Of a DNA stretch of 64,000 bases, positions 1 to 64,000 are shown in pieces. The position numbers and the translations under genes were made by a program. The notes beneath the pieces were generated by a model. The model did no database searches, was not told the DNA's origin, and saw nothing but the letters and a program-made list of their open reading frames with translations. Origin of the DNA: Candidatus Bathyarchaeota archaeon (lineage in GTDB: Archaea; Thermoproteota; Bathyarchaeia; Bathyarchaeales; Bathycorpusculaceae); NCBI GenBank assembly GCA_963811105.1, contig CAWEPZ010000002.1, forward strand, positions 192,001 through 256,000, written 5' to 3'. Every line of letters begins with the position of its first letter. Position 1 is the stretch's first letter.

Positions 1-558
1 CTAGGTAATGCGAGACGTTATGCTTTCTCTTTAGTTGAAACTGAATATTGTGCAAGTTTTGAACATGACTTGTTCCTTGCCAATAATTGGTATCCTACTA
101 TTCCAAACATAGTCCAGCAGTCTGACAAATATGATGTTGCTCAAGGTATAAGAATTAGGGATATTGGAGGTTTTCGAGAAGCTGACCTTTATGACTACAG
201 GCATCGATTTGTCACAAGTGAGGATAATACGTTTTACAAGATGAGTGCAAAAGCATGGGAGCAAGCTTCCCAAAACAATAAAAGGTACTGGGTTGAAAAG
301 AATGTTTGTTCTCGCCATCTTCGCGGCAGTGTATCAAAAAGTCTACGGCATGACTACTACATTTATCGCGAAGTAAATACTGCCAGCATTTTTTCTCTTT
401 TAAAATCCTTGGCTAAATCGCCCTTTCTTTCCATAAGGATATTCAGAGAAACCAAAGGCGGGATAGTTCTATTTGCCTATCCCATGGAACGCTTACTAAT
501 ACTTAATGGAGGATTAATACATAAGATGAAAAGAGGAAACTTACAGTCGAAAAGTTGA
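1..558 (+). CDS. Glycosyltransferase family 2-like protein, 5' end outside window
   Basis: Frame open from base 1: LGNARRYAFSLVETEYCASFEHDLFLANNWY resembles the GT2 segment leading into the DxD motif (here EHD). Confidence 0.55.
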   Translation, partial: LGNARRYAFSLVETEYCASFEHDLFLANNWYPTIPNIVQQSDKYDVAQGIRIRDIGGFREADLYDYRHRFVTSEDNTFYKMSAKAWEQASQNNKRYWVEKNVCSRHLRGSVSKSLRHDYYIYREVNTASIFSLLKSLAKSPFLSIRIFRETKGGIVLFAYPMERLLILNGGLIHKMKRGNLQSKS

Positions 559-735
559 TGCCCGCACCAAAGCAAATCGATTTATTAGCACCTCAGTTTA
601 CAACCTGAAAAGTTAAGGGAGCCTCAGAACCTTAACCAAGAAAACAACTTAGAACAGACTAAACAAAAAAATGGCAACACAACTGCTGTTGGTTTACCCC
701 ACTGATAAACAGTGACAGAATTAGAGACAAAGGAG

Positions 736-1245
736 TTACCAGGGGTTTCTTTTTAAATTCATTTTATACGCTAAGAAATTGGTGAATAAATGAATAGGCG
801 GCGTAATTAGTAGAACTGTTGCCGCCAACTCCCAACTTACAATAGCCAATGGAATCGCAAAAACAAGTGCTCCTACGACAAAATCAATTTGATCAACAAT
901 TGGAAGCAAACCTCCGGGCGCAATGCCCATTCTTCTTTTGAAAAAAGCACCCGTTAAATCACCCAAAAGCGCCCCTAAAGGAGTTAATAATAAGAATAGA
1001 ATCGGGAAACCAAAAATAACAACATCAACTAATCCAACTAACATGCCTATTGCTAAGCCAAAAAGAAATCCTCTGAAAGTTTTGTTGTTTCCAAAAATGC
1101 GTCTTCCATCATAAAAATTCTTTCCGAAATCCATTTTGGTTCCTCCTCCAGCAAGCACCGGGGTCGCATTTGCGCAATAAGCCGGGAATATAAATTTCAA
1201 CGCTTGGATGACTAGAAGGGCAATGTCCATGCGATCAACCATCAT
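736..1245 (-). CDS. carS: CDP-archaeol synthase
   Basis: PAYCANATPV, DFGKNFYDGRRIFGNNKTFRG, GDLTGAFFKRR and DQIDF motifs; hydrophobic. Confidence 0.92.
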   Translation of the reverse strand: MMVDRMDIALLVIQALKFIFPAYCANATPVLAGGGTKMDFGKNFYDGRRIFGNNKTFRGFLFGLAIGMLVGLVDVVIFGFPILFLLLTPLGALLGDLTGAFFKRRMGIAPGGLLPIVDQIDFVVGALVFAIPLAIVSWELAATVLLITPPIHLFTNFLAYKMNLKRNPW

Positions 1246-1937
1246 TCTTGGAATTCAGCGTCTAATATGCCCGCTTCCTGTATTTGTACATAACAGGTAA
1301 TTTCTTGAGTGTTTTCCCGTGATTTCTCAAGAACAGCTTTAATTCTTTGCGAACAATCTGTGGGTTTCAAAGCAATTATTGTGTCAGCCCAGAACTTCAG
1401 AACTCTTGTTGCCACAGGCCTAACACTTATGTTTGCGTCATCAAAAACGCTTCGGACCTGGCTTGTTATAAGAACAGGGATTTTCCGGATTTTTGCCGTT
1501 TGCGCCAAAATAGCCAATTGTCTGTTTAACTCGCGATTTACACTGAACGCCTTTCCATTTTTTTCAGCGACCTTAGCTCCATATAAAGACGTGAAAGTGT
1601 CAATTATTATTAAGCCGAAGTTTTTAGCAGTATAATCTTGAATGCGGTCAATAACCGCCATTTGCTCTCTAAAATCTTTAGGTTTAATCAAAATGATTTG
1701 TTCGGCGACCGAGTCAAATTTGTCTCTTGAAAGTTGAGAGAGCCTTTTAGCTGAAAAAGTGTTGTCGCAATCAACAAAAAATATCTTGTGTTTCTGCAAA
1801 GCACAGTTGACGGCGGTTTGAATGGTCAATGTTGTTTTTCCAGTTTCCGGTTCACCATAAATTAAAGCAACGCTTTCTGGCGAAATGCCTCCGTCAATGC
1901 TACTGTCGATACATTTGCAGCCTGTGCTGATTTTCAT
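1242..1937 (-). CDS. radB: RadB-like RecA-family ATPase
   Basis: ISTGCKCID start, Walker A GEPETGKTT, Walker B LIIIDT, no RadA N-terminal domain. Confidence 0.85.
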   Translation of the reverse strand: MKISTGCKCIDSSIDGGISPESVALIYGEPETGKTTLTIQTAVNCALQKHKIFFVDCDNTFSAKRLSQLSRDKFDSVAEQIILIKPKDFREQMAVIDRIQDYTAKNFGLIIIDTFTSLYGAKVAEKNGKAFSVNRELNRQLAILAQTAKIRKIPVLITSQVRSVFDDANISVRPVATRVLKFWADTIIALKPTDCSQRIKAVLEKSRENTQEITCYVQIQEAGILDAEFQE

Positions 1938-2015
1938 CGTTTTTCACGGCAATGTTATAAACTTGAAACTAGTAATCTGTTTTGCACTTAAACGTATACT
2001 ATTAAGGTTGATTTA

Positions 2016-2669
2016 GTGAGCGAAAAAGTTGCTGTGGCAACGGTGGAGGGAAAAGCGTACTATCTAATTGTTAACGATTTAAGAGAGCAAAATATCTCAT
2101 TTGTGAGTTTGGTGCCTGGAAAGCCTGTGCCTGCTGAATTGAAAGTTGTTATTACAACGGAGAAAGAAAAAGACAAAGTGAAACACAAAAAAATATTGAT
2201 TTTTCATGATGAGATGGAGCTTGATGATTTAGCTAACGAAGTGAAAAAGATTCTTCGTGGAAAAGAAGACTATGAAAAAATAGTTATTGGCGTTGACCCC
2301 GGGACAGCAACTGGGTTGGCGGTAATTGCTGACGGAAAAGTTATTGAAGAGGGTAATTGCTTTAGCATAAAAGAGGTAATTAACAACATTACTAAAACTT
2401 TAAGAAACGTTAATTTCACAGTGACAAACGTTTCAGTTAAAATCGGAAATGGTATTCCAATCTACAAAGAACTGCTCCAAGCGCTAGATGAAATTTTGCC
2501 GTATCATGTGTTACTTGAAGTGGTAAGTGAAGCAGGAACTAACAGACCTTTAAGAGAAAACAGGCGCAGCCGAAGAATTAGGCACATCTCTTCAGCCATA
2601 AGGATAGCTGGCAGAACAGGCAGTATCATACCTAGGAGCAATGGAATTGCAGCACACAGTCGAATCTGA
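2016..2669 (+). CDS. Conserved archaeal protein with RNase H-like (YqgF/RuvC-type) domain
   Basis: IVIGVDPGTATGLAV motif, VKIGNG, EVVSEAGT. Confidence 0.65.
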   Translation: MSEKVAVATVEGKAYYLIVNDLREQNISFVSLVPGKPVPAELKVVITTEKEKDKVKHKKILIFHDEMELDDLANEVKKILRGKEDYEKIVIGVDPGTATGLAVIADGKVIEEGNCFSIKEVINNITKTLRNVNFTVTNVSVKIGNGIPIYKELLQALDEILPYHVLLEVVSEAGTNRPLRENRRSRRIRHISSAIRIAGRTGSIIPRSNGIAAHSRI

Positions 2670-3732
2670 CAAGACAATGTTAGTTGAGGGTCCCGCCTCT
2701 GCGATGGTCGTTTCTGGCAAGATAGAAGTATTCGGCTACCAGCCCAGAGCATCAGCAACAATCCTTGTTCGTGAGGGCAAACGGGTGCCTTTTTTTGCTG
2801 TAGAGAGAGCAGTTTTAGATGTTTCGTTGGGCGCTAACGCTAGCATTCAAGAAGTTGCTGGCAATACAATTCCATCGTCTTGGAATAAGACTGTTGAAGC
2901 AGTTTTAGGCTTGCCGAAGAAGCCAGTGACTGTTTTGATTTTAGGCCAAATAGATTCTGGAAAAAGTAGCTTCTGCACTTACCTATTGAACAAACTCTTT
3001 AAGGTAAAATGCCGTGTCGCAGTTTTAGATGGTGATTTAGGTCAATCGGACATAGGCCCATCAGGCACAGTGGGCTATGGCTTAATCTCCAAGCCAGTGG
3101 CGCAGTTGTCAAATCTGAAGTTGCAGAACGCCTTTTTTGTAGGTGTTACTTCGCCTAACGTAGCGATAGCTGAAATCATTGAAGGCTTAGCTGCCTTGAA
3201 AACTGAGGTACTGCAGACGTCTGTTGATTTTGTGGTGATTAATACTGATGGTTGGGTTACTGGCGATTTAGCCATAAGATACAAAACGGCATTAATTCAG
3301 AAGCTTAAGCCTGATGTCATAGTTGGCGTTCAAGTTAAGGATGAACTTGAGAAGTTGATTGCAAACTTAGATATTCCAGTTATTACAGTTGAACCTTCTC
3401 CTTTTCTTAGCCCACGGACCGCTGAAAACCGCAAAAGACTGCGCGAAATGACTTACTCAAGATATCTAAAAGGCGCAAAACTGGAATGTTATCCCCTAAG
3501 CCAAGTCACAGTTGAGCCAAGAAATGCTATTCCGAAGACTCAACTGCCAGAAAAAGGATTACTCGTAGGATTATATGGTAAAACAAATATTTTTTTAGGA
3601 ATTGGTGTTTTGAGAAAAATTAATCCGTTAAGAAAAATATTAAAGATTCAAACGGCAGTTTCAGCTAAGCCATTAAGAATTGTTGTCGGAAAAGTTTTCT
3701 TAGATCGAAAGCTACGAGAAATTCAGGATTGA
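2641..3732 (+). CDS. Clp1/Nol9/Grc3-family polynucleotide 5'-kinase
   Basis: GQIDSGKSS P-loop, LDGDLGQSDIGP, VINTDGW, RKRLRE lid. Confidence 0.88.
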   Translation: MELQHTVESDKTMLVEGPASAMVVSGKIEVFGYQPRASATILVREGKRVPFFAVERAVLDVSLGANASIQEVAGNTIPSSWNKTVEAVLGLPKKPVTVLILGQIDSGKSSFCTYLLNKLFKVKCRVAVLDGDLGQSDIGPSGTVGYGLISKPVAQLSNLKLQNAFFVGVTSPNVAIAEIIEGLAALKTEVLQTSVDFVVINTDGWVTGDLAIRYKTALIQKLKPDVIVGVQVKDELEKLIANLDIPVITVEPSPFLSPRTAENRKRLREMTYSRYLKGAKLECYPLSQVTVEPRNAIPKTQLPEKGLLVGLYGKTNIFLGIGVLRKINPLRKILKIQTAVSAKPLRIVVGKVFLDRKLREIQD

Positions 3733-5657
3733 ATTTTAAAGAAATTGCTTATTTCTGCAGCTAAAACATTTCTTTCATTAGGCAGAGTTTTCATGCCTTT
3801 ATTTATCCATGACGGCAGAAAGCTTCGACAATAATTTGTTGAGAAGCGGTAGTCTAAGAAAACTATAGCTCCACGATCCTCCAAAGTTCTTATGGGTCTG
3901 CCCGCAGCTTGTGAAGCTTTCTTCATTGCTGGTAAAACATAACCATATTCCCGTCCAAACCCTGGAAAACGTTTTTCGTAATATTCAATTTGTGCTTTCA
4001 CTCTGGGCGTCGGCTCCGCATAAGGAATACCAACAACTACAACGGAGTTCATTTGGTTGCCTGGAAAATCCACACCCTCCGAAGTTCTTCCTCCTTGAAC
4101 ACCTATGAACACGGCGCCACTTCGGCCTCCGCATGCTTTGAAATCCTGCACCATTTTCTCATTAGCCTTAGATGACATCCCTTTTCGTTCATAAAACAGC
4201 GGTTTCTCCAAGGCATTTTCTAAGCCTTCAGCTAAAAGCGAATTTAATACTCCATATGAGGCTGCGAAAACTCCAGTATTAGTGGGCGTATTAGCAGCAA
4301 CCTCGTTTATTCGTTCGATCATTATTTGGTACATTGATGGGGTTCTTTTCTCCATGGCGGTGGTGACGCCTAAGCAAACAGCTGAGAACACGTGTTCCTT
4401 TGGAAAAGGTGATGGTACAATGCATTGGACTGTGTTTTGCGGAAGCTTTGTTATCCTTGAGAACGCTTCAAGAGGTTGAAGAGTACCCGACATTATGACA
4501 TTGGCATACGTTGATGAGAAAACGGGCTCGGTGATTTTCGAAGGGTCAAGCGCAACAATTTCAAGCTTTGCTGTTTTGTTTTTGTCTTTGTTTAGGTAGC
4601 GACTTGCCACATTAATGTACGAGTCATTACCCACTGTTTCAAGCCATTTAAGCATAAACTCGCTCATCGCGTGAAGATAAGAACGGGGATTTTTTCCTTC
4701 TGCCAACAGAGTTTTCTTAATTGCCCCTCCAGCTTCATGCATTCGCTCAAAAAAATCCTGAGGGTTTTTCATGTTGCCTTGCTTTTGAATAATTTCAAGA
4801 ATTCTATCAGGGGAAATTATTTCTTCTCTATCTACATGGTCGGTTAATTTTTCCACTTCAATCCTGAAGAACTTTGCAAAAGCTTCAACATCTTTGTTGC
4901 CAAATCTATTTGCTTCCATCTCCGCCTGCTTCATAACAAAAAGTGACAGTGTGCAGCTTGAAATGTCAATTGCCGTTTCAGGCAAATTGTGAGCTTCATC
5001 GACAATCAAAATTATTTTTTGAGGCTCAGTTTCCAAGTTTTTTAAAAAAGCATTACGAATTGCAGGGTCAAAAACATAGAGGTAGCTTAGGGCAATCACT
5101 TTAGCCTCTGATAATGCTGATTTGACTAGTTCATATGGGCAGATTTCCTTTTTCTTGCAAATGCCCATTAGTTCTGAAGCCATGTATGGGCGAGCTGCAA
5201 CTTGCTGTTGAAGTTGAATGTAATCGTAAGTTCGATCATCCACATTAATGTAATAGGGGCAGCGGCTTTTTGCTTTCAGTAGCTCGCAAACTTCCATTAG
5301 CGATTTGGAGTCAAAAGAGCCTCGGGCGGCGAAAACGTTAAGGCACATTTCACCTCGCCCACGAATAGAAACGCCTGTCACATGGTGCCTTTTGTAAATT
5401 GCCCTCAGTTCTTCTATTACGCGATCATGTTGGCGGTGGGTGCGTGCAACATAAAGTATTTTCAGTTTTTTCTCTATCGCCACTGGTAAACAAGCAGATA
5501 GAGCTGAGATGGTTTTTCCTAATCCGTTGCTGCCTTCAATCAAGACCGAGCGTCTTTCGTGGACTGCGTTGTAGACTGTTTTGACGAAGTCATCTTGATG
5601 TGGTCGCACGTTAGAGTATGGGAAATACTCTGTAACTTCTTGGGGTACCTTAATCAT
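3723..5657 (-). CDS. xpd: XPD/Rad3-family Fe-S DNA helicase
   Basis: GSNGLGKT, ARTHRQ, Fe-S cysteines (EMCL..CPY..CPY), DEAH box, SGTL, SEGVDF, QAAGRPIR. Confidence 0.92.
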   Translation of the reverse strand: MIKVPQEVTEYFPYSNVRPHQDDFVKTVYNAVHERRSVLIEGSNGLGKTISALSACLPVAIEKKLKILYVARTHRQHDRVIEELRAIYKRHHVTGVSIRGRGEMCLNVFAARGSFDSKSLMEVCELLKAKSRCPYYINVDDRTYDYIQLQQQVAARPYMASELMGICKKKEICPYELVKSALSEAKVIALSYLYVFDPAIRNAFLKNLETEPQKIILIVDEAHNLPETAIDISSCTLSLFVMKQAEMEANRFGNKDVEAFAKFFRIEVEKLTDHVDREEIISPDRILEIIQKQGNMKNPQDFFERMHEAGGAIKKTLLAEGKNPRSYLHAMSEFMLKWLETVGNDSYINVASRYLNKDKNKTAKLEIVALDPSKITEPVFSSTYANVIMSGTLQPLEAFSRITKLPQNTVQCIVPSPFPKEHVFSAVCLGVTTAMEKRTPSMYQIMIERINEVAANTPTNTGVFAASYGVLNSLLAEGLENALEKPLFYERKGMSSKANEKMVQDFKACGGRSGAVFIGVQGGRTSEGVDFPGNQMNSVVVVGIPYAEPTPRVKAQIEYYEKRFPGFGREYGYVLPAMKKASQAAGRPIRTLEDRGAIVFLDYRFSTNYCRSFLPSWINKGMKTLPNERNVLAAEISNFFKIQS

Positions 5658-6324
5658 TTTTATCCCCTGAACCGTTTGAAGGACAATATTTGTTCACTGG
5701 GCATTGGTGGCAAATTGGTTTTCTTGCTTTGCAGTATTTTCTGCCATGAGCAATCAATAGAAGATGAAGAGCTAAGTAATCTTTCGGCTCAAAAAGTGAC
5801 TGAAGACTCAAACGTACAGTCTCGTAGTTGCTGTTTGCAGGCGCCAAACCAAGACGTTTAGCTACACGATTTACATGTGTATCAACAGGAACGGTAGGCT
5901 TGTTTGCAGAGAAAAGTAAGACGACATCAGCTGTTTTCGGTCCAACCCCCGGTAGCTCAAGCAGTATTTTTCTTGCTTCATCCAAAGGCAAAGACAAAAT
6001 TGGCTTCAGTGAGCCGTCAAATTTTTCAAAAACTATTCTTGAAACTGATTGTATTGTTTTGGCTTTGCTTCTGTAAAGACCGCCAATGTGGAGGCATGCT
6101 TCGAGGGCACATGTTTCCGCTGAAGCCAGTGCTTGAGGGGTTATTTCGAAGTGTTTCGAGAGGTTTTGGAAGGCTCGCTCAGTGTTGGTGTCAGCAGTGT
6201 TCTGTGACATAATAGTAACAATTAACGTTTCGAAGGGGTCGGTTTGCGGCTTCACCAAGCTGGGCACGTTTATGTTTTTGCGTAATGTTTCCAAGATTAT
6301 TGCCCCATACTGGTTAGCCATCAT
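5650..6324 (-). CDS. nth: Endonuclease III (HhH-GPD, 4Fe-4S)
   Basis: SQNTAD, LPGVGPKTA HhH, VDTHVNR, C-terminal CKARKPICHQCPVNKYC. Confidence 0.93.
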   Translation of the reverse strand: MMANQYGAIILETLRKNINVPSLVKPQTDPFETLIVTIMSQNTADTNTERAFQNLSKHFEITPQALASAETCALEACLHIGGLYRSKAKTIQSVSRIVFEKFDGSLKPILSLPLDEARKILLELPGVGPKTADVVLLFSANKPTVPVDTHVNRVAKRLGLAPANSNYETVRLSLQSLFEPKDYLALHLLLIAHGRKYCKARKPICHQCPVNKYCPSNGSGDKND

Positions 6325-6690
6325 CTTTGCCTTCAAACTCTCGAAAATATAGCCGAACTATTGATTATTCATGCTATAAATACCATCGGTAATAAAATGC
6401 TTAAACCTTGAAACGGATAGAGCGATTAAGAAAGCTTTTCAACTAATCATTCTTTCGCTAAATTTTAGTAATTTTTGAAACGAAAGTAGTATTGTTGTCG
6501 GAGCAAAAGCAAGCGAATAAGAGTATATCGATTAATGTCCGTATCTTAGTTTTTTGTTCTTTTCACATTTAGAATTAACATTTAACTCTTGGAGCGTTTG
6601 AAAGCAGGATTTGCTTTTATAGGAAAGGTTTTTAGTATAGTTATTATATGAATCTGTGAAACTGTGAATAGGATAAAGTGAGGTTAAGTT

Positions 6691-7419
6691 ATGTCAGTGT
6701 TTGCAGCACCAGGAGCATATGACCGTGCTATAACCGTTTTCTCGCCTGACGGTCGACTCTTCCAAGTAGAATACGCGATGGAGTTAGTAAACCGTGGAGC
6801 TACGATTATAGGTATTCAATGTCCCGAAGGTTTAGTGCTTGGTTCCGAAGAAAATATTGAAGTCCTTGAAGAAGCAGGTTTCTCATGGAAAATCTTCAGG
6901 GTAGACGATCACATTGGCGCAGCCATTGTTGGTTTAAGTTCAGACGCCAGAATACTAATTGATCAAGCTCGGATATACGCTCAAAGTAATAAATTAACTT
7001 ATGATGAACCCATAGATGTAGAAGTCGTAACCAAACGTATATGTGATATCCAGCAAATGTACACGCAGCATGCAGGTGTAAGACCCTTCGGAGTTTCCAT
7101 AATTTTCGGGGGAGTAGATAAAACCGGCACCAGAGTGTTCGGCACACATCCAAGCGGAACATACAGAGGATACAAAGCCACAGCTTTAGGAGCAGGTAGA
7201 GAAACAGTCCTTGCAGTTCTAAAAGATGAATACAAAGAAGACTTGACGTTGGACAAAAGCATCAAACTCACTGTGAAATGCTTAGTGAAAGCCTTGGAAG
7301 CAAGACAGTTACCGCCGAGAATAAAAATCGCAGTCATACCTGTAACCACCAAGAAGATGGAAATGTTGAGCGACGAATCTGTGGAAGGCTACGTTCAAGA
7401 GATGGGCTCAAGCAAGTGA
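6691..7419 (+). CDS. psmA: Proteasome alpha subunit
   Basis: [20 protein letters not shown] signature, GVRPFGVS. Confidence 0.97.
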
Positions 7420-7426
7420 AAACCTA

Positions 7427-8116
7427 ATGAGTGAAAAGTTTACTGTTGCACGACTAACAAAAGATAACGAGCATTTTGAAATCTTAGTCAAACCGCAAAA
7501 AGCACTTGAATACCGCAACGGCAAAATCCCAGGAATAACCGAAGTTTTAGCTGCTGAACTTATATTTTCTGACGCAAACAAAGGCACCAAAGTTTCCGAA
7601 GAAGCAATGCGCAAAGCCTTCGGAACGATCGATCCCTTAAAAGTTGCTGACATAATACTTCATAAAGGGACGCTTCAACTAACAACTGAACAAAGACGAA
7701 AAATGGTTGAAGACAAAAGAAAGCAAATAATTGATTTTATTGCACGGCAAGCAGTTGATCCAAAAACAAATCTGCCGCATCCTCCAATGCGGATAGAGAA
7801 TGCGATGGAACAAATTCGTTACCCAATAGACCCATACAAACCCGTGGAAGAACAAGCTAAAGATATAGTGAAACTCTTAAGGCCAATTTTGCCTCTAAAG
7901 ATAGAGCAAGTGGTAGTTGCTGTAAAAATTCCTGCCCAACACTCAGCGAGAGCTTATGGGTCAATCAAGACTTTGGGAACTATAAAACGGGAAGAATGGC
8001 GTGGAGATGGTTCATGGTACGGCGAAATAGAATTGCCTGCAGGATCATACGCCTCGTTGCTAAACAAACTTGGCGACGTAACTAAGGGAAGTGGAGAAGC
8101 AAAAATAATCTCATAG
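7427..8116 (+). CDS. Ribosome maturation factor SBDS/Sdo1
   Basis: [29 protein letters not shown]; position in exosome superoperon. Confidence 0.95.
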
Positions 8117-8143
8117 AAATAAAATTGGATGGTGAAAAAATTA

Positions 8144-8860
8144 ATGCCAGTGTTCTTTGAAAAAAAACAGCTTGTTACACCAGGAGAATTGCTTGCTGAA
8201 GGCGATTACTTACCTGGCGAAAACACATACGTTGAGCAAAACAAAATTTACTCTTCAAGAATTGGTCTCGTAGATACTGATGTTAAAAAAGTGAATGTGG
8301 TTGCACTTCGGGCTTTTTATGTGCCGAAAATGGGTGATATTGTCATAGGAACCGTTTTGGAAGTTGGATTTAACGGTTGGACAGTTGATATTAAATCACC
8401 CTACTCAGCGCTCTTACGTGCATCGGATGTTTTAAGCAGACCTTTCAAACCCCAAAACGACGAGTTATCAGCGGTTCTAAATGCAGGTGACTTAATTGTT
8501 GCAAAAATCGCATCTTACGACAGAGCTCACGACCCACAACTTACCGTTGGTGAGCCAGGGTTAGGAAAAATAACTCGCGGCCAAATTCTTCAAGTAACGC
8601 CAACAAAGATTCCTCGCGTAATCGGCAGAAAAGGCTCAATGATATCTATGATAAAACAAGAAACAAACTGCCAAATAATTTTGGGACTAAACGGCGTCGT
8701 CTTGGTCACAGGTAAATCCCTTGAAGATGAGGAACTTGCAATAACAGCAATTAAAAAAATTGAAGAGGAATCCCACACAAGTGGCTTAACAGACCGCATA
8801 ACACAGTTACTCAAAGAAAGCAAAGTTAATGTTAAAGTGGAGGAAAACAAGAATGAATGA
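8144..8860 (+). CDS. rrp4: Exosome RNA-binding protein Rrp4
   Basis: [20 protein letters not shown]1 domain, KH motif [12 protein letters not shown]; GGTGA RBS upstream of 8144. Confidence 0.95.
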
Positions 8861-9590
8861 AAAACCTGAAAAATTAATCGATAAAAAAGGCATTAGATTA
8901 GATGGTAGAAAAGCAGATGAACTTCGACCCCTAAAACTTCAAGTCGGTGTCTTAGGAAACGCTGATGGATCTGCTTATGTTGAACATGGGAAAAATAAAA
9001 TTCTCGCAGCGGCATTCGGTCCAAGAGAAATGCATCCAAAACATTTGTCTCAACCAGACAAAATGGTTCTACGATGCCGTTATCACATGGCTCCCTTTTC
9101 AGTTCAGGAACGAAAATCTCCTGCACCTTCCAGAAGAGAAGTCGAGCTCTCTAAGGTGATACGAGAATCATTAGAACCAGCTTTGTTCCTGGAGCTTTAT
9201 CCTCGAACAGGCGTTGACGTTTACATCGAAGTATTGCAAGCTGATGGTGGAACGAGATGTGCAAGCATCACCGCTGCTGCTTTAGCTATTGCTGACGCTG
9301 GCGTTCCTATGCGTGACTTAGTAGTTGGTTGTGCAGCAGGAAAAATTGATGACACAGTCGTTTTAGATTTATACGATGCTGAAGACAAACTTGGCGCTGC
9401 AGACGTTCCAGTAGCTTATATGCCTAATTTGAACGCGGTTACTCTGCTTCAGATGGATGGCCTGCTTTCAACCGAAGAATTTGAAAAAGCGATGAACATG
9501 GCAATAGATGGATGCAAGAAAATTTACGAAATGCAGAAGGAAGCATTAAAAACGAAATACATGGTTGTTAAAGAGGTAGGTGAAGAATAA
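8853..9590 (+). CDS. rrp41: Exosome catalytic subunit Rrp41
   Basis: [27 protein letters not shown] RNase PH motifs. Confidence 0.96.
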
Positions 9591-10381
9591 TGTCATCATT
9601 AGTTACTAAAGTTAGACTAAAGCAAATTGAGCAGCTTATAGAAAAAGGAAAACGCCTAGATGAACGAGGCTTACACGATTACAGACCCATCAAAATTGAA
9701 CAAGGATTAATAGAGCGCGCTGAAGGCTCAGCAAGAGTTTTACTCGGCAAAACCGAGGTTCTTTGCGGAGTAAAAGTCGAAACGGGTGAACCATTCACAG
9801 ACACACCAAACGAAGGAGTATTAACTGTAAATGCTGAACTTGTGCCTTTAGCTTCTCCGAATTTTGAGCCAGGACCGCCAAATGAAGACTCTGTTGAATT
9901 AGCAAGAGTTGTTGACCGAGGTATACGTGAATCAAAAACAATTGACAATGAAAAACTTTGCATTGAACCGGGCAAAAAAGTCTTTGTTGTCTTCGTTGAC
10001 GTCTATGTGCTGAATCATGATGGAAATTTGATTGACGCTTCCGCTTTGGCTGCTATGGCTGCACTGCTAAACACAAAGATGCCTAATTACGAAATCAAAG
10101 ACGGCGAGGTAAAAATTAAACAAGGATATACGCCGTTGCCTCTAAGAAGTCACCCAATAACAGTGACAACAGGCAAGATCAATGGTAATTTGATTGTTGA
10201 TCCTTGGCTGGAAGAAGAGCAAGTTATGGACTCACGGATATCAATGGCTATCAAAGAGGACGGTACTATTTGCGCCATTCAAAAAGGAGGCTCAGGCTAT
10301 TTCACACCACAACAGATTTTAGAGGCCTCAAAGATCGCCCAGGAGAAAGCTGCAGAACAACGCAAGAAGCTTGATTGGTGA
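9590..10381 (+). CDS. rrp42: Exosome subunit Rrp42
   Basis: AEGSARV, FEPGPP, ELARVVDRGIRES, HDGNLIDA. Confidence 0.96.
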   Translation: MSSLVTKVRLKQIEQLIEKGKRLDERGLHDYRPIKIEQGLIERAEGSARVLLGKTEVLCGVKVETGEPFTDTPNEGVLTVNAELVPLASPNFEPGPPNEDSVELARVVDRGIRESKTIDNEKLCIEPGKKVFVVFVDVYVLNHDGNLIDASALAAMAALLNTKMPNYEIKDGEVKIKQGYTPLPLRSHPITVTTGKINGNLIVDPWLEEEQVMDSRISMAIKEDGTICAIQKGGSGYFTPQQILEASKIAQEKAAEQRKKLDW

Positions 10382-10713
10382 AAAAAGTGCCAAAAACAAA
10401 GAAAGTCGGTCCAACAAGAGGTTTAGGCCCACGTTACGGTTCCACAGTTAGGAAACGCTATATTAAAGTAATCACTGAACTCAAAAAGCCGCACAAATGT
10501 CCAAACTGCGGCTTTGTTAGAGTAAAACGTGAAAGCGTCGGCGTTTGGAAATGTACTAAATGCAGCTTTACCTTCGCGGGAGGCGCTTACACCCCTGCAA
10601 CAAAACTGGGCATTGTGGCTAAACGTGCAGCAAAAGGTTTCCCAATAGAGGAAGCAACCAAAGAAGCTGCAAAAGCCGCTGTCGAGCCGGTAACCGAAGA
10701 AGAAACTGAGTAA
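10375..10713 (+). CDS. rpl37ae: 50S ribosomal protein L37Ae (eL43)
   Basis: GPRYGSTVRK, CPNC...WKCTKC zinc ribbon, AGGAY. Confidence 0.95.
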   Translation: MVKKVPKTKKVGPTRGLGPRYGSTVRKRYIKVITELKKPHKCPNCGFVRVKRESVGVWKCTKCSFTFAGGAYTPATKLGIVAKRAAKGFPIEEATKEAAKAAVEPVTEEETE

Positions 10714-10869
10714 CCTCTTCTCCTCAATTTTATTTTCTTTATTTTAATTATTAAGTTACAGATAGATGTTTTTAGCCTAATTTATGAACCTAAAATGTGC
10801 GCTTCTTCTACACATCGTTTCAGGCTCCAATTTATTACTCCGGATGTTGTGTTTAGCTCGGGAATCTTC

Positions 10870-11130
10870 ATGGCAGTGGGGGCAAAGGCGAATATACGTT
10901 TAAAATTCCATTCCGAAAAGCAGGTAAACACTCTGCTTGATGCACTAACACCTGAAACCAAAGCGACCGTAACCAAGCGCGCTAATGTAGAGTTAGAGAA
11001 GGATGGCTTGTTTTTAGTGCTGTTGATTGATGCGGACGACACTGTAGCTTTGCGCTCAACTTTGAATGCATATTTGCGCTGGATAAATTCAGCCTTAAAC
11101 ATTATTGGCTTAATAGAGCATGAAACATAG
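10870..11130 (+). CDS. pcc1: KEOPS complex subunit Pcc1
   Basis: ALTPE...IDADDTVALRSTLNAYLRWI; follows rpl37ae as in the archaeal exosome operon. Confidence 0.88.
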   Translation: MAVGAKANIRLKFHSEKQVNTLLDALTPETKATVTKRANVELEKDGLFLVLLIDADDTVALRSTLNAYLRWINSALNIIGLIEHET

Positions 11131-11281
11131 TGGACGCTTAGTCAAGAAATTTGGATTATACCATTGGCATTTACATTTCGTTCCGAAAACAAAATTTTGT
11201 TCAAGAAAAAAGAAAAAATGTGGTTTCAACATTGACGATTGATGGACGCTTTTGGAAAGGAAGGTTCAAATAAAAAAAGGA

Positions 11282-11334
11282 AATGTGGTTGAAGTCTCCA
11301 TTGGAGGAGCGTTCAAGTCCCACCCCCGGCATCA
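11282..11334 (+). repeat. Direct repeat copy 1 ending in a tRNA 3'-end-like sequence
   Basis: AATGTGGTTGAAGTCTCCATTGGAGGAGCGTTCAAGTCCCACCCCCGGCATCA; near-identical to 12116-12169; T-loop GTTCAAGT plus acceptor-strand CCCCGGCA. Confidence 0.75.
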
Positions 11335-11356
11335 ATCACAAATTTTAATGAATAAA

Positions 11357-11977
11357 CTAACCACTGGTACCCATTTCTGCAGTATAGTTGGATTCACCCA
11401 TTAAGTAGGTTCCTAAACCAAGCGTCCAGAGCCATAATGGATAGACTATTAAACGTTCTAATCCACCCATGCCTAAGCTTAAAGCGAAACTGGGACTAAC
11501 ACGTTGTGCTAAAAGAGAAAGAAACAACATCAAAAGCGATACAGAACCTAAAGTAACCGATACGTAAGAAAAAGGTGACTTAACCAATTTATAGGACAAT
11601 AGAGCAGCAACCGCCCAAGATACAAACATAATCAGGGCAAAAAGGCTATGCACAGACGGAATAACGTTTTCTGCAACCACTCCTACCATAACGTTACCGA
11701 CACCTGCTATTGCTAATAGGGCGGTGAAGCCTCTGTTCTTGGAACCTTGCATATTGAAATAAGCACCAGCTATAATGAATACACCCAACAAAATAGATGA
11801 GGCAGCGAAAACTGCAGCGAAATTACCTGCTAAACCCCAGTTACCCAAGTCACTTATAACCTGTTGCCCGACAAGGTAATCTGGATAGATTGTTTCACAA
11901 ACGATTTGGGTGAGAATAAATTGGACCAAGCCGACAAATAGCAGCAAACCCGCAATTTTTTTATTATCGTATTTCAT
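11357..11977 (-). CDS. DUF998-type multi-pass membrane protein
   Basis: YPDY..QVISDLG, VHSLFA, LGMGGLERLIVYP; lies between the tRNA-like direct repeats. Confidence 0.75.
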   Translation of the reverse strand: MKYDNKKIAGLLLFVGLVQFILTQIVCETIYPDYLVGQQVISDLGNWGLAGNFAAVFAASSILLGVFIIAGAYFNMQGSKNRGFTALLAIAGVGNVMVGVVAENVIPSVHSLFALIMFVSWAVAALLSYKLVKSPFSYVSVTLGSVSLLMLFLSLLAQRVSPSFALSLGMGGLERLIVYPLWLWTLGLGTYLMGESNYTAEMGTSG

Positions 11978-12115
11978 AATTGAGAAAAGAATCAATTGAT
12001 TAATAAAACTTTAGGGGTGTGCATTATTCCCCTGAAAACTTGTTTAATTAACATTAAAATTAGAAATCCAAGTACAAAACTCAACAACCTTGGTAAACCT
12101 GCTCTAAAAAATGGG

Positions 12116-12169
12116 AATGCGGTTGAGGTCTCCATTGGAGGAGCGTTCAAGTCCTACCCCCCGGCACCA
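12116..12169 (+). repeat. Direct repeat copy 2 ending in a tRNA 3'-end-like sequence with CCA
   Basis: AATGCGGTTGAGGTCTCCATTGGAGGAGCGTTCAAGTCCTACCCCCCGGCACCA. Confidence 0.75.
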
Positions 12170-12246
12170 TTATAAGCATAACTGTAGGGGATAGTCAAAT
12201 AAGTACAAGTCCACTAAATTAACTACTTAGAGTTAGGGATAAGATT

Positions 12247-12417
12247 ATGAGCAAACCTGAAGTGTCATCTTATACTTGTCCACAATGTAATTGGATGATT
12301 ACAACACCTTTTGGTGCAGAGGATAACGCTGACCACATTAAATTGCATACAGAAAAACATCATAGCAAACCCTCAAGAGAGCGTGCTCATTTCAGAGTGA
12401 TTAAAGTAAATAAGTAA
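12247..12417 (+). CDS. Small C2H2-type zinc-finger-like protein (56 aa, below ORF-track cutoff)
   Basis: Read by hand: MSKPEVSSYTCPQCNWMITTPFGAEDNADHIKLHTEKHH...; CxxC plus HxxxH. Confidence 0.55.
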   Translation: MSKPEVSSYTCPQCNWMITTPFGAEDNADHIKLHTEKHHSKPSRERAHFRVIKVNK

Positions 12418-12490
12418 AACGTAACTAAATTCATATTCTTCATTTTATTATCTAGACTATGATTTTCTAAAAGCTTAGAAGATAATTTTA

Positions 12491-12530
12491 AATTTGAATG
12501 AAAAGCTTGATAAACTTAACTTTATTCAAG
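12491..12530 (+). repeat. Repeat family B copy
   Basis: ATGAAAAGCTTGATAAACTTAACTTTA shared with copies at ~30230, ~53370 and ~62940. Confidence 0.85.
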
Positions 12531-12685
12531 TTCTAAAGAATTAACTAAGAAGGGGAACTGTGGGTAATTAGTTCCTGAAAAGAATTTAAACGTGCTCTAA
12601 ACGATTACCTTGATAAAGGAAGGTTTAAATAAATATCGACTCATTTCGTATATGCTTTAAATTAAAAAATGGATGATAACTTAGC

Positions 12686-13177
12686 ATGTCACAGGAATAT
12701 CGCTATATACTTCGTATTATGGGTACGGACGTTCAAGGTACCCTTAAGGTTTCTTACGCAGTAGCACAAGTGAAAGGTGTAAGCCTCAGTCTCTCAAACG
12801 CAATTCTAAAAAAGGCGGGAGTTAACCCTGACCTTCGCGTAGGCTACATAACGGAATCAGATGTTTCGAAAATAGAAGATGTAATCAAAGACCCGGCAAA
12901 ATATAGTCTGCCAATATGGCTTTTTAACAGGCGAAAAGATTCTGACTCAGGGAAAGACCTGCACCTTTTAAGCGCTGACCTTGTTTTAAGAACAAAAAAT
13001 GATATTGATGAAGCCAAAAACATTAGGTCTTGGCGTGGATACCGTCATGCTTACAGCCTGAAAGTTCGTGGGCAACATACAAAAACCACCGGAAGAGCAG
13101 GCAAAGCCTTAGGCGTCAAGAAGAAGACTCTTCTGCAGAAGCCTGGTGGAGCACCCGCAGGTGAAGGAGGCAAATAA
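12686..13177 (+). CDS. rps13: 30S ribosomal protein S13
   Basis: [27 protein letters not shown]. Confidence 0.97.
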
Positions 13178-13179
13178 AC

Positions 13180-13767
13180 ATGGGAGATCCAAAGAAGCAG
13201 CGTAAAAAGTTTGATACGCCAAGATTCCGATGGCGTAAAGACATCCTCCAAGAAGAGCTAAAACTTCTGGGCCAATACGGCTTAAGAAACAAACATGAAC
13301 TTTGGCGTCTCAAAACGACTCTATCAAAAACTAGAGGCATCGCCCGTTCACTTATCAGTAAGACTCCTGAAGAACGAGCAAAAATGGAAAACGAGCAGCT
13401 AATTAAACTTAAGAAACTTGGCATCTTGCCAGATACCGCTGTGTTGGATAACGTTTTAGACTTAACAATCGAAGACATCTTGGAACGCAGACTGCAAACA
13501 GTTGTTTTCCGAAAAGGCTTAGCGCGAACAATTTTCCAATCACGTCAACTAATTAATCACGGGCACGTGACCATAGACGGTCGTCGAGTAACAATCCCAG
13601 GTTACATAGTTCCAAAAGCAGATGAAACCAAAGTTATATATTCACCAGAAAGTGCAGTTGCAAGCCAAGCCCACCCATTACGTGTAGGACTTTCAGTTGT
13701 AGCTAAACAACCAGAAGTTAGACCACCTAGCAGGGGCAGGCGAGGCGGAAGAGGCGGCGGATTTTGA
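13180..13767 (+). CDS. rps4: 30S ribosomal protein S4
   Basis: [34 protein letters not shown]. Confidence 0.97.
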
Positions 13768-14168
13768 GCGCTGGAAATAAAAGAAATGATAGATGGGCTA
13801 TCGTTCATATATTTAGTTCTTACAATAACACGCTAATCCACATAACTGACATTTCAGGTGCGGAAACAATCGCTCGCACAAGCGGCGGTATGTTCGTCAA
13901 AGCAGATCGCATGGAATCATCACCTTATGCCGCTATGCGTGCAGCAACAGGCGCTGCTGAAGTAGCACGAGACAAAGGAATCACAGCCATCCACATTAAA
14001 GTACGGGCGCCAGGCGGTTCAGGGCCAAGAACTCCGGGACCAGGCGCACAAGCAGCTATACGTGCGTTAGCAAGATTTGGTTTCCGAATTGAACGCATTG
14101 AAGAAGTTACACCAATTCCCCACGACGGCACAAGAAGACCAGGCGGCAGAAGAGGAAGAAGAGTCTAG
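13764..14168 (+). CDS. rps11: 30S ribosomal protein S11
   Basis: [35 protein letters not shown]. Confidence 0.97.
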
Positions 14169-14272
14169 TCTCAATTTCCCTTCTTTATTAACAGAAAAAT
14201 TGAAATAATCCCCCTATATCTCTATTGAAACGCAAAACCAGTTATAGTAATCTTATTGGAGTGTCCCAGCAA

Positions 14273-15088
14273 GTGAAAATTGAAATCCTTGAAAAAAACG
14301 ATACTAACCTGCGCATAATTGTGAAAGACGCGGACGTTCCGATAATGAACGCTCTACGTCGAATAGCACTTGCTGAGGTTCCAAGCATGGCAATTGAAGA
14401 GGTTGTCATGATAGAAAACTCGTCAATTCTACAGGACGAAATTATCTCGCATCGATTGGGACTTACACCATTGAAAACTGATTTAGACGCTTACAACCTT
14501 CCTGAAGAATGTGAATGTAAGAGCGAATTCGGTTGCCCTCAATGTCGAGTAACGCTTACTTTGGACGCTGAAGCTAAGGATGGAACAAGAACCGTTTATT
14601 CGGGCGAACTAATATCTGACAACCCCGAAATAATTCCTGTCTCAGATAAAATCCCAATAATTAAGTTGGCTAAAAATCAAAAATTGAAACTTGAAGCTTA
14701 TGCTCGTCTGGGAAGAGGCAAAACCCATGCAAAATGGCAACCAGTTTCAATGTGTGTTTACAAATATTTCCCAAAAATCACCGTTCCTGCAGAGAAATGT
14801 GACGAGTGCTCAAAATGTGCTGACATTTGCTCTAAGAAAGTGCTGTCAATTAAAGATGAACAAGTTGATGTACGTGATTTATTATCATGTAACCTTTGCA
14901 TGGATTGTATTGAAGCTTGCCCAACAAAGCCTTCTCCACTAAAAATAGAATGGGAGAAGAACGCATTCATAATGACTATAGAGTCAACGGGCGCACTTCC
15001 GCCTGAACGCATACTTAGAGAAGCCACCAAAACGCTAGACAAAGAATTAAACGAACTTGAAGAATTATTAAAGGCTGAACCGCAATGA
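14273..15088 (+). CDS. rpoD: RNA polymerase subunit D (Rpo3) with Fe-S domain
   Basis: NALRRIALAEVPSMAI, HRLGLTP, HAKWQP, ferredoxin-like Cys clusters. Confidence 0.96.
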   Translation: MKIEILEKNDTNLRIIVKDADVPIMNALRRIALAEVPSMAIEEVVMIENSSILQDEIISHRLGLTPLKTDLDAYNLPEECECKSEFGCPQCRVTLTLDAEAKDGTRTVYSGELISDNPEIIPVSDKIPIIKLAKNQKLKLEAYARLGRGKTHAKWQPVSMCVYKYFPKITVPAEKCDECSKCADICSKKVLSIKDEQVDVRDLLSCNLCMDCIEACPTKPSPLKIEWEKNAFIMTIESTGALPPERILREATKTLDKELNELEELLKAEPQ

Positions 15089-15447
15089 AAGATACCAAAA
15101 CCACAAACCCGGAATTAATCTCGCTTATTCGTCTCCTAAAGAAGGAAAGCAGGGAAAAGCAAGCAGCAATATGGTTAGATTTAGCTGAATACTTATCCAA
15201 ATCAAGAAGCCAACGTGTAGCCGTTAACCTGAGCCGAGTAAACAGGAACACAAAACCAAGCGACATCATTGTGATTCCAGGCAAGCTCTTAGGTTCAGGC
15301 AGCATAAATCATCCAGTAACCGTAGCGTCATTTAGCGCTTCTGAGAAAGCAAAGGAAAAACTTACAGCTGCCAAAGCTAAATACATTTCAATCCCTGAGC
15401 TCTTGGAGGAAAATCCTAAGGGTTCAAACGTAAGAATTATTCGGTGA
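15085..15447 (+). CDS. rpl18e: 50S ribosomal protein L18e
   Basis: TTNPEL, VNLSRVNR, IPGKLLGSG. Confidence 0.95.
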   Translation: MKDTKTTNPELISLIRLLKKESREKQAAIWLDLAEYLSKSRSQRVAVNLSRVNRNTKPSDIIVIPGKLLGSGSINHPVTVASFSASEKAKEKLTAAKAKYISIPELLEENPKGSNVRIIR

Positions 15448-15453
15448 GAAAAG

Positions 15454-15903
15454 ATGCAAACAACTAAAAATACATCTATTACACTCGTTAACGCTGAAGG
15501 ATTAATTGTTGGCAGAATGTGCAGCAAAGTTGCCAAACGATTACTGAACGGCGAAGAAGTAATCATTCTCAACGCAGAAAAAGCGGTGTTTTCAGGTAAA
15601 AGGAAGAGCAAAATCTTAGAAGGTCACATATTCCTTGAAGTTGGCGCTCCAGAGCGCGGTCCATTCCATTATCGAAGGCCAGACAAATACCTTCGTAAGG
15701 TCGTAAGAGGTATGGTTCCGTATAAGCAGCCTAAAGGTAAAAATGCGTATAAAAGGCTGAAAGTATTCATGGGTGTACCTATCGAACTTAAAGATAAAGA
15801 AATGATAACGTTCGATGAAGCTTCATCTGCCGACCTGAAGGGTCCACATATTACCCTTGGCGAATTGGCAAAAGAAATCGGATGGAAAAATAGGATGGAA
15901 TAA
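15454..15903 (+). CDS. rpl13: 50S ribosomal protein L13
   Basis: GRMCSKVAK, NAEKAV, GPFHYRRPD, VRGMVP. Confidence 0.96.
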   Translation: MQTTKNTSITLVNAEGLIVGRMCSKVAKRLLNGEEVIILNAEKAVFSGKRKSKILEGHIFLEVGAPERGPFHYRRPDKYLRKVVRGMVPYKQPKGKNAYKRLKVFMGVPIELKDKEMITFDEASSADLKGPHITLGELAKEIGWKNRME

Positions 15904-15905
15904 TT

Positions 15906-16316
15906 ATGCCCGCAAAAAAAGTCTTAGTTGTTAGTGGAAAAAGAAAAACAGCAGTCGCCCGCGCCATAGTTAAACAAGGCGTTGGTAGAGTACGAATAAA
16001 CATGACTCCGGTTGAAATTTACGAGCCAGACATCGCTCGAGCAAAAGTAATGGAGCCTCTATTGCAAGCAGGTTCAGACATTTGGCAGCAATTAGATATG
16101 GATGTTAAAACTAGCGGCGGAGGCTATATGGGACAGGCGGAAGCTGCGCGTATGGCGGTTGCAAACGCACTTTTGAAATGGACGAAGAGTACACATCTGC
16201 GAACAGTATTTAGCGAATATGACCGAACCATGATTGCTGGGGACTCAAGGGCTAAAGAGACCAAGAAGTTCGGCGGAGCAGGTGCAAGAGCAAAAGAACA
16301 GAAAAGCTATAGGTAA
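15906..16316 (+). CDS. rps9: 30S ribosomal protein S9
   Basis: [26 protein letters not shown]-terminus. Confidence 0.97.
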
Positions 16317-16330
16317 GGTGGAAAAAACAA

Positions 16331-16561
16331 ATGATTATTCCCGTAAGATGCTTCACCTGCGGCAAACTGGTTGGAGACAAATGGGAAGAATTCACACGCC
16401 GCATCAAAACAGGCGAAAATGCAAGCGACATATTAGATAGTTTAGGCTTGAAACGGTACTGCTGCAGACGAATGTTGCTTTCAAATGTAGAAATAGTAGA
16501 TGAAGTCCTACGGTTCTACGAAGAAGCAGAGAAGCGAAAAGAAGCGCGCAACTTTTACTAA
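16331..16561 (+). CDS. rpoN: RNA polymerase subunit N (Rpo10)
   Basis: [19 protein letters not shown]. Confidence 0.97.
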
Positions 16562-16583
16562 TTTTTCCCTTTTAGCACGGTCA

Positions 16584-17144
16584 TTATTTCGGCTTTTCTT
16601 CATTTTGGTTATCTTTACCGAAACGATTCTCAAGCCAAGTGTTTGCCCATTTATCAACCAAGGTATCTAGAAGGCTTGATTGATAGGCGATTAAAATCTT
16701 TGCAATTCTATCCTCATCTTTAATAGTATAAATATTTTCGTAGCCTACCTTAGTTCTTTCAACAATTCCATTTTCTACCAAGCACTTTAAGTAAAAAGAA
16801 GCTGTTGAGGTAGGTATTTTTAACTCTTCAACTATTAATCGATACTTTGCCTTTTTGTTTACTGAAATTATCAGAACAAGTTCTCTCAGTCTCTTATGTC
16901 TCAAAACGGATAGAAGCTTTTTCTCCTCAGGATCAAGTGGATTGGAATAATACCTCGTGTAATGTTCAGATTTTTCCTCAACAATAACATTTCTTCTCGA
17001 CATGTAGTTTAGGTGGTATTGAAGGCTCGCTAAAGGAATATCCAATATTCTTTGGAGTTCTCTTATATGTATACCTGGATTTTTCTTTATGATCGCATAT
17101 ATTTTTTGTCTTCTGGCGTTTTCCAGAATTTCTTCTTTGAACAT
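16584..17144 (-). CDS. Tandem winged-HTH transcriptional regulator
   Basis: RQKIYAIIKKNPGIHIRELQR..LQYHL plus a second HTH (STASFYLKCL). Confidence 0.8.
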   Translation of the reverse strand: MFKEEILENARRQKIYAIIKKNPGIHIRELQRILDIPLASLQYHLNYMSRRNVIVEEKSEHYTRYYSNPLDPEEKKLLSVLRHKRLRELVLIISVNKKAKYRLIVEELKIPTSTASFYLKCLVENGIVERTKVGYENIYTIKDEDRIAKILIAYQSSLLDTLVDKWANTWLENRFGKDNQNEEKPK

Positions 17145-17149
17145 TCTTC

Positions 17150-17446
17150 CTATTCCTTTAAAGCTCCATAAAGGATAAACAAAAGTGCTATTGCGTCTAA
17201 CAGAAGATGCCAACTGTCAGTGAATTCTTTGTTATAGGTGCTGCTTAACAATTCAGGGATAGAGAGCAAACCGTGAGTAAAGAACAATCCAAACCCAACG
17301 GTTAATAGAAGTGTCTTTTTGTTTCGAAGACGAGAAAAAGTCAACAAAGCGATAGAGAAAATCACTGTTGTCACTATAATGAACACTATTCTTACCAAGT
17401 AGGCAATTGCTGGTAACATTTCTAACACCTTTTCTGGATATAGCAA
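17150..17446 (-). CDS. Small membrane protein co-oriented with the wHTH regulator
   Basis: Three hydrophobic segments; 5 nt upstream of the regulator start. Confidence 0.65.
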   Translation of the reverse strand: MLYPEKVLEMLPAIAYLVRIVFIIVTTVIFSIALLTFSRLRNKKTLLLTVGFGLFFTHGLLSIPELLSSTYNKEFTDSWHLLLDAIALLFILYGALKE

Positions 17447-17884
17447 TCATCATACTTAGCTAATATAATTTTAGCAAAATAACGTAAAGTGATTTATTAG
17501 CTTTTAATATTCCGAGTTTTATTAGAGTGGCCTGACAAAACTTCTGAAATGATAAGAATGCAACCAAAATGGGTTCCGTAATTGTTTGGACTCTCCAGCT
17601 TCTAATACTATTATGGTCTATCTGGAAAAAGAAATAATTCTTGCTTTTTAACAAGTTTTTGTAAAAAAAATGCTATTTCATTTCTTTGAGAGCGAGTTTC
17701 AGAATTCCATCTTAGAATAGACAATGACAAACCTAAGTTTTGATTGATTTGCAAACTTTTATGGTAAATGCTAATTTGGCAATAAATTTAAGAACATGGT
17801 CTTGTATGCTTGGGTTAAGAGAAATGTAATTCTGTTAGCTCAACTAATAGTTTTGCACCCTCTAAAAATTAAGGAAGATAAAGA

Positions 17885-20575
17885 ATGAATCTAAATAAAA
17901 AAAACCTAACTTTTGCAATATTCGTTTCAGCTCTAATGATAGCTTCTATGATCGTTATTATCGTACCAGTAAGAGCGCAACAAGGAGTAACTATTGGAAC
18001 AGCACAAACTCCCACTACAGGCGGGCCTGTACCAGCAGGCGTAACTCCAAGCTTATCACTTAATACAATAGCATACATGAGTTTCTCACCGAACCCGATA
18101 GGCGTTGGACAGCAGTTACTAGTAAACATTTGGCTGCAACCGGCAACTCAGGTCAATCGAGCACACACCGGATACACCGTAATAATTACAAAGCCAGATG
18201 GAACAACTGAGACTGTTGGACCCTTGGTTTCTTTCCAAGCAGATACAACAGCATGGTTTACCTACTCGCCTGATGTAGCAGGTAACTATACACTTCAATT
18301 CTTCTTTGCAGGTGACTATTATCCAGCAGGATACTATTTCCAAGGACTCAAGGCCAATACAACCCAATCTGGAACCATCATTGTCTCAGCTGGCACAAGC
18401 ACCAACACCGGTTTCAATGCTACCCAAGATGTCTACTATATGCCTTCAAATACCGACAAATACACTCTTACCGTCCAACAAGATCAAGTGACTAGTTGGC
18501 AACCCACACCGCTCCCAGGGCTAGGGGATTACTGGACAAGACCAATCCACCCAGATAACAGAGAATGGTGGGTAATCGGCGGAAACGACCCTAATAACGA
18601 AGTCGGAGGCGGCACAGGAACACCAGGCTGGCCAGACAACACTAACGTATACTCTAGCAACTACAAATTCGTGCCCTATGTTACAGGCCCAACCAGCGCA
18701 CACGTAGTATGGAGATTACAAGGTGCATTAGACGGTATATTTGGCGGACTAATTGACGGAGCTTACACCACAGCCCAAGCACCAGACGTGGACTTTTCAG
18801 GTGCAGCCTTTACATTCGGATACACTGGTCCAAGCAACGGAGGAAACCCGGCAATTGTATTTGACGGAAGAACTTACAATTCAATCGTAAAACAGGTCGA
18901 CGGCGTAACACAAACCGTCTGGGAATGCGCTGACATACGTACAGGACAAGTCTACTGGGATCTAACAAACGTTGCTCACCCGCCAACACTGATTTCATAC
19001 GCTGAAAATTCGCCGCCAGTACCAGGAGGATTAGGACGAACCGACAGAACAACTGTGAGTCTCTTATACTTAGGCTCAAACCTTGTTACAAAATACAACC
19101 CAATAACAGGCGCAATCACACTTAACGCGACAATTCCAAGTCTCGGATCCAGCACTCTATACGCTGACCCATATGTTCTATCAGTTCAGACACTTGGAAG
19201 CGGAGCAAGCACACAATATCGCTTAATAAACTGGACACTCCAAGGACTTGGTACAAACACCACGGCATTTCCCACTAGCAACGTAATAAGCAACATAACT
19301 TTCCCGTTCAACAGCATAGGCACCGCAGACTTTGAAACCATGATAGCCATCCAGTCAACAGCCAGTTCTCCAGCTGCAACCGGAGTAGCCTCGGACGTTT
19401 CAATAATGGGCGTTTCCTTGACATCAGGAAAATTGCTCTGGAATGAATCATCAGGCGTTGGTTACCCAATCTTCAGCGGACTAGGACTTGCAGATCACGG
19501 AAAATACGCAAACCGCTTTGACGATGGTCACTTCTATTGTTATGACGAAGCAACAGGCAAACTGCTCTGGAAGAGTCAAATCTCAAGCATCCCATGGGGA
19601 ACATTCGGCGCGTACCAAGATGAATCAGCTTACGGCCTCATATTCTACAACCAATATGACGGCATCGTTGCATACGATTGGAATACAGGAAATGTAGCTT
19701 GGCACTATGAAGCACCCGCAGTACCCTTTGAAACCCCGTACCTGACAAACGGCGTTGGAAACCCAACCAACTCAAGTCAAGGGCAATCCTTCTTCAGCGG
19801 AAGTGTCATCGCAGACGGAATGGTATACACCTATGCAGTTGAGCACTCACCTACTGCTCCATTGACCAGAGGCTGGGACACATATGCAATTAACGCTACA
19901 ACCGGTGCTCTTATATGGAAAACCTTAGGTTCGATGATTCCAGGCGTTGTCGCAGACGGCTACTTAACAGCAACCAACTACTATGACGGATACATGTACA
20001 CCTTTGGCATGGGACAAAGCGCAACTACAGTAACAGCACCACTCAACCAAATCGTTGTAGGACAAAATGTTGCAATAACAGGCACAGTGTCAGACAAATC
20101 TCCATCAACTCTGCAAACTCCAGAATATGCACCAGGCACAAACGTTCCTTGTGTTTCACACGATTCAATGGGTGACTTTATGGCATACCTATTCCAGCAA
20201 GCGCCACGACCAGCAAACCTCACCGGAGTTCCTGTCTCAATCGACGTTGTTGATCCTAACGGAAACTCAGTGCACATTGCTACCCCAACAAGTGACGGCA
20301 ATACAGGTGTTTTCGGCTCCACGTGGACTCCAACAATCCCAGGTGAATACAAGATATACGCAAGCTTTGCAGGTGATGATTCATACGGGTTCTCAACAGC
20401 TGCTACCTTTGCAACAGTAACGCAAGCCCAAGCCTCTCCAGCACCAACAGCAACAACAACAACTCAAACAACAAGCGTAACCATGAGTGACTTCGTATCA
20501 TACTTCGTTGTAGGCATAATAGTGATAATAATCGCAATCGCAATAGTCGGCGCATTAATCCTAAGAAAACACTAA
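17885..20575 (+). CDS. Large secreted PQQ-like beta-propeller / Ig-like surface protein with C-terminal TM anchor
   Basis: Signal peptide, repeated TGxxxW propeller motifs (RTGQVYW, TSGKLLW, ATGKLLW, NTGNVAW, TTGALIW), Thr-rich linker, TM plus LRKH. Confidence 0.85.
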   Translation: MNLNKKNLTFAIFVSALMIASMIVIIVPVRAQQGVTIGTAQTPTTGGPVPAGVTPSLSLNTIAYMSFSPNPIGVGQQLLVNIWLQPATQVNRAHTGYTVIITKPDGTTETVGPLVSFQADTTAWFTYSPDVAGNYTLQFFFAGDYYPAGYYFQGLKANTTQSGTIIVSAGTSTNTGFNATQDVYYMPSNTDKYTLTVQQDQVTSWQPTPLPGLGDYWTRPIHPDNREWWVIGGNDPNNEVGGGTGTPGWPDNTNVYSSNYKFVPYVTGPTSAHVVWRLQGALDGIFGGLIDGAYTTAQAPDVDFSGAAFTFGYTGPSNGGNPAIVFDGRTYNSIVKQVDGVTQTVWECADIRTGQVYWDLTNVAHPPTLISYAENSPPVPGGLGRTDRTTVSLLYLGSNLVTKYNPITGAITLNATIPSLGSSTLYADPYVLSVQTLGSGASTQYRLINWTLQGLGTNTTAFPTSNVISNITFPFNSIGTADFETMIAIQSTASSPAATGVASDVSIMGVSLTSGKLLWNESSGVGYPIFSGLGLADHGKYANRFDDGHFYCYDEATGKLLWKSQISSIPWGTFGAYQDESAYGLIFYNQYDGIVAYDWNTGNVAWHYEAPAVPFETPYLTNGVGNPTNSSQGQSFFSGSVIADGMVYTYAVEHSPTAPLTRGWDTYAINATTGALIWKTLGSMIPGVVADGYLTATNYYDGYMYTFGMGQSATTVTAPLNQIVVGQNVAITGTVSDKSPSTLQTPEYAPGTNVPCVSHDSMGDFMAYLFQQAPRPANLTGVPVSIDVVDPNGNSVHIATPTSDGNTGVFGSTWTPTIPGEYKIYASFAGDDSYGFSTAATFATVTQAQASPAPTATTTTQTTSVTMSDFVSYFVVGIIVIIIAIAIVGALILRKH

Positions 20576-20703
20576 ACAAAAAAAGCTCAAAAATAAATTT
20601 CCTTTCTTTTCTTTTTTTTGATTTAATTGCCTACAAATTGAAGCAAGTATTCAAACAAAAACGTTTTATAAACAAACAAACATTTCTTTATTTGGAATCA
20701 ACC

Positions 20704-21000
20704 ATGAAATTTTTGATAGTTCAAAAAGTAAAACGTGAAGTTCCACTCGAAAAATGGTCGAAACTGCTTCCGCTGCAATTCAAATATTTTGAAAAGCTCG
20801 AGAAGGAAAAAACGATTGAGGCAGATTACCATCTTGTAGGGCATCAGGGCACCATGCTCATAGTGAATGTTGAGTCAGATGAGCAACTTTCAAAAGTAAT
20901 CGGTCAAGACCCCTTGTTTTTTGAATGCGAAAGAGAAATCTACCCGCTCACAACACGTCAGACACATGAGAAACAAATAAGAGAACTAATCAAGCCATAA
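20704..21000 (+). CDS. Muconolactone delta-isomerase-like dimeric alpha/beta barrel protein
   Basis: MKFLI..YHLVGHQGTMLIVNVESDEQL..DPLF..EIYPL pattern. Confidence 0.6.
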   Translation: MKFLIVQKVKREVPLEKWSKLLPLQFKYFEKLEKEKTIEADYHLVGHQGTMLIVNVESDEQLSKVIGQDPLFFECEREIYPLTTRQTHEKQIRELIKP

Positions 21001-21017
21001 CACCGACGGTTTTAAAT

Positions 21018-21579
21018 ATGGGTTGCCACGGCGGTTTCTCACTAGACGAAACAACAAGACGTTCATGGTACAAACCAGAAAACATCTTACGAAACCTAAG
21101 CGCAGGTATGGTTTTTGCTGACATAGGATGCGGCGACGGATTCTTCAGCATTTTAGCTGCAAAAAAAGTCGGCGTAACAGGTAGAGTATACTCTGCAGAT
21201 ATTGATGCGTCAGCGATAGAAAAGCTCAAGCGGAAAGCGGAAAATGAAGGTTTAAAAAACATCACCGCCGAAATTGGTGTTGCTGAAGAAACCGTTTTGT
21301 GCACCGAATGTGCTGATTTCGTTTTCTACAGTATGGTGCTTCATGATTTCGCTGACCCAGCAAAAGTGTTGCAAAATGCTCGAAAAATGATTAAGCCTAC
21401 TGGTAGGTCTAGTTAATTTGGATTGGAAAAAACAAGAAATGACTTTTGGTCCACCCGTTAAAATTAGATTCAGCCAAGAACACGCGTCAACTCTAATTCA
21501 GGAGGCAGGCTTCCAATTAGTCAGTCTTAAAGATGCTGGGAAATATCATTATATTTTGACTGCTAAGCCTTTGCCGTGA
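21018..21579 (+). CDS. Class I SAM-dependent methyltransferase with a +1 frameshift near 21408
   Basis: ADIGCGDG motif I, VYSADID; the other frame continues LVNLDWKKQEMTFGPP..EAGF to TGA at 21579. Confidence 0.8.
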
Positions 21580-21583
21580 AAAG

Positions 21584-22189
21584 TTAGGTTGATTCAGCTT
21601 TTGCGTAGAGCTCAAGTAGATCTCGTTTGAACAGTTCAGGGTCGTTTTTGTAGGCGGAGTGTCCTGCTCCATTATAGATTAAGAGTTTAGAGTTAGGCAG
21701 CTTGCCAGCTAAAGTTCTCATATCTTCTCCTGATATGATGTTGTCGTTTGAACCCCAAATTACCTTAACTGGAAAGTTGAAGTTGCTATAAGCTTTCACT
21801 AGTTCTTCATCAAGTATTCTAGAAGGTCCAATTAAAAGCAAGCTTTTAACAGGAAACCTTGCAGCATACTTCAATGCGATGTGACCGCCCAAGCTGGCGC
21901 CTACAATAAAAGGCACCGTTGTTCCGAACACGCTCTTTATTGCGTCAGCGGCAAATGTAACGTTAGTTTCGACGTTTCTGGTTTTGGGTTGGCAGCTGCT
22001 TCTTAGCCCATACGGCATATCTAGAGCCAAAAATGGTATACGCTTTGCAATCAATAAATCTGTTACTCCAATCTGTTGCCAAATGTCCATTGTATAAGAT
22101 AATCCATGCAGAAAAACGATTGGAACTCCTGGTGAATCGAAATACAAAGCATTGCATTTACGGCCAGCCAAAGTTAATGTTTTTTCCAT
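21584..22189 (-). CDS. Alpha/beta hydrolase (ABHD14-like)
   Basis: FLHG oxyanion motif, GASLGG nucleophile elbow, WGSND, GAGH. Confidence 0.88.
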   Translation of the reverse strand: MEKTLTLAGRKCNALYFDSPGVPIVFLHGLSYTMDIWQQIGVTDLLIAKRIPFLALDMPYGLRSSCQPKTRNVETNVTFAADAIKSVFGTTVPFIVGASLGGHIALKYAARFPVKSLLLIGPSRILDEELVKAYSNFNFPVKVIWGSNDNIISGEDMRTLAGKLPNSKLLIYNGAGHSAYKNDPELFKRDLLELYAKAEST

Positions 22190-22287
22190 GAAATTTAGTT
22201 ATTCTTCGTTTCTTATAACATTTGACCGCCGCAAAAACGTCGAAAAGGATAATAGCTCTTTATGAACTCTTTAGTTTGGTGATTTTT

Positions 22288-22767
22288 TTGAGTGTTAAGG
22301 TCGGCGACAAAGCCCCAGACTTCAAGTTGCCATCACAAATGGGCGACGATGTGATGCTTTCAGAATTTTTCGATAAAAAAAATGTAGTTTTATATTTTTA
22401 CCCTAAAGATGAAACCCCCGGTTGCATCAAAGAGGCTTGCACGTTTAGAGACAGTTATGAAGAATTGGCGAATTTAGGTGCCGAGGTGCTTGGTGTTAGC
22501 GGTCAAAGTGTTGCGTCGCATAAATCTTTCGCAAGCCATTATGGTTTACCCTTCATCCTGTTAAGCGATGAGAATAACAAGGTTCGTAAACTGTATGGTG
22601 TTCCATCAACCATGGGTCTAATTCCTGGACGCGTAACCTACATTATTGATAAGAAAGGCATTGTCAGGCATATTTTCTCCTCGCAAGCGCAGTCGCAAAG
22701 GCACGTGGAAGAAGCGAAGAAAACGCTTCAGGAGCTTGAAAAAGAAGAGAAGGTTACCTCTGTTTAG
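22288..22767 (+). CDS. bcp: Peroxiredoxin Bcp/PrxQ
   Basis: VGDKAPDF, YFYPKDETPGCIKEAC, GRVTYIIDKKG. Confidence 0.92.
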   Translation: MSVKVGDKAPDFKLPSQMGDDVMLSEFFDKKNVVLYFYPKDETPGCIKEACTFRDSYEELANLGAEVLGVSGQSVASHKSFASHYGLPFILLSDENNKVRKLYGVPSTMGLIPGRVTYIIDKKGIVRHIFSSQAQSQRHVEEAKKTLQELEKEEKVTSV

Positions 22768-22786
22768 GTGAATAAGTCGGGTACGC

Positions 22787-24022
22787 ATGTTGAATTTATT
22801 TAATACTCTTACGCGAAAAATCGAGCCATTCAATCCAACTGAAGATATGGAAGTTAAAATGTACACTTGTGGTCCCTCGACTTATCAGCGAGCGCACATA
22901 GGGAATTACCGTACTTTTGCTTTCGAAGATATTCTTCAACGGTACTTGGAATACCTGGGCTATAGTGTTAAGCGGCTTATGACATTGACAGATGTGGAAG
23001 ACAAAGCAATAGCTCAGGCAAAAAAAGAAAAATTGACTGTTGAAGAATTAACGAGTAAAAACGAAGCCGCTTTCTTTAAAGATTTTGAACTTCTAAAAAT
23101 CAAGGCACCTGATTACCCCGTAAGAGCTTCCTCAGCTGTGGATCAATCAGCAAAACTAATCGCTCAACTTTTGAAGAAAGGATATGCGTACTGGTATACT
23201 TATGAGGGCGTGAAAAACGTTTACTTTGATCCCTTAAAATTCGGTGGTTTCGGGAAACTTGCTCATCTGGACTTGAGCAAATGGCCAAAAAAGAAGCGAC
23301 GTTTCCACAAAGACACATACCCAGGAACCCCATGGAACATGGGTGACTTCATTGTTTGGCATGGCTGCGGACAGGACAACGTGTGCTATCAAACGCCAAT
23401 TGGGAGCGGTAGGCCAGCATGGAACATTCAGGATGCAGCCATAGTGACTAAGCATCTCGGTTTTTCGATTGATGTTGGTTGTGGAGGAATTGACAATTTA
23501 GTTAGGCATCATGACTATACGCTTGCCATCTCTGAAGCTGTAAGTGGTAACCAGTTTTCGCGTTATTGGCTTCATGGCGGTCACCTGTTTGTGAACGGCA
23601 AAAAAATGTCCAAAAGCGCTGGCAACGTGTATTATCCAAGCGACTTATATACCAAGGGTTTTAGCGGTGTCCAGCTAAGATTCTTCCTCATTTATGGACC
23701 TTATAGAAACAAACTAAATTTCACATTTGAACGGCTTATCAAAACTAGTCAGAAGCTCGATTCCTTCAAACGCATGATTAAGGACTTGGAGGAACAGAAA
23801 TCAGAAGGTTCCAGTTCAGAGGCAAATAAGCTCGCCGAAACCATTCTTCCCGTCTTTGAAGCTGCAATGGATAACGATTTGGATGTAAAAACTGCTTTCG
23901 ATAACCTGTACGAAACAATCAGTGAAATACACAGAAAGCGTGAAACATTAAATTAAGAAAAATATAAAAAATGTAATGAATAATTTGCGCATGATTGATT
24001 CTGTATTTCAATGTATCTTCTG
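22787..24022 (+). CDS. Cysteinyl-tRNA synthetase-like class I paralog (short; +1 frameshift near 23954)
   Basis: MYTCGP, HIGN, TDVEDK, KMSKS; WHIEC and HHENE replaced by WNIQD and HHDYT; C-terminal helix continues in another frame to TGA at 24022. Confidence 0.8.
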
Positions 24023-24036
24023 ACAGTTTTATTTGC

Positions 24037-24276
24037 TTACGTTAAGTCGCCGACCAGTTTGACTCTCTTAAAATTTTCTTCTCTATGTGGAGCCATCTCT
24101 AATTCTTCGGTTAAGTCTTTGCCGGCTTCATGCATTCCCAAGTGGTCTCCATCAAGCCAAAAACTGCTCTGGGATACATCGTAGACTTTGCCTTTGTAGG
24201 CTAAGTAAGCTGGTTTACCGTTTTTTCCGTTATTTGTTTCAAGTTCTTGCCTTGTTACTTTTTTTATTTCAGTCAA
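24037..24276 (-). CDS. Cytochrome b5-like heme/steroid-binding protein
   Basis: NGKNGKPAYLAYKGKVYDVS, H..AGKDLT, APH. Confidence 0.88.
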   Translation of the reverse strand: MTEIKKVTRQELETNNGKNGKPAYLAYKGKVYDVSQSSFWLDGDHLGMHEAGKDLTEELEMAPHREENFKRVKLVGDLT

Positions 24277-24343
24277 AAAGATTCCTTCTCTACACTTAGG
24301 AAAGTTAGAAACTTGTATTTTAAATGGTTTACGGCTTAGTTAC

Positions 24344-25402
24344 TTATGCTGAGATGGTTGTTGATTGGTAAGAAGCGTTTATGTTGATTGAGCCGATGTT
24401 GGTTTTTAGGGTTATTATGAAGTTGCTTTCAGCTGGGTAGTTGTTTGATTGTATAGGTGACTTGTTTCCTGAAAAGTTGTTCACGTTGGTTCTTATTGAT
24501 CCAATGTCTGTTCTCGATTCGATTCTTGCTGCAACACCATCATCAATAATCATTGATAAGTCAACTGAACCAGTATTTGTAGAAGCGTTCATTTGCACGT
24601 TTCCTGGTAGCGTTTGTTTTTCATTTATGTCCATGTTTACTTTGCCCGTATTTGTTTGAAGGTTAAATGTACGGTTACCTTCCACGTTTGCTTGGTTCAT
24701 GCTAAACATGACGACTCCCGTTGAAGTTTTAAGTGATATGTCACCTTCAATTACGGTTCCATTTTGCAGGTCTGCTTGTACTTCGCCTGTGTTGGATTTG
24801 AGGTTTAAGGATTCAAAGGTTGCATGTTGAGTTTCATTTAGCTTGATTAAACCAGTTTGCGTAGTTATGTTAAGGTTCAGAAGCATTGATGGGTTCAGAT
24901 AAATGTCGCAGATTACTCTCTGTGCCCTTGTGAAACGGTCAGTTATGGCGATCTTCGCGTTAACTGTTAACACTTTTCCCAATGTTTCATTAGTGAAGCT
25001 TATTTGGACTGGATTTTTTGAGCCGAAAATACCTGTTGAAACATTGCCAGATGTATACATAACGATTGTTCTATCACTTACGTTTTGAGCAATAATATTT
25101 ACTTGGGCAATGTCAGCGTAAAAATTTAGATTTAGAGTCTTAACGTTTGGCTGATTTATTTCATTTGTTTGCCCTAAATTTACTACATTAATTGGAGCAA
25201 AAATTAAAATGCTGATAATTACTGCTGAAATTAATATGGCAACCAGGACGATGCCCGCTATAACGAGTGGTTCACTTCTCATTGGTCTGTGCGCTGGAGG
25301 CGGTGCAGGCGGATAGGTGTAAGTGGCAACTGGTGTTCCGCAGTTAGGGCAGAACTGTGCGTTTTCTTCAAGTTTAGTTCCGCATTTTCGACAATAAGGC
25401 AA
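24344..25402 (-). CDS. Zinc-ribbon membrane protein with DUF4097/adhesin beta-strand repeats
   Basis: CRKCG..FCPNCG, TM helix, repeated xTNTGxV motifs. Confidence 0.8.
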   Translation of the reverse strand: MPYCRKCGTKLEENAQFCPNCGTPVATYTYPPAPPPAHRPMRSEPLVIAGIVLVAILISAVIISILIFAPINVVNLGQTNEINQPNVKTLNLNFYADIAQVNIIAQNVSDRTIVMYTSGNVSTGIFGSKNPVQISFTNETLGKVLTVNAKIAITDRFTRAQRVICDIYLNPSMLLNLNITTQTGLIKLNETQHATFESLNLKSNTGEVQADLQNGTVIEGDISLKTSTGVVMFSMNQANVEGNRTFNLQTNTGKVNMDINEKQTLPGNVQMNASTNTGSVDLSMIIDDGVAARIESRTDIGSIRTNVNNFSGNKSPIQSNNYPAESNFIITLKTNIGSININASYQSTTISA

Positions 25403-25527
25403 CTGTGAAACCTCAAATACGGGTATTGTATGTTGGAAAATTTAAGCGTTACCGCGAAATCCAATCTTTAACTATTGTTATAGCAATTTTAATAAGGTCG
25501 GCACTAAACGATTTGTTGGAGATACGT

Positions 25528-27228
25528 TTGCCTGAAAAAGTTTTAGTTACATCCGCTTGGCCATACATTAACGTCACGCCTCACCTCGGTAACCTTGTCG
25601 GCTCAGTTCTATCAGCCGACGTAGCAGCCCGATATTACAGGCTAAAAGGTGATGATGTTTTGATGGTTAGCGGTTCGGATACGCATGGTACACCTATCGA
25701 GGTGGAAGCAATAAGGCAAGGCATAAGACCTAAAGAATTAACGGATCGTAACCACGCTCGCGTGGCCGAGCTTTTCCGTAGATGGGCCGCTTCCTTTGAC
25801 AATTATACCAGCACCGAAAGCCCCATACACAAGGAATTTGTTCAAAAAACCCTGCTTGAAATTCAAAAGAACGGCTACCTCTTCGAGCAAGACACACAGA
25901 TGCTTTACTGTGAGCATGACCAGCGATTTTTGCCCGATCGATTCGTGGAAGGCAAATGCCCCTACTGCGGCTGCGAAAAAGCCCGAGGCGACCAATGCGA
26001 TATATGTGGAAGGCTTCTGGAACCAACAATGCTTATTGAGCCTTATTGCGTAATCTGCAAAAATAAGCCCACAGTAAAGACTACTCGTCACTGGTACATA
26101 GATCTCTCAAAACTCTCTGACCCTTTAACAGAATACCTAAAGAACAATCAGCAGTTGCCGGTTAATGTCAAAAATTTCAGCTTAAACTGGATAAAAGAAG
26201 GCTTAAAACCAAGGGCCGTCACCCGTGATGTAGAATGGGGCATTCCAGCACCTTTCCCTGGTGCAGAGGGCAAAACTATCTACGTTTGGGTAGACGCCGT
26301 CTTAGGTTACATTTCCGCCACCATTGAGCAATCAGAGCGCATGGGGCAGCCGGAGATGTGGCGTGAGTTCTGGTTTAACAGGGAAGCCAAAACCCTCTAT
26401 TTCGTGGGAAAAGACAACATCCCATTCCATACTATAATCCTCCCAGCTCTGTTGTTGGCTTCAGGCCAAGGCTATAACTTGCCATGGAACGTTTCCGCTA
26501 CCGAATTTCTCCAGTTCAAAGGGCAAAAAGCGTCAAAAAGCCAAAGAGTCGGCATTTGGATAGATGAAGCTCTCGAAATGTTTCCCGTAGATTACTGGCG
26601 CTTCTTCCTCATTGCTACAAGACCTGAAAGCAAAGACACCAACTTTACGTGGGCCCTCTTTACAGACAAAATTAATGCTGACCTAAATGACACCTTTGGC
26701 AACTTTATCCACCGCACCCTCAGCTTCATAACTTCAAAATTCGATGGCGCAATTCCTCAGCCGACAAAGTTGGATAAGGATGATGAAGCAATACTTCAAG
26801 CATTAAAGGCGAAGGTTGAACAAGCTGCCAAAGAAATAGAAGATTCATGGTTGCAATCTGCTGCAAACACGCTCATTTCGATAAGTCGTCTTGGTAACCA
26901 ATACCTCAATACTAAGGAACCATGGAATCTCATGAAAACTGACAAAGAAAAAGCAGGCACAATATTTTACGTTGCCGCACAAGTAGTCAAAGCGATCACA
27001 GTGGTCTCTTCGCCCTTCATTCCACAGACGGCTGAACAATTATGGCAAACACTGCAGCTACCTGGAAGCGTGGAAAAAAAGAGTTGGGCAGAAGCTTTGA
27101 TGCCGCTTGAGGCAGGGCACAAAATAGCCAAGCCAAAACCGCTCTTCCACAAAATAGAAGCTGATGAGGCAAAACTAGACGAGCAGTTAGCAGAAATCAG
27201 AGCAAAACTAGGAACCCAACCAAAATAG
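25528..27228 (+). CDS. metG: Methionyl-tRNA synthetase
   Basis: TSAWPYIN, HLGN, SGSDTHG, zinc knuckles, YVWVDA, GKDNIPFH, KASKS. Confidence 0.97.
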   Translation: MPEKVLVTSAWPYINVTPHLGNLVGSVLSADVAARYYRLKGDDVLMVSGSDTHGTPIEVEAIRQGIRPKELTDRNHARVAELFRRWAASFDNYTSTESPIHKEFVQKTLLEIQKNGYLFEQDTQMLYCEHDQRFLPDRFVEGKCPYCGCEKARGDQCDICGRLLEPTMLIEPYCVICKNKPTVKTTRHWYIDLSKLSDPLTEYLKNNQQLPVNVKNFSLNWIKEGLKPRAVTRDVEWGIPAPFPGAEGKTIYVWVDAVLGYISATIEQSERMGQPEMWREFWFNREAKTLYFVGKDNIPFHTIILPALLLASGQGYNLPWNVSATEFLQFKGQKASKSQRVGIWIDEALEMFPVDYWRFFLIATRPESKDTNFTWALFTDKINADLNDTFGNFIHRTLSFITSKFDGAIPQPTKLDKDDEAILQALKAKVEQAAKEIEDSWLQSAANTLISISRLGNQYLNTKEPWNLMKTDKEKAGTIFYVAAQVVKAITVVSSPFIPQTAEQLWQTLQLPGSVEKKSWAEALMPLEAGHKIAKPKPLFHKIEADEAKLDEQLAEIRAKLGTQPK

Positions 27229-27238
27229 CCGAGGTTAA

Positions 27239-27360
27239 TTAATGCAGATCAATGCCGACCTCCTTCTTCTCTTCAGTCACACCATTCATTCCCCATACTC
27301 CACAGACTTTTTCCATACGTCTGCCGTATCCGCTGTCTTATCAAGCCTACCAATATTGAC
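27239..27360 (-). pseudogene. Possible 5' relic of an IS110-family transposase
   Basis: Minus strand 27289-27239 encodes MNGVTEEKKEVGIDLH*, matching the vGIDxH first strand of IS110 DEDD domains. Confidence 0.45.
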
Positions 27361-27383
27361 AAAATAAAAGTATTTTTTTTATG

Positions 27384-27453
27384 GAAGGCATCGAAAAACC
27401 GCCAAGCAAATCGGTCAAGAAAATTTGACTAAAACCATTCAAGAATGCTTGAC
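27384..27453 (+). repeat. Orphan RRHRKT tail followed by repeat family A site (8-bp spacer)
   Basis: GAAGGCATCGAAAAACCGCC then GTCAAGAAAATTTGAC-TAAAACCA-TTCAAGAATGCTTGAC (27414-27453). Confidence 0.8.
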
Positions 27454-27584
27454 TGCATCAAAAGTTAATGCCCTTCAAGTAAAAGTTGGACAGGTTAGAG
27501 TTTGAAAGCTCTGGATTTTTATGCTGGAAAACTAGGAATTCTAGATATTAGCAAATCTTTAGAAAATCAGGAATAATAATGATT

Positions 27585-28284
27585 TCAAGGATAGCTTATT
27601 ACATAAACTTTGGTTGCTGTTTCTAAAACAAGTTTGGTATTTACAATTTCAAGGAACGGTATATTTTTCTGAATGTTTGGGATATGAATTTCTTGCAAGT
27701 AAATTTTGCCAATGAGATCCATTTTTCTTTCAATACCCTCACCAGTTAATCTTATGAAAATATTTAGCATGGGCTTAATTGATTTTATTCTAAGAGCTAG
27801 AAGCGTTTTTTGGAATCGAATAGATTCTTGAAAAAACAATGTCGTTTCTTGATAGCTCTTTGACTGTTATAGCTACTCCATTTTCCGAATTCATTTTTTG
27901 ATCTATGTTATATATCACGTTTTGACGTTTCGATAGTTCATTAACGTAATCAAAGGTTAGCTCGTAAGGGCAAAACCAACTTGGGGGATCTCCAACTAGC
28001 AGTTTCTTTTTCGCAACTCTTGATTTATCTTCATTCAACCAATCATATCGGTTAGAATTACAATACACTTTCGCATTATCTATATCCTTTCCTTGTTCTA
28101 AATCTAAACCAAAATATATGACCGTCAAATTTCGCACTGGTGTCTTAATGATTGTTTCGACTGAGGGAAGTATTTCAAACCTCAGTCTTTTCCGATAGTC
28201 GTTTATATAATCAGCAACAACTTTGGACAATAACCCGACCAGAAAGCTCGAGAGTGCAGTAAGCGCAAATTCCAAACTAGACAT
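27585..28284 (-). pseudogene. Hypothetical membrane-anchored protein split by a frameshift in an A-run near 27810
   Basis: ORFs 27790-28284 and 27585-27839 join if one A is removed (IPKTLLAL...). Confidence 0.5.
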
Positions 28285-28607
28285 ATAGGACTTGTTGTTT
28301 AGAATTACTATTAAGAGTTTGTTGAAACCCCTTTTTAATTTGAAAAAAAATTTACTTAATATTCAACAATAAAACTTGCACATAAGAAGAACAAATGTTT
28401 GTGTGCTTTGACTTTTCTGCACAAACCCTCTTTTTCGAGTCTTCATGTGTAGAATAATCAATGTAAAGTTGGTCAAGAAAGGAGCCTGTGTGAGAACTCG
28501 GTTAGTTTTCAAAAGATTGCTAACTTGCTGTTAAATAGAAAGGCTGACAAGGGTTATTATTGACTTGATGATAGTAACTTTCCAACGATAAGTTGACTTT
28601 TTGCATA

Positions 28608-28661
28608 GTCTCAAAGTTTGACTAACCCCAGTCAAGAATTCTTGTCGATAAACCTTTTATT
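28608..28661 (+). repeat. Repeat family A site plus TATA box
   Basis: GTCTCAAAGTTTGAC-TAACCCCA-GTCAAGAATTCTTGTC, then CTTTTATT 23 nt before ATG 28685. Confidence 0.8.
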
Positions 28662-28684
28662 GCCAATGCATGGCAAGAATAAGT

Positions 28685-30217
28685 ATGGGATATTTACGTA
28701 AGAGTTTAGCTTTAATGCTTATAATTTTATTTGTCACCCCACTGATTACTTTTCAATCTATAAATGTTAAAGCTGAATCCTCAAAAACAATATTTGTACC
28801 AGATGATTTTTCTACTATCACATTAGCGATAGGAAATGCTTCAAATGGTGACTTAATTTTTGTTAAAAAGGGAATATATGAGGAGCATTCTCTAACTATT
28901 AACAAAAGCATCACAGTTATTGGAGAAAATAGCGATAACACGATAATTAAAGACATAGACCAGCCAACTCAGTTTTTTGACTCTTCTCTATTTATCGGAC
29001 CTACTGCAATAAGCATAAGTGCCGATTACGTAAGGATTTCAGGTCTGACTATTTTAAGTAATGGAACTGCTATTGGTGGCGGCGGCTTCAAAACTTTGAT
29101 AACTGATAACAAATTAGATAGCATTAACTTAGACAAGGGGTCTTATCAAACTATTGCAGATAACATTGTTTCATCAATTAATTGTAGAGTCCCTTTTACT
29201 TACATTGTTAATAATACTCTAAAGGCTTCATACAGTGTAATAACCATACAAACCCCAAGCAATGATAACGTGATATACAATAACAAAGTAAAGGGTGTCA
29301 ATACAACCAGCAACTTAGATGTAGCTGGCATTAATGGGATTTATGTGTCCGATTCAAGCAACAACCTCATAGCTGAGAATGTTATTTCAAATGGTGGAGT
29401 CGGTATTCTTATTGATTTGTCAAGTTCGTCAAATAATGTTGTCGCCAACACAGTCTTCAATGGATTTGTTGGCTTAGCGGCAATCCGTGAAAGCAGACAT
29501 AACGTGTTTTATGCAAATACCGTTGAAAATAACACCTCTGCCATCTCAATCGCAGGTTCAGGAAATCTATTCTATGACAATAATTTACTAAATAATTCAA
29601 AATTACTAGAAGATGCAAACAAGATTGTAGGTCCTAATCCATCGACTTCTAACACATTTTGGAATAATGGGAATCAAGGTAATTTTTGGAGTGACTACAT
29701 AACAAAATATCCAGAATCAGTAGAAATTGACAAGAGAGGCATAGGCAATACCCCTTATGTGATAGATGCAAACAATGTAGACAAATATCCGTTATTTTCC
29801 CAATTTGACCAAGAAGCAATAATTAGTTTTCCTCAATGGCTTCCGCCCTTAATCAGCATTGCATCCCCTGAATACCAAAAATACAACGAAGACAAAATTA
29901 ATGTGATATTTACAGTAAACAAATTCTCTTCATTAAGTTATAACGTTGATTGGAAAGAAAACGTTAGCATTGCAGGCAACACAACCGTTGAAAATATGAC
30001 AAACGGTTTGCATAGTATTACCCTGAATGCGAATGATACCTTTGGTAATACTTTCAGTAAAACAATCATCTTCACGGTTGAAAAATCACTGGTAGAAAAC
30101 TTGGGTAATGGTCTGATAATCACAACGATAATAATTCCAGTACCCATATTACTTTTAGCAGTCGGTCTACTGCTTTTCAGAAGGCATCGAAAAACCGCTT
30201 CCAAGCCAAAAGTATAA
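28685..30217 (+). CDS. NosD/right-handed beta-helix surface protein with RRHRKT anchor
   Basis: Signal peptide, VPDDFSTI start, Asn ladders, GNFWSDY, DKYPL, Ig-like domain, TM plus FRRHRKTA. Confidence 0.85.
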   Translation: MGYLRKSLALMLIILFVTPLITFQSINVKAESSKTIFVPDDFSTITLAIGNASNGDLIFVKKGIYEEHSLTINKSITVIGENSDNTIIKDIDQPTQFFDSSLFIGPTAISISADYVRISGLTILSNGTAIGGGGFKTLITDNKLDSINLDKGSYQTIADNIVSSINCRVPFTYIVNNTLKASYSVITIQTPSNDNVIYNNKVKGVNTTSNLDVAGINGIYVSDSSNNLIAENVISNGGVGILIDLSSSSNNVVANTVFNGFVGLAAIRESRHNVFYANTVENNTSAISIAGSGNLFYDNNLLNNSKLLEDANKIVGPNPSTSNTFWNNGNQGNFWSDYITKYPESVEIDKRGIGNTPYVIDANNVDKYPLFSQFDQEAIISFPQWLPPLISIASPEYQKYNEDKINVIFTVNKFSSLSYNVDWKENVSIAGNTTVENMTNGLHSITLNANDTFGNTFSKTIIFTVEKSLVENLGNGLIITTIIIPVPILLLAVGLLLFRRHRKTASKPKV

Positions 30218-30257
30218 ACCTAGATTTAGATGAAAAGCTTGATAAACTTAACTTTAC
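30213..30257 (+). repeat. Repeat family B copy overlapping the stop codon of an RRHRKT gene
   Basis: TATAAACCTAGATTTAGATGAAAAGCTTGATAAACTTAACTTTAC. Confidence 0.85.
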
Positions 30258-30276
30258 CTTAGCTTCAGGCTTTGAT

Positions 30277-30524
30277 TTAATTAATTCCAAACGTCATAAA
30301 ACTCTTGCTTGATTGTCGGCTCCACTCGGCAGCGACAAATTGACTCTTTTGTAAAAGGTCGATGAGTTCCTTTTCATAATCTGTTGGCTCCACACCTAGG
30401 ATCTGACGAAAAAACTCAAGCGGATCTGTCTTAAGCGTTTCAACCTTGCTGAGCCTATCCGTCTGTAAAGAGTCAATGTCCTCGCGTGTCTTAGCACGGG
30501 TGTCAATGAAGTTATTTGGCTTGA
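30277..30524 (-). pseudogene. Truncated terminase large-subunit-like N-terminus (provirus relic)
   Basis: Hand translation: DPLEFFRQILGVEPTDYEKELIDLLQKSQFVAAEWSRQSSKS, a degenerate terminase RQxGKS Walker A, followed by a stop. Confidence 0.65.
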
Positions 30525-30970
30525 GGGTTCGTGGATTTTTTTGTAAGGTCCGAATACTTCTCCCTCCATTCTAACAATTCAGCCTCAAGACCCCGATAAT
30601 CAACGTACTCTGCCACGAGATCCTGATACACTTTCACGCCCATAATGATGGTGCGTAAACGCAAAACATCAAGTTTATTTAGTTTTAGTTTGCCCGTTTC
30701 AAGCTGCTGCAGGGCTGCAACTAAGGTCTTGAGTTCTTCCTCAACTGAAGGTAACTCATCGGGCAAAACTAACTTCTCAAGGGTAGATGATGATGGCGTG
30801 TTATTTTCACTCCGATCATCATCTTCTAAGCCTAAGCGCGATCTCTTCATCCGTACGGAAGTAAGGCTTTTGCCCAGAATCTTTGCGATTGATCGCGTGG
30901 ACTTTTTTTCTGTTACGAGCTGTCGAAGTTGCCGTTCCTCTTCAACGGTCCAAGGTTTGCCCTTCGCCAT
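30512..30970 (-). CDS. HTH plus helical protein, putative terminase small subunit
   Basis: MAKGKPWTVEEERQL..IAKILGKS HTH; overlaps the terminase-like relic; paralog at 60873-61196. Confidence 0.6.
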   Translation of the reverse strand: MAKGKPWTVEEERQLRQLVTEKKSTRSIAKILGKSLTSVRMKRSRLGLEDDDRSENNTPSSSTLEKLVLPDELPSVEEELKTLVAALQQLETGKLKLNKLDVLRLRTIIMGVKVYQDLVAEYVDYRGLEAELLEWREKYSDLTKKSTNPQAK

Positions 30971-31398
30971 TAAGATCTTCCTGTCCTGCTGCAGACGTCT
31001 CAAGCTACTGGTTTTCCGCTGATAATTCTGTTCCACCTGTTCCAAGTGTTCCAGACTTTCTGAGCTATTGTTTTAAGATTTTTCCCACAAATAACCCGAT
31101 TATGATTCCGGTTAGGCCTGTAATGGTTGCACCAATCAACTGAAAGGGCATTTAGATAGATGGACAAAATAAGTGGAAAACACTAATACAGAACGCTTGC
31201 AAAAAGGAAGTAGAAACTAGACTGTGGGTGTGTCGATACAGTCACATATTTTCTTAAAACTACATTACATTAGACTACAGCATGTCGAAGGGAACTTGGG
31301 AATAGTTTTATCTACTGGCGATGGGTGAATCTATATTCCTGAGTACTTAAGCTTATAAAGGCATATCTTGACACATAAGACATTGGGAATAAGCGAAA

Positions 31399-31620
31399 AT
31401 GAGTCCCAGAAGCCAAAAAAGGCACAGTAAAGCCTTTAAACAAACGGCAAGATATAGAAGCGAAAAGGTGCTAAATGTGAAGCCTTATCCTATTCCAGAT
31501 CTTGAAGGGCAACCTGCCCGCGTCTTTGAAGAAAAGATTAGGAAACCCCCTACTCCTACTCAGAAACGAATCATGCAGGAAGCATCTGTCGTTTTTAGCC
31601 AAACCAAAAGACGGGAGTAA
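31399..31620 (+). CDS. Small putative antitoxin upstream of a GNAT toxin
   Basis: PIPDLEGQPARVFEEKIRKPPT short motif; 30 nt upstream of the GNAT gene. Confidence 0.5.
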   Translation: MSPRSQKRHSKAFKQTARYRSEKVLNVKPYPIPDLEGQPARVFEEKIRKPPTPTQKRIMQEASVVFSQTKRRE

Positions 31621-31650
31621 GGAACTTAAGTAAGCAACAAGAGCCCAAGA

Positions 31651-32184
31651 ATGTCCCCTACGAAGTTTGCGCCTAATGATTTTTCAGTCAAAAAACTTGA
31701 TGCACAAACAGATCTTGCAGGGTTTGATTGCAGTGAGAATGATAATTTAGGTTTGGACGAGTTTATCCATAAAGAGGCTTTAGATTACCAAAAAGAAAGC
31801 ATGGGTATCACCTATCTGTTTTACAATAGTGATAAAATTGCTGGATACATAACAGTCGCCATGGGCTCTATCGGCTTAAAAATGACCACACTGCGTTTGG
31901 ACATTTTTGGCGACAAAATTCGATATCCAGCGGTTTTGCTGGGAAGACTGGCGGTGCAGAACGGACTTAGGCGACGCGCTGTTGGAAAATGCATGACCCT
32001 ATGGTGCATTGGCTTAGCACAAAGAATGTCTGCGGAAATAGGGTGTCGTTTCATAGTTTTAGTTACAAAAGGTGAATCTCGAGTAAAGTTTTATAATGAA
32101 TGCGGTTTCCAAGAAACCTCGATTGACCAAAAGAAAAAGAGTAGTGAAGAAGAAATGAAGATGATGTACTTCCAATTGTTTTAA
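31651..32184 (+). CDS. GNAT acetyltransferase (AtaT/TacT-like toxin)
   Basis: FDCS..LDEFI, PAVLLGRLAV..RRRAVG, GCRFIVL, FYNECGF. Confidence 0.85.
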   Translation: MSPTKFAPNDFSVKKLDAQTDLAGFDCSENDNLGLDEFIHKEALDYQKESMGITYLFYNSDKIAGYITVAMGSIGLKMTTLRLDIFGDKIRYPAVLLGRLAVQNGLRRRAVGKCMTLWCIGLAQRMSAEIGCRFIVLVTKGESRVKFYNECGFQETSIDQKKKSSEEEMKMMYFQLF

Positions 32185-32551
32185 ACTCCATTATTATAGC
32201 CAGAACATAAAGAGTAAGAAATTACTAAGCCCTAAGGCTGGTGCTCTAAAGGGCACCCTCCTTGCACCTAAGACTCTGTTTTTGCAATAAACAGCAAGCA
32301 GCAACTAAAGTATTAAAAAATGAGAATTTCTATGCTTTATATCTCAACATTTAAACCTAGGGTATGTGTTCCAATTTTTCTTAGTGGGCTATGGTCTTCA
32401 TCTCCTATGTCGCGAAAAGCGTTATTACCCAAAATCCCAGGTCCCGAATTCTCAGCAAAAAACCCCTACAATAGTATGTTCCTTATAGGGTATGTACGAT
32501 TAAGTAGCATCAAAATTAGATAGAATCTTATTATGGAATTGGACAAATCTA

Positions 32552-32779
32552 ATGCAGTACCCTTCTGCGGTCTTAACGACAAGTAAGGGTTTTGCTGTAG
32601 CATCATCAGTAGGCCGAAGTGTTCATTTTGAATCCTATACATTAACTTCCCAACAATCTTCAAATCCTTCTCCCTCCGTTCCAGAGTTTTCTTGGTTGGT
32701 TATTATACCGCTAATGGTTTCAATACTCTTCTATGCTTTGATACTCAGTCAACAAAGACCCACTAAACCAAAACAATAG
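32552..32779 (+). pseudogene. Decayed gene retaining a PEF-type sorting tail
   Basis: SNPSPSVPEFSWLVIIPLMVSILFYALILSQQRPTK; no intact passenger domain upstream. Confidence 0.65.
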
Positions 32780-33038
32780 ACCTTTTCACACGGCAAGGTG
32801 TATCCACTCTCTAACATGAGTTACTAAATTTTAATAAGAAACTTAAAACAAAATAGGTATTTGACTGAAAATGGCAAGGAAACTTTCTAAAGCAGACATA
32901 GCTTTGATTTTTTTTACAGCTATCCTCTTGTTGTCCGTTTATGCCCAAATACAGTATCAAACACATATGTGGTCAGATACCGAACCTTCCTATGCCATTG
33001 ATGCTGACAAATTAACTGAGAAACCAGTAAAGTATTTT

Positions 33039-34191
33039 AGACCTTAGGCGTAATAGTGATGTTAACCCCTAAAATGGGCTTGTTTTAGGTAAAGTAGCAC
33101 AATTGGAAGCCATCATATTTAACAGACATATTTCCGCATGTTGAATAGGCTTATTTGTCCTTAAAGCTAACTTGCCGCCAGGGAAATATCTTGCTCAACT
33201 ACAAAACGCTATCAAGAAGGTCTTCCTTATTTCGATCCTTGACAGGAGTTGAAATCTCAGAATTCGACTCAATCTACTCTAAAGTGCAAACCAAATATGA
33301 TGAATACGAGTCGAAGAGGCTTTCAAGAGAGAACAGAAAACGCAAAGTAGGCGCTGGACACCCTTTCAAGCTACATCTTCAGGAGAGACTGCTTATGTTT
33401 CTGGTCTACTACAGGCTTTACACAACATCCGCGCTATTAGGCATCCTTTTTGACCTGGACCAGAGCAATGTACTCAAAGACATCCATAAACTTGAACCGC
33501 TCTTCAAAGAGGTTTTACCCATACCTAAGAAGCTGCATGAAAAAGTGAAACAACTACAAACAATAGAGGAAATCACGACGATGTTTCCGGAGCTGAAAGC
33601 TTTTGTAGACGCAACGGAACAAGAGATCCCCAGGCCGAAAGCCAAGAAGAAACGCAAAACGCACTACAGCGGCAAGAAGAAAAGGCACACCGTCAAGACC
33701 CAGCTAACCGTAAACGTAGACGGCTTGATAGTCCACCAGACACATCACGTTAAAGGTAGCATGCACGACTACTCTTTGTTTAAGCGCAGTCGCCCACATT
33801 TGCCAAATAATGTTCTTGGCGAAGGTGATCTGGGTTATTTGGGGGTGAAGAAGGATTATCCGCAACTGAACTTTGCGGTGCCTTTCAAGAGGAAAAGCCC
33901 TGGACGAGGCAAACGGGGTGTGGAAGCAGAAGAGCTTCCAGCTGAGCAGAAGGCGTTCAATAACATGCTCGCTAGGGAGCGGGTTGTCTCGGAGCATACG
34001 AATAGTCAGGTGAAAAAGTTTCTGATATGGGGAGGGGAATTCAGGAATCGCCTCAAACATTACAACGTTGCAACGGAGATAGTAAGCGGCATTGTTAACT
34101 TTCGCATAATGGGGACATTAACTGTCTGAAAAAACTTGGGAAAAGCCCAAAGTAAAGCCAAATCCACAAAAAGCAACAACGCCTAAGGTCT
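33039..34191 (+). mobile_element. IS5-superfamily (DDE_Tnp_4 / ISL2-like) insertion sequence
   Basis: Perfect 13-bp terminal inverted repeats AGACCTTAGGCGT / ACGCCTAAGGTCT; 3-bp TTT target duplication. Confidence 0.9.
33155..34129 (+). CDS. DDE transposase (HTH_Tnp_4 plus DDE_Tnp_4)
   Basis: FRSLTG, VDATEQEIPRP, YSGKKKRHTVK, GSMHD, DLGYLG, RERVVSEH. Confidence 0.92.
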   Translation: MSLKLTCRQGNILLNYKTLSRRSSLFRSLTGVEISEFDSIYSKVQTKYDEYESKRLSRENRKRKVGAGHPFKLHLQERLLMFLVYYRLYTTSALLGILFDLDQSNVLKDIHKLEPLFKEVLPIPKKLHEKVKQLQTIEEITTMFPELKAFVDATEQEIPRPKAKKKRKTHYSGKKKRHTVKTQLTVNVDGLIVHQTHHVKGSMHDYSLFKRSRPHLPNNVLGEGDLGYLGVKKDYPQLNFAVPFKRKSPGRGKRGVEAEELPAEQKAFNNMLARERVVSEHTNSQVKKFLIWGGEFRNRLKHYNVATEIVSGIVNFRIMGTLTV

Positions 34192-35134
34192 TTTGTACTA
34201 TCAAACCCCGACCAGTATGTTCTCGAAGTCATAGACGGTGAAGAAAGCTATGTTTATGTTCATTATGACGATACCCAAATCGATGAACTAACAAGACAAT
34301 ACGGTACAAACAACATAGAATACAATGGCTCATACTACACAATCGGGATAGCCTTCGTAGATGCTTTCCCACCGTCAACTTTACCCCATATATTAGCTGG
34401 ATTCGTTATATCTATTTTTGCAATAATTATTTTATCGATTTTTCAGGTTGTAAAGCACTTCAAGCAACCAACAAAATAGACCTTTTCCCACCGTTGGGCG
34501 TATATCCCCACTCTTTCAGATTTTTTGTTTCCCTTAAGGCATTTCCAAAAAATGCTCTAAAAAATAATCTCTTTTCAAAATGCTTTAGAATCTTATTTAG
34601 AAAAGCTATGTTAAACAGTTTCAAAAAGGCTTAAGAATTATATTCTAAAATCTTTTCAAATCATTTCTGAAAGCTTTTTCTAAATTCCCTAAATTTCATG
34701 GAAAACAAGCTCAAAAACAATTATGGCCTAATTTCATTCTTATGTGCATTATGTAAAAAGGGGCTTGTTTTAGGCTTTTTTAGCCATTTAAACTGTAGAA
34801 CACATATTCACTTGTCAATTCCGCTTCACAAGATGCCTTTAATTGGACCTTGATTTTACGTAAACCCACTGTATCAAGGAAAACCTATAAAAAAAAGTTC
34901 AGGTGAAAAATGAAATGAAAAATAAAAGCAAGGATTCAACAAAAAAGGAGCTAACCATAATCAACCGTGAAAATAGAATCATTTAACTTTGCATTAACAG
35001 CTTGAGATTGCATTAGCGATACTAGCACTAATACACCAATAAAACCGGATCATAATACGCGGCTCCCGTCGGCCCTTGCGTTTTTTTGAATAGGTCATGC
35101 CCCCTATCAGAATTGGCACGCACACCGGACGTGT

Positions 35135-36196
35135 TTAGGAAAAATTGTAGAAGCCGAAACCGTTGCAGTAAACGATTTCTTTTGTGTCTCCCCAAATGCC
35201 AACCTGGATGCCTGAGTAGCCTCCGATTTCCCCTCCCTTGAAGTAGAAGTAAAATTGCCAGTACGGATACAGCGTCAAGGGGTCACGAGAGATTTTGCTT
35301 GGGTTGTGAGAGGTTTCATTGCGGTACGGCACCATGGTGAAGTACATTTGGTAGATTGCGTCTGACAGGTCAGGAAGCGCAACTGTCTCGTTCCTGTACT
35401 CGTTGACTATGCGAAACTCAGTGTTCTGAGCAGTCTCCAACGCCAGCTGATATGCTTCCTCAGAATTAAGCGCGCTGGGACCGCTGACACTGTAGATGCG
35501 CCAGTTATCGGTGAATGAATCAAGAACGTTGTTGCGGAACGCTACGTCCACTCTTTTCCATGTCATGTGAACACCGTTTTCAGTGTAGATCCACTGGATC
35601 CGTGTTCTGTCTGCGTCCTTTGAAACCTGAAAGTTTACGTTTCCAACAGTAACGTTCGTGGGTGAGAGCTCCTTAACGGTATTAAGGATGGTTTGCATGG
35701 GCTCAAGATATGAGTTGTTTGTGGGATACAATCGATCAGCGTATGCCTGGTATCGTTGAAGCACGGTTTTGACCTGGCTGAGTAGATCATTTGCTGGTGC
35801 CTCCGAATAGATGGGGTTGCCACGCGGAGCTTCAAAGGTGAAAAGCACTATTTGCCCGTTGTAGAGGATGCTCATTGCATGAATCTTGCTTTCGTTGGCT
35901 TCGAAATCAAAGCTGCGGATTTCCTCTTTCACGAGACCGCAAAATTCGGGCGGGTAGCGGTACGTATTTGATGGATCCTGGGCGGTATTGTAACCAGGTG
36001 GAGGTAAGGGCGAGGTCAAAATGTATTTTGTGAGGTCAAGCCCAACAACACTGGATAAGAATTCGGTCGCCTTGTCTTCAGCCGTGAGTTCTATTGAACT
36101 CTCGGGAGGCACATCAACTGTCAAGACAGCAAATGCCGCAATAACTGCAGGAGCCAAGAAAGCGAGAACAATCAGTGCAACAACTCCTCTACGCAT
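35135..36196 (-). CDS. Secreted hypothetical protein (related architecture to 56408-57553)
   Basis: Signal peptide MRRGVVALIVLAFL; TATA CTTATATC upstream; the longer ORF-track start lies inside the IS110 end. Confidence 0.75.
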   Translation of the reverse strand: MRRGVVALIVLAFLAPAVIAAFAVLTVDVPPESSIELTAEDKATEFLSSVVGLDLTKYILTSPLPPPGYNTAQDPSNTYRYPPEFCGLVKEEIRSFDFEANESKIHAMSILYNGQIVLFTFEAPRGNPIYSEAPANDLLSQVKTVLQRYQAYADRLYPTNNSYLEPMQTILNTVKELSPTNVTVGNVNFQVSKDADRTRIQWIYTENGVHMTWKRVDVAFRNNVLDSFTDNWRIYSVSGPSALNSEEAYQLALETAQNTEFRIVNEYRNETVALPDLSDAIYQMYFTMVPYRNETSHNPSKISRDPLTLYPYWQFYFYFKGGEIGGYSGIQVGIWGDTKEIVYCNGFGFYNFS

Positions 36197-36257
36197 GATT
36201 ATTCCATGCTTAACAACGGACGCCCAAGCGGATATAAGTGTTCTTGTCAAAGTTTCT

Positions 36258-36480
36258 CTTATGTAAGGAAACGATCCAAGGCCAATCCAAACAGACTTCC
36301 GACTACCTTTTTTACTCCACCTCATCCCTTCTTAAATTCCTATTATTCATGTATTTCAGACAACATTCTCTTATCAGCGAACCAAGTCGCACTACGGCTT
36401 CAGCTAACAGCCAAGGAAAACTCCATTCTTGACTAAGCAGATAAACTGCACCAGAGTTTAGAAGATATCCAAAGCTGCCC
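36258..36480 (-). ncRNA. Putative bridge/seek RNA in the IS110 3' non-coding end
   Basis: Two parallel units of hairpin + guide ending AG + AAUG: GCAG-UUUAU-CUGC-UUAGUCAAG (matches repeat A) and GCGA-CUUGGU-UCGC-UGAUAAGAG (matches the IS end ATAAG+AG). Confidence 0.55.
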
Positions 36481-36780
36481 ATCCTACTTTACCATGAATT
36501 CCTTCTCGTAAGTCCAAACAGCCCAAACAACATTCACAAGCTTACGAGCAACAATCTTAATCGCATCCCGACTATTGCCTTTCCTAACAGAAGCATCCTA
36601 AACACCTGCGCAAGATGGCCTTCAGGACAAAACATCACATGGGACCAAGCAGACTCAATAAAAATACACTTAAGCCAACAATCACCCCTAGCTTCCCGTC
36701 CAGCAAAAGAATGCTCACCCGACTGACTAATTCTCGGTACTAACTTAGCATAATGAGCAAAGCACGCTGATCTTTTTCAT
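36258..36780 (-). mobile_element. IS110/IS1111-family remnant: transposase C-terminus plus ~227-nt 3' non-coding end
   Basis: FAHYAKLVPRISQSGEH..RGDCWLKCIFIESAW..(frameshift)..AIKIVARKLVNVVWAVW (stop near 36484); the end abuts GTCAAAGTTTCT of a family A box. Confidence 0.85.
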
Positions 36781-37133
36781 CAAATGCTGGAATACAACAT
36801 CAAGATATGGAAACCAACATTCCTAGAAAACCGCCTCGGTAACCCGTTGATTTACAAGACCTTTGACCAAGTCCTCATTCCATACTTCGGTAAAACTTTA
36901 GGTGCCTATTACGGCTTAACGCGCGGCGAAAAGAGCGAACAGTTAAAGCAGGCTGTTTGGCAGCTCAACATGCCTCAAACGACTACAAGAAAGAGTCCTC
37001 GCTTTAAGCCACCTCCCTTAAGTATGTTTAACTTGCCCTTAATTTTTGCGCAAAAAAACCATGCTCAAGTCAAGTTAGGCTTCGAAAGAGTGGCAATAGA
37101 AGAAAGAAAAGTAGCACTCTGAAGCTTAACTGA

Positions 37134-38186
37134 TTAACGATTACGCTTCCTAAAATGCCAAAACAAGCCAAATCCCACAACGGCAAAAAACGCCCCAGAA
37201 ACAGCTGCAACAACCGTTGTTGGAAAAGGCTCTGATTCTGCCTCCCCATTGAAGTATACAACCACATTGTGTACGCTGTGTGAATATATAATATCCAACA
37301 CCCATGATTGACTCGTTGATGCGATTGCGTATTCAGTTGGTTTGCCGTCTAAGAACATACTAACACCTTCAGGGTCAAATTCAGGGTCTTTTTCTAGAGT
37401 AATCTTAACGTAACCATTTGTTCCACTGAGACCCTCAGCAGAAAAACTAAGAATACGAGTACTCGCATTGAAATTCAACCCAGTTATAGTCGAATTTGAA
37501 GAAAACGCGGTAATGAAATCCCCAAACGATTTAACACCAAGATTAACGCTTACACTTGTCTCGGGATAGGTGGAATTTCCCATCCATGTTGCCTTAACCT
37601 GATAACTCCCATGCAATGGTTTCCAGACCGTCGAGTATTTACCATAACCATCAGTTTCCACTGACGCTATTTCATTCCACATGGCGTTCTCAATGTAGGT
37701 CTTGCTTGAAAGAACAATCCAAGCATTTGGCACGCCTATGCCATTATAGGTTAAATTTCCGCTAATCGCAACTTCTTGTTCAGTGTAGACTGAGTCACTG
37801 CTCAAAGAAATATGAACGGTGACAGGTGTTTGCTCCCTTACCTCTATTTCCATTTCGCTACTGCCTCCAGTCCCTTGAGCATCGTCAACAGTAACGCCAA
37901 CGCTATAAGTACCAGGTTTAGTATAAGTGTGGTTCACAGTGGCGCCAGTTGCGAAGGCGCCATCTCCAAAATTCCAACTGTAAGTGAAAGCACGTGGTTC
38001 GTGATTTTCGTTCCAGTATTGTTCCCACCATAAAGCGTCGAAACTGACAACATCTCCAACCCTTGGCGTAAGTGGAGAGTAAACAAATGAAGGAGTCGCA
38101 TGAACGATTTGCGCATTCACAGTAGACAGATGAGCTAGCGAAATTAATGAAAAAACCATTATGATTGCTAAAGCTGTTTTTTTCAT
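37134..38186 (-). CDS. PKD-domain surface protein with EPFP-type TM anchor
   Basis: YSWNFGDG..VNHTYTKPGTYSV PKD motif; EPFPTT..GLFWHFRKR tail. Confidence 0.85.
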   Translation of the reverse strand: MKKTALAIIMVFSLISLAHLSTVNAQIVHATPSFVYSPLTPRVGDVVSFDALWWEQYWNENHEPRAFTYSWNFGDGAFATGATVNHTYTKPGTYSVGVTVDDAQGTGGSSEMEIEVREQTPVTVHISLSSDSVYTEQEVAISGNLTYNGIGVPNAWIVLSSKTYIENAMWNEIASVETDGYGKYSTVWKPLHGSYQVKATWMGNSTYPETSVSVNLGVKSFGDFITAFSSNSTITGLNFNASTRILSFSAEGLSGTNGYVKITLEKDPEFDPEGVSMFLDGKPTEYAIASTSQSWVLDIIYSHSVHNVVVYFNGEAESEPFPTTVVAAVSGAFFAVVGFGLFWHFRKRNR

Positions 38187-39265
38187 AGACTCTTGCTCCT
38201 CTGGCGTTTCTTGAAGTAGACTAACAAGCCAGCAAACGATATCGCTAAACTAAGCAGCAACGAAGTTGCCCATGAGGGAAACTCTGGAACTGTTGGAGAG
38301 GAAGTTGGACCAAAATTGGGCATAGTTGGGACTACTGTCGGAGTAGGGATTGTAACTGAAATTGGCAACATAATGGGGTTATTATCTTGGTTGTTTGCGT
38401 CTATGATGTATGGGGTATCACCGATGCCATCTCTATTGGCGTCTGTTCCGTTGTAGTCACTCCAATAATTTTCATTAATTATGTTGACGGACCTTGGATT
38501 TCCCCAAGTGAGATAATACGATTCATTGGCTGAAAACTGAATAGTATTGTTAACATAATTATTTTTGCATATGCTGTTATTGTTGGAACCATAGATGGAT
38601 GTTCCGAGTCCTGAGTTTGTTATGTTATTTCCAATTAATTTGTTGTTGTTTGAATATTGAAAATTAACAGCAGTGTCTTGACAGTTTTTTATTGTATTTT
38701 CTGTAATTGTGTTATTGTTGCTGTTTTGCCAAATCTGTACCCCTTCAACACATGATTCAATGTAGTTGTTTTTTACAGTATTTTCATTTGCGTAATTTAG
38801 TTGGATTGCTGATGAGAGTCCAATTGATTCAAAAGTATTTCCAGTTATTTGATTATTATTGCCAAATACTACTATGCCATGGGTTGCTTGTTTTATTTTG
38901 TTTCCTGAAATGTTGCAATAATTTGCCCCAAGTGAAATTCCGTCATAACCATCAAATATAGTCAAGCCTGTTACAGTCACATTATCTCTCTTCACCTTCA
39001 AGCCAGCTGTCACATCAATTACGGTTGCATCCCTATCTTCCCCAACCAATGAGACCGATTTGTCGACTACTGGATTTTCCACATAAGTGCCTCTCTTAAC
39101 GAATATTGTATCTCCAGCGTCTGCAGCGTTAATGGCTTCTTGAATAGTGGGGAAATCGTCTGGTACATTGATTGTTTTAGATTCAGCCTTCACGGGCAAA
39201 TATACAATGAAACATGAAGTTGCCAAGAAGACGAGAACAAATAGCAATGTAGCATTCTTTCTCAT
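38183..39265 (-). CDS. NosD/beta-helix surface protein with PEF tail
   Basis: VPDDFPTIQEAIN, NYWSDYNG, DGIGDTPY, VPEFPSW..GLLVYFKKR. Confidence 0.88.
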   Translation of the reverse strand: MRKNATLLFVLVFLATSCFIVYLPVKAESKTINVPDDFPTIQEAINAADAGDTIFVKRGTYVENPVVDKSVSLVGEDRDATVIDVTAGLKVKRDNVTVTGLTIFDGYDGISLGANYCNISGNKIKQATHGIVVFGNNNQITGNTFESIGLSSAIQLNYANENTVKNNYIESCVEGVQIWQNSNNNTITENTIKNCQDTAVNFQYSNNNKLIGNNITNSGLGTSIYGSNNNSICKNNYVNNTIQFSANESYYLTWGNPRSVNIINENYWSDYNGTDANRDGIGDTPYIIDANNQDNNPIMLPISVTIPTPTVVPTMPNFGPTSSPTVPEFPSWATSLLLSLAISFAGLLVYFKKRQRSKSL

Positions 39266-40182
39266 GTTTTAACTCCCGATTTCGGTCGGCGTTTTTTGAG
39301 GTAAATCAACAAACCAGCAACCACAACAACCGCCACAGAAACGGCGGCGATCAGAAAGGTTGGCAAAGGCTCTGGCTTTGATATAGTGAATGCAATAGTT
39401 TCTGAAGAGCCTACATTTCCAGCTTTATCTCTTGCATAAACTGTAACGTTATGCTCTCCATTCGATAAATCCGTTAGCATTGCATTCCAAGAGACTGTTA
39501 CGTTTTCTTGTCCATCAAGGCTATACGTGACCTGCGATACAGGTTCATCTACTGTAAAGTTTAACGGGATGTTACTCGTATCGAGTGTTTTGTTGACTGG
39601 CAACATAATTTCGATGAACACTGCTTTGGTGAAATTGACATTTGCCGAATCCGCATGCAATTCGATGCTTTCAACAGAGTTTGCCCAGTCATATCCACCT
39701 AGGTAAATGCTCTTCAACGTTCGAAGATAATAACTGGTTGCTTCACAGCTAACCTTAACGGTATGTCCCCCCGCTACCAAGGGAAGCGCAGTTGAGAAAT
39801 TCAGAGTTAACGTTGGAGACGTATCGAAGAGCGAATCTATGTCATGAAATTGAATGATTTGTAATCTGCCATCGACTAGGCAATAGACAGAGGTTATGTT
39901 CACAAAAGTTTCTGTTATCGGAGACCCATCCGCATGCGCACCCGCATTAAAGGCAAACCAACTTTCAGGTTTGATGATGCTAAAGTTCAGCCACACGTAA
40001 TTGTAAATCTGGTTTTGAACTGGTGAATGCATAACTATCGTGGGTAAGGTCGTAACAGGGTCCCTGAAGAAAGCAAATAGTGGTGCAGGATTAGCCGTTG
40101 ATAGATTGAACAACAACCCTCCTGATGCCGCTGAAAAAGTAAGTGCAAAGATGATTGTTAGTGCTACTGCTGTTTTCTTCAT
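39262..40182 (-). CDS. Ig-like surface protein with EPxP-type anchor
   Basis: Signal peptide plus ANP, YSLDG..GEHNVTVYARDKAGN, EPLPT..GLLIYLKKRR. Confidence 0.82.
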   Translation of the reverse strand: MKKTAVALTIIFALTFSAASGGLLFNLSTANPAPLFAFFRDPVTTLPTIVMHSPVQNQIYNYVWLNFSIIKPESWFAFNAGAHADGSPITETFVNITSVYCLVDGRLQIIQFHDIDSLFDTSPTLTLNFSTALPLVAGGHTVKVSCEATSYYLRTLKSIYLGGYDWANSVESIELHADSANVNFTKAVFIEIMLPVNKTLDTSNIPLNFTVDEPVSQVTYSLDGQENVTVSWNAMLTDLSNGEHNVTVYARDKAGNVGSSETIAFTISKPEPLPTFLIAAVSVAVVVVAGLLIYLKKRRPKSGVKT

Positions 40183-41484
40183 TCAGGACTTAACCTCAGG
40201 TTTGCGATTCTTGAAGTAGACCAATAAACCAGCGACCACAATCACTGCGGATGTTCCTGCAACGACAACAACAGTTGCGTTTGGAAAAGGTTCTGTTTCT
40301 TGAAGTTCTTGCAAACCTGAAGGGGATGGACTAGCTGAGGCGTATAGGTGTGATGATGGTTCTGGAGATACATATGAAGAAGGGCTTGGAGAAGGAATAA
40401 ATGAAGGCGAAGGTGAGGCTGACGGTGATGAGCTTTCTCCAATCTTGACTAGCCAAAGACCATTGGTTCCTCCAGATAAGTAGTATGGATTTACGCCTGT
40501 AAAAACGTAACCTCCATCATTAGCCGCTATTACTGAATTAATAAGGTTGCTTCCTGAGTAACCTGAGCTCCACTCTATTTTTCCGTTAGCGTCTGCTTTA
40601 ACGACATATCCGCTGTAGTCCATCGACATGGGTGCTGAGCTGGAAGTAGTGCCAGCAAAAATGTATCCCCCATCACGGGTCAACGCACCTGAATTGGTTG
40701 TATAATAGCTGTCATAACTGTTGCTCCATACGGTATTTCCTTGTATGTCTATCTTGACCAGTTGAGCGGGTTGAGACCCTACCAGCATGTAATTTCCGTC
40801 GCTGGTTTTGATTATGGAACTAACAGTTATACTCTTGTTCCATTGAGTGTTGCCCAGTGAATCGACTTTTATGAGGTACTTTCCGCCTAGAAGGTATCCG
40901 TCATCAATCGCTTCAGCAGCGCATCTCAGATAATAGGAGTCTCTGGGCTCAGCAAGTGTTCTGTTCCATTGTATGTTTCCGTTTTCATCAGTCTTAACAA
41001 TGAACCCGCTGTTACCAGGAACACAGCCTCCTGCTAGAAAGTATCCTCCATCTCTTGTTTGGAGAACCGAATTGAATTCAATAACATCGTTTGATCCGTA
41101 AAAGAAGCCTTTACTCCACTCCATGTTTCCAGCAGAATTAGTTTTCAGGAAATTGAAGCCTGCTCGAGACATGCAACCTAAAGCGTAGCCGCCATCTATC
41201 GTTTGAATAACAGATAACGCCCTGTAGGGTTGGTCAACCTCTCCATATGTTCTGCTCCATTCAATATCGCCTACAGAGTTAGTTTTGACCAGCACACTTT
41301 TTCCGTCAGATTTTCCCGCTATGGCGTATCCTCCGTCACTCGTTTGTATGACTGACTCTCCATCTCCATTCACCAACACTTTGTTCCATTGGGCTGGTGG
41401 CTCAGCGTTGACAAGATGTATCCCAACTACTGTTGTTAACAAAAATGCTGAAGCAAGCACTATTGTTATCGTTGTTATCTTCAT
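40183..41484 (-). CDS. Beta-propeller surface protein (QTxDGGY repeats) with EPFP anchor
   Basis: Repeated QTSDGGY / VKTDxxGNxxW units, Ser/Pro linker, EPFPN..GLLVYFKNRK. Confidence 0.85.
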   Translation of the reverse strand: MKITTITIVLASAFLLTTVVGIHLVNAEPPAQWNKVLVNGDGESVIQTSDGGYAIAGKSDGKSVLVKTNSVGDIEWSRTYGEVDQPYRALSVIQTIDGGYALGCMSRAGFNFLKTNSAGNMEWSKGFFYGSNDVIEFNSVLQTRDGGYFLAGGCVPGNSGFIVKTDENGNIQWNRTLAEPRDSYYLRCAAEAIDDGYLLGGKYLIKVDSLGNTQWNKSITVSSIIKTSDGNYMLVGSQPAQLVKIDIQGNTVWSNSYDSYYTTNSGALTRDGGYIFAGTTSSSAPMSMDYSGYVVKADANGKIEWSSGYSGSNLINSVIAANDGGYVFTGVNPYYLSGGTNGLWLVKIGESSSPSASPSPSFIPSPSPSSYVSPEPSSHLYASASPSPSGLQELQETEPFPNATVVVVAGTSAVIVVAGLLVYFKNRKPEVKS

Positions 41485-41517
41485 GTCAGCACCCGTGCAA
41501 GGGTAGAATTTAGTCTG

Positions 41518-41606
41518 CTAAAAGGGTTCTCGTCAAGATTTCTTGACTAACTTAGAAATAAACTTAGTCAAACTTTCTTGACTGATTTTTTTCGATGCCT
41601 TCTGAA
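41518..41606 (-). repeat. Orphan RRHRK tail + family A site (19-bp spacer) + TATA
   Basis: Boxes 41567-41582 and 41532-41547; AGAAGGCATCGAAAA at 41589-41603. Confidence 0.9.
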
Positions 41607-41642
41607 AAACTGTAAAGGTCACAATGGCGACGGTGGCTCTTG

Positions 41643-42227
41643 TTAATTTTGTGGGAACCCTGATGACAAGGGCACCGCACGTATATTCAGAACAGTTTTA
41701 TCCAACATTACCGTAACAACAAGACTCTTTTCAGCAAAAGAAACATCAAGACTACTCCTAATACCCGCTCCTATGACCTTAGATTCTTGGACGTGAAGAA
41801 CACCAAACTGCTGGGGCGAGGTCATCCCAACTTCATAATTCTGGTTGTCCCAAACGGTACCGTTAGATAGTACTTCAAATTTAAAAGTCAAACCTTCAAC
41901 ATCTCTAACTCCAACATTCTTGATTGTAATGGAAAAATCTTTAAACATAGCTACCCCTACTGGAACATACCAAGGCTCCGAAGTAATGTTTTCAATTGTT
42001 ACGTTATAAATTGGGTTTTGAAGTTCATGGATTTGAGTTTCCAGATTACTAACTTTAGTCTGAAGCATGTTGGTTGAGTTTTCGTAATATGTTAACTGAT
42101 TTTGAAGGTCAACGGACTGTTTCTGGGCATCGTTTATTTTTGTTTGAATAACCCATATTGAAGAAACCAAAACAGTTATGATGATTATTAATAGAATAGG
42201 AACTATTTCTTTCCGCATACCAATCAA
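41643..42227 (-). CDS. N-terminally anchored coiled-coil protein
   Basis: TM, coiled coil LQNQLTYYEN..LETQIHELQNP; paralog of 42224-42799 (shared GxLHVxESK). Confidence 0.75.
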   Translation of the reverse strand: MIGMRKEIVPILLIIIITVLVSSIWVIQTKINDAQKQSVDLQNQLTYYENSTNMLQTKVSNLETQIHELQNPIYNVTIENITSEPWYVPVGVAMFKDFSITIKNVGVRDVEGLTFKFEVLSNGTVWDNQNYEVGMTSPQQFGVLHVQESKVIGAGIRSSLDVSFAEKSLVVTVMLDKTVLNIRAVPLSSGFPQN

Positions 42228-42799
42228 GTGCCTATCACCACCGTTTGCCTATCAAGAATATTATTGTCAAGCATTAACGTGATTATCAATTTGCAGAGGG
42301 ACAATGTTTGCGTTCGGTCAATGGTGCTTGCGATTAGCTGTATATTTATGTACTTTGATTCGAGAACATGAAGGATGCCAATATTGGAATTTGCCTGAAT
42401 ACTAAATTGGTCGATATTAGTTGTGTTTCCTTCCACTTTGAAATCTAAAGTCATTCCGCCTATGCCGCTATCTCCGTAGTTTTGGAGAGATATGTTGATG
42501 AATTTGTAGTGCGGATAACCAGTTAACGGGTCTCCATGCCAAGCTCCATTTGAAACAATGGTTAGCGTTACATTGTCGGTTGGGTTTTGAAGTTGGCTAA
42601 GTTGAGTTTCCAGATTGTTTGCTTGAGTTTGAAGGGTATCTGTCATGTTTTGATAGTATGCGATTTGGCTTTGTAGGTTGCTTACTTGCTTCTGGTTTTC
42701 GGCCATTTGATTTCCAAGGAACAATGCGGATGAAGTAAGGACAAGAGTAACTATGATAAGTGAAGTTATCAATTTCCTGCGGGTTGGAAATCTACTCAT
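42224..42799 (-). CDS. N-terminally anchored coiled-coil protein (paralog)
   Basis: TM, LQSQIAYYQN..LETQLSQLQNP, GILHVLESK. Confidence 0.75.
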   Translation of the reverse strand: MSRFPTRRKLITSLIIVTLVLTSSALFLGNQMAENQKQVSNLQSQIAYYQNMTDTLQTQANNLETQLSQLQNPTDNVTLTIVSNGAWHGDPLTGYPHYKFINISLQNYGDSGIGGMTLDFKVEGNTTNIDQFSIQANSNIGILHVLESKYINIQLIASTIDRTQTLSLCKLIITLMLDNNILDRQTVVIGT

Positions 42800-42822
42800 A
42801 ATTACTCTTGCGATATTTTGGC

Positions 42823-42877
42823 AATAAAAGGCTATTCATCAAACAATCTTGACTAAGGACAGTCAAATTTTCTTGAC
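42823..42877 (-). repeat. Family A site (8-bp spacer) plus TATA 23 nt before ATG 42799
   Basis: Plus strand ATCAAACAATCTTGAC-TAAGGACA-GTCAAATTTTCTTGAC. Confidence 0.88.
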
Positions 42878-43051
42878 TTGGACCACTCTAATGTTTGCCC
42901 TTGAATTTTATATCTAAGTTTGCATGTTCCAGCTTGCTTGGAGGGTCAAAGGCGAAAAAGTACCATAAACAGGTACTAAGAAATAAGATCTACAATAAAT
43001 TTAAAGAAAACTTTTGCTTAGTCTTTAAGGTTTCTGATTATTGATTAGCAT

Positions 43052-43969
43052 TGTTCTATCTAGAAAATGGGCTACACTTTGTCTTTGAGGTATATTTCTG
43101 CTGGCGTTAAATAATTTATTCCTTCATGAGGCCTTGTATAGTTGTAGTAGCGGATGAAACTCCAGTGCTCATTGAACAGGTGTGATTCCGTCTGGTATGC
43201 TTTATGGAAAGCTTCAATTTTGCCACAGGTGGTAGGTCTACGAACACTTGCCATAATATGCTCAATACCCAGCTCAATGCAATGTCTATTAAACGCAGAA
43301 ATTTCCCCTCTTGCAGGCGTAAACTGTATTCCCTGATCCGTAAGAATCTGCTTAGGAGTACCATACTTTTTCACTGCTCTATCAAGAAGCATCATTGCAT
43401 TCTCTCCAGTTGGACTCCAAATCTTAACTGATCCAGTGATAAACCTTGAATGGTCATCTTGGTAACTAATCATCCAATAGTCATCATTACACAGCTTGAA
43501 ATCCGCTTGCCAAAGGCTGTTATTGTGCTCTCTTTGGAAACGCTTAGTTCCCCAGGTCTTTCTAGGAGAAGTTACAGGATGGTTTAGGCCAGCTTCACAG
43601 ATGATGCGGTAAACTTGATTATGGTCTATCGTACAGCCTTTAAGTTTAAGGCAACCGGCGATTTTCTTAGGTCCCCATTCATAACGCTTGCGTAGTTTGA
43701 TTACTTTATCTTTGATAAAATCGTCCGGTTCATAACCAATTGGACGACCTTTAGGTTTCTCTTCTAGACCCTTCCAACCCTGGGTTTGGTACCGGTTCCA
43801 CCAGCGGTAAAACATCTTCCTGTCAATTTGAGCTTCGGAGCAGATGTCAGTAACCGATCTACCTTCCAGCTTTCGTTTGATGATCCATTTTCTAAGCTTT
43901 TCCCAATCTCTATCCAACCAAGCACTCCCCCGATTTTGGAAGAGTGTAGCCTATTTAAAAGATAGAACA
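43052..43969 (-). mobile_element. IS481-family insertion sequence with 16-bp target duplication
   Basis: 26-bp imperfect inverted repeats with TGT..ACA ends; GATTATTGATTAGCAT at 43036-43051 and 43970-43985. Confidence 0.92.
43072..43917 (-). CDS. IS481-family DDE transposase (rve core)
   Basis: HTH, WGPKKI, WQADFK, DDHSRF, LTDQG, GKIEAFH, YNYTRPH. Confidence 0.93.
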   Translation of the reverse strand: MDRDWEKLRKWIIKRKLEGRSVTDICSEAQIDRKMFYRWWNRYQTQGWKGLEEKPKGRPIGYEPDDFIKDKVIKLRKRYEWGPKKIAGCLKLKGCTIDHNQVYRIICEAGLNHPVTSPRKTWGTKRFQREHNNSLWQADFKLCNDDYWMISYQDDHSRFITGSVKIWSPTGENAMMLLDRAVKKYGTPKQILTDQGIQFTPARGEISAFNRHCIELGIEHIMASVRRPTTCGKIEAFHKAYQTESHLFNEHWSFIRYYNYTRPHEGINYLTPAEIYLKDKV

Positions 43970-44312
43970 GATTATTGATTAGCATATTAATTTTGTCAAC
44001 CCACTCAAGAATTATTGATCTTTCACGCTCTGTAGCATTAACCACTTCCCAGTTGCCTATTATAGGCTTTGAAAAAGAAGCAGCAAATACCTGCTTAGTT
44101 GAAAGTCTATGGTTAAATCAAAAATCCTTTCTTTCACCATTTAAAAACTCAATAGAAAGGTAATACCCACCAACCAAGCCTCCAAAAGACTTCTTCTCAA
44201 TTAAAGAGGCTTGCTTCATTTCCTTAATAAAATACTCTTTCTTGTCTTTAGAAACAATCCTATCTTCTAGTAACTTATTTCCATCCTTTTCCAATATTAC
44301 GCTTTGAATCAT
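43970..44312 (-). pseudogene. Hypothetical gene with an internal TGA (44118-44120) and IS481 inserted at its 3' end
   Basis: Frame continues through the stop: RKDF*FNHRLST...INMLINN, ending QKP* beyond the IS. Confidence 0.55.
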
Positions 44313-44378
44313 TTTAGATTACAGCCATTTCTTATTCTCTGCCTAGAGCTAATGAGTTTAATTACCTTTCAGATAGCT

Positions 44379-45413
44379 TCAGTTTACTAATAATATATGC
44401 TTCTTAATTCTCACAATTAATGTAGTAATTAAAATACTTACCAGAATGGGTATGATTGCTATTATTGGATACTCGGGCACTGTTGGACTAGGACTTGATG
44501 TAGATGTAGTTTGAGATTGATTTGTGTTAACTGAGAAATAGACTGTATTAACCCAAGTTGTTTTATTTAATAGATTTGTGCCATCCCAGAGTTCTTCTTT
44601 TACTCCAATGCTTAGCTTGTGTGAACCATCACTTAGATTGGAAAGGGGAACAGAACCATTAAAGTAATTTATGGGTCCTCCAAAAGTTGCCATATCTATT
44701 TTCCATAGTAGAAAGCCTAAGTATTTTTCATCTAATGTGTAGTTTAAAGTTTCAAGCAGTTCATTGGGGCAAGAGAATGAACCATTGCAATATACAACAT
44801 TTGAAGTGTATGTTGTATTTAGAGGAGAATAAAGGATAACTCCTGAAGGGAAAGTAATAGATTGGTTTGTTTCATCTTGAGCTAAAGCTGAAGGACTTGG
44901 TGAAAATGAATTGATATTGAAGGATACAGTTAGAAAAGCACAGCCAATAGGTATTCCATAAGATATGTAATTCTCTTCAGTTCTTAACCAAACTGTAATG
45001 TTATGGTAACCTTGTGACAAACCAGTCAGGGTTGTATTGCCACTATAGAGAGTGCTTCCTACTTTAGATAAAGGAACAGATGGGCTAGCTGGAAATTGAT
45101 AAGCAGGATTGGTATTGTTAACTAAATCAACCAAGTGATCAATATTGTAATCCATGGCGATCCCATGCCAGATAAAATAATCAAATAATTGCCCATGAAA
45201 AAGCTCTAAGGGTGGATATTCACTTTGTATAGTGTAGGCAAAGTATAGGTTGTCTTGATTGTAGGTTTTGCTTGTAGGGGATTGTATGGATATAGTTGCT
45301 TTTGGATTACCAAGAATTATAGAGTTGCCATTTGAGTAAGCAGCCCTTACTGCTCCAATAAGTGATACTCCAATAAGAATAGAAACAATTATGGCAACTA
45401 AGATAGCTTTCAT
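44379..45413 (-). CDS. Two-Ig-domain surface protein with PEY (PEF-like) tail
   Basis: Signal peptide, LSQGYHNITV / LSDGSHKL repeats, PTVPEYP + TM + RIKKH. Confidence 0.8.
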   Translation of the reverse strand: MKAILVAIIVSILIGVSLIGAVRAAYSNGNSIILGNPKATISIQSPTSKTYNQDNLYFAYTIQSEYPPLELFHGQLFDYFIWHGIAMDYNIDHLVDLVNNTNPAYQFPASPSVPLSKVGSTLYSGNTTLTGLSQGYHNITVWLRTEENYISYGIPIGCAFLTVSFNINSFSPSPSALAQDETNQSITFPSGVILYSPLNTTYTSNVVYCNGSFSCPNELLETLNYTLDEKYLGFLLWKIDMATFGGPINYFNGSVPLSNLSDGSHKLSIGVKEELWDGTNLLNKTTWVNTVYFSVNTNQSQTTSTSSPSPTVPEYPIIAIIPILVSILITTLIVRIKKHILLVN

Positions 45414-45955
45414 CCTTGCTTTTTCCTTCTACTAAAAAGTAGCACTAATGCTGATAGGGTTAAAACCAATACTGCAATTATTGATAAGATAGGTATAGCC
45501 CAAAAAGGAAGAGAAAGAGGTTTAACCACTTGTTTGATGGCTGTTTCAATTGCAAAAGAGACAGTTGCATTAAAAGGAATTATCTCAGAGGCATGTTTTG
45601 CTTCGCTATGAACAAAAACACTATGAATTCCATCTGATAAGTTGCTAAGAGTAGTTTTTCCATTGCAATAGATACCACATGTAATGGTATAGGGTAATGG
45701 TTTGTCTTGTTGTCCATCTAAGCTATAGTTCAATGAATTAATGATGTCAAAAGGAGGAAATGTATCATATCTATTCAAACTAACATTCAGAAGTATATTT
45801 GATGAATGATATACTTGGTTTTGAGAAGGAGAAAATATGGTAATTGTCGGGGTATAATATGGCTTAAAATTGGCTTCAGCTAAAGTAGCAAAACTTGTTC
45901 CAACTAATGATGTGAGTGCTAACAGTAGAATCAAAACTATTTTTTCTTTCTTCAT
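45410..45955 (-). CDS. Single Ig-like domain surface protein with TM anchor
   Basis: Signal peptide AEAN, YSLDG..LSDGIHS, TM + FSRRKK. Confidence 0.8.
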   Translation of the reverse strand: MKKEKIVLILLLALTSLVGTSFATLAEANFKPYYTPTITIFSPSQNQVYHSSNILLNVSLNRYDTFPPFDIINSLNYSLDGQQDKPLPYTITCGIYCNGKTTLSNLSDGIHSVFVHSEAKHASEIIPFNATVSFAIETAIKQVVKPLSLPFWAIPILSIIAVLVLTLSALVLLFSRRKKQG

Positions 45956-45976
45956 CTTACCAATTCTACTGCTGTA

Positions 45977-46040
45977 ACTTTATCCTTAAAAGATTTGCAG
46001 TAAAGATTCCTTGACTAAACTCAGTCAAACTTTCTTGACT
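45977..46040 (-). repeat. Family A site plus promoter, 63/64 nt identical to 54520-54583
   Basis: ACTTTATCCTTAAAAGATTTGCAGTAAAGATTCCTTGACTAAACTCAGTCAAACTTTCTTGACT. Confidence 0.93.
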
Positions 46041-46174
46041 TATTTTTCTATTACCAAACATTTCTTTGTAGATAGTTCTTCTGACAATTGTTGCTTTTTC
46101 AGAGTCCTTGAAATAGGTTTAAATGTTGAGATATAAAGCAGATTGTAATAAATGTAATTTGAGCGGAGAAGTAA

Positions 46175-46600
46175 TTGTCAGAAGCTCAGAAAAACATTTC
46201 CAGTAAGAAGAATAAGCTTACATTGTTTACTTTTACATTAACTGGCGCCTTTCTCATACTTACAGGGACTCCATTAGCAGGATCAGGGGTCACTAATTCT
46301 GCTGGTTACTCATATCACCCTTATCTTCCATTGGGAATGCCGTTAATAATTTTAGGTTTAGCCATGATAGCTTTTGCAGCATTGCAAAGAATTAGTCAGT
46401 TTCAAGCGCAAGTAATCGTTGGATTTTGCGGACAGATACTTCTCGGAATGGTTATTTTTATGATTCCAACTCTTTATTGGCCGAGTCCTTTTTCACCGTT
46501 TAATCTCCATACCTACTCAATAGTTCTTGGATTGATAGGAATAGCTCTTTCAATAGAAAGTTTAATTGTGATAAGCAAAACAAAAAGAGCGCAGCAATAA
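46175..46600 (+). CDS. Four-TM hypothetical membrane protein
   Basis: Four hydrophobic segments; own TATA (ATATAAAG) upstream; opposite orientation to the array. Confidence 0.65.
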   Translation: MSEAQKNISSKKNKLTLFTFTLTGAFLILTGTPLAGSGVTNSAGYSYHPYLPLGMPLIILGLAMIAFAALQRISQFQAQVIVGFCGQILLGMVIFMIPTLYWPSPFSPFNLHTYSIVLGLIGIALSIESLIVISKTKRAQQ

Positions 46601-46707
46601 AAAAGCAAATACCTTACCTAGACGATCTCTGAGGGGTATGGTCTACCGCTAAAAATGTCAAAATTGGCAGTTACTAAGATGAAATTGTTGCAAGAAGTTA
46701 TCGAAAT

Positions 46708-48074
46708 CTAGTCAGAATTTCTTGATGATTCTTTCATTGTCAAAGATTGCTTTGTAGTCTTTTTAGCTATAATCAAAGCAATTGGAATGGCGAGTAGTAA
46801 GGGTAGGATTGTCAACCAAGAAAACTCAGGAACGGCAGGTGTAGAGGTTGGTATGACTGTTGGTATAGATGCGTTATAGTCAGGTATTGCCTGTAAATTT
46901 GGCGCGGTTAAGAAGGGAATGAACGTAACATTACCTAAGTTGAAGTCATTCTTGAAGTCGTGGATCATTCGGCTGATTGTTTGTTGGTCAGTTGTTCCCC
47001 ACCAGTTTTGGGAAGCATCCACATCATTTGGGGCATTAACCGTTAAGTTGACTCCGCCCTCAATGTTATTTTGTTTGATTGTAACATGGGCTTCTTCATC
47101 TACAATTATTCCTGGGCCGCTAAGAGTGTTATTTTGGATTTGCACATTAGGGGTTCCGATTCCGCCTATTAATTTGACGCTTGACACGGTGCAACCCGAA
47201 ATTACGTTGTTTGAAATTAACGCGTTACCAGCAACCACAATTCCATAAGAAGTGTAAAGTGGTCCCTCTAGCCTTCCAACTTCTGGCGCAATCAAACCTG
47301 TAATGTTGTTGTTTGAAATAACCATTGTACCCTTTTCAAAACCCAAGTTTATCGCCGCTCCACCGTTCCACCCACCAGCCGCCAAAGAGATAGTATTGTT
47401 GTTTATTATCGGCGAACCTTCAGACGAATCAGCGTAAGGATTAGTGCGCACTCCATAATTAATAATATTTGACGAAATTATTGGTGAACCTCCAATGCTT
47501 AATACCCAAATTTCGTTTCCTTCGATTTGAGGTGTACCAGCCTCAACTTGGATGTCAGGAAAATTCTTCTGACCTAAAATTATTGGCGATCCCCCGTCAA
47601 TGTCTATCGTGCTCACGTTTACGTTGTTAGCTATTTTTGTTGAAGAATTTTTTATGGCAATAATCGCATTATTACTTGAAGAAGAAAAGATTGCGTTTTC
47701 GATTATACTGCCTTTTTCAGTTTGTTCGTTCCAAGATATACTTGCAGCGGTGAAAGTTATGCCTCCGCTGTCAAAGTAAATTGGGTTAGTAGTAGTACCA
47801 ACTGCAACAAAGGTACCGTTCACTTGTATGTAGTAATCATTCAGGTGCACTGTAACTCCGGCTTCAACTGTTAAGGTTACTCCACTAGTTATCAAGATAG
47901 GTCCATCAAGGATGTAAGGACTGTAGATTTGTTTCCATGTAGTGTCCGTGGTCATGACATTGTAACGTGTGTTCCAATTTGAGCTGAAACAAGCCCTCCT
48001 GCGTTAATAATGAATAGACTTAAGCATGTAAGAGGAAGAACTAGCAATAATACGAATTTCTTGTTAAAGCCCAT
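46708..48074 (-). pseudogene. Beta-helix surface protein with PEF tail; frameshift near 47960 separates the signal peptide
   Basis: MGFNKKFVLLLVLPL..AQIGTHVT (start 48074) is out of frame with TTDTTW..NWWG..VPEFSWL; degenerate family A site at 46711-46745. Confidence 0.78.
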
Positions 48075-48096
48075 AGTCATTAAGCGTTGTCAAGCA

Positions 48097-48150
48097 GATA
48101 AAAAGTTGTTCGTTAAATTTTCTTGACTAAGATTAGTCAAGATCTTTGAC
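48097..48150 (-). repeat. Family A site (8-bp spacer) plus TATA
   Basis: Plus strand GTTAAATTTTCTTGAC-TAAGATTA-GTCAAGATCTTTGAC. Confidence 0.88.
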
Positions 48151-48194
48151 TATTTATTATTTCTCGGTGATTAGGTTTGTTATGGGTGTGGAAA

Positions 48195-48404
48195 CTAAGA
48201 AGGGTTCTTCTTTTCGTTAATATTCACTTTGTTGAGAGCATCTAAAATTATGAGGTAAAGCCCAAGTCCAAGCAGAATAAACGCAAAAAATCCTGAAAGG
48301 AGTTTGATAGGAATAAGGGTCTCGACACTCACCAACGACCAAATCAAAAATATTCCACCAAAGCCAAAGCAAAGTATCCCAAAACGCGCAAGATTAACAT
48401 TCAT
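48195..48404 (-). CDS. Small two-TM membrane protein
   Basis: Two hydrophobic helices; GAGGA RBS; bracketed by family A sites. Confidence 0.6.
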   Translation of the reverse strand: MNVNLARFGILCFGFGGIFLIWSLVSVETLIPIKLLSGFFAFILLGLGLYLIILDALNKVNINEKKNPS

Positions 48405-48504
48405 TTGAAATTAATTCCTCAATTCTTGATATGGATTAACCTCGCTTAAAAGATTTTAGAAACAACAAATAATCGTTAATTTGGATTTATATTTAACGCT
48501 TACC

Positions 48505-48556
48505 GTCAAGAATTCTTGACTAATTCTAATTAGTGGTTAGTCAAAAGTTTCTTGAC
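48505..48556 (-). repeat. Family A site (19-bp spacer) directly after an RSHRKT gene
   Basis: Perfect palindrome GTCAAGAATTCTTGAC at 48505-48520; second box 48540-48556, 4 nt from the stop at 48561. Confidence 0.92.
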
Positions 48557-48560
48557 CTGA

Positions 48561-49247
48561 TTATTTTGGAGTTTTTCGATGGCTTCTAAACAGCAGTAAA
48601 GCACCAATAACAATCGCCAAGATTGCAGCTGCTGCAATCGCTAAAATATACGCTGTAGGAAAAGCAGCTCTTTCGTTAATATTTGAATTACTTGGAGTCG
48701 TAAAAGATTGAGTTGGTGTAATTGTTGGAGAAGCGGTGTCTATGGTAAAGGTAACTGTGCTATTGTTGTTCATATAATAGTTGGATGGCACTCCTTGGGC
48801 TTGATGAGCGTCTTGATAATAGCTTACGCCGTATACAAAAACTTGGAAAGTGTGACTGCCCTCAGATAAATTAGTTAGTGTACCTTGAAGAGTAATTGGG
48901 TCTTTGCTGTTAAGACTTTGAAGTGAATCAAATTCCTTTTCAGCGATGGTAACTTTGGGGTTACTGTCCAAGTAGTACTCAACTGAAAACAATTGCCCAT
49001 TATAACCTCCATAATCAAACCATGAAGAAGGCTTCTGCACCACAAGAGAGTACGGTATATCCTTTGTATTGTAGATAGTACCGTTTTCTGGTAATGTAAC
49101 TGTAAGTTTAGGCAAACTTGTGTCAGGCGTTGAAGGACCAACATAAGAAAATGTAGCTGGGTTTCCAACAGCTAACTCTACTGCCGATATACTAATAATA
49201 GCTAACATTAAAGACGTTAATGAAATTATCAACATTGTTTTTTTCAT
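48561..49247 (-). CDS. Ig-like surface protein with RSHRKT anchor
   Basis: Signal peptide + GNP, LSEGSHTFQV, Thr/Ser linker, TM + FRSHRKTPK. Confidence 0.82.
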   Translation of the reverse strand: MKKTMLIISLTSLMLAIISISAVELAVGNPATFSYVGPSTPDTSLPKLTVTLPENGTIYNTKDIPYSLVVQKPSSWFDYGGYNGQLFSVEYYLDSNPKVTIAEKEFDSLQSLNSKDPITLQGTLTNLSEGSHTFQVFVYGVSYYQDAHQAQGVPSNYYMNNNSTVTFTIDTASPTITPTQSFTTPSNSNINERAAFPTAYILAIAAAAILAIVIGALLLFRSHRKTPK

Positions 49248-49276
49248 ATACTTTACCAACTTCCAACTTTTTGAGG

Positions 49277-49795
49277 TCACATGACTCCTTGAGCTTGTTG
49301 TTGATAGATTTGACCACTATCTGCGGATACTGTAACCTTATAGCCGATTATCCAGTACTGAACACCAGTAACATCAGTTCTCTCGTATGCTCCGAATACA
49401 TCCCAAACAGGTCCAATTCCTCTCAATTCATAAAACACTGCATCTACGACTGTTACTGTTCTATTGTTTTCTTTTGCGTATTGGTTGATATAGGGCATGG
49501 CAACGTTGACAGCTTGTTCCTTTGCAATTAAAGACTCTTGTTGCGATGTAGTTGGCGTAGGTGAAGGCGATTGTTGGGTAAAGTTTTCTGTGGGTGTTTC
49601 GATTACAGGCACTTTTGATAAAGACTGGTTCATGGTGAATTGTGAGGAAAGCAAAGTGAAAGAGATTCCAAATATCAGAGTTGCAGCAAGTACGACAACA
49701 ATTGGCGTAGAATAAGTTTTCAGTTTTGTAGGTAGGCGATCAGGCGGTTGTGGACACCAATTTCTTAATCCTTTGATTCTTTTACGCATACCCAT
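49277..49795 (-). CDS. Single-pass membrane protein coupled to an HTH regulator
   Basis: Basic N-terminus KRIKGLRNWCPQPP, TM, PepSY-like C-terminus (VSADSGQI). Confidence 0.65.
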   Translation of the reverse strand: MGMRKRIKGLRNWCPQPPDRLPTKLKTYSTPIVVVLAATLIFGISFTLLSSQFTMNQSLSKVPVIETPTENFTQQSPSPTPTTSQQESLIAKEQAVNVAMPYINQYAKENNRTVTVVDAVFYELRGIGPVWDVFGAYERTDVTGVQYWIIGYKVTVSADSGQIYQQQAQGVM

Positions 49796-49799
49796 TTTC

Positions 49800-50273
49800 T
49801 TATTCTCCCACTATTTTTGCAAACAATGCCTCTGCAAGTTTGGACGGCAAAATTTTGCTTGTATCATCAAGAATTAGGAAGTTGCGGTCTTTTGCTTCGA
49901 CAAGCAGGGTTTCTCTGCAGGTTTGGAGTTTGCTGCATTTTTCGCAGTCGCCCTCATGTTTGTACCAAACTTGAACTCCATTTTTGGCTGAAAAAGTGAT
50001 GAACGCTTTAGTTTTGAAGTGGGAACTGTAGCCGAGTAAGAAGCCTTTGGTTGGGTCTACGGTTTGGATTTCGATCTTGTTTATTTTCGCTGTTTCCGCT
50101 AAGGCTTCTCCAATTTTGACATTTGCGGTATCGATGGCTTTATGGACTGTTTGCCGAGTGACGTTTAGTTTTCTTGCGATTTTTGCTTCTTGGAGTCCGC
50201 TGCTTTTTAAGTCCCAGATTATTTTTTGCTTTGATGTTAAGTATCCTAGGCTCAGCGTCATGTTGGCTCTCAT
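49800..50273 (-). CDS. HTH transcriptional regulator with C-terminal Cys motif
   Basis: LTSKQKIIW..IARKLNVTRQTVHK HTH; HEGDCEKCSKLQTC. Confidence 0.8.
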   Translation of the reverse strand: MRANMTLSLGYLTSKQKIIWDLKSSGLQEAKIARKLNVTRQTVHKAIDTANVKIGEALAETAKINKIEIQTVDPTKGFLLGYSSHFKTKAFITFSAKNGVQVWYKHEGDCEKCSKLQTCRETLLVEAKDRNFLILDDTSKILPSKLAEALFAKIVGE

Positions 50274-50333
50274 GTAAGCTATACAAGACTTACATAGTAA
50301 GTATATGGCTCCAAATATTTATATTTTTCTGAA

Positions 50334-50480
50334 TTAGCGAAGCAGGAATAGGTTAATCAAATTTTCTTGACTGATTCTTTCAGTGTCAAACATTTCCTTG
50401 TGTCTCTTTCTAACGGTCGCCAATGCAATTGGTATTGTGAGTAGTATGGGTAGGATTGTTAACCAAGAAAACTCAGGAAG
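50334..50480 (-). pseudogene. Orphan PEF tail running into a degenerate family A site
   Basis: PEFSWLTILPILLTIPIALATVRKR out of frame directly after the RRHRKTAKPS* gene; boxes at 50356-50371 and 50385-50400. Confidence 0.8.
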
Positions 50481-51783
50481 GCTTAGCGGTTTTTCGATGC
50501 CTTCTATTAAGCAGCAAAAAGCCAATAGCTATTAACGTTACTAAAACTATGGCAATTATTGTAATCGTTTGGGCAGAAATTTGGTTCACCGGAGTAGCCA
50601 CTGGCTGAGTTACTGTGAAATTGGCTGTTTGAGTTGCCATATTGCCAAAGGTGTCATTGGCGTAAATGGCAATGCTATGTGTGCCGCTGGTAACGTTTGC
50701 AACGGTAAAGTTGCCTGCTACAGTAACGTTCTGTTGTCCATCCAGAGAATAACCAATCCAGAAAAGAGGCTTATCAGTGCTAAAATCAAAAGGCAAATTG
50801 GAAGAAGTGAATGTTTGGTTATCTGGCAGTAGCAATTCAACGGTTGGCTTAGTTGTTCTGTAAAGGTAAGAGGTGTAGTTGAAAGGTGACATGAGCGGAT
50901 AATGGTCTTTAATCAGGGCAACAATTACATATGATTCATTGCCTATTCCTGAATCATCAATCATTTTGGCATTTGGATATTTGTTCTGGTAGTCACTCCA
51001 ATAGTTTCCGCCTGAAGGGTAACCATCATCCCAAATGTTATTTGAACCTATTGAGTAAACTTGTTGGGAGTTATTTATGAAATTATTATGGTAAATTTTA
51101 TTGTAAGAAGTGCTTTCAAAAAGTGCAATTCCCGAAGTCGCTAAGACAATGGGATTTGAGCTATTCTTTACGGTATTTTCAAGAATTGTGTTGTTTTTGG
51201 TTAGGAATAATCGAATGCCATGATAGTTTTTATCTAATATATTTCTCTTTATTGTGTTTTGTCCGCCGCCTTCAATGTAGATTCCAGCGGTAAACTGATC
51301 AAGTGAAAGTATGCCGTTTCCAGTGTCGGAAATGGTGTTGTTTTCTACGTTAATATTGGAGCAACTGCTAAGGTAAACTCCCATGGAGCTTCCTGTAATG
51401 ATGAAGTTTTTTACGGTCACATTTGAGGTATAAGAGACCCCTGGCACTGGGTCTAACCCTTCTGCTGGATATACTGGAGGACTTATTTTTATGCCGCCAT
51501 TACCGCTCTCGTCAGAACCGCCAATGATTGAGTGTCCATTTCCATCAAGCACGGCATTGCTTTTTTGAATGGTTAAGCTTCCGCGTATATCTCCGGTGAG
51601 GGAATAGGTGTTTCCTGTTTGCTGAATAGGAGCCGTCGCTGGAGTTATTGTTCCATCGCTGCTAATGTTGTAACTGGTGTATCCGTTGATTTCTCCAGCA
51701 CTTGGTTGAATGCAAACTACAGAGCCAACAAAAACGAGGACAAGAAATAACGTGAAAAGAGCATTACCCTTGATTTTTGCCAT
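50473..51783 (-). CDS. NosD/beta-helix surface protein with RRHRKT anchor
   Basis: ISSDGTITP..LDGNGHSI, WDDGYPSGGNYWSDY, Ig-like domain, TM + NRRHRKTA. Confidence 0.88.
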   Translation of the reverse strand: MAKIKGNALFTLFLVLVFVGSVVCIQPSAGEINGYTSYNISSDGTITPATAPIQQTGNTYSLTGDIRGSLTIQKSNAVLDGNGHSIIGGSDESGNGGIKISPPVYPAEGLDPVPGVSYTSNVTVKNFIITGSSMGVYLSSCSNINVENNTISDTGNGILSLDQFTAGIYIEGGGQNTIKRNILDKNYHGIRLFLTKNNTILENTVKNSSNPIVLATSGIALFESTSYNKIYHNNFINNSQQVYSIGSNNIWDDGYPSGGNYWSDYQNKYPNAKMIDDSGIGNESYVIVALIKDHYPLMSPFNYTSYLYRTTKPTVELLLPDNQTFTSSNLPFDFSTDKPLFWIGYSLDGQQNVTVAGNFTVANVTSGTHSIAIYANDTFGNMATQTANFTVTQPVATPVNQISAQTITIIAIVLVTLIAIGFLLLNRRHRKTAKPS

Positions 51784-51806
51784 AACTCTATTTTCAATTA
51801 GGTTCG

Positions 51807-51861
51807 AATAAAAGGTTTGCAGTTAAACAATCTTGACTGAGCTTAGTCAAACTTTCTTGAC
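51807..51861 (-). repeat. Family A site (8-bp spacer) plus TATA 23 nt before ATG 51783
   Basis: Plus strand GTTAAACAATCTTGAC-TGAGCTTA-GTCAAACTTTCTTGAC. Confidence 0.9.
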
Positions 51862-51999
51862 GTAATTGGATGCTTATTTTGTGGAATTGATGCAAGAGCA
51901 AGCTCTCTGTCGAAAACCCTTTGGCTGGAACCTTCATATTGAAAACATAGCTTGCCTATATTTTTTTGTCTCGAAATTATTTTTTTTAATTGTCTTTTC

Positions 52000-52344
52000 T
52001 TATTTCTCAAAAGTTTCCAAAAGTTCTTCTAGCAACATTTTGACTTTGGGAAGACTAAGCTTTGCCATTTTCCAAAGCTTGTCAGGTTTTACCGTATGGT
52101 ATTCATGGATATGTTTGTTTCTTATATCATTGAGGATCCGCCAAGGAATTTGAGGATTATTTTCCTGTACAGACTTTGGAATTTTGTCAACCGCTTCACC
52201 TATTATCAAAACGTCGTATGCAACTGAATTTATTTTTTCATAGTTATTTGAAAAAGCCTCAAAACTGATATCTTTGGTCGATTTCTCAACTTCATTAATG
52301 GCATTTATCATGTCATCTAAGTATACTTTGAAATCTTTGTTCAA
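52000..52344 (-). CDS. HEPN ribonuclease toxin (DUF86/HepT-like)
   Basis: YLDDM, IIGEA, IPW, RNKHIHEY (Rx4-6H). Confidence 0.9.
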   Translation of the reverse strand: MNKDFKVYLDDMINAINEVEKSTKDISFEAFSNNYEKINSVAYDVLIIGEAVDKIPKSVQENNPQIPWRILNDIRNKHIHEYHTVKPDKLWKMAKLSLPKVKMLLEELLETFEK

Positions 52345-52640
52345 ACTTTTATTGCCTCTTCAAGTATCGGGCCTTTCAAACGGGGTTTTAAAGCGGTCTT
52401 TTCAATCAAATCAACATCCACACCTAATTCATCTTTGAGAAAAAGACGCAGTTCAATAAATTTGAAGAGATCAACATTGTTTGGTTCAATAAAAGTTACT
52501 AAAACATCCAAATCACTTTTTTCTGTCGCTTCCCCTCTAACGTAAGAACCAAAAAGTTCGATGACATCTACTGAAAAATTCTCTTTAAGAACGGGATTTA
52601 AAACCTTTAGTCGACGTTTTATTTCTTTTAGTGACTTCAT
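52341..52640 (-). CDS. Minimal nucleotidyltransferase antitoxin (MntA-like)
   Basis: LFGSYVRGEATEKSDLDVLV; overlaps the HEPN gene by 4 nt. Confidence 0.9.
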   Translation of the reverse strand: MKSLKEIKRRLKVLNPVLKENFSVDVIELFGSYVRGEATEKSDLDVLVTFIEPNNVDLFKFIELRLFLKDELGVDVDLIEKTALKPRLKGPILEEAIKV

Positions 52641-52759
52641 TTTCAAATATTTCTATGAAGAATTAATATAAAGACTTTTGCAGCATTTCTAAGCGTTATC
52701 TGGATCATTGATAACCACATTACCAACGGCTCAAAACAATTTTCACAGTCAAACTTTCT

Positions 52760-52895
52760 CTTATGTAAGGAAACGATCCAAGGCAACTCCAAACAGACTT
52801 CCGACTACCTTTTACTCCATTTCATCCACACTTAAATTTCTTTCACCTATGTATTTCAGTCAACATTCTGTTATCAGCGAACCAAGTCGCCTACG
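52760..52895 (-). mobile_element. Second relic of the IS110 3' non-coding end, at the same position in a family A box
   Basis: CTTATGTAAGGAAACGATCCAAGGC...TTATCAGCGAACCAAGTCGC homologous to 36258-36395; preceded by GTCAAACTTTCT (52748-52759). Confidence 0.85.
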
Positions 52896-53365
52896 CCATT
52901 GATTGTCAATTAGGGAAGCGGGAATTCTGGCAAATGGCCACGTAAAACGTCGCCGTGGACCTTAGCGACGAAACCCATCCGCTGCATCGCAAACATAAAC
53001 AGGATATCTGGTGTAACGCATCGATTGAATTTAAAACGGTAATTACTCTCAAAGACACATCTTTTTATTAACACGCAGCTGGTACCCGCCATAACCCAGC
53101 CGTTAAGGATCTTGCCCTCAACAGCGTTTAGTGGTAAATACCAAACAGTCATGTTTTCATCTATGAAGCCTAGAATTAAGCCTTGGCCGTTATGTCGACG
53201 CACAAACCCACAAGCAATATCAACATTTAAGCCGAGTAACTTCTGGATAGAAATGAATTAGGACTGTAGTCAATCAAACCTGGAGCCAAAGGAATTACTC
53301 ACGCTCAATAGGAAATAAAGTACTTCCAAAAGCTAAGACCTACATTTCACTCCGCAGATGAGTAC

Positions 53366-53420
53366 CTTGATAAAGTTAAGTTTATCAAGCTTTTCATTTA
53401 AAATTTAGTTTATGCTTTTC
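53366..53420 (-). repeat. Repeat family B copy with a perfect 9-6-9 palindrome
   Basis: CTTGATAAA-GTTAAG-TTTATCAAG at 53366-53389, just after the RRHRKTINQA* gene. Confidence 0.9.
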
Positions 53421-53421
53421 T

Positions 53422-54498
53422 TTACGCTTGATTGATAGTTTTTCGATGCCTTCTATTAAGCAGTAAGCTAATGGCACCTATCAAGATTACGACAGCCACT
53501 ATAACAGTAATCGTTAGTGGGGAGACACTATTAATTATTGTAGTAGGTGTTGGCGTTGGAGCTATTGAGTTAATATCGACTGGTTGTCTTAACGGATAGT
53601 GGTCAACGTTGTTTTGGTCAATGACATATGTTCCACTTCCATTGTAGTCACTCCAATAGTTGTTTTTCCAAGTGTTAATTGAAGGAACATAAATTGGCAT
53701 GTTTGCTTTAGGATTGCGCTGATTAATCTGCTGGTTAATTTCGTTAAGGTTTTGATAATGGGAAAACAGGTCTTGAGCTTGTATAGTATTTCCAATTAAG
53801 CTGTTTTGATAAAAGGAGTTATTTGAAGAAGTGATAAAATTAATACCACTTCCAAAGTTAGCAATTCTGTTGGCTTCAATAAAGTTGTTATTGCTGTCTT
53901 CTATACGAAAAGCGCTTGCCTTCAAAGAAGAGCAAAATAGGTTGTCGTTATGGATAATTGAAGAATTAGTGGAAATCAGGAATATTGCAGCTTGGTCAAA
54001 CCTATCTTCTAAGTTGTTTCCTTCAACCAATACATTAGTGGAATGTGATATTTCAAATCCAAACGCATATGTGGTTACTGAGTTGTTTAAGAGATTGATA
54101 TTTGAGGAACTGTACACCTCTATGGCAGAATCAAAGCCTGAGAGAACAAAGTTCTTGACAGTTATCCCATTTACAAAGTCAAGTCTAATTCCTTGTGACC
54201 CAGCTCCCTTGATAGAGTGGTTTTCACCATCTAGAATAGTATTAGCTCTTTGAACCACAATGTTGTATACTGTAGTGTTGAAAAGAGAGTATGTTTCTGC
54301 TGATAAGTTGCTGGTTAAATGATATTCATTGCTTCCAATTCTGCTAATAGGTGCATCTGATGGATCAACGCTCCCATCACTTGCTATGACAATAGACCTC
54401 ACATTAGGAGGACCCAAGGGATTAGCTTGGGCAACTTCAAGTGGCAAAAGGAATAATATTAAGCAAATTAACGACACAGCAACAAATACTTTCTTCAT
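53422..54498 (-). CDS. NosD/beta-helix surface protein with RRHRKT anchor
   Basis: AQANP signal, IASDGSVDP, NYWSDYNG, DHYPL, TM + NRRHRKT. Confidence 0.88.
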   Translation of the reverse strand: MKKVFVAVSLICLILFLLPLEVAQANPLGPPNVRSIVIASDGSVDPSDAPISRIGSNEYHLTSNLSAETYSLFNTTVYNIVVQRANTILDGENHSIKGAGSQGIRLDFVNGITVKNFVLSGFDSAIEVYSSSNINLLNNSVTTYAFGFEISHSTNVLVEGNNLEDRFDQAAIFLISTNSSIIHNDNLFCSSLKASAFRIEDSNNNFIEANRIANFGSGINFITSSNNSFYQNSLIGNTIQAQDLFSHYQNLNEINQQINQRNPKANMPIYVPSINTWKNNYWSDYNGSGTYVIDQNNVDHYPLRQPVDINSIAPTPTPTTIINSVSPLTITVIVAVVILIGAISLLLNRRHRKTINQA

Positions 54499-54519
54499 AT
54501 TACCTAATTTATTGCTGCT

Positions 54520-54583
54520 ACTTTATCCTTAAAAGATTTGCAGTAAAGATTCCTTGACTAAACTTAGTCAAACTTTCTTGACT
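54520..54583 (-). repeat. Family A site plus promoter (near-identical to 45977-46040)
   Basis: GTAAAGATTCCTTGAC-TAAACTTA-GTCAAACTTTCTTGAC. Confidence 0.93.
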
Positions 54584-54690
54584 AAGTTGTGATAACAGCT
54601 AAAAACGATTGGCAAGTTTTTTGCAGAAAAAAGCTAATATTTGCAAAGAAACAAAATAAGAAGAGAAACTGATGTCTCTGCCCGTGCAGG

Positions 54691-55104
54691 TCAGTTATCG
54701 CCAATCCATATTACGTCAGTTAGATTTTTGAAATGTTCATCGCCAGTTAAGATCTTGCAGCCCTTTACTTTTGCGGTAGCGTAAATGATCGCATCAAATA
54801 AGCCAGGAGTATTCTGTTTGAGATTTTTTGCGTTCTTGATAAGCTCTAATTGGCATTTTGCCGCTTCCAAAGCAATTATAGTATCAATTGGAATGATTGC
54901 TGACGCGTTTGTTATTATCTCTATCCAGCCGGTGATAGTCTGTTCATCTGCGCCTTCTCTGAAGAACTTTCTAGCAGTCTCCGCCAAGACTATATCCGGA
55001 GTATATACTTCCTCGGCTTTTTCAAGAAGGTCTTTTACCTTAGAGCCTACCTCGCTGCCTAAAAGTAATTCAATCCATGCATAAGTGTCAATTACGATCT
55101 TCAC
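54691..55104 (-). CDS. vapC: VapC-family PIN toxin
   Basis: IVIDTYAWIE, VLAE, GLFDAIIYATA, LTGDEHF. Confidence 0.9.
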   Translation of the reverse strand: MKIVIDTYAWIELLLGSEVGSKVKDLLEKAEEVYTPDIVLAETARKFFREGADEQTITGWIEIITNASAIIPIDTIIALEAAKCQLELIKNAKNLKQNTPGLFDAIIYATAKVKGCKILTGDEHFKNLTDVIWIGDN

Positions 55105-55306
55105 CGCGGTCTTCCTCGGTAAATGGCTTAATTTGCCCTCGAGCGGCTCCATATGCACTTTCTAAAACTACTTTGCGTTGTTTTTTTATTAGTAACTGTA
55201 TTGTTTCATCAAGACTTTCAGCTTTCAGTCTTTTCCGAGTGTTTTCAAGGCTTTCAGCGGTTCTTTTTGAAACTCGAATTGTGGTGGCTTCGGTCAATAG
55301 TATCAC
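55088..55306 (-). CDS. vapB: VapB-type (RHH-like) antitoxin
   Basis: TTIRVSKRT..SLDETIQLLI; overlaps vapC. Confidence 0.8.
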   Translation of the reverse strand: MILLTEATTIRVSKRTAESLENTRKRLKAESLDETIQLLIKKQRKVVLESAYGAARGQIKPFTEEDRGEDRN

Positions 55307-55380
55307 TGCTAAATATTAATGATGCATGCATATAAGCATATATATTTCACAATTTCAGCAATTTGCGTATAATTGACAGG

Positions 55381-55482
55381 CTAATTATAGTTAGGTGCTA
55401 GTCTTTTCCTTACGATAGTCAGTGCGATTGTTGTTGTGAGTAGTATGGTTAGGATTGTTAACCAAGAAAACTCAGGAACGGT
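55381..55482 (-). pseudogene. Orphan PEF tail
   Basis: TVPEFSWLTILTILLTTTIALTIVRKRLAPNYN* beginning ~35 nt after the stop of 55519-56304, with no passenger. Confidence 0.8.
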
Positions 55483-55518
55483 AACTACCCGCTAAAAGAA
55501 ACACAATAGAAACTTTGC

Positions 55519-56304
55519 TCATTTGTTAGGTATTTTTGGATGCTTCTTTCTAATTATGAGAACTAAAGTAATTATAGCGATAACTAATGCAAGTATTAAC
55601 ACAATTAGAAGAGCTATGTTTTGGTTAATAGCATTATGAGAATTAGAGCTAATTATTGTTTGAGTTTGAGTTGGAGTTTGTAATGTGTCAATGGTAAAAT
55701 CTACAGATGATGATCCTTCCATGAAGTAATAGTTGGAATAGACATTGAGAAAGTTGCCAACAATTATGCCACTTGGACTAACAGGTTGCTTAACATTTTG
55801 TCTTCCAGTCTCAAACTCGTACAATGCGCTTGCATAGACTGTGACTGTTTTTGGTCCATCCGCTATATTTGAAAAAGTAACAGAGAAGGGTAAGGTCTGA
55901 TTGACAAGTTGGCTATTTGATCCAAAATCAATGGTAATATTATCTGATTGCCAACTTGGTTTAACACAAATTCCTTGAAAAGTAATATTGATGGGGTGAT
56001 AAATTGAATAAGAGTGATAATTAGTTGGTGCCTCTAAAGTCAAATTAAAGGTTAAAGTTAAGTTGTTTGAAGATAGAACAGTTTTGTTAATCATAGATGT
56101 GATTTCTATTTTTGGTTGCTCTGTTCCCTTTTGAGGTATTATCTCCGTTGGGAAATATTCAGTTGTATAAGAATCACCTTTATGGTAAGTTGAATGGGGT
56201 GTAGGTGCAACATTAACAATTGACTCAGCAGACACTGAAGGAATCAACAAAATTAGAATGATAATTGAGCTGACTGGTATTATCTTTGATTTCATATTCT
56301 CCAT
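55519..56304 (-). CDS. Secreted Ig-like protein with C-terminal TM anchor
   Basis: Signal peptide, IADGPKTVTVYA, VDFTIDT, TM + RKKH. Confidence 0.78.
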   Translation of the reverse strand: MENMKSKIIPVSSIIILILLIPSVSAESIVNVAPTPHSTYHKGDSYTTEYFPTEIIPQKGTEQPKIEITSMINKTVLSSNNLTLTFNLTLEAPTNYHSYSIYHPINITFQGICVKPSWQSDNITIDFGSNSQLVNQTLPFSVTFSNIADGPKTVTVYASALYEFETGRQNVKQPVSPSGIIVGNFLNVYSNYYFMEGSSSVDFTIDTLQTPTQTQTIISSNSHNAINQNIALLIVLILALVIAIITLVLIIRKKHPKIPNK

Positions 56305-56407
56305 TATTAGGAATAAACTTTGATACTTTTAACTCTCCCATAGGAACAGCCTGTTCCGCTAGAAGAACACTTGATTAACCAAATATTTGAACAGTTTTTA
56401 TTTTCAC

Positions 56408-57553
56408 CTAAACTTGTTTCCGATATCTCTGAACCGAAAAGATACATGTTATGGCGATAATGGCAAGTATCAGTGCTCCGGCGATAACAAAGAAGTCTGA
56501 GGTGGATATCAACTGTGAGTTTACTTGCTGATTAGATGTATTACTGGGTAAATTGCTTGTTGAGTTAGTTTGCAGGCTGCTGGTTGGTTGGGAAACAGCC
56601 GAAGATGTAGTGGTCGATTGGTTGATTGTTGCTTGATTTTCATTCCACTCAACTGGATTGGGGTTAACTCCAACAACGCTTAAAGGTGTTCCAAGCATCT
56701 GGGCACTTGCTTGACCAGAAGCTGCGAGTACATTAACGGTTAAGCAAAGACTTGAATCATTATACAGCATTAACCAGCAAGGAACGTACACATTGCTATT
56801 TTGAGATGACAAAGTCATGCGCGAACTATCAAGCGTGATGTTGTTTGCAAAAATAATTGTATCGTTGTTTTTAGGTTTAGAAAAGACGTTAGTTAAAAGG
56901 TAGTTAGCAGCAATTTTTTCCGCTTGATCTTGTGAAACCTTGACATCGATGTTGCCAAGAGTATGATCTAGACTGCTTCTTAATCTGTAAAATAATCCAT
57001 AATTGAACTCCAGATTTAGTCCTGCATATTCAAGTCCATTCCAAGTATAAGACCAGTGATAAATTGTTGAATTAACAGCGTTTGGAATACTAAGGACACT
57101 TTGGGTTAATGTTAGGTTTCCATAAGTAATATTTCTGCTCGATCCTAGTGCACTAAATGTTTTCGTAAAAGGAGATTCGTCTAATTGATTGGCTTTTCCA
57201 AAACCTTCTAGAGAATGAATGGCAGCCGCAGTTCGATTCTCATATACGCCGGTTGAAGGTTGGCCTGAAATCGGTCTTAGGTCTAACTCTATGAATTTGC
57301 CGTCTGTAAATTGAACTACTGTGCTTAGTTTGCAAGAGTCTGAGGTTAATTCATAAGTTACAACCACGCTTGAAGTCATGTTAGTTGTTTTTGGCTCTGA
57401 TAACTGATAGTTGCTAAAATCAAGAGGTAAAATATTTGTTATGTAATTAAGGGCTTGTTGCTCAAGCGTAGGATCTTGAGCTCGCATGGGAGGCATTAGC
57501 CCCAAAATAAACAGAAGACCGATAGCGAAGACAATGAGGTGCATTTTCTTCAT
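56408..57553 (-). CDS. Secreted hypothetical protein with C-terminal TM anchor
   Basis: Signal MKKMHLIVFAIG..MRAQ, Ser/Thr/Asn linker, TM + RYRK. Confidence 0.78.
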   Translation of the reverse strand: MKKMHLIVFAIGLLFILGLMPPMRAQDPTLEQQALNYITNILPLDFSNYQLSEPKTTNMTSSVVVTYELTSDSCKLSTVVQFTDGKFIELDLRPISGQPSTGVYENRTAAAIHSLEGFGKANQLDESPFTKTFSALGSSRNITYGNLTLTQSVLSIPNAVNSTIYHWSYTWNGLEYAGLNLEFNYGLFYRLRSSLDHTLGNIDVKVSQDQAEKIAANYLLTNVFSKPKNNDTIIFANNITLDSSRMTLSSQNSNVYVPCWLMLYNDSSLCLTVNVLAASGQASAQMLGTPLSVVGVNPNPVEWNENQATINQSTTTSSAVSQPTSSLQTNSTSNLPSNTSNQQVNSQLISTSDFFVIAGALILAIIAITCIFSVQRYRKQV

Positions 57554-57673
57554 TAGGCATCCACAAAATACATTCTTGCATGTCATATTTAGCTCTCCTA
57601 CTGGAACAAAGTGTTCCAAAACTGGAACAGATACATTTCATAGACATCACAGATATTCAACTTGACTGATTTT

Positions 57674-58294
57674 CTATGTCAAACATTTCTTTGTAGTTTT
57701 TTTCACAACTATAGATAGAGCAATTGGAATGGCGAGTAGTAAGGGTAGAATTGTTAACCAAGAAAACTCTGGAACAGAAGGAGATGGGGAATTTTTGGGG
57801 GGTAGAGATGGAGAGGGTGATGTTGTTGGTTGTGCTACGGGCGACGACTGAACAGTAACAACTATTCCCATTGGCTGAAAAGACTGGTATTCGCTTTCTC
57901 CGTTTGAATCGGTTATCCGCAACGAAATGCCGTATCTTCCAAGAGTGGATTCAACGAATTTGAATGTTGATATATTGGAATTTGGAACGGCAACTGTAAA
58001 CCAGCGCTCAGGTGGTAAAGCTGTGTCTAAGTAAGTAATATACCATTGGTAAGTGTATGGAGGTGTTCCACCTTTTCCGTGTGCGGTGAACTCAGTTGGT
58101 TGGTTTATTCCAGTTGTTCTCCACCATGGTTGGTCTACAATCACTGTTGGGCTGTCAATTGCCAATACCGCATACTTTGGTTTAGTTCCATAACTTCCAA
58201 TTAGATTAGCCATAGTTAACTCAGCACACGGAATTATGCTAAGCAATGATAACAAGATAAGGCAAGAGACAAATAGTTTTCTCATCCATGTCAC
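57674..58294 (-). CDS. PKD/Ig-like surface protein with PEF tail
   Basis: GGTPPYTYQWY, VPEFSWLTILPLLLAIPIAL; stop lies within a degenerate family A site (57661-57690). Confidence 0.82.
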   Translation of the reverse strand: MTWMRKLFVSCLILLSLLSIIPCAELTMANLIGSYGTKPKYAVLAIDSPTVIVDQPWWRTTGINQPTEFTAHGKGGTPPYTYQWYITYLDTALPPERWFTVAVPNSNISTFKFVESTLGRYGISLRITDSNGESEYQSFQPMGIVVTVQSSPVAQPTTSPSPSLPPKNSPSPSVPEFSWLTILPLLLAIPIALSIVVKKTTKKCLT

Positions 58295-58332
58295 TTATTT
58301 CTACTAAGAGTTATCTTCATAAGAGTTTTTTC

Positions 58333-58491
58333 GTCAAACTTTCTCGACTATATTCTTTTTTGTCAAACATTTTTCTGCACTTTCTTCCTAATTATCGCCA
58401 GTGCAATTGGTATTGTGAGTAGTAAGGATAGAATTGTTAGCCAAGAAAACTCTGGAACAGAAGGCGTTGGAGTTGGTATACCTTGATTCAT
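58333..58491 (-). pseudogene. Orphan PEF tail + family A site + promoter of the next gene
   Basis: PTPTPSVPEFSWLTILSLLLTIPIALAIIRKKVQKNV* (stop 58363-58365); box GTCAAACTTTCTCGAC at 58333-58348. Confidence 0.8.
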
Positions 58492-58673
58492 TGGCTCACA
58501 CCTATTAGATGATTGTACAAATAACATTGCTAACACTTTGAAAATTTACGGACCAAAATAAATAAACTCTGAAGAAACATTCCAAGGCTAACCAATTCCT
58601 TTTATAATTTTGTGCAATGCTTTTGGATTAGGGTTATGGTTTCAGCGGGTCATAACTTTTTGGTTTCTGCGGG

Positions 58674-59171
58674 TTATAACTTTTCAAAGACTTCATATTC
58701 AACTTCATCGTTAAACGGCTTAAGTGCTTTAAGCAATCCTTTATCCAAAGTTGCAATGAAAACTTTTTCCTTAGCTTCCTTATTGAGCTGGACGATAAGT
58801 GCGATAAGTTCTGGATCTCCCTTCTTTACTGCATATTCTGGCGTTGCCTCCAGCTTACTCAGGTGCTTTCTGACATTGTCTATTACTTTTGAGTATTTTC
58901 TATAATTCACCGTTTCAACTTGAATTAGTCCTTGTTCTATACTTGTGCTTATTCTTTTTACAGAATCCAATATTTTATTTGCTAATTCTGGGGATGTTTC
59001 TCTTATTTTTTCTGCTAAACTTTTTGGGTCATCGATGACTTCCTGTGCTATCGCTTTGGGAATAATGATTTTGTAGTTTTCTTTCTTTTTCTGAAGCAAG
59101 AAATCAACTAGCTTCCCTTTCCTGTCATAGAATATGAGAGTTGATGAATCTACTACAAGATACCTAGGCAT
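58674..59171 (-). CDS. PIN-domain protein (putative toxin)
   Basis: LVVDSSTLI, IPKAIAQEV, GDPELIAL, IATLD. Confidence 0.78.
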   Translation of the reverse strand: MPRYLVVDSSTLIFYDRKGKLVDFLLQKKKENYKIIIPKAIAQEVIDDPKSLAEKIRETSPELANKILDSVKRISTSIEQGLIQVETVNYRKYSKVIDNVRKHLSKLEATPEYAVKKGDPELIALIVQLNKEAKEKVFIATLDKGLLKALKPFNDEVEYEVFEKL

Positions 59172-59613
59172 CGATGCCACCGACTTCGTCGAGAAGGGAG
59201 ACAAACTCATAGTAGGTTATTCCTAAAGTAGCGGCTGCTTGTCTAAACGTCATCTTTTCAGCCTTTACTTTTTCTGCAACTTTGTTGAATTTCTGGATCC
59301 CTTCATCTCCAAAGCGGTTTTTGTAGAGATCCAACATCGTTTGTTCCTCGAATGCCTCCATTAACTTCTCAGGTGAAACTTCAAGCTTGAAATCACCTGC
59401 AAAATATATTTTCGTGTTACCTTTAGCTTCGCTTTCAACAGCGCTTGCAGCTTCAAGCTCTCTTAGGTACTTGTAGACGGTTGGCAGGGGATATCCTAAG
59501 TGTTTTCCTATGCCTTCTGCGGTTTCGCCTCTATGTTTTGCTAAGTGCGCGATTATCTTTGCCTTGTTCGGATTCCCTATCGCTCGAAGAATTGAAACTG
59601 TTTTCTCAGCCAT
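59164..59613 (-). CDS. ArsR-type wHTH protein with C-terminal UPF0175-like HTH (putative antitoxin)
   Basis: LRAIGNPNKAKII..TVYKYLREL; MTFRQAAATLGITYYEF. Confidence 0.75.
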   Translation of the reverse strand: MAEKTVSILRAIGNPNKAKIIAHLAKHRGETAEGIGKHLGYPLPTVYKYLRELEAASAVESEAKGNTKIYFAGDFKLEVSPEKLMEAFEEQTMLDLYKNRFGDEGIQKFNKVAEKVKAEKMTFRQAAATLGITYYEFVSLLDEVGGIDA

Positions 59614-59734
59614 AAACGGTCAGTTAATAAAATATATAATGACAACTATAAACGATTCGGATTAAAAAAAATATATCATAGGATCCATCTTTTAGTCCAG
59701 AACAAGCAAATTATCCTAAAAGTTTTTCAGCTAT

Positions 59735-60334
59735 TTAGTGCTGGGCTAAGGCATACTTTGATTTGTCCACAGATTGGGGTGTAAATTTTACAGGCAAGAC
59801 AGTTTCAACCGTGATGAAGACAAGGTCTCCAACAGCTGACAAGCTGATTTCTGAATTTTCTAGTTGATAGAATCCAGCAAGTCGTTCAGGAAGTTTGAGG
59901 GTAACAACTCCAGGTCTTTTCTCGACAGAGACACACTCTACGGAAAATGCTTTTACGCCCCATTCTCCTACTTCATGAGGGGCAATCCCAATGGTTGACC
60001 TAGACAAAGCATAGACAAACGCCTTTTCCCTCCAAAGATCACAGCTGACCAACTCCGTTGGTATCCGTACTATATTATCCTGTTTCTTGTCAAAGTCTGC
60101 AGGATAAACCGTTTTGACCAGCATTCCTCTTTTCAAGTTATGTTTCACTGAAGCTTTGCCTTCAACAATCAAGCGGTTAACGCTTCCATCGGCCTTTCCG
60201 TTTGTCCACTCAAGGTTCTCGGCGATTTCAGCAATTGATATTCCTGGTTTCATCATGATTTCCTTTAAGACGGCAGCGTCGGTTAACCGCCCCTTTTTGT
60301 GCATAACTACGGGAGCACCTGAAAGCTGATTCAT
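59735..60334 (-). CDS. wHTH-containing hypothetical protein
   Basis: PGISIAEIAENLEWTNGKADGSVNRL HTH; beta-rich C-terminus. Confidence 0.65.
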   Translation of the reverse strand: MNQLSGAPVVMHKKGRLTDAAVLKEIMMKPGISIAEIAENLEWTNGKADGSVNRLIVEGKASVKHNLKRGMLVKTVYPADFDKKQDNIVRIPTELVSCDLWREKAFVYALSRSTIGIAPHEVGEWGVKAFSVECVSVEKRPGVVTLKLPERLAGFYQLENSEISLSAVGDLVFITVETVLPVKFTPQSVDKSKYALAQH

Positions 60335-60435
60335 GAATGTCACTGTCGATATTAAGATGCAGTAAGATACTAATAAGCGTTTAGAAGCTTCCAAACTATT
60401 ATCAAATTAACACCAAAAAACCATAAGACACCCCT

Positions 60436-60684
60436 ATGACCAAGCCAGTGCTCATAAGTCCCGCATCCTACAGATGGCTACAAAGACACCGATTCATCTC
60501 CGAAGAAGTTATAATAGGCATAACCCTAAACTGCCCAACAAGCGAACGCAAATACTCAGACAACAACAGATTCCAAATAATCTTCAAAAGAAGAAAAAAC
60601 GGAAAATTCGTAAACATCACATTATAGGTGGAAGAGCAAAAAGACTCATTTTACGTTGGCAAAATGCACTCAGAAAAATCATAA
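60436..60684 (+). pseudogene. Small RelE/BrnT-fold-like gene with in-frame TAG at 60625-60627
   Basis: Frame continues after the TAG: VNITL*VEEQKDSFYVGKMHSEKS*. Confidence 0.45.
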
Positions 60685-60809
60685 CGCGAAGCTAACAACC
60701 AAAATGGCTCCGCTCCATTATTGCTTTCTCCAAAACAAATTTGGTTCTGTTTGAAGAAACGTTGATGTGCTTTTGAATTCTGGTTTTGTTGTTTTTGTTG
60801 TTTTTTAGT

Positions 60810-61196
60810 GCTGAGTCTATCTGTCTGTGAAGAGGCAATATCCTCTCGGGTTAAATCTCGGTATCGATGAATTTATTTGGTCGGAGGGTTCGTGGATTTT
60901 TTTGTAAGATCCGCATACTTCTCCCTCCATTCTAGCAATTCAGATTCAAGCCCACGATAATCGACGTATTGCGCTATGAGTTCCTGGTATACTTTGACGC
61001 CCTGGATGATGGTGCGTAAACGCAAAACATCCGTCTTATCCAACTTTGGCGTCTCAAGACCTTTCAAGGCTGCAACTAAGGTCTTGAGTTCTTCCTCAAT
61101 TGAGGACAACTCAGGGGGCAAAACTAACTTATCAAAGGTAGTTGTTGATGGCGTGTTTTTTTCACCCTCATCAACAACTACTAAGCCTAAGCGCGA
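60810..61196 (-). pseudogene. Second provirus relic: 5'-truncated paralog of 30512-30970 plus start of the terminase-like gene
   Basis: LVLPPELSSIEEELKTLVAAL..LRTIIQGVKVYQ..KKSTNPPTK, then a degenerate PNKFIDT..TREDI..QTDRLS. Confidence 0.8.
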
Positions 61197-61431
61197 TGCT
61201 TTCATCTTTCAACCTCAAAAGAATTATTCCGGGAGGTTTGAAAAAGCCTGCCAGTCTTCCAAAGTCCTTATCATTGGTAATAATAACTCGACGCTCTTTG
61301 ACTGCTAACCTCAGGATCTCCTCATCTTCAGCTCCCTTCATGCATTCGATGACCGAGACCGAGTCATATTTCAACTCTTTGAGCTTCTGCGAAACCAAAA
61401 TTCCTGTGCATTCATCGACTAGAAACTTCAA
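61171..61431 (-). pseudogene. DUF5615 PIN-like toxin, C-terminally truncated at the junction with the provirus relic
   Basis: KFLVDEC, GAEDEEIL, RVIITNDKDFG, PPGIILLR; sequence switches to the relic at ~61196. Confidence 0.8.
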
Positions 61432-61441
61432 GTTTCCTAAC

Positions 61442-61687
61442 TCATGTAGCTGTGACGGGATAAGCTTCTTCTTCATCGGCAAGTTTGGCAGCATAGAGTA
61501 AGACAGCGGAAATATCTTCTCTGCAGAGATGCGGATAATCTCTAAGGATTTCATCCATAGACCATCCCTCAGCCATAAGTCTTAGGATTTGCTCTACAGT
61601 TACTCGCGTGCCCTTCACAACAGGTTTGCCGCCCATTATTTTTGGGTTTACAGCAATCCGCTTCAGAGGGTCTTGGTTATTTTTCAT
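61442..61687 (-). CDS. DUF433 antitoxin
   Basis: RIAVNPKIMGGKPVVKGTRVTV, ILRDYPHL..EDI. Confidence 0.92.
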   Translation of the reverse strand: MKNNQDPLKRIAVNPKIMGGKPVVKGTRVTVEQILRLMAEGWSMDEILRDYPHLCREDISAVLLYAAKLADEEEAYPVTAT

Positions 61688-61868
61688 TCAGGTACCTTCA
61701 AGTCAATTAATGGGGTTCCAATTAATAAAATATGACGATAACCCCGTACTGCACCCACTCCTCAGCCTGCAAAGGAACAAAACACCAGAATGCTGCGGCA
61801 GACCAATTCTTGAGTCTATGGACGAATAATCATTTTTAGTTGGAAACAAAAAAGAAAAAAGAGGATGT

Positions 61869-62063
61869 TTACAGCTTGTTGACTTTGTTCTTCCAGTAAA
61901 GCAGAATCGCGCCTGTCACGGTTGTAGCTAACGCAGTTGCCGGAGCCTTAATCTCCAGCGGGATCGGCAAAGAAGCAACAAACGTAGTAGTAGCGCCCGC
62001 AACTGTGCCAGCCAAAACGATCAAGGCTTCCTTATACTCAGACACCTCTACCTCAACAACCAA
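61869..62063 (-). CDS. Small two-TM protein (holin-like size)
   Basis: GGTGA RBS, two hydrophobic helices, basic C-terminus; duplicated at 62635-62769. Confidence 0.65.
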   Translation of the reverse strand: MVVEVEVSEYKEALIVLAGTVAGATTTFVASLPIPLEIKAPATALATTVTGAILLYWKNKVNKL

Positions 62064-62187
62064 ACAAAATCACCCCAAAAGTTAACCTAAAACAGAAATG
62101 CGAACTCTACCCAAGAAAGATTCAAACATTCAGTTAGAAGAGAAGATTTTAGTAAGCGCATTAACTAATCCTAAATTGTGATCTATT

Positions 62188-62403
62188 TTGAAGTTCGCAG
62201 TCATCGTTGAAAAAGACGAAGATGGCATTTATGTTGCCACAGTTCCAGACCTTCCCGGCTGTCACACGCAAGCCAAAACTCTTGACCAATTGACTAAACG
62301 CATCAAAGAAGCTATTATTGCTTACCTTGAGGTTGAAGCTGTCAAACCTAAAGAAGGCATAGAGCTTGTCGGTTTACAGCTTGTTGAGGTCACCACTAAT
62401 TGA
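62188..62403 (+). CDS. hicB: HicB-family antitoxin
   Basis: EKDEDGIYVATVPDLPGCHTQAKT..IKEAI. Confidence 0.92.
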   Translation: MKFAVIVEKDEDGIYVATVPDLPGCHTQAKTLDQLTKRIKEAIIAYLEVEAVKPKEGIELVGLQLVEVTTN

Positions 62404-62624
62404 GCCTGAGACCACAGCCAGCCAGAAAAGTAATTAAAGCCATATCTGCTCTGGGGTTTGAGGTTGCTAGAAAACATGGCAGCCATGTTGTCATGAAACA
62501 TGCAGACGGCAGGATCACTGTGATTCCGGTTCATGCTAAAGAAAACATTGGCGTGGGTTTACTTTTAAAAATAATGAAAGACGCCAAACTAGAAAGGGAA
62601 GAATTCATAAAGTTACTCGCATAA
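62400..62624 (+). CDS. hicA: HicA-family mRNA interferase toxin
   Basis: LGFEVARKHGSHVVMKH, VIPVH, GLLLKIMKDA. Confidence 0.92.
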   Translation: MSLRPQPARKVIKAISALGFEVARKHGSHVVMKHADGRITVIPVHAKENIGVGLLLKIMKDAKLEREEFIKLLA

Positions 62625-62769
62625 TCTGCAACCACCGGTGCCTTAATCTCCAGCGGAATCGGCAAAGAAGCAACAAACGTAGCTGCAGCGCCCGCAACTG
62701 TGCCAGCCAAAACGATTAGGACTTCCTTATTCTCAGATACCTCTATCTCATCAACCAAACAAAATCACC
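62625..62769 (-). pseudogene. Truncated duplicate of 61869-62063
   Basis: 135-bp direct repeat 61940-62074 / 62635-62769; homology stops next to the hicA stop. Confidence 0.8.
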
Positions 62770-62937
62770 TCCAAGAAGCATTAACAGGAAAAATCATTTT
62801 GCGATAAATCATGTTAGTGATGGCAGGTTTCCTGATAAAAGAGACCCGCGGCAAAGCACGCCAATAAAAAAAGATTCTACCGATAAACAACACCTAAAAA
62901 ACAACAGCAAAACAAAAGAAAACTCAGTCAGAAGTTG

Positions 62938-63050
62938 GATAAAGTTAAGTTTATCAAGCTTTTCATCTAAATTTAGGTTTATGCTTTTTAGGCGTCAGTT
63001 ACTTGAATTGGTGTTTTTCGATGCCTTCTAAGAATTAGCAAAGAAATAAG
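62938..63050 (-). repeat. Orphan RRHRKT tail plus repeat family B
   Basis: ISLLILRRHRKTPIQVTDA* then GCATAAACCTAAATTTAGATGAAAAGCTTGATAAACTTAACTTTATC. Confidence 0.85.
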
Positions 63051-63166
63051 TACAATTTTCTATGGATAAAAATTAGTTTTTTTGCGATTGATTAACCCAC
63101 TTTTGGATGAAGCGGCAGGCATGTTTCTGAACGCTCACCATCAAAACATTTTTGTTCTGATTAGGA

Positions 63167-63655
63167 TTAACCGAAGATTTCACGGACTTGATGAAGCGTT
63201 GGTAAATTCACGGGCAGATACTCTTTTCCTTTGATTAGTAACCAAGTGCCAAGTCCAATAGCGAAAAATGCTTGGAAAAAGAAGACTTGATAAGAATACA
63301 TCGCATGGTTGGAATGGTCAGTTCTAAAAGAAAAAAACCACAATGCATTCACACAATTTAGCAAGGGATAAAGACCTATAAATGTTAGAATAAAAAAACC
63401 TCCCGAAGCAATCAGAGCATCCACAACTCTTTGTATTTTAGGTTTCCTAAATTTGTTAATAAGCCATAAACCCGCAACCAAAATTAATGAACCAGAAGAA
63501 AAGTAAAGGTTTCGCGTGTTATCGCTAAGGCTGATATTAAACACTATTATGTTACTTAATGCAATGTAAATTAGTTCAGCACCAATAGAAAAAACGAAAA
63601 CGCCTAAGAATCCTAATAATGCATAAAATTTGGCTTTATTATTTAGGTTAATCAA
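63167..63655 (-). CDS. Four-TM hypothetical membrane protein
   Basis: Four hydrophobic segments, 162 aa. Confidence 0.65.
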   Translation of the reverse strand: MINLNNKAKFYALLGFLGVFVFSIGAELIYIALSNIIVFNISLSDNTRNLYFSSGSLILVAGLWLINKFRKPKIQRVVDALIASGGFFILTFIGLYPLLNCVNALWFFSFRTDHSNHAMYSYQVFFFQAFFAIGLGTWLLIKGKEYLPVNLPTLHQVREIFG

Positions 63656-63677
63656 CTGCTTTTTCCCCTGCTCTAAC

Positions 63678-64000
63678 CTAAGTATAGTTCAAACAGATTA
63701 AAAACTTGTTAGCCAAAAGTTTCTTGACCTTATTATTTTGGCGTTTTCGCTGGCTTCTAAAAAGCAATAGGGAGACCACGATAATTGCTAAGACTGCAGT
63801 GATGGCTATTATGGGAAGCGTTTGAGTTGCAATTGGCGAATTGGTTGGAGTCGGTGTTGGCAATTCAACTGTGAAGTTTACAGTTTGTACGCCCATATTT
63901 CCAAACGTATCATTAGCGTAAATTGATATGTTATGCATGCCGCTTGTCATGTTAGCAATAGTGAAATTACCTGTTACCGTTATGTTCTGTTCTCCATCGA
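63678..64000 (-). CDS. 3' end of an Ig-like surface protein with RSQRK anchor (5' end outside window); reads through a family A half-site
   Basis: DGEQNITVTGNFTIANMTSGMHNISIYANDTFGN similar to 50473-51783; box GCCAAAAGTTTCTTGAC at 63712-63728. Confidence 0.8.
   Translation of the reverse strand, partial: DGEQNITVTGNFTIANMTSGMHNISIYANDTFGNMGVQTVNFTVELPTPTPTNSPIATQTLPIIAITAVLAIIVVSLLLFRSQRKRQNNKVKKLLANKFLICLNYT

What the first reader, a model, noticed from the sequence alone, without database searches (positions are those of the whole stretch)
27384..63760. Integron-like cassette array of surface-protein genes delimited by a bipartite GTCAAG-N4-CTTGAC site
Seen: about 17 copies of a site made of two ~16-bp imperfect palindromes, at 27414, 28608, 36246, 41532, 42838, 46000, 46711, 48112, 48505, 50356, 51822, 52748, 54543, 57661, 58333 and 63712, plus a half-site at 11138. 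In gene orientation one box follows the anchor-coding 3' end of a gene (4 nt after the stop at 48561; overlapping stops at 46708, 57674 and 58363). The other box directly precedes the BRE/TATA of the next gene. The genes in between are unrelated, mostly co-oriented, heterogeneous in base composition and interspersed with TA modules. Known: integron arrays and pdif modules have this repeat-gene-repeat layout with TA cassettes, and tyrosine recombinases act on inverted arms with 6-8 bp spacers. The site does not match the attC GTTRRRY/RYYYAAC consensus, and the cassettes carry their own promoters. Inference: a site-specific shuffling or accretion system for archaeal cell-surface genes. No recombinase gene is in the window, and a shared transcription-factor operator is a live alternative.
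Basis: partly seen in the sequence, partly recalled or inferred. Interest (0 to 1): 0.92.

Follow-up and report, generated by a model that had tools for sequence, protein, structure and literature searches.

The report
Shared two-box promoter of surface genes
The repeated site is most likely the binding site of a gene regulator, built into the promoters of about thirty cell-surface protein genes of an uncultured soil archaeon, and related genomes have swapped and re-ordered these genes at that same repeat.

Summary
The repeat is real: 19 matches against 2.9 expected. It is not integron-like. In gene orientation it reads: distal box GTCAAGAAAnTTTGAC, spacer, proximal box, 7 nt, CTTTTAT TATA box, about 30 nt, ATG. 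The site is tied to the downstream gene's 5' end. Box-to-ATG is mostly 37-50 nt, while stop-to-box ranges from -19 to 1174 nt. About 30 such promoters lie across the genome. Of 22 downstream ORFs of at least 150 aa, 15 have a signal peptide and a C-terminal anchor, against 174 of 2113 ORFs genome-wide.

Across 120 genomes of the genus (Bathyarchaeia), the gap between boxes is only 7-9, 16-21 or 29-30 bp, steps of about one helical turn. That pattern points to one protein binding both boxes. One paralogue of a triple winged-helix regulator carries the site upstream in 12 of 14 species.

No integrase lies in either array. However, against a close relative, 6 of 8 synteny-block ends in a homologous array fall in or at the distal box. 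So promoter-gene units are exchanged at the repeat, probably by recombination between the repeated boxes.

Verdict: an operator and regulon, with cassette-like shuffling as a side effect.

The parts
27412..27457 (+). Relic two-box site (24-bp centre spacing) with no TATA box and no gene after it. It is preceded by a fragment that codes for a C-terminal basic tail.
   Evidence: 44.4 bits, model positions 2-47 only; no ORF
28613..28663 (+). Two-box site plus TATA box, promoter of the beta-helix surface protein gene 28670-30217
   Evidence: 37.8 bits; ATG 22 nt after the box; Beta_helix/NosD
28670..30217 (+). Secreted, C-terminally anchored beta-helix protein (515 aa)
41518..41584 (-). Two-box site with 35-bp centre spacing plus TATA box, promoter of the four-gene operon 37134-41484
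   Evidence: (47.0 bits)
37134..41484 (-). Operon of four surface proteins (PQQ-like 433 aa, Big 306 aa, NosD 360 aa, PKD 350 aa)
42821..42879 (-). Two-box site (24 bp) plus TATA box, promoter of 42224-42799 and 41643-42227. A metagenome contig switches partner inside its distal box.
   Evidence: 51.2 bits; joint 51852 to 42869, sides of 45 nt and more than 160 nt
45984..46041 (-). Two-box site (24 bp) plus TATA box, promoter of 45410-45955 and 44379-45413
   Evidence: (53.3 bits)
48097..48143 (-). Two-box site (24 bp) plus TATA box, followed by a 42-codon signal-peptide ORF. The gene is probably frameshifted and continues as 46708-47955.
   Evidence: (31.8 bits)
48495..48558 (-). Two-box site with about 36-bp spacing. 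The distal box has a 5-nt centre and starts 4 nt after the stop of 48561-49280.
   Evidence: (32.8 bits)
50351..50373 (-). Single box 83 nt upstream of the operon 48561-50273 (small HTH protein, a 172-aa protein and a 239-aa anchored protein)
   Evidence: (14.0 bits)
51806..51863 (-). Best two-box site in the genome, promoter of the NosD/beta-helix surface protein gene 50473-51783
   Evidence: (58.5 bits)
54527..54584 (-). Two-box site, promoter of the NosD surface protein gene 53422-54498. The promoter and leader are nearly identical to those at 45984-46041.
   Evidence: (54.7 bits)
58319..58353 (-). Single proximal box plus TATA-like element, promoter of 57674-58294
   Evidence: 14.1 bits
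63712..63729 (-). Single variant box (5-nt centre) before a TATA-like element and gene 63167-63655
   Evidence: The profile did not pick it up.
52748..53253 (-). Copy of a repeated element of about 480 nt that ends on the right half of a box. A second, partial copy lies at 36246-36396.
43036..43969 (-). IS element (rve transposase 43072-43917) inserted between two units. It is absent from contigs of 4 of 4 metagenome runs.
   Evidence: joint 43035 to 43970, sides 72-167 nt
52000..52646 (-). HepT/MNT toxin-antitoxin pair between surface-gene units. No site of its own.

Best explanation
The boxes are a two-part operator that forms the upstream half of a stereotyped archaeal promoter. The order is: distal box GTCAAGAAAnTTTGAC; a spacer of about 8, 18 or 29 bp; the proximal box; 7 nt in the BRE position; a CTTTTAT TATA box; about 30 nt; ATG.

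About 30 genes or operons of this Bathyarchaeon have this promoter. Most encode secreted proteins with a C-terminal membrane anchor.

Inferred: a dimeric winged-helix regulator binds each palindromic box, and the two dimers contact each other on one face of the helix. Because the site lies directly upstream of BRE/TATA, the regulator more likely activates than represses.

The best candidate is a genus-wide family of about 315-aa proteins. They have three winged-helix domains and four invariant N-terminal cysteines. One paralogue carries the same site in its own promoter.

Because the module is repeated, its distal box is also where promoter-gene units have been swapped and re-ordered between related genomes. 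This most likely happened by recombination between the repeated boxes, not through a dedicated recombinase.

Shown: the anatomy, distribution, phasing, gene class, site-regulator linkage and junction positions. Inferred: protein binding, the sign of regulation, the identity of the regulator and the recombination mechanism.
For: - Enrichment: 19 matches against 2.87 expected.
- Promoter geometry: a TATA box lies 6-7 nt after the proximal box in 12 of 15 sites chosen only by their boxes. Box-to-ATG is mostly 37-50 nt, while stop-to-box spans -19 to 1174 nt.
- Distribution: 30 strong sites on 6 contigs, in two arrays plus isolated sites.
- Gene class: 15 of 22 downstream ORFs of at least 150 aa have both a signal peptide and an anchor, against 174 of 2113 ORFs genome-wide. 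All 11 strong sites (25 bits or more) in 10 loci of 9 genomes have the same architecture, and 8 of them, in 7 relatives, lie upstream of such a gene.
- Genus range: the two-box pattern is found in 17 of 24 other genomes of the genus and in 0 of 16 genomes of other families. The reversed control gives 0 everywhere.
- Phasing: of 150 listed matches in 120 genomes, with any gap of 1-31 allowed, the gaps are 7-9 (96), 16-21 (48) and 29-30 (6), with none between.
- Regulator linkage: the site lies upstream of clade-B regulator genes in 12 of 14 rows, against 0 of 22, 0 of 5 and 0 of 5 in the other clades. It stays there although the neighbouring genes differ.
- Regulator domains: Pfam TrmB/HTH_24 and an ArsR-like stretch; the model has three winged-helix domains with mean pLDDT 83.
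- Positional rule: binding upstream of BRE/TATA activated transcription in 2 of 3 templates, while binding downstream of the promoter repressed all 9 such templates. These are passages on TrmBL1 in PMC4706686.
- Junctions: 6 of 8 block ends against G041 lie in or at sites. One slot between two distal boxes is filled with unrelated genes.
- Recombinases: none in the arrays.
Against: - There is no binding, transcription-start or expression data. No RNA run holding the stretch was listed.
- The regulator assignment rests on one conserved linkage. By the strict pattern, 8 genomes of the genus have the motif but no clade-B paralogue was found in them. The universal clade A, or an unrelated factor, may therefore be the binder.
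- The co-occurrence test in other families was uninformative.
- Some sites have no TATA box or no gene after them: window 27412, and G041 C53:39530, where the next gene is convergent.
- The recombination part rests on one genome pair plus short contigs.
- BLAST block ends are drawn towards any conserved repeat.
- Two breakpoints in the window are not at boxes. The left edge at 27339 lies 75 nt from a box. The PKD gene block 37216-38221 has no site at its ends.
Confidence: 0.7

Rival explanations
1. A dedicated site-specific recombination system, integron-like or shufflon-like. The boxes are core sites for a recombinase that inserts, excises and re-orders promoter-bearing surface-gene cassettes.
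For: Block junctions against G041 fall inside or at the distal box in all three junctions that can be resolved (J1, J3, J4). A whole unit between two distal boxes is replaced by unrelated genes. A metagenome contig switches partner inside the distal box at 42869. The site-plus-gene unit of the regulator paralogue sits in different neighbourhoods in two species. A repeated element abuts the box centre in 5 of 7 copies.
Against: No tyrosine recombinase lies in or next to either array, and the genome has no serine recombinase match. A 4-nt centre is shorter than the 6-8 bp spacers of tyrosine recombinase core sites (established knowledge). The fixed distance to the TATA box and the helical phasing of the boxes are not needed for recombination. 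Isolated single sites occur throughout the genome. The outer ends of the G041 array and two window breakpoints are not at boxes. The distal box is the longest stretch of identity between sites, so homology-driven crossovers would land there too.
Confidence: 0.1
2. A pure regulon operator. The match between breakpoints and boxes is an artefact: rearrangements are only tolerated between genes, the intergenic spacers are short, and BLAST extends matches through any conserved box.
For: Stop-to-box spacers are often under 100 nt. Block B's end at C53:35698 simply runs through a site that resembles every other site. Most metagenome joints have sides of only 20-45 nt, and the tool warns about such joints. 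Two breakpoints are not at boxes.
Against: At J3 the own genome has a 73-nt spacer between stop and box, and none of it is shared. Identity starts at the first base of the distal box. At J1 and J4 the identity to one parent runs through the upstream spacer into the box, and the identity to the other parent begins inside the box.
Confidence: 0.15
3. A mobile promoter or MITE-like element that spreads by transposition and brings a promoter to whichever gene it lands next to.
For: There are about 30 copies with high similarity. Two promoters (45984-46041 and 54527-54584) are nearly identical through the leader although their genes differ. The own genome and G098 hold more copies than most relatives.
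Against: There are no terminal inverted repeats or target duplications around the module. The spacers between boxes differ in sequence and come in three phased lengths. The sites are conserved upstream of orthologous regulator genes across 12 species. The downstream genes belong to one functional class.
Confidence: 0.05

Closest known systems
TrmB/TrmBL1 operator (TGM motif) of Thermococcales
   Same: A palindromic operator for a winged-helix archaeal regulator, found at many promoters of one functional class. The position relative to BRE/TATA decides the outcome, and upstream sites activate (passages of PMC4706686). The candidate regulator here has a TrmB-type winged helix.
   Different: The motif is different (6-4-6, not 6-5-6). 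Here there are two boxes at helically phased distances. The candidate protein has three winged-helix domains plus a four-cysteine N-terminus, and lacks the TrmB sugar-binding domain. It has no whole-chain match in the PDB. The targets are surface proteins, not sugar metabolism genes.
Integron cassette arrays (intI, attI, attC), including those reported in Archaea
   Same: A repeat-gene-repeat layout, unrelated co-oriented genes, TA modules between units, and exchange of units at the repeat between related genomes.
   Different: There is no adjacent integrase. The repeat lies at the 5' end of each unit and is part of its promoter. There is no attC-type R/L box structure, and the units are not promoterless. 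Of the archaeal integron paper (10.1101/2022.02.06.479319) I saw only the search listing and the start of the abstract.
Cooperative two-operator control with helical phasing (lambda cI, LacI, AraC and DeoR types; Ptr2 upstream sites in Methanocaldococcus). Recalled, not looked up.
   Same: Two similar palindromes whose allowed separations differ by whole helical turns. The site lies upstream of the core promoter.
   Different: Those are single, well-studied loci. Here the arrangement is copied at about 30 promoters and has three spacing classes. Binding has not been shown.
Rearrangement at dispersed short repeats (REP/BIME, Correia elements, shufflon sfx repeats). Recalled.
   Same: Short repeated palindromic sequences between genes mark the rearrangement junctions. 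An unrelated element sits at the repeat centre, as IS elements do in REP units.
   Different: Here the repeat is a promoter operator with a fixed place in the promoter. Shufflons need the Rci recombinase, and no counterpart was found here.

Membership tests
Integron | An integron integrase (tyrosine recombinase) gene next to the array | tested here: not met
   PF00589 gives 16 matches in the genome, none in the window (C2:192001-256000) and none in C11:610-643 kb. The nearest is a broken fragment at C11:655875.
Integron | An attC site at the 3' end of each promoterless cassette | tested here: not met
   Stop-to-box distance is -19 to 1174 nt, while box-to-TATA is fixed and box-to-ATG is mostly 37-50 nt. 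Every unit has its own TATA box.
Integron | An attC sequence or structure recognised by an attC model (IntegronFinder) | not testable with these tools
   No attC covariance model was available. Rfam found nothing in the window at gathering scores.
Integron | Cassette content differs between strains with boundaries at the sites | tested here: inconclusive
   Met in the C11 array against G041: 6 of 8 block ends, and one replaced unit. Not met at window 27339/30282 or at the PKD gene.
Xer/dif-type (pdif) modules | 28-bp sites with two 11-bp arms and a 6-bp spacer, alternating in orientation around the modules, acted on by XerC/D or XerA | tested here: not met
   The boxes are 6-4-6 and occur in pairs as direct repeats, all pointing towards the downstream gene. 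Action by XerA was not testable.
Archaeal transcription-factor operator / regulon | A palindromic site at a fixed position relative to BRE/TATA | tested here: met
   12 of 15 sites chosen only by their boxes have the TATA box 6-7 nt after the proximal box.
Archaeal transcription-factor operator / regulon | The same site at many unlinked promoters of functionally related genes | tested here: met
   30 strong sites on 6 contigs. 15 of 22 downstream ORFs have a signal peptide and an anchor, against 174 of 2113 genome-wide.
Archaeal transcription-factor operator / regulon | The site is conserved upstream of orthologous genes in other species | tested here: met
   Clade-B regulator gene: 12 of 14. 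8 of the 11 strong sites lie upstream of signal-peptide/anchor genes in 7 relatives.
Archaeal transcription-factor operator / regulon | A cognate DNA-binding protein shown to bind, with an effect on transcription | not testable with these tools
   There is only a candidate from the site-gene linkage. No RNA data.
TrmB family regulators (for the candidate protein) | An N-terminal TrmB winged helix plus a C-terminal sugar-binding domain | tested here: not met
   The TrmB winged helix matches residues 224-280 only, at 27.1 bits against a cut-off of 25.6. No TrmB C-terminal domain was found, and the model shows three winged-helix domains.

The most novel reading that the evidence does not exclude
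The distal box is a true recombination site. A so far unrecognised recombinase, or the box-binding protein recruiting one, moves promoter-bearing surface-gene cassettes in and out of arrays. This would give these archaea a programmed way to vary their cell surface, and the same boxes would serve as the operator of the regulon.
Probability: 0.12. Interest if true: 0.85.

Novelty: new variant of a known kind. Interest (0 to 1): 0.5.

Why it matters
Bathyarchaeia are abundant in soils, peat and sediments and are almost entirely uncultured. I found no described regulon or operator for them.

This finding gives a testable promoter grammar with three phased spacings. It gives a defined set of about 30 co-regulated surface-protein genes per genome. 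It also gives a candidate regulator with an unusual triple winged-helix, four-cysteine build.

It further shows how a repeated operator can make gene arrays behave like cassettes. Units are swapped at the operator between related genomes. That may explain the fast turnover of the surface proteome, and it warns against reading repeat-gene-repeat layouts as integrons.

Tried and rejected
- Rfam over the whole window at gathering scores, and over 52600-53450 at E up to 1, found nothing.
- RNAalifold on 7 copies of the repeated element gave a weak fold: -7.8 kcal/mol, covariation term -0.01. I do not call it a structured RNA.
- Expression: no RNA holder was listed for window 41000-50999, so I make no statement on expression.
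- Read laying used contigs only. Parts without cover say nothing. Joints with sides of 20-45 nt were not counted as evidence.
- Regulator and motif in other families: single-box counts equal the reversed control in 10 genomes. One two-box pair lies at G025:C36:10133-10173. The test is uninformative.
- Fold search of the regulator model against the PDB found no whole-chain match (best E 0.03). Only single winged-helix domains resemble ArsR/SmtB and MarR proteins.
- DNA search of window 40001-60000 across 120 genomes of the genus scored only two candidates per genome. It returned the IS, the TA pairs and the small HTH gene, and no further junctions.
- The viral collection gave 2 matches on one contig with the same promoter-gene architecture, and nothing more.
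- Literature: the search for GTCAAG + archaea + promoter + palindrom gave 4 unrelated papers. The Bathy-6 cMAG paper (PMC11697101; passages and section 13 read) describes genomic islands but not this site. Its supplementary text on the other islands was not available to me.
- I considered the small HTH genes inside the array (49800-50273, 59735-60394) as the regulator. I did not pursue them, because only weak HTH hits support them and a single box precedes just the first.
- The complex prediction, metagenome contigs and protein database searches were not used.

Full report
**Observation.** The pattern GTCAAG-N4-CTTGAC with up to two mismatches occurs 19 times in the window. Shuffles give a mean of 2.87 and a maximum of 7, and 0 of 100 reach 19. 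Reading the 17 listed places and scanning with a profile built from the genome's own sites sorts them as follows.
- Nine are true two-box sites: 27414, 28608, 41532, 42838, 46000, 48112, 48505, 51822 and 54543.
- Three are single boxes. 58333 and 63712 sit next to a TATA-like element. 50356 lies upstream of a gene start and has an AT-rich TATA-like stretch downstream.
- Two are right half-boxes that abut another repeated element (36246, 52748).
- Two are box-like strings in or at the conserved C-terminal coding tails of paralogous genes (46711, 57661).
- One is a lone half-site (11138).

The genes between the sites are NosD/beta-helix, PKD, Big and PQQ-like proteins, HepT/MNT and PIN modules, and two IS transposases. 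Most lie on the minus strand.

**Anatomy.** In gene orientation every good site reads: distal box GTCAAGAAAnTTTGAC, a spacer that usually starts with TAA, a proximal box GTCAAGA...TTnAC whose right half is less conserved, 7 nt, then CTTTTAT, and an ATG some 30 nt later.
- Among 15 sites picked only by their two boxes, 12 have a [CT]TTT[TA]-type TATA box 6-7 nt after the proximal box.
- Over the 30 strongest sites in the genome, the distance from the proximal box to the start codon is mostly 37-50 nt.
- The distance from the preceding stop codon to the distal box runs from -19 to 1174 nt. The preceding ORF may be an anchored protein, a toxin-antitoxin gene, a transposase or nothing.

The site therefore belongs to the 5' end of the downstream gene. 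Its closeness to some 3' ends follows from tight gene packing.

**Distribution.** The whole genome (3.49 Mb, 15 contigs) has about 30 strong sites. One array lies in the window (C2:219-257 kb), a second at C11:610-643 kb, and isolated sites lie on C1, C2, C9, C11 and C12. Of the 22 downstream ORFs of at least 150 aa, 15 have both an N-terminal signal peptide and a C-terminal hydrophobic anchor with a basic tail, by a crude rule. The same rule finds 174 of 2113 ORFs genome-wide.

Record titles of related loci name Bathyarchaeota/Bathyarchaeia MAGs, so the archaeal reading of the promoter holds. The strict two-box pattern is present in 17 of 24 other genomes of the genus and in 0 of 16 genomes of other families of the order. 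The reversed control pattern gives 0 everywhere. The own genome has 18 copies, more than any relative in that sample. All 11 strong sites (25 bits or more) in 10 loci of 9 genomes have the same box-TATA-ATG layout. Eight of them, in 7 relatives, lie upstream of signal-peptide/anchor proteins.

**Phasing.** I searched 120 genomes of the genus for a distal box followed by GTCAAGA at any gap from 1 to 31 bp. 66 of the 120 genomes have matches, and the control gives 0. The 150 listed matches (37 more were not listed) have gaps of only 7-9 (96), 16-21 (48) or 29-30 (6), with nothing between. The three classes are about 10.5 bp apart, while the proximal box keeps its place next to the TATA box. This is the signature of one protein complex that must reach both boxes from the same face of the helix. 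Recombination core sites or attC sites have no need for it.

**Candidate regulator.** One strong site does not precede a surface protein gene. It lies 125 nt upstream of a 311-aa protein at C11:1147706-1148638.
- Pfam finds a TrmB/HTH_24 winged helix at residues 224-280 and an ArsR-like stretch at 66-98.
- An AlphaFold model (mean pLDDT 83) shows an N-terminal helical part with four invariant cysteines, three winged-helix domains in tandem and a long C-terminal helix.
- No solved structure matches the whole chain.
- The family is found in 23 of 24 other genomes of the genus, with two or three paralogues each.
- In a maximum-likelihood tree of 46 copies, the fast-evolving clade B has the site upstream in 12 of 14 rows (scores 14-58 bits). 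The slowly evolving clade A has it in 0 of 22, clade C in 0 of 5, and copies from other families in 0 of 5.
- The neighbours of the clade-B gene differ between the own genome and G001, yet the site stays with the gene.

This makes the family the best candidate for the box-binding protein, with clade B autoregulated or regulated by clade A. It is an inference. By the strict pattern, eight genomes have the motif while no clade-B copy was found in them. The test in other families was uninformative. In the TrmBL1 study, binding upstream of BRE/TATA activated 2 of 3 templates, and binding downstream of the promoter repressed all 9 such templates (passages of PMC4706686). By position alone I therefore favour activation.

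**Integron test.**
- PF00589 gives 16 matches in the genome. None lies in the window or in the second array. PF00239 gives none in the genome.
- The units carry their own promoters, and the repeat is at their 5' end.
- The closest assembled relative, G041, is 98% identical at the methionyl-tRNA synthetase gene. It is colinear with the window up to 27339. There the window's segment 27340-30282 is replaced by about 4 kb that encodes a 599-aa ORF which I read as primase/helicase-like (not searched against any family library). That segment holds the relic site, the site at 28613 and the beta-helix gene. The breakpoints lie 75 nt from a box and 65 nt after a stop codon, and the G041 segment has no sites.
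- The PKD gene 37134-38186 has a 94% counterpart in G041 in another context, with ends not at sites.
- Most of window 33-64 kb has no counterpart in G041 or G042 apart from site-length matches.

**Junctions at the boxes.** The second array tells a different story. G041 contig C53 is colinear with own contig C9 on both sides. Between those flanks it carries a surface-gene array made of four blocks that are 90-96% identical to pieces of the own C11 array, in another order and orientation.
- Six of the eight block ends lie inside or within 5 nt of a site in G041. The two outer ends do not.
- In the two junctions with both parents visible (J1, J4), identity to one parent runs through the upstream spacer into the distal box, and identity to the other begins within the box.
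- At J3, identity begins at the first base of the distal box, although the own genome has a 73-nt spacer before it.
- Between two conserved distal boxes, G041 has genes of 321 and 148 aa where the own genome has a 556-aa gene. They have no orthology. The proximal half of that G041 promoter resembles a different own promoter.
- A 1.2-kb metagenome contig, present in two runs, matches 42869-44789 at about 99% (without the IS) but switches inside the distal box to a different proximal half.

So promoter-gene units bounded by distal boxes have been exchanged. The distal box is also the longest tract of identity shared by all sites. Recombination by short homology would therefore place crossovers there without any special enzyme. 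One genome pair and short contigs cannot tell this from site-specific recombination.

**Verdict.** The finding is a genus-wide operator and regulon for cell-surface proteins in Bathyarchaeia, with a helically phased two-box design and a candidate regulator. The repeated operator doubles as the seam at which surface-gene units are shuffled. The integron analogy fails on its defining features.

Noticed in passing
window 52748-53253 and 36246-36396; also G000 C4:445-954, C9:352557-352983, C6:22929-23405, C9:16075, C11:452037: A repeated element with a shared 3' module of about 150 nt. In 5 of 7 copies it ends exactly on the right half of a box. In three copies the half-box is followed at the normal gap by a proximal box. 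There is no Rfam match and only a weak consensus fold. It may be a mobile element that targets the box centre.
   Followed up: partly
window 43036-43969: The IS element with an rve transposase is absent from contigs of all four metagenome runs laid (joint 43035 to 43970, 16 letters shared), so it is a recent insertion in this genome. A 93% copy lies at C2:521127-522049.
   Followed up: partly
window 45984-46070 and 54527-54615: Two promoters are nearly identical from the distal box through the leader, while the coding sequences after the ATG differ. This suggests copying or conversion of promoter modules between units.
   Followed up: no
window 30283-31145 and 60809-61204; many copies in G000 (C3, C6, C7, C11) and in G041: A multi-copy element of about 0.9 kb with a 177-aa ORF (weak TnsD-like hit) flanks the arrays. 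In G041 a copy lies at the left edge of the translocated array.
   Followed up: no
L137 (G041:C57), about 4 kb next to the methionyl-tRNA synthetase gene: The close relative carries an integrated element here, encoding a 599-aa ORF that I read as primase/helicase-like (no family search run) and a 142-aa ORF. The window has the relic site and a surface protein gene at this place.
   Followed up: partly
window 49800-50273: A small HTH protein gene, heading a three-gene operon that ends in an anchored protein. It is conserved at 71-82% nucleotide identity in many genomes of the genus, far better than the surface genes around it.
   Followed up: no
window 48540-48556 and 63712-63729: Variant boxes with a 5-nt instead of a 4-nt centre.
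   Followed up: no
L006 4108-5346 (G000 C11, next to the regulator gene): The gene upstream of the site-bearing regulator gene encodes a 412-aa protein with a signal peptide and a C-terminal anchor. By eye it has PQQ-like beta-propeller repeats; I ran no Pfam scan on it. The Bathy-6 genome paper reports this gene class as unusually numerous.
   Followed up: no

Follow-up and report, generated by a model that had tools for sequence, protein, structure and literature searches.

A C-terminal tail of exported surface proteins and the family A dyad next to it form one repeated DNA block in a member of the Bathyarchaeia

The window analysed here is a stretch of 64,000 nucleotides from a soil archaeon of the Bathyarchaeia. 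Its right half forms one of two islands where genes for exported surface proteins stand in tandem on the same strand. The proteins of the island share one layout, in which an N-terminal signal peptide is followed by a passenger (NosD beta-helix, PKD, Ig-like or of unknown kind), a Pro/Thr/Ser linker, the residues V-P-E-F-S-W, a hydrophobic helix of about 20 residues and an Arg/Lys cluster. Using a six-frame scan we found seven C-terminal tails of this PEF, hydrophobic and basic type in the window, which are named here by the start of their P codon: 32681 on the plus strand and 38287, 46830, 50477, 55476, 57772 and 58455 on the minus strand. Five of the seven are members of a DNA repeat of about 130–150 nt with 11 copies in the genome. 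The second recurrent element, family A, is a 16-bp dyad (GTCAAG-N4-CTTGAC) that is usually present as two copies 24 bp apart. The features are:

27378–27453 (+), two family A dyads (27414, 27438) behind an orphan RHRKT fragment
32552–32779 (+), diverged PEFSW tail on a 75-codon ORF, a truncated gene remnant
38183–39265 (-), 360-aa NosD protein with an attached VPEFPSW... tail, a different PEF-type tail outside the repeated block
41519–41617 (-), family A pair after an orphan RRHRKK fragment (...FFRRHRKKSVKKV, stop), upstream of the 433-aa gene 40183–41484
45985–46039 (-), family A promoter pair upstream of the 181-aa gene 45410–45955
46701–46849 (-), block copy on a 415-aa beta-helix-like protein (gene 46708–47955), nhmmer 133.8 bits; PEF codons 46822–46830, half-site 46739–46748, degenerate dyad 46711–46726
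47952–48080 (-), 42-codon signal-peptide ORF of the 415-aa gene, in another frame than the gene in the assembly
48535–48731 (-), linker, TM, RSHRKTPK tail, stop and dyad of a 239-aa gene, 91% identical to the C11 paralog
50347–50489 (-), passenger-less block copy adjoining the stop of the 436-aa NosD-type gene; dyad 50356–50371
50473–51783 (-), 436-aa NosD/Ig surface protein with a native TM and RRHRKTAKPS end
51807–51861 (-), family A promoter of the 436-aa gene; dyads 51846–51861 and 51822–51837, 24 bp apart, then 8 bp and TTTTAT
54528–54582 (-), family A promoter pair upstream of the 358-aa NosD gene (53422–54498)
55399–55483 (-), partial passenger-less block copy, a tail without dyad, nhmmer 71.3 bits (model positions 15–99)
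57647–57790 (-), block copy on an intact 206-aa protein (57674–58294) with signal peptide; half-dyad 57652–57666
58325–58475 (-), passenger-less block copy with a 57-codon ORF (58363–58536) without signal peptide; dyad 58333–58348

A contig of the public run X1 carries one additional base at 47962, which unites the frames of the signal-peptide ORF and the 415-aa gene. Contigs of other public runs cross orphan 58455 and both of its flanks (X1 record 8, 58186–58726; X6 record 24, 58327–59300); this orphan retains an IPTPTPS linker and is located upstream of the 206-aa gene. The 436-aa gene ends with its own tail (...LLNRRHRKTAKPS, stop), and its stop codon falls within the PEF codons of orphan 50477. 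Orphan 55476 stands behind a 261-aa gene (55519–56304) that also has its own TM tail, and a VapBC pair follows it. The remnant at 32681 retains about 45–59 codons of a passenger C-terminus and has an IS downstream (DDE_Tnp_4, 33155–34129).

Tail and first family A dyad are repeated together as a single, sharply bounded block of DNA. Its order is V-P-E-F codons, membrane helix, basic cluster, a stop or a TTTGAC half-site, a spacer of 11–13 nt and the first dyad, which is the 3' boundary; homology sets in at the V/I-PEF codon (within 20 nt of linker on either side) and is lost right past this dyad. BLAST matches between copies cover 113–137 nt at 77–87% identity with E-values of 1e-15 to 1e-32, far above chance similarity, and nhmmer detected nine full copies (127–151 bits), one partial and one diverged copy in the genome. 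The block has been copied to at least 10 places, its copies are spread over three contigs and two islands (C2, about 219–265 kb; C11, about 610–643 kb), and their tree is star-like. An earlier note on this DNA had reported four tails that run into family A with a spacer of 11–13 bp, and indeed 46830, 50477, 57772 and 58455 cross the half-site at or near the stop and continue through such a spacer into a dyad (46711–46726, 50356–50371, 57652–57666 and 58333–58348), some of these dyads being degenerate. Calling the tails nearly identical in DNA was an overstatement, with 75–89% identity over 75 nt among the module-type copies and 62–85% over the whole block. The pair quoted for 3 differences in 56 nt, 46779–46834 and 57720–57775, differs as written at 37 of 56 positions; with 57721–57776 only 4 of 56 differ, so that the similarity was nearly right and the coordinates were one base off.

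The matches between tail codons go far beyond what amino-acid constraint explains. Where two tails have the same amino acid, the codons agree in 523 of 748 pairs, 0.70 compared with 0.29 expected from the codon usage of the genome, and this count takes in 10 mis-registered pairs of the C4 copy that add 14 to the denominator and nothing to the numerator. Rare codons are frequent among the fixed ones (GAG 0.29, TCT 0.18, CTA 0.14, CTC 0.11). Among the four attached passengers the sole related pair is p623992 and p636200 (27% over 186 aa), all others having E > 0.03. Tail synonymous sites are thus much less diverged than the passengers, which are unalignable, in agreement with what the earlier note had expected.

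A second tail family behaves in the same way. The 239-aa gene and its C11 paralog encode proteins that are 49% identical overall, and their DNA is 40–65% identical over the first 600 alignment columns, whereas the last three 60-column windows match at 48/55, 52/60 and 59/60 positions. This stretch comprises linker, TM, RSHRKTPK, stop and dyad, and similarity stops just past the dyad, so for the RRHRKT tail type, too, tail plus dyad have been sharply homogenised between paralogs that are otherwise diverged. Four RRHRKT fragments without passenger stand immediately before dyads.

About 20 surface-protein genes are preceded by a family A pair, with 8 bp between the end of the pair and the TATA-like box downstream of it. 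Since the genes follow each other closely, head to tail, a tail abuts the dyad of the next gene. The genome has 33 occurrences of GTCAA-N6-TTGAC (8 of the 33 in the window) versus 3–9 for other spacings, and the promoter pair at 54528–54582 is 93% identical to the promoter at 45946–46040. An nhmmer model of the pair plus TATA box gave 27 matches at E < 1e-4, 22 of them with an ORF of at least 50 codons within 90 nt, and by inspection 18 of these 22 ORFs have a hydrophobic N-terminus and a C-terminus with TM and basic residues. From its position, the dyad is best read as a candidate regulatory element of a surface-protein regulon, an operator or an upstream part of the promoter, rather than as a mobile repeat. 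The proposal that an anchor exon travels with the repeat as a module is partly supported, and the observation behind it is partly confirmed: tail and dyad are one block found on unrelated passengers, but family A itself is promoter-proximal and does not travel.

The four passenger-less tails noted before are confirmed, with open frames upstream of PEF of only 59 (32681), 17 (50477), 5 (55476) and 30 codons (58455). Genome-wide the passenger is missing in 6 of the 10 copies with a readable upstream side, from which copy C2:666868 at a contig end is left out. Copies 50477 and C11:932272 have each lost the usual stop through a 1-nt gap relative to the other copies, in copy 55476 three Pro residues have become Thr, and the C4 copy has PEL in place of PEF. 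Some of this apparent decay may be assembly error, because run X1 lacks the frameshift that the assembly shows in the 415-aa gene. Two orphans at least, 32681 and C11:638913, retain pieces of the passenger and look like plain truncations and not like block insertions. The orphan behind the 436-aa gene fits equally well a deletion that fused the gene end to the tail of a lost neighbour, and the junction there shares only TTCC.

To see how the block is distributed, we looked at relatives. The DNA word CCWGAGTTTTCNTGGYTR, which encodes PEFSW, occurs 11 times in this genome and 0–4 times per genome in 40 genus genomes (present in 7 of 40, 11 copies summed), which are a sample of mutually related genomes whose counts are not independent. 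Compared with these genus genomes, the amplification of the block is confined to this genome. A BLAST search of the block against 30 relatives matched nine, always at the PEFSW core except for one 24-nt match to the downstream half. In G053, which has the closest archaeosortase found (96%), the block is present at one place, 83% identical over 114 nt, on the ortholog of a C11 NosD-type gene in a syntenic setting; of all copies, the one on this C11 gene is also the most similar to the rest (75–85% to the eight other full ones). Orthologs of the 206-aa protein in G036 and G050 (63% identity) carry PEY or PEI tails with differing helices, and PEFSW is absent from all complete C-termini at the nine best loci for homologs of the 415-aa protein. 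The same passenger is thus found with different tails in relatives, and because the block sits on unrelated passengers while these homologs have other tails, the tails have been exchanged independently of the passengers. Homologs of the 436-aa gene in relatives (eight usable ones), like its paralog in this genome, end in a TM tail of their own, and within 200 nt downstream of them no PE-type tail was found; the G016 homolog ends with HRKTAKPSQ and a stop, resembling the native RRHRKTAKPS end here. In relatives the tails are attached in 17 of 18 distinct ones read, and in a wider search open frames below 100 aa made up 12 of 126 rows of relatives versus 6 of 11 in this genome, the latter including the query itself and one contig-end copy.

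We think it somewhat probable that the tail block was copied by gene conversion or ectopic recombination, with the dispersed candidate operator as anchor; this would be ordinary recombination and not a new system. The dispersed dyad would serve as 3' homology. In a recipient with a similar linker or a PE-type tail the old tail would be replaced, so that unrelated passengers come to share one tail, and in a recipient without 5' homology the block would end up behind a complete gene with its own tail, or the passenger would be lost; either route would leave passenger-less tails that are now decaying. Both this mechanism and its direction are what we infer from the comparison, and neither a donor–recipient pair nor a pre-event allele was directly seen. 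The sole hint of a block-free allele is one 329-nt X2 contig (92.5% identical), in which 21 loose letters run into a dyad and not a PEF tail, and this contig could come from a paralog or another species. With an identity of only 62–85% between copies, either the copying lies some time back or divergence has been rapid.

A less likely account is that whole genes were duplicated and passengers later lost through unrelated deletions and insertions of IS and toxin-antitoxin pairs, the leftovers beside a still-needed downstream promoter merely not being deleted yet. Transposases and toxin-antitoxin pairs are indeed present in the island, the genome is repeat-rich and large (3.49 Mb versus 1.0–3.2 Mb in the genus), and the passenger ends at 32681 and C11:638913, the frameshifts and Pro-to-Thr changes of orphan copies and a 50477 junction compatible with microhomology deletion all agree with it. 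It leaves unexplained, however, why one block sits on unrelated passengers whose homologs have other tails in relatives, and why identity between old paralogs rises in a sharp step over tail plus dyad. Moreover, remnants are bimodal: besides full genes there are the orphans, 7 of 7 of which (six module orphans and the diverged 32681 remnant) have no more than 59 codons before PEF, and nothing mid-sized is seen. The homologs of the 436-aa gene and its paralog likewise show no PE-type tail downstream. That the orphans are instead kept for a function, be it that they encode small tail-anchored membrane peptides or that the downstream promoter needs their DNA, is hardly probable: the TTTGAC half-site at the stop and the first half of the dyad form an inverted repeat conserved in 6 of 6 aligned copies, and start codons with open frames of 57–75 codons are present in two orphans, yet signal peptides are missing from the orphan ORFs, the 1-nt gaps removed the stop in two and the dyad is wholly lost in one, none of 13 predicted pairs shows compensatory changes and no Rfam match lies in the window.

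Mobility of the block as such was also considered. The copies, uniform in size and with a star-like tree, the three that immediately follow complete genes and the 8-nt word TTTTCTTG, inverted near both block ends, could speak for a non-autonomous MITE-like element or a portable 3' cassette of sorting signal, stop and operator that inserts behind ORFs. We regard this as very unlikely, as apart from this common 8-mer there is no convincing terminal inverted repeat, none of three junctions read has a target-site duplication, the 5' end varies by 0–38 codons, and the copies are not scattered but all lie in surface-protein islands in gene orientation, with a 3' end that is a promoter element also occurring about 20 times without tail. 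No sign of transposition was found, terminal inverted repeats, target duplications and recombinases in the islands all being absent. Extremely improbable in our opinion is an integron- or shufflon-like system that uses the dyads as recombinase sites for shuffling tails between cassettes. Genes that stand in tandem on one strand with a palindromic site behind each, and interspersed toxin-antitoxin pairs as in chromosomal integrons, are reminiscent of it, and integrons have been reported from Archaea in the available text of 10.1101/2022.02.06.479319; against it, all 16 Phage_integrase matches of the genome lie outside the two islands (the closest, about 12 kb away, is a broken 93-aa fragment), the dyads keep a promoter-like fixed distance of 8 bp from TATA-like boxes, and switching by inversion does not suit tails of which all but one share the strand of the genes.

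By its sequence the tail appears to be an archaeosortase-type, PEF-CTERM-like sorting signal, although the tails reach only 8.5–14.9 bits with the curated PEF-CTERM model (cut-off 23). No archaeosortase had been seen in the window, and none of its 78 scanned ORFs matches an exosortase/archaeosortase Pfam family; the genome nevertheless has one divergent archaeosortase gene on another contig (38.6 bits versus the ArtC cut-off of 100; best model thaumarchaeosortase, 78 bits versus 250), and this putative enzyme may process the tails. The PEF-CTERM family was defined in Euryarchaeota. Like PEF-CTERM (TIGR03024) and archaeosortase C (TIGR03762), the system described here combines a Pro-Glu-Phe signature, a hydrophobic helix and a basic cluster on Sec-exported surface proteins with an exosortase/archaeosortase-family enzyme in the same genome, but the signature is longer (V-P-E-F-S-W-L) and the host belongs to the Bathyarchaeia. 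As far as the available texts go, archaeosortase C recognises PEF-CTERM (PMC5244752) and each archaeosortase subfamily has its own motif (PMC6098224). Integron cassettes with attC sites share the tandem same-strand genes, imperfect palindromes and toxin-antitoxin pairs, whereas the islands here have no integrase, the genes have promoters of their own, and the palindromes occur in pairs linked to TATA-like boxes. Concerted evolution of paralogous surface-protein genes through segmental gene conversion is known from the conserved ends of the Mycoplasma vlp/vsp and Neisseria opa genes. As in that process, a short gene end is near-identical in DNA between paralogs with unalignable centres and identity changes in sharp steps, a likeness in the pattern of gene ends and not in phase or antigenic variation; in contrast, the tract here covers a 3' sorting signal together with the candidate operator of the next gene and is also found behind complete genes, where it leaves passenger-less copies.

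A six-frame scan of the window revealed seven tails in which a PEF signature is followed by a hydrophobic and a basic stretch. Five of them, all on the minus strand (proline codon at 46830, 50477, 55476, 57772 and 58455), read VPEFSWLTIL(P/S/T)LLL..IPIAL...(R/K)n, and the tails at 32681 (plus strand) and 38287 (minus strand) are more distant variants. By inspection of the translations the C-terminal end is tripartite, with VPEFSW, 17–20 hydrophobic residues and R/K-rich residues before the stop. Using BLAST of the variable island against the genome and an nhmmer profile we found the tail to be part of a repeated block of ~130–150 nt, which runs from the last few linker codons through V-PEF-SW, the helix and the basic cluster to ...AATGTTTGAC (stop or half-site), a spacer and GTCAAGAAAnTTTGAC, the first dyad of family A (GTCAAG-N4-CTTGAC). 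The profile matched nine full copies at 127–151 bits, one partial copy (55399–55483, without the dyad) and one diverged copy (C11:636084–636220; C numbers denote contigs of this genome). Compared with the copy at C11:623992, homology starts in every case at the V/I-PEF codon and stops a few bases past the dyad.

Copies of the block and the genes or positions at which they are found
57674–58294: 206-aa gene, intact, with putative signal peptide
C11, 331-aa NosD-type gene: intact, with putative signal peptide
C11, 399-aa gene: diverged copy, gene intact, with putative signal peptide
46708–47955: 415-aa gene, frameshifted in this assembly, 42-codon signal-peptide ORF in another frame
50477, 55476, 58455, C11:638913, C11:932272 and C4:~133: copies without a passenger, i.e. 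a surface-protein part ahead of the tail
C2:666868: copy at a contig end, upstream side unreadable

The 206-aa carrier and both C11 carriers show hydrophobic N-termini by inspection. The putative signal peptide of the 415-aa carrier is out of frame in this assembly. In the public sequencing run X1 it is in frame, an additional base at 47962 fusing the 42-codon ORF with the 415-aa one in a contig of that run, and the split may thus stem from an assembly error or from variation between strains. The four passenger-less tails claimed for the window are real, the open frame upstream of PEF being 59, 17, 5 and 30 codons long at 32681, 50477, 55476 and 58455, respectively, and four tails do cross a TTTGAC half-site at or near the stop, followed by 11–13 nt to a dyad or degenerate dyad. 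As contigs from two other runs (X1 record 8, X6 record 24) cover orphan 58455 together with both flanks, the arrangement there is not an artefact of this assembly. Two more PEF-type tails, of a different variant (IPEFPTLVV..., APEFPLFTV...) and either frameshifted or lacking a passenger, are located on C12 (7766–7873, 8636–8750) and adjoin family A promoters.

The earlier note had described the tails as nearly identical in DNA, with one pair differing at 3 of 56 nt. This pair is indeed near-identical (4/56 differences in register), the quoted coordinates being one base off so that 37/56 positions differ as written, and the wording suits only this best pair, as identity across the family is 75–89% over 75 nt of tail and 62–85% over the whole block. 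Nevertheless, the DNA conservation of the tails exceeds what the protein requires. Where aligned tails have the same amino acid, the codon is also the same in 523 of 748 pairs (0.70), versus 0.29 expected from genome codon usage; ten pairings with the C4 copy, registered one codon off, contribute 14 of the 748 and none of the 523. Minor codons are frequent among those fixed: GAG (genome usage for its amino acid 0.29) and TCT (0.18) are each found in 10/10 copies, CTA (0.14) in 9/10 copies and CTC (0.11) at 9/9 Leu codons. According to BLASTP the four attached passengers are mutually unrelated, save for a 27% NosD match between two C11 proteins. Synonymous sites of the tails are thus far less diverged than the passengers, which cannot be aligned at all, as expected for gene conversion; equal divergence of both had been named beforehand as the result that would speak against a tail spreading independently of its passengers, and codon identity and unrelated passengers together leave that idea standing.

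The window had been said to lack an archaeosortase, and the genome encodes exactly one member of the exosortase/archaeosortase family (C11:1397845–1398639, 363 aa). The original description of the PEF-CTERM/ArtC pairing is said to be that of Haft and co-workers from 2012.

Profile scores of the 363-aa archaeosortase
PF09721: 45.3 bits (cut-off 25.7)
TIGR04178, hmmscan of the protein: 54.5 bits (cut-off 23)
TIGR04178, six-frame genome search: 58.7 bits (cut-off 23)
Thaumarchaeosortase TIGR04297: 78.4 bits (cut-off 250)
ArtC TIGR03762: 38.6 bits (cut-off 100)

The protein therefore passes both family cut-offs (TIGR04178, PF09721) and stays below those of TIGR04297 (250) and TIGR03762 (100), so that by the latter criterion the genome has no cognate ArtC. 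By tblastn, relatives of it were confirmed in 118 stretches belonging to other genomes; of the 80 retained, the majority bear the title of Candidatus Bathyarchaeota or Bathyarchaeia MAGs. On the side of the signal, four tails score 8.5, 9.7, 10.3 and 14.9 bits with TIGR03024, below its cut-off of 23 bits, and the tail at 38186–38308 gave no match to this profile. Excerpts of two publications state that archaeosortase C pairs with PEF-CTERM (PMC5244752) and that each archaeosortase subfamily has one recognition motif (PMC6098224). Because tail and enzyme both score under the TIGR03024 and TIGR03762 cut-offs, the predicted system is a PEF-CTERM-like signal with a divergent enzyme, outside the curated PEF-CTERM/ArtC pair.

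To take a look at the distribution of the block we compared this genome with its relatives (G numbers). This genome has 11 occurrences of the PEFSW DNA word, compared with 0–4 per genome in 40 other genomes of the genus, only 7 of the 40 having any (11 copies in total). BLAST of the whole block against 30 relatives matched nine, in all cases only at the PEFSW core save for one 24-nt match to the downstream half; amplification of the block is hence limited to this genome among the genus genomes compared. A typical tail in relatives consists of PEFSW, helix and basic cluster, with about half of the tails read ending in (L)RHRKT, and 17 of the 18 distinct tails read are attached to frames of 147–446 codons, the remaining one (in G015) being an orphan. 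In a wider protein search frames below 100 aa made up 12/126 rows from relatives versus 6/11 rows from this genome, with the query itself and a copy at a contig end counted among the six. Orphan tails are less common in relatives than here. G053 carries the closest archaeosortase found (96%) and a single site similar to the block (83% identity over 114 nt), which sits on the ortholog of the C11 331-aa NosD-type gene with neighbours syntenic to the C11 island; the C11 island is partly conserved in G053 and the C2 island is not. Because of this orthology and synteny, and since the copy at C11:623992 shows the highest similarity to the other copies, we regard this copy as the foremost candidate source of the block.

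The passengers themselves occur with other tails in relatives, as the idea of exchange had called for. Two orthologs of the 206-aa protein (63% identity) carry tails of the types PEY... and PEI..., whose helices also differ, and homologs of the 415-aa protein (35–47% identity) end in plain transmembrane plus basic tails without PEFSW. For the 436-aa gene that precedes orphan 50477, homologs were read at nine loci of relatives (L162–L170, of which L164 was unusable). All eight usable homologs and the in-genome paralog (56%) have their own transmembrane tail and show no PE-type tail within 200 nt downstream, and the homolog in G016 ends with HRKTAKPSQ*, resembling the native ...RRHRKTAKPS* here. 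Peculiar to this genome, the block behind the 436-aa gene was therefore either added or left over from a neighbour since lost. Homologs in relatives thus carry another sequence at the tract in all three cases, again as gene conversion predicts.

The dyad with which the block ends can be understood from its other occurrences. GTCAA-N6-TTGAC is found 33 times in the genome, eight of these inside the window, versus 3–9 times for other spacings. Family A sites are paired 24 bp apart, with the proximal site ending 8 bp ahead of a TTTTAA/TTTTAT box, and a profile of pair plus box gave 27 matches at E < 1e-4, concentrated in C2:219–265 kb and C11:610–643 kb. An ORF of at least 50 codons follows within 90 nt in 22 of the 27, and 18 of these 22 ORFs show by inspection a hydrophobic N-terminus and a transmembrane plus basic C-terminus. 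In the relative G012 the same dyad and box directly follow a PEFSW...RRQRKTS* gene. As the sites are paired, keep a fixed distance to the box and precede surface-protein ORFs, we read family A as a putative operator or upstream promoter element of surface-protein genes; the head-to-tail packing of the genes is why the tails lead into it. GTCAAG-N4-CTTGAC would then be a candidate regulon operator ahead of about 20 surface-protein genes. A 157-aa helix-turn-helix protein (49800–50273, minus strand; weak HTH_11/HTH_23 matches), encoded directly downstream of an orphan block and dyad and with a 75% identical DNA copy at C11:1423829–1424329, is a candidate for the dyad-binding regulator.

Read in frame, the dyad encodes V-K-K-V-stop, and four surface-protein genes end inside it (C11:641036, C11:619811, C12:37897 and C2:664438) with ...VKKV*, ...VKKL* or, at a degenerate dyad, ...IVKGD*, so that the dyad provides both basic C-terminus and stop. 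As a general stop codon it was rejected, since of 269 oriented sites only seven terminate a frame of 100 codons or more (background ~1%), four of the seven being clear surface-protein tails; this dual use is therefore only occasional.

The same behaviour is seen in a second type of tail. The 239-aa gene at 48561–49280 and its C11 paralog share 49% protein identity and 40–65% DNA identity over the first 600 alignment columns, and in the last ~180 columns successive 60-column windows are identical at 48/55, 52/60 and 59/60 positions (87–98%). This stretch comprises linker, helix, RSHRKTPK, stop and dyad, and similarity ends directly past the dyad. Such a sharp step, like the defined ends of the PEF block, is what the borders of a conversion tract would look like. 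RRHRKT-type fragments without passenger lie directly before dyads at 27383, 41603 and 63029 of the window and at C11:622087. Together with the 239-aa pair they show that the phenomenon is the homogenisation of a tail-plus-dyad block and not peculiar to PEF. Several RRHRKT-tailed genes have, just past the stop codon, a second conserved 3'-flank element of ~50 nt (...GATGAAAAGCTTGATAAACTTAACTTTA), which occurs in either orientation (12471–12524, 30203–30256, 53369–53419 and 62938–62988), and a similar word trails a PEFSW-tailed gene in the relative G001 (locus L035).

The genome (3.49 Mb, 41% G+C, 15 contigs), of which the window is C2:192001–256000, offers further repeats. A Pfam scan of 78 non-overlapping ORFs showed a conserved core up to ~27 kb of the window (proteasome, exosome, ribosomal proteins, tRNA synthetases) and a variable island from there on, with NosD beta-helix, PKD and Ig-like proteins, many family-less ORFs, several toxin-antitoxin pairs and two transposases.

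Transposases in the variable island
33155–34129: transposase
43072–43917: transposase

In the stretch 43052–43969, an rve-type integrase/transposase gene (281 aa) has a 93% identical copy at C2:521127–522049, which suggests a recently active IS inside the island. HepT/MNT, VapBC-like PIN, more PIN-like and HicB-like toxin-antitoxin genes are dispersed among the surface-protein genes (52000–52646, 54691–55306, 58674–59210, 61171–61554 and 62188–62403), and behind orphan 55476 a VapBC pair stands in place of the dyad. A repeat family of up to ~850 nt (79–91% identity, more than 30 partial or full copies over many contigs, including tandem 76-nt pieces at C9:7360–7953) is present at 30283–31130 and 60809–61206 and overlaps a 177-aa ORF without Pfam family (30512–31045). 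A second dispersed repeat (52747–53252 and 36243–36396, 85–91% identity, copies on C4, C6, C9, C3 and C1) begins with the dyad-like GTCAAACTTTCTC and covers a 97-aa ORF, also without Pfam family (52910–53203). A 57-nt direct repeat (91% identical, 11271–11327 and 12105–12161) has an end resembling a tRNA T-arm and 3' end; tRNA-linked integration was rejected, as ARAGORN found no tRNA gene in the whole window.

How the tails came to lie behind unrelated genes is probably explained by ectopic recombination or gene conversion, with the dispersed dyad serving as 3' homology. A recipient with a similar Pro/Thr/Ser linker or PE-type tail would receive a clean tail swap, as proposed for the 206-aa and 415-aa carriers, and in a recipient without 5' homology the tract would end illegitimately and leave the block behind a complete gene (50477, 55476 and C11:932272). 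In our reading, TTCC is shared at 50477 between the native end ...CCTTCC and GTTCCTGAG of the block, and a microhomology deletion of a neighbouring gene would yield an identical junction. Run X2 contains a 329-nt contig, 92.5% identical to 50486–50793, that continues with 21 letters reading into a dyad and not into the PEF tail, a weak hint of an allele without the block. The contigs of the four public DNA runs compared with the window are short, and most of their joints link different block or promoter copies and thus reflect cross-mapping, not structural variants; a joint from 51844 to 52747, which skips the HepT/MNT pair, was set aside since dyad-like sites also lie ahead of other copies of the 52747 repeat in the genome. 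Among the pieces listed, none spans orphan 50477 or 55476, which counts neither for nor against these arrangements. Two other orphans look like ordinary truncations: 32681 retains 45–59 codons of its passenger, with weak matches to the C-termini of full-length proteins, and C11:638913 retains NIDNYPLMKPYN, the end of a NosD domain. Once orphaned, the tails show relaxed coding constraint, as seen from 1-nt gaps that abolish the usual stop in 50477 and C11:932272, three Pro-to-Thr changes in 55476 and the PEL of the C4 copy.

Other kinds of element do not fit the block. An RNA element is contradicted by zero Rfam matches at gathering thresholds over the whole window and by RNAalifold on six copies (-6.9 kcal/mol, 0/13 pairs with a compensatory change, no covariation). 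For a MITE, inspection showed neither inverted ends nor target duplications at the junctions read, and the ends share only a common 8-nt word. Against an integron or shufflon, none of the 16 PF00589 matches is inside either island, the dyads go together with TATA-like boxes and almost every tail has the orientation of the genes. Recombination and decay in a repeat-rich genome account for much of the pattern, and the spread of the tails looks like just these two processes in an enlarged genome rather than like a travelling module. The constant module proposed in the earlier note holds insofar as the tail block spreads independently of passengers and leaves orphans, and fails in that its partner repeat is best read as the promoter element of the next gene. 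The observation was essentially right apart from a coordinate slip and some overstatement, its interpretation partly so. Since the same 16-bp dyad trails nearly every surface-protein gene, recombination at the dyad would drag the neighbouring tail along. Tentatively, and with rather more doubt than belief, we propose that the operator of a surface-protein regulon has a second role as a portable anchor of recombination: recombination started at the dyad would carry the sorting-signal tail onto other genes and so re-tail unrelated passengers for anchoring by the archaeosortase, and, where homology at the far end is missing, would deposit tails without a passenger behind complete genes.

In comparison to known systems, the islands differ from integron cassette arrays, as there is no integrase next to them. 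With PEF-CTERM (TIGR03024) the tails share the signature, the hydrophobic helix and the basic cluster at the extreme C-terminus, but they fall under the 23-bit cut-off. Both an archaeosortase-type sorting signal and the concerted evolution of gene ends are of already known kinds, and what we describe is a variant and not a new molecular machine. It would add to the archaeosortase sorting signals a PEFSW version specific to Bathyarchaeia, putatively paired with a divergent archaeosortase, and it offers a clean case, open to counting, of unrelated genes exchanging a sorting signal in the form of a DNA block. This exchange seems to be linked to a regulatory site and not to a mobile element, which would explain how uncultured archaea re-equip their surface quickly, and if the dyad indeed acts as anchor, it would represent a prokaryotic form of exon shuffling.

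Follow-up and report, generated by a model that had tools for sequence, protein, structure and literature searches.

A probable remnant of an IS1111-type, RNA-guided insertion sequence at a recurrent box in a Candidatus Bathyarchaeota archaeon

ISPpu9 and IS621 insert in REP sequences, and IS1111-attC elements insert in integron attC sites. The excerpts of Siddiquee et al. 2024 (PMC11187229) define the IS1111 group by a long non-coding region downstream of the transposase gene, a short left end, subterminal inverted repeats of 7-17 bp and a transposase of 330-350 aa with the motif GL-P----S(t)G. In the IS1111 seekRNA described in the same excerpts, the segment complementary to the top strand lies 5' of the one complementary to the bottom strand. 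We analysed a 64,000-nt stretch of a Candidatus Bathyarchaeota genome (hereafter the window; contig CAWEPZ010000002.1, positions 192,001 to 256,000). Positions 36256-36761 (minus strand) are, with high probability, best explained as the decayed right-hand 40% of an IS1111-type element of the IS110 family whose right end contains a bridge (seek) RNA. The parts of the remnant and its junction are as follows.

36256..36761, minus strand: IS1111-type (IS110 family) remnant, with blastn identity of 89% to locus L050 and 88% to locus L031
36484..36761, minus strand: transposase C-terminal pseudogene fragment, part of Transposase_20, with the finger G-L-x-P-x4-S-G as LVPRISQSG
36256..36483, minus strand: 3' non-coding right end (RE), 228 nt, intact
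36261..36268, minus strand: right-end arm of the subterminal inverted repeat, CCTTACAT; the left-end arm, ATGTAAAG, is missing from the window
36256-36262, minus strand: the element's own end, ATAAGAG
36256..36257, strand not assigned: core dinucleotide, CT on the plus strand and AG in transposase sense, present at both junctions of full-length relatives
36246..36257, plus strand: retained half box GTCAAAGTTTCT, a short distance upstream of the TATA-like CTTATAT and the gene with its start at 36196 (minus strand)

The remnant equals the final 506 nt of a 1289-nt element (positions 781-1289 of L050), and the first 780 nt are missing. The IS110 transposase C-terminus that the first-pass annotation had reported on the minus strand is indeed present, as evidenced by the match of the pre-deletion part of the fragment to Pfam PF02371 Transposase_20 (E 2.6e-5, 25 bits, cut-off 21.3). 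The minus-strand frame reads ...YAKLVPRISQSGEH... and continues, past a 1-nt deletion near 36596 that frameshifts the fragment, as ...IKIVARKLVNVVWAVWTYEKEFMVK up to the TAG stop codon at 36486-36484. Measured from this TAG, the non-coding end is 228 nt long, as the annotation's figure of about 227 nt had indicated. Its coordinates for the hairpins, the 9-mers, the element end and the half box proved exact on the sequence, but its remnant limit of 36780 had to be moved to about 36761, because full-element homology begins there and 36758-36975 is host-gene DNA, conserved among same-genus genomes. The window copy has no catalytic domain. It is 5'-truncated, frameshifted and dead, unable to move by itself.

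Full-length copies, whose recovery and flank tabulation had been proposed as a check, were obtained from relatives; the assembly itself yielded none. The relatives occur in Bathyarchaeia genomes and metagenomes and also in Aenigmatarchaeota and Hadarchaeum MAGs. Intact ones measure 1.28-1.30 kb and comprise a left end of about 65 nt, a DEDD/Ser transposase of 329-332 aa and a right end of about 225 nt (201-239 nt across 33 elements). The left end begins with AG followed by ACGGGATGTAAAGG, and the right end terminates in CTTACATARG followed by AG. These ends were found in three genomes first and then at further loci; the end anatomy covers 14 genome loci and 80 of 155 metagenome relatives.

The transposases of L031 and L050 carry PF01548 (DEDD_Tnp_IS110) followed by PF02371 (Transposase_20), and that of L031 passes NCBIfam NF033542 'IS110 family RNA-guided transposase' with 194.5 bits (cut-off 140). 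The closest solved structures are IS621 and ISCro4, at E values of about 1e-7. KTDxVD and GLxPRxxxSG align with IS621, AGLVPxVxQSG is present in the transposase alignment (A1), and D11, E57, D94, D97 and S253 are invariant in it; we take these four acidic residues and the Ser of the SG finger to be the IS621 catalytic residues. Both Pfam domains, the NF033542 match and the conserved D/E/D/D and Ser place the relatives in the IS110 family. Their probable placement in the IS1111 group rests on anatomy (a long non-coding region downstream of the gene and a short left end), on the size and motif of the transposase and on the guide order described below. The subterminal inverted repeat is 6 bp when perfect and needs a 1-nt gap to reach about 8 bp, compared with the 7-17 bp of the IS1111 definition. 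In 33 of 34 elements, ATGTAA lies at left-end positions 8-13, and 27 of 34 have it at positions 6-11 of the reverse-complemented right end; it is absent from the 25 longest of the 27 inverted repeats in L050.

The insertion site is a recurrent box. When up to 3 mismatches are allowed, GTCAAAGTTTCTTGACTAA matches 12 times in the window, where shuffles predict 0.01, and 48 times genome-wide. The box is a real, conserved host site, found in 20 of the 121 family genomes searched. It is a 16-19-bp palindrome-like dyad, TTAGTCA-AG-AAAnTTTGAC, and the dyad motif can also be written GTCAAR-N-TTTCTTGAC. Boxes often come two together, immediately 5' of TATA-like motifs and gene starts, and look like promoter-proximal dyads. 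Five full-length relatives (L031, L034, L037, L050 and L051) are inserted in TnnGTCA-AG-AAAnnTTGAC, and a sixth, L041, shows this at its left junction only. The half of the box that is missing from the window copy, previously postulated from the window alone, was seen at the left junctions of all six. It was also seen in the window's own genome, where the left-end remnants C6:24356 and C13:219505 adjoin TTAGTCAAG and CTAGTCAAG, i.e. (T/C)TAGTCAAG. The box was hit repeatedly by one insertion-sequence lineage, and box-targeting is limited to one sublineage, the window copy included. The annotation had proposed an element specialised on a cassette site. Specialisation on the box holds for that sublineage, whereas the family overall is not specialised on it; the boxes look promoter-proximal, and a cassette role for them would be conjectural.

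The predicted RNA architecture in the relatives consists of two modules, RTG-hairpin-LTG and RDG-hairpin-LDG, where RTG and LTG are the right and left target guides and RDG and LDG the right and left donor guides. The corresponding parts of the window copy are listed here.

36362..36479, minus strand: bridge/seekRNA core, comprising helices P1, P2, hp1, P3 and hp2 and two guide loops
36450..36457, minus strand: right target guide region (RTG), ACTCTGGT; AAACTCT with upstream AA
36437..36449, minus strand: hp1, target-loop capping hairpin GCAGTTTATCTGC (GCAG-TTTAT-CTGC), with 9 and 2 compensatory cells
36428..36434, minus strand: left target guide (LTG), AGTCA plus AG, the same letters as left flank and core in the relatives inserted in the box
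36428-36436, minus strand: the 9-mer first proposed as target guide, TTAGTCAAG, followed by AATG
36391..36402, minus strand: donor-loop 5' strand TGAAGCCGTAGT (RDG), whose CCGT is able to base-pair with ACGG at the start of the left end; of the four guides, this one is the weakest
36377..36390, minus strand: hp2, donor-loop capping hairpin GCGACTTGGTTCGC (GCGA-CTTGGT-TCGC), invariant across the 33 sequences of alignment A2
36368..36374, minus strand: left donor guide (LDG), ATAAG plus AG, identical to the element's final 7 nt
36368-36376, minus strand: the 9-mer first proposed as donor guide, TGATAAGAG, followed by AATG
36331..36337, minus strand: conserved ATTTAAG after a purine-rich stretch, its columns near-invariant in A2

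RNAalifold on A2, an alignment of 33 right ends, gave five helices, with both-side changes in 12 of 26 pairs. The paired cells amounted to 96.6%, compared with 33-57% when the partners were slid by 1-3 columns, and none of 500 shuffles reached the observed value on any measure. These five helices with compensatory changes form the structured RNA with separate target- and donor-binding loops that characterizes such systems, and the window copy retains 25 of the 26 consensus base pairs of the core. The helices are rich in G-U pairs, so that the fold is specific to the transposase-sense strand. The hairpin hp2 occurs as the variant GCGG...CCGC in some relatives. Folded singly, the window RNA was no more stable than shuffles (z = 0.07), and hp1 was the only part of the consensus reproduced in its minimum-energy fold; therefore, only the comparative structure was relied on. 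Scanning 36150-36850 against Rfam 15 gave no match at E up to 1. Of the listed sequencing runs that contain the stretch, none is an RNA run; 20 entries contain small shares of it as DNA contigs. The conserved ATTTAAG may be an outward-facing archaeal TATA/BRE. The two parallel units of hairpin, guide and AAUG that the first-pass annotation had described are conserved in the relatives, and the folding, alignment and guide-target covariation it had suggested as checks revealed helices with compensatory changes and guides that covary. Two further guides, which it had not described, lie 5' of each hairpin; RTG is well supported and RDG weakly.

Covariation between guides and DNA was determined from 74 loci (L030-L103), 51 of which were parsed by a pattern widened for the GCGG...CCGC form of hp2; the other 23 were left out of all counts. 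The top mutual-information pairs (n = 30) joined RNA columns 64-68 with left-flank positions -7 to -3, at a same-sense identity of 0.90-1.00. In the same set, column 35 was joined with right-flank position +1 (Watson-Crick 1.00) and column 32 with +4 (0.90). The columns complementary to the right flank (31-35) precede those identical to the left flank (64-68), which sets the guide order.

For LTG, the 5 variable nt were scored over 29 unique guide-flank pairs from 43 elements, after L071, L076 and L085 had also been dropped for doubtful left-end calls. Twenty pairs matched at 5/5, seven at 4/5, one at 3/5 and one at 1/5; the mean match was 4.55 of 5 against 1.54 in mismatched pairs, a difference reached in 0 of 20000 permutations. 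RTG was scored only on the 5 nt adjoining the core, with two offsets allowed, because the box-targeting group has an extra G or A before CT. Its complementarity to the right flank averaged 4.08 over 37 unique pairs, against 2.24 in mismatched ones (0/20000 permutations), and the fit was poor (3 of 5 or fewer) in 9 of the 37, the L075/L094/L095 group included. A fixed register in which RTG also pairs with the core holds in some elements (L030, L036, L038, L068 and L070) and fails in the box-targeting group. The window RTG is altered relative to L050 and L031; by manual reading, only 5 of 7 positions fit its own right flank.

The second guide had been proposed to equal the element's own right end plus core, and the relatives agree. 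In all 43 elements with enough sequence, the LDG 7-mer is found again 40-200 nt further downstream, across 7 different 7-mers, whereas 7-mers of other types occur in 2 of 258 off-diagonal cells. LDG is identical to the right-end terminus in 34 of 35 elements. RDG showed one clean co-change with the left-end start, GCCAT/ATGGG (3/3, probably a single lineage), and in the divergent elements with left end ACGGC, which carry GCCAT, pairing is not improved. Thus, covariation with DNA is strongly supported for LTG, RTG and LDG and weakly supported for RDG with the left end.

The earlier claim of a 9-nt guide was upheld in that the 9-mer is identical to the left flank plus core. Its extent has to be reduced, since only 5 variable nt and AG covary and the first two letters are scaffold-like; the effective guide appears to be 5 nt plus the AG core. 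These two letters are also what speaks for a match by coincidence or by copying of a box fragment into the non-coding end, as they do not covary and scaffold composition explains their match, and the window copy alone is a single observation. By hand arithmetic, the chance of a given 9-mer in about 228 nt on two strands is about 0.002, and the decisive support is comparative. The annotation had named full-length copies at unrelated sites as evidence against its reading. Most relatives do aim elsewhere, and their guides are changed correspondingly: there are 26 distinct 5-nt LTG guides, most of them aimed at sites other than the box, and the permutations given above never reached their agreement with the flanks. 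Moreover, the RNA after TTAGTCAAG runs on as AATGGAG and not as the other half of the box. We consider coincidence or copying scarcely credible.

Covariation alone does not separate RNA-DNA pairing from a DNA-level mechanism. Recognition could in principle depend on contacts between protein and DNA, or on DNA-DNA pairing in which the right end itself takes part, with the flank-like segments as DNA signals or recombination relics; paired DNA segments would give guide-flank covariation too, the listed sequencing runs showed no transcript, and the single-sequence fold is not significant. However, the helices around the guides keep pairing by compensatory changes and contain many G-U pairs, which argues for a strand-specific RNA and not for duplex DNA. 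The guide order also agrees with IS1111 seekRNAs, and the proteins belong to a family in which RNA guidance has been demonstrated experimentally in the systems excerpted from PMC11208160 and PMC11187229. We therefore regard recognition at the DNA level as very unlikely. The reading as an archaeal RNA-guided insertion sequence, as first annotated, appears supported by the conserved RNA helices together with the guide-DNA covariation.

Under this RNA-guided reading, the right end would encode the bridge (seek) RNA in transposase sense as two modules. In module 1, a long stem (P1 and P2) would close an internal loop capped by a 4-bp hairpin. On the 3' strand of this loop, LTG has the sequence of the AG core and of the 5 nt that precede it on the left of the insertion point; being identical to the left flank plus AG, it would pair with the bottom strand. 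Module 2, the donor module, would follow the same plan, with LDG corresponding to the element's last 5 nt plus AG, and with CCGT of RDG able to pair with the left-end ACGG. If it works like IS621 and the seekRNA elements of the IS1111 group, the element would leave its site as a circle with its ends joined RE-AG-LE. The RNA would then keep this circle junction together with a target of 5+2+5 bp, and strand exchange by the transposase would take place at the AG (CT) core. Element anatomy, helices with compensatory changes, guide-DNA covariation and insertion in the box are shown by the sequences; RNA production, transposase binding and the direction of recombination by the RNA are inferred.

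The assembly carries 13 element fragments and zero full copies. Of the seven copies that keep the right-end terminus in this genome, five adjoin AAAnnTTGAC. The window contains a second copy:

52758..52895, minus strand: the right end's last ~140 nt (hp2 to terminus), adjoining AAAGTTTGAC and fused upstream to a repeated gene fragment

Four 150-nt right-end tails were considered as MITEs made of left end plus right end. This was ruled out because their upstream 260 nt are a repeated gene-family fragment that is also found without the tail.

Pfam family and DNA searches of the assembly found fragments only, with no full-length copy or intact transposase; the Pfam matches were four to PF02371, all broken, and one to PF01548. 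The box-hitting lineage thus appears extinct in this assembly. The remnant might nevertheless not be inert, if its RNA gene supplied a box-directed bridge RNA in trans to a transposase missed by the assembly or had been co-opted by the host. The RNA part (25/26 pairs) is much better preserved than the gene, and several right-end tails persist in the genome. The assembly consists of 15 contigs and is estimated to be 96.65% complete, and repeats often remain unassembled. There is also the precedent of ISPpu9 in the excerpts of PMC12288879, where small-RNA modules of IS110 elements can spread independently. On the other hand, the searches gave no full-length transposase, and the RTG has changed relative to L050 and L031. 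We consider such residual activity improbable and prefer the reading as a dead copy.

With these elements, bridge/seekRNA programming in archaea has a worked example from nature, in which guides and sites co-change in dozens of elements and define, without experiment, both the code register (5 nt + AG + 5 nt) and the RNA scaffold. The small archaeal orthologues are candidate programmable recombinases. A broader reading, which we hold as doubtful, would join these observations into a compact (~1.28 kb, 330 aa) IS1111-like bridge recombinase clade that extends over archaeal phyla and whose targets were changed in nature at least 26 times via a 5+2+5-bp code. One sublineage of it would have specialised on paired operator-like dyads upstream of promoters and would act as a surface-protein expression switch and not as a neutral passenger. 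If this were true, several dyad-bearing promoters would belong to surface-protein genes, insertions would uncouple promoters from their regulator, and the conserved outward TATA-like promoter of the right end might drive the downstream gene. Among the papers examined, we found none on IS110/IS1111 elements of Bathyarchaeia; the clade may already be included in the supplementary tables that accompany PMC11208160 and the preprint 10.64898/2026.10.21.760802.

The element is an archaeal addition to the known RNA-guided IS110/IS1111 systems and not a new kind of system. With the IS1111 seekRNA elements (ISEc11, ISPa11 and ISKpn4), as they appear in the excerpts of PMC11187229, it shares a DEDD transposase of ~330 aa followed downstream by the long non-coding region, the motif G-L-x-P-x4-S-G, a putative subterminal inverted repeat and lineage-specific targets. 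It differs in its archaeal hosts and its very short subterminal repeat, and it is known here from sequence alone. The IS621 bridge RNA, in the excerpts of Durrant et al. 2024 (PMC11208160; structures 8wt6 and others), likewise has one target loop and one donor loop. In each loop the left guide has the sequence of the top strand, core included, and the right guide complements that strand; a CT/AG core and guides of similar length are also common to both. In contrast to IS621 as given there, the RNA here is encoded at the 3' instead of the 5' end, right and left guides follow each other in the opposite order in each loop, the capping hairpins are as short as 4 bp, and the right guides do not generally pair with the core; the similarity of IS621 to the relatives' protein is remote (E 1.7e-7). 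Finally, the REP- and attC-inserting IS110 elements resemble the present one in that their landing site, safe and abundant, is a palindrome-like host repeat in many copies, at which remnants and partial modules pile up, but the landing site here is neither REP nor attC but a paired 16-19-bp dyad upstream of archaeal TATA-like motifs.

Translation of the minus strand at 36200-36850 gave a transposase C-terminus (...HYAKLVPRISQSGEHSFAGREARGDCWLK...). The reading frame shifts after the HYAKLVPRISQSGEHSFAGREARGDCWLK segment, continues to ...RDAIKIVARKLVNVVWAVWTYEKEFMVK and a stop codon (36486-36484), and is followed by non-coding DNA. The segment before the frameshift matched Pfam Transposase_20 (E 2.6e-5). 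The non-coding end measured 228 nt, close to the 227 nt or so of the first-pass annotation, whose positions for both hairpins, the 9-mers, the AAUGs, the terminal ATAAGAG and the half box GTCAAAGTTTCT were exact. By DNA comparison, window 36761-36256 corresponded to positions 781-1289 of a full-length relative of 1289 nt (L050) at 89% identity, with a 1-nt deletion near 36596 in the window copy. Therefore, the first 780 nt, including the entire catalytic domain, are missing. A plus-strand host gene occupies the DNA past 36761; same-genus genomes align to it only over 36758-36975, and their reading frame extends beyond. The ORF adjoining the remnant (36784-37122, plus strand) is likewise 5'-truncated: same-genus genomes conserve a longer version of the gene, and their homology ends at 36758, the point at which the element is cut. 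Given that element and gene are cut at the same point, a single deletion seems to have taken away the beginning of the neighboring gene together with the 5' portion of the element. The remnant lies upstream of a gene starting at 36196, in a box, a repeated host dyad around an AG core (TnnGTCA-AG-AAAnnTTGAC). Its right target guide, AAACTCT, has a single change relative to the AAACTTT of L050 and, by reading of the sequence, fits its own flank at 5/7 positions. The window's representative of the element is a dead copy.

We searched the whole assembly (3.49 Mb, 15 contigs; window, C2:192001-256000). The 3' end of the element was repeated at eight places by DNA search, L050 as query returned 13 pieces (longest, 510 nt), and Pfam searches returned one DEDD piece and four broken matches to Transposase_20. 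Neither the Pfam searches nor the DNA search with L050 found an intact copy in the 15 contigs. The right terminus is retained in seven copies, of which five adjoin AAAnnTTGAC (C2:228246, C2:244748, C9:352558, C4:448 and C6:22929) and two do not (C9:16075 and C11:452037). The half of the box postulated to be missing was recovered directly before the left-end remnants C6:24356 (TTAGTCAAG) and C13:219505 (CTAGTCAAG). C11:451559-452035 (plus strand) is a MITE-like internal-deletion derivative of ~480 bp that joins left-end positions 1-90 to 893-1289 and retains the RNA region in full, its guide (TGTTATAAG) being a different one. Four composite copies, 85-90% alike (window 52758-53170, minus strand; C9:352558; C4:448; C6:22929), fuse a repeated gene fragment of ~260-340 nt (MTVWYLPLNAVEGKILSGW...HGDVLCGHLPEFPLP) to the terminal ~140 nt of the right end. 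The joint falls inside the 5' strand of the donor loop (GTAG), and the homology of the composites stops at the box. The gene fragment also occurs at least seven times without the right-end tail.

The genome contains 48 boxes, mostly paired 25-35 nt apart, with CCTTTTAT-like TATA motifs within about 10 nt on the gene-facing side. By reading of the window, most boxed intergenic sites in 41532-58351 lie ~30-80 nt upstream of a minus-strand ORF start, and those near 48112 and 48505 have no nearby ORF of at least 70 aa. Several of the genes preceded by a box in this region are NosD/beta-helix or PQQ-like. The box GTCAAAnTTTCTTGACTAA occurs in window 41532-58351 and also in C11:610772-641036, C12 and C2:257084-257126. 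A search of 121 family genomes found the pattern GTCAARNTTTCTTGAC in 20, representing 12 of 70 genera, at most 48 times per genome; a reversed control pattern was found in none of these 121. We read the box as an operator-like dyad proximal to promoters, apparently part of an operator and promoter module shared between genes; it may also act in cassette recombination. Situated between boxed genes, a 281-aa ORF (43072-43917, minus strand) encodes HTH and rve integrase-core domains, as in an IS3/IS481-like transposase.

Of 201 same-family genomes searched at the DNA level, four matched the element (G197, G070, G187 and G010), and three of these four carry open genes of 329-332 aa; the other 10 matching relatives aligned only to the host-gene part of the query. 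An alignment of their transposases (A1) led to 14 loci from species genomes, by record titles mostly Bathyarchaeia/Bathyarchaeota MAGs with one Aenigmatarchaeota and one Hadarchaeum, and 80 of 155 relatives on metagenome contigs were taken in. The relatives' transposases carry PF01548 and PF02371, match NF033542 (IS110 family RNA-guided transposase) and show distant resemblance to IS621 and ISCro4. The elements begin with ACGGGATGTAAAGG directly after AG and finish with CTTACATARG directly before AG. Loci L038, L043, L074, L078 and L081 show 57-70% protein identity, and relatives at this distance share the two-module RNA with matching guides of their own. In L038 (Aenigmatarchaeota MAG), the left target guide (CAGATAG), right target guide (CAAAAATCT) and left donor guide (ATAAAAG) all fit its flanks; the contig of L043, from a Hadarchaeum MAG, lacks the right end. 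These five loci suggest that the family is spread across archaeal phyla.

The right ends of 33 elements, including the window's, aligned well (alignment A2), and RNAalifold gave the following consensus structure.

A2 columns 8-19 with 82-95: P1, long basal stem
A2 columns 24-27 with 74-77: P2, helix
A2 columns 40-43 with 56-59: hp1, capping hairpin
A2 columns 96-98 with 138-140: P3, helix of 3 bp
A2 columns 111-114 with 122-125: hp2, capping hairpin

Compensatory changes occurred in 12 of the 26 consensus pairs. Paired cells amounted to 96.6% on the consensus structure vs. 33-57% with the 3' partners slid, and none of 500 shuffles reached the observed pairing values. The frequent G-U pairs are compatible with the transposase-sense strand only; hp2 is uninformative either way because it is invariant. 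The window copy keeps 25 of the 26 pairs. Folded singly, its RNA showed no gain over shuffles (z = 0.07), and of the consensus helices its minimum-energy fold contained hp1 alone.

In each module, a small hairpin caps an internal loop. Across 30 elements, the highest mutual information linked columns 64-68 to left-flank positions -7 to -3 (same-sense identity, 0.90-1.00). For the right-flank pairs that also ranked highest, Watson-Crick agreement was 1.00 for column 35 with +1, 0.90 for column 32 with +4, 0.83 for column 34 with +3 and 0.57 for column 31 with +5. A widened parsing pattern read 51 of 74 loci (L030-L103). For the left target guide, 43 elements gave 29 unique guide-flank pairs with 26 distinct 5-nt guides, matching at 5/5 positions in 20, 4/5 in 7, 3/5 in 1 and 1/5 in 1 (mean 4.55 vs. 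1.54 in mismatched pairs). For the right target guide, 37 unique pairs matched at 5/5 in 20, 4/5 in 8 and three or fewer in 9 (mean 4.08 vs. 2.24). Both target guides track their flanks, each mean being reached by 0 of 20000 permutations. The proposed 9-nt guide holds for 5 + 2 informative letters, the remainder being uninformative. The last 7 nt of the left donor guide recur 40-200 nt downstream, at the terminus, in 43/43 elements with enough sequence, in seven types (ATAAGAG, ATAGGAG, ATAAAAG, ATACGAG, ATAGAAG, ACAGAAG and AGAAGAG); types belonging to other elements were present in 2 of 258 cells. In the first set of elements, the left donor guide was identical to the terminus in 34/35. The right donor guide is the weak point of the assignment: CCGT can pair with ACGG, GCCAT accompanies ATGGG in 3/3 elements, which look like one lineage, and divergent elements follow no clean rule. 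Without exception, the core reads AG in the sense of the transposase and CT on the opposite strand.

Five full-length relatives (L031, L034, L037, L050 and L051) lie within TnnGTCA-AG-AAAnnTTGAC, L041 shows the box at its left junction only, and L047, L086 and L088 occupy the variant TGTG(T/C)CA-AG-AAATCTTTAC. In each of these insertions, the guides match the site. Other lineages occupy different sites, some of them A-rich, and carry different guides, so box targeting belongs to one sublineage, the one closest to the window copy (88-89% identity).

Two further features mark the element ends. Within the first ~65 nt (L030-L098), a hairpin (CCTCCGAT-loop-ATCGGAGG) is predicted to sequester the GGAGG immediately preceding the start codon. 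The hairpin loop starts with AAGCC(G/A)T, the motif of the donor loop 5' strand, and L065 and L070 have ATGCC at both places; the shared motif may point to autoregulation or to a binding partner in common. In the right end, GGATTTAAG is nearly invariant, about 75-85 nt from the terminus (A2 columns ~165-175; window 36331-36337, minus strand), with GAGGTG after it. This motif is a possible archaeal TATA box facing outward; transcription from it would enter the flanking gene in the integrated element, or the left end once a circle has formed.

RNA guidance in the IS110 family, the 3' location of the IS1111 RNA and the targeting of repeated palindromes are already published (PMC11208160, PMC11187229 and PMC12288879). 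Two further reports describe a catalog of 662 archaeal IS110 recombinases (10.1101/2024.06.21.599552) and large-scale mining of bridge RNA variants in bacterial and archaeal genomes (10.64898/2026.10.21.760802). A literature search of main texts found no paper on the Bathyarchaeia clade of this element, which natural sequence covariation makes a well documented putative RNA-guided system. The element shows the defining features of an IS110-family transposase and the majority of the IS1111-group ones, the subterminal repeat being borderline. Its guides are arranged as in the IS621 definition of a bridge RNA (PMC11208160): the left is identical to the top strand and the right complementary to it, core included. 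The right guide precedes the left, the order given for IS1111 seekRNAs by Siddiquee et al. (PMC11187229).
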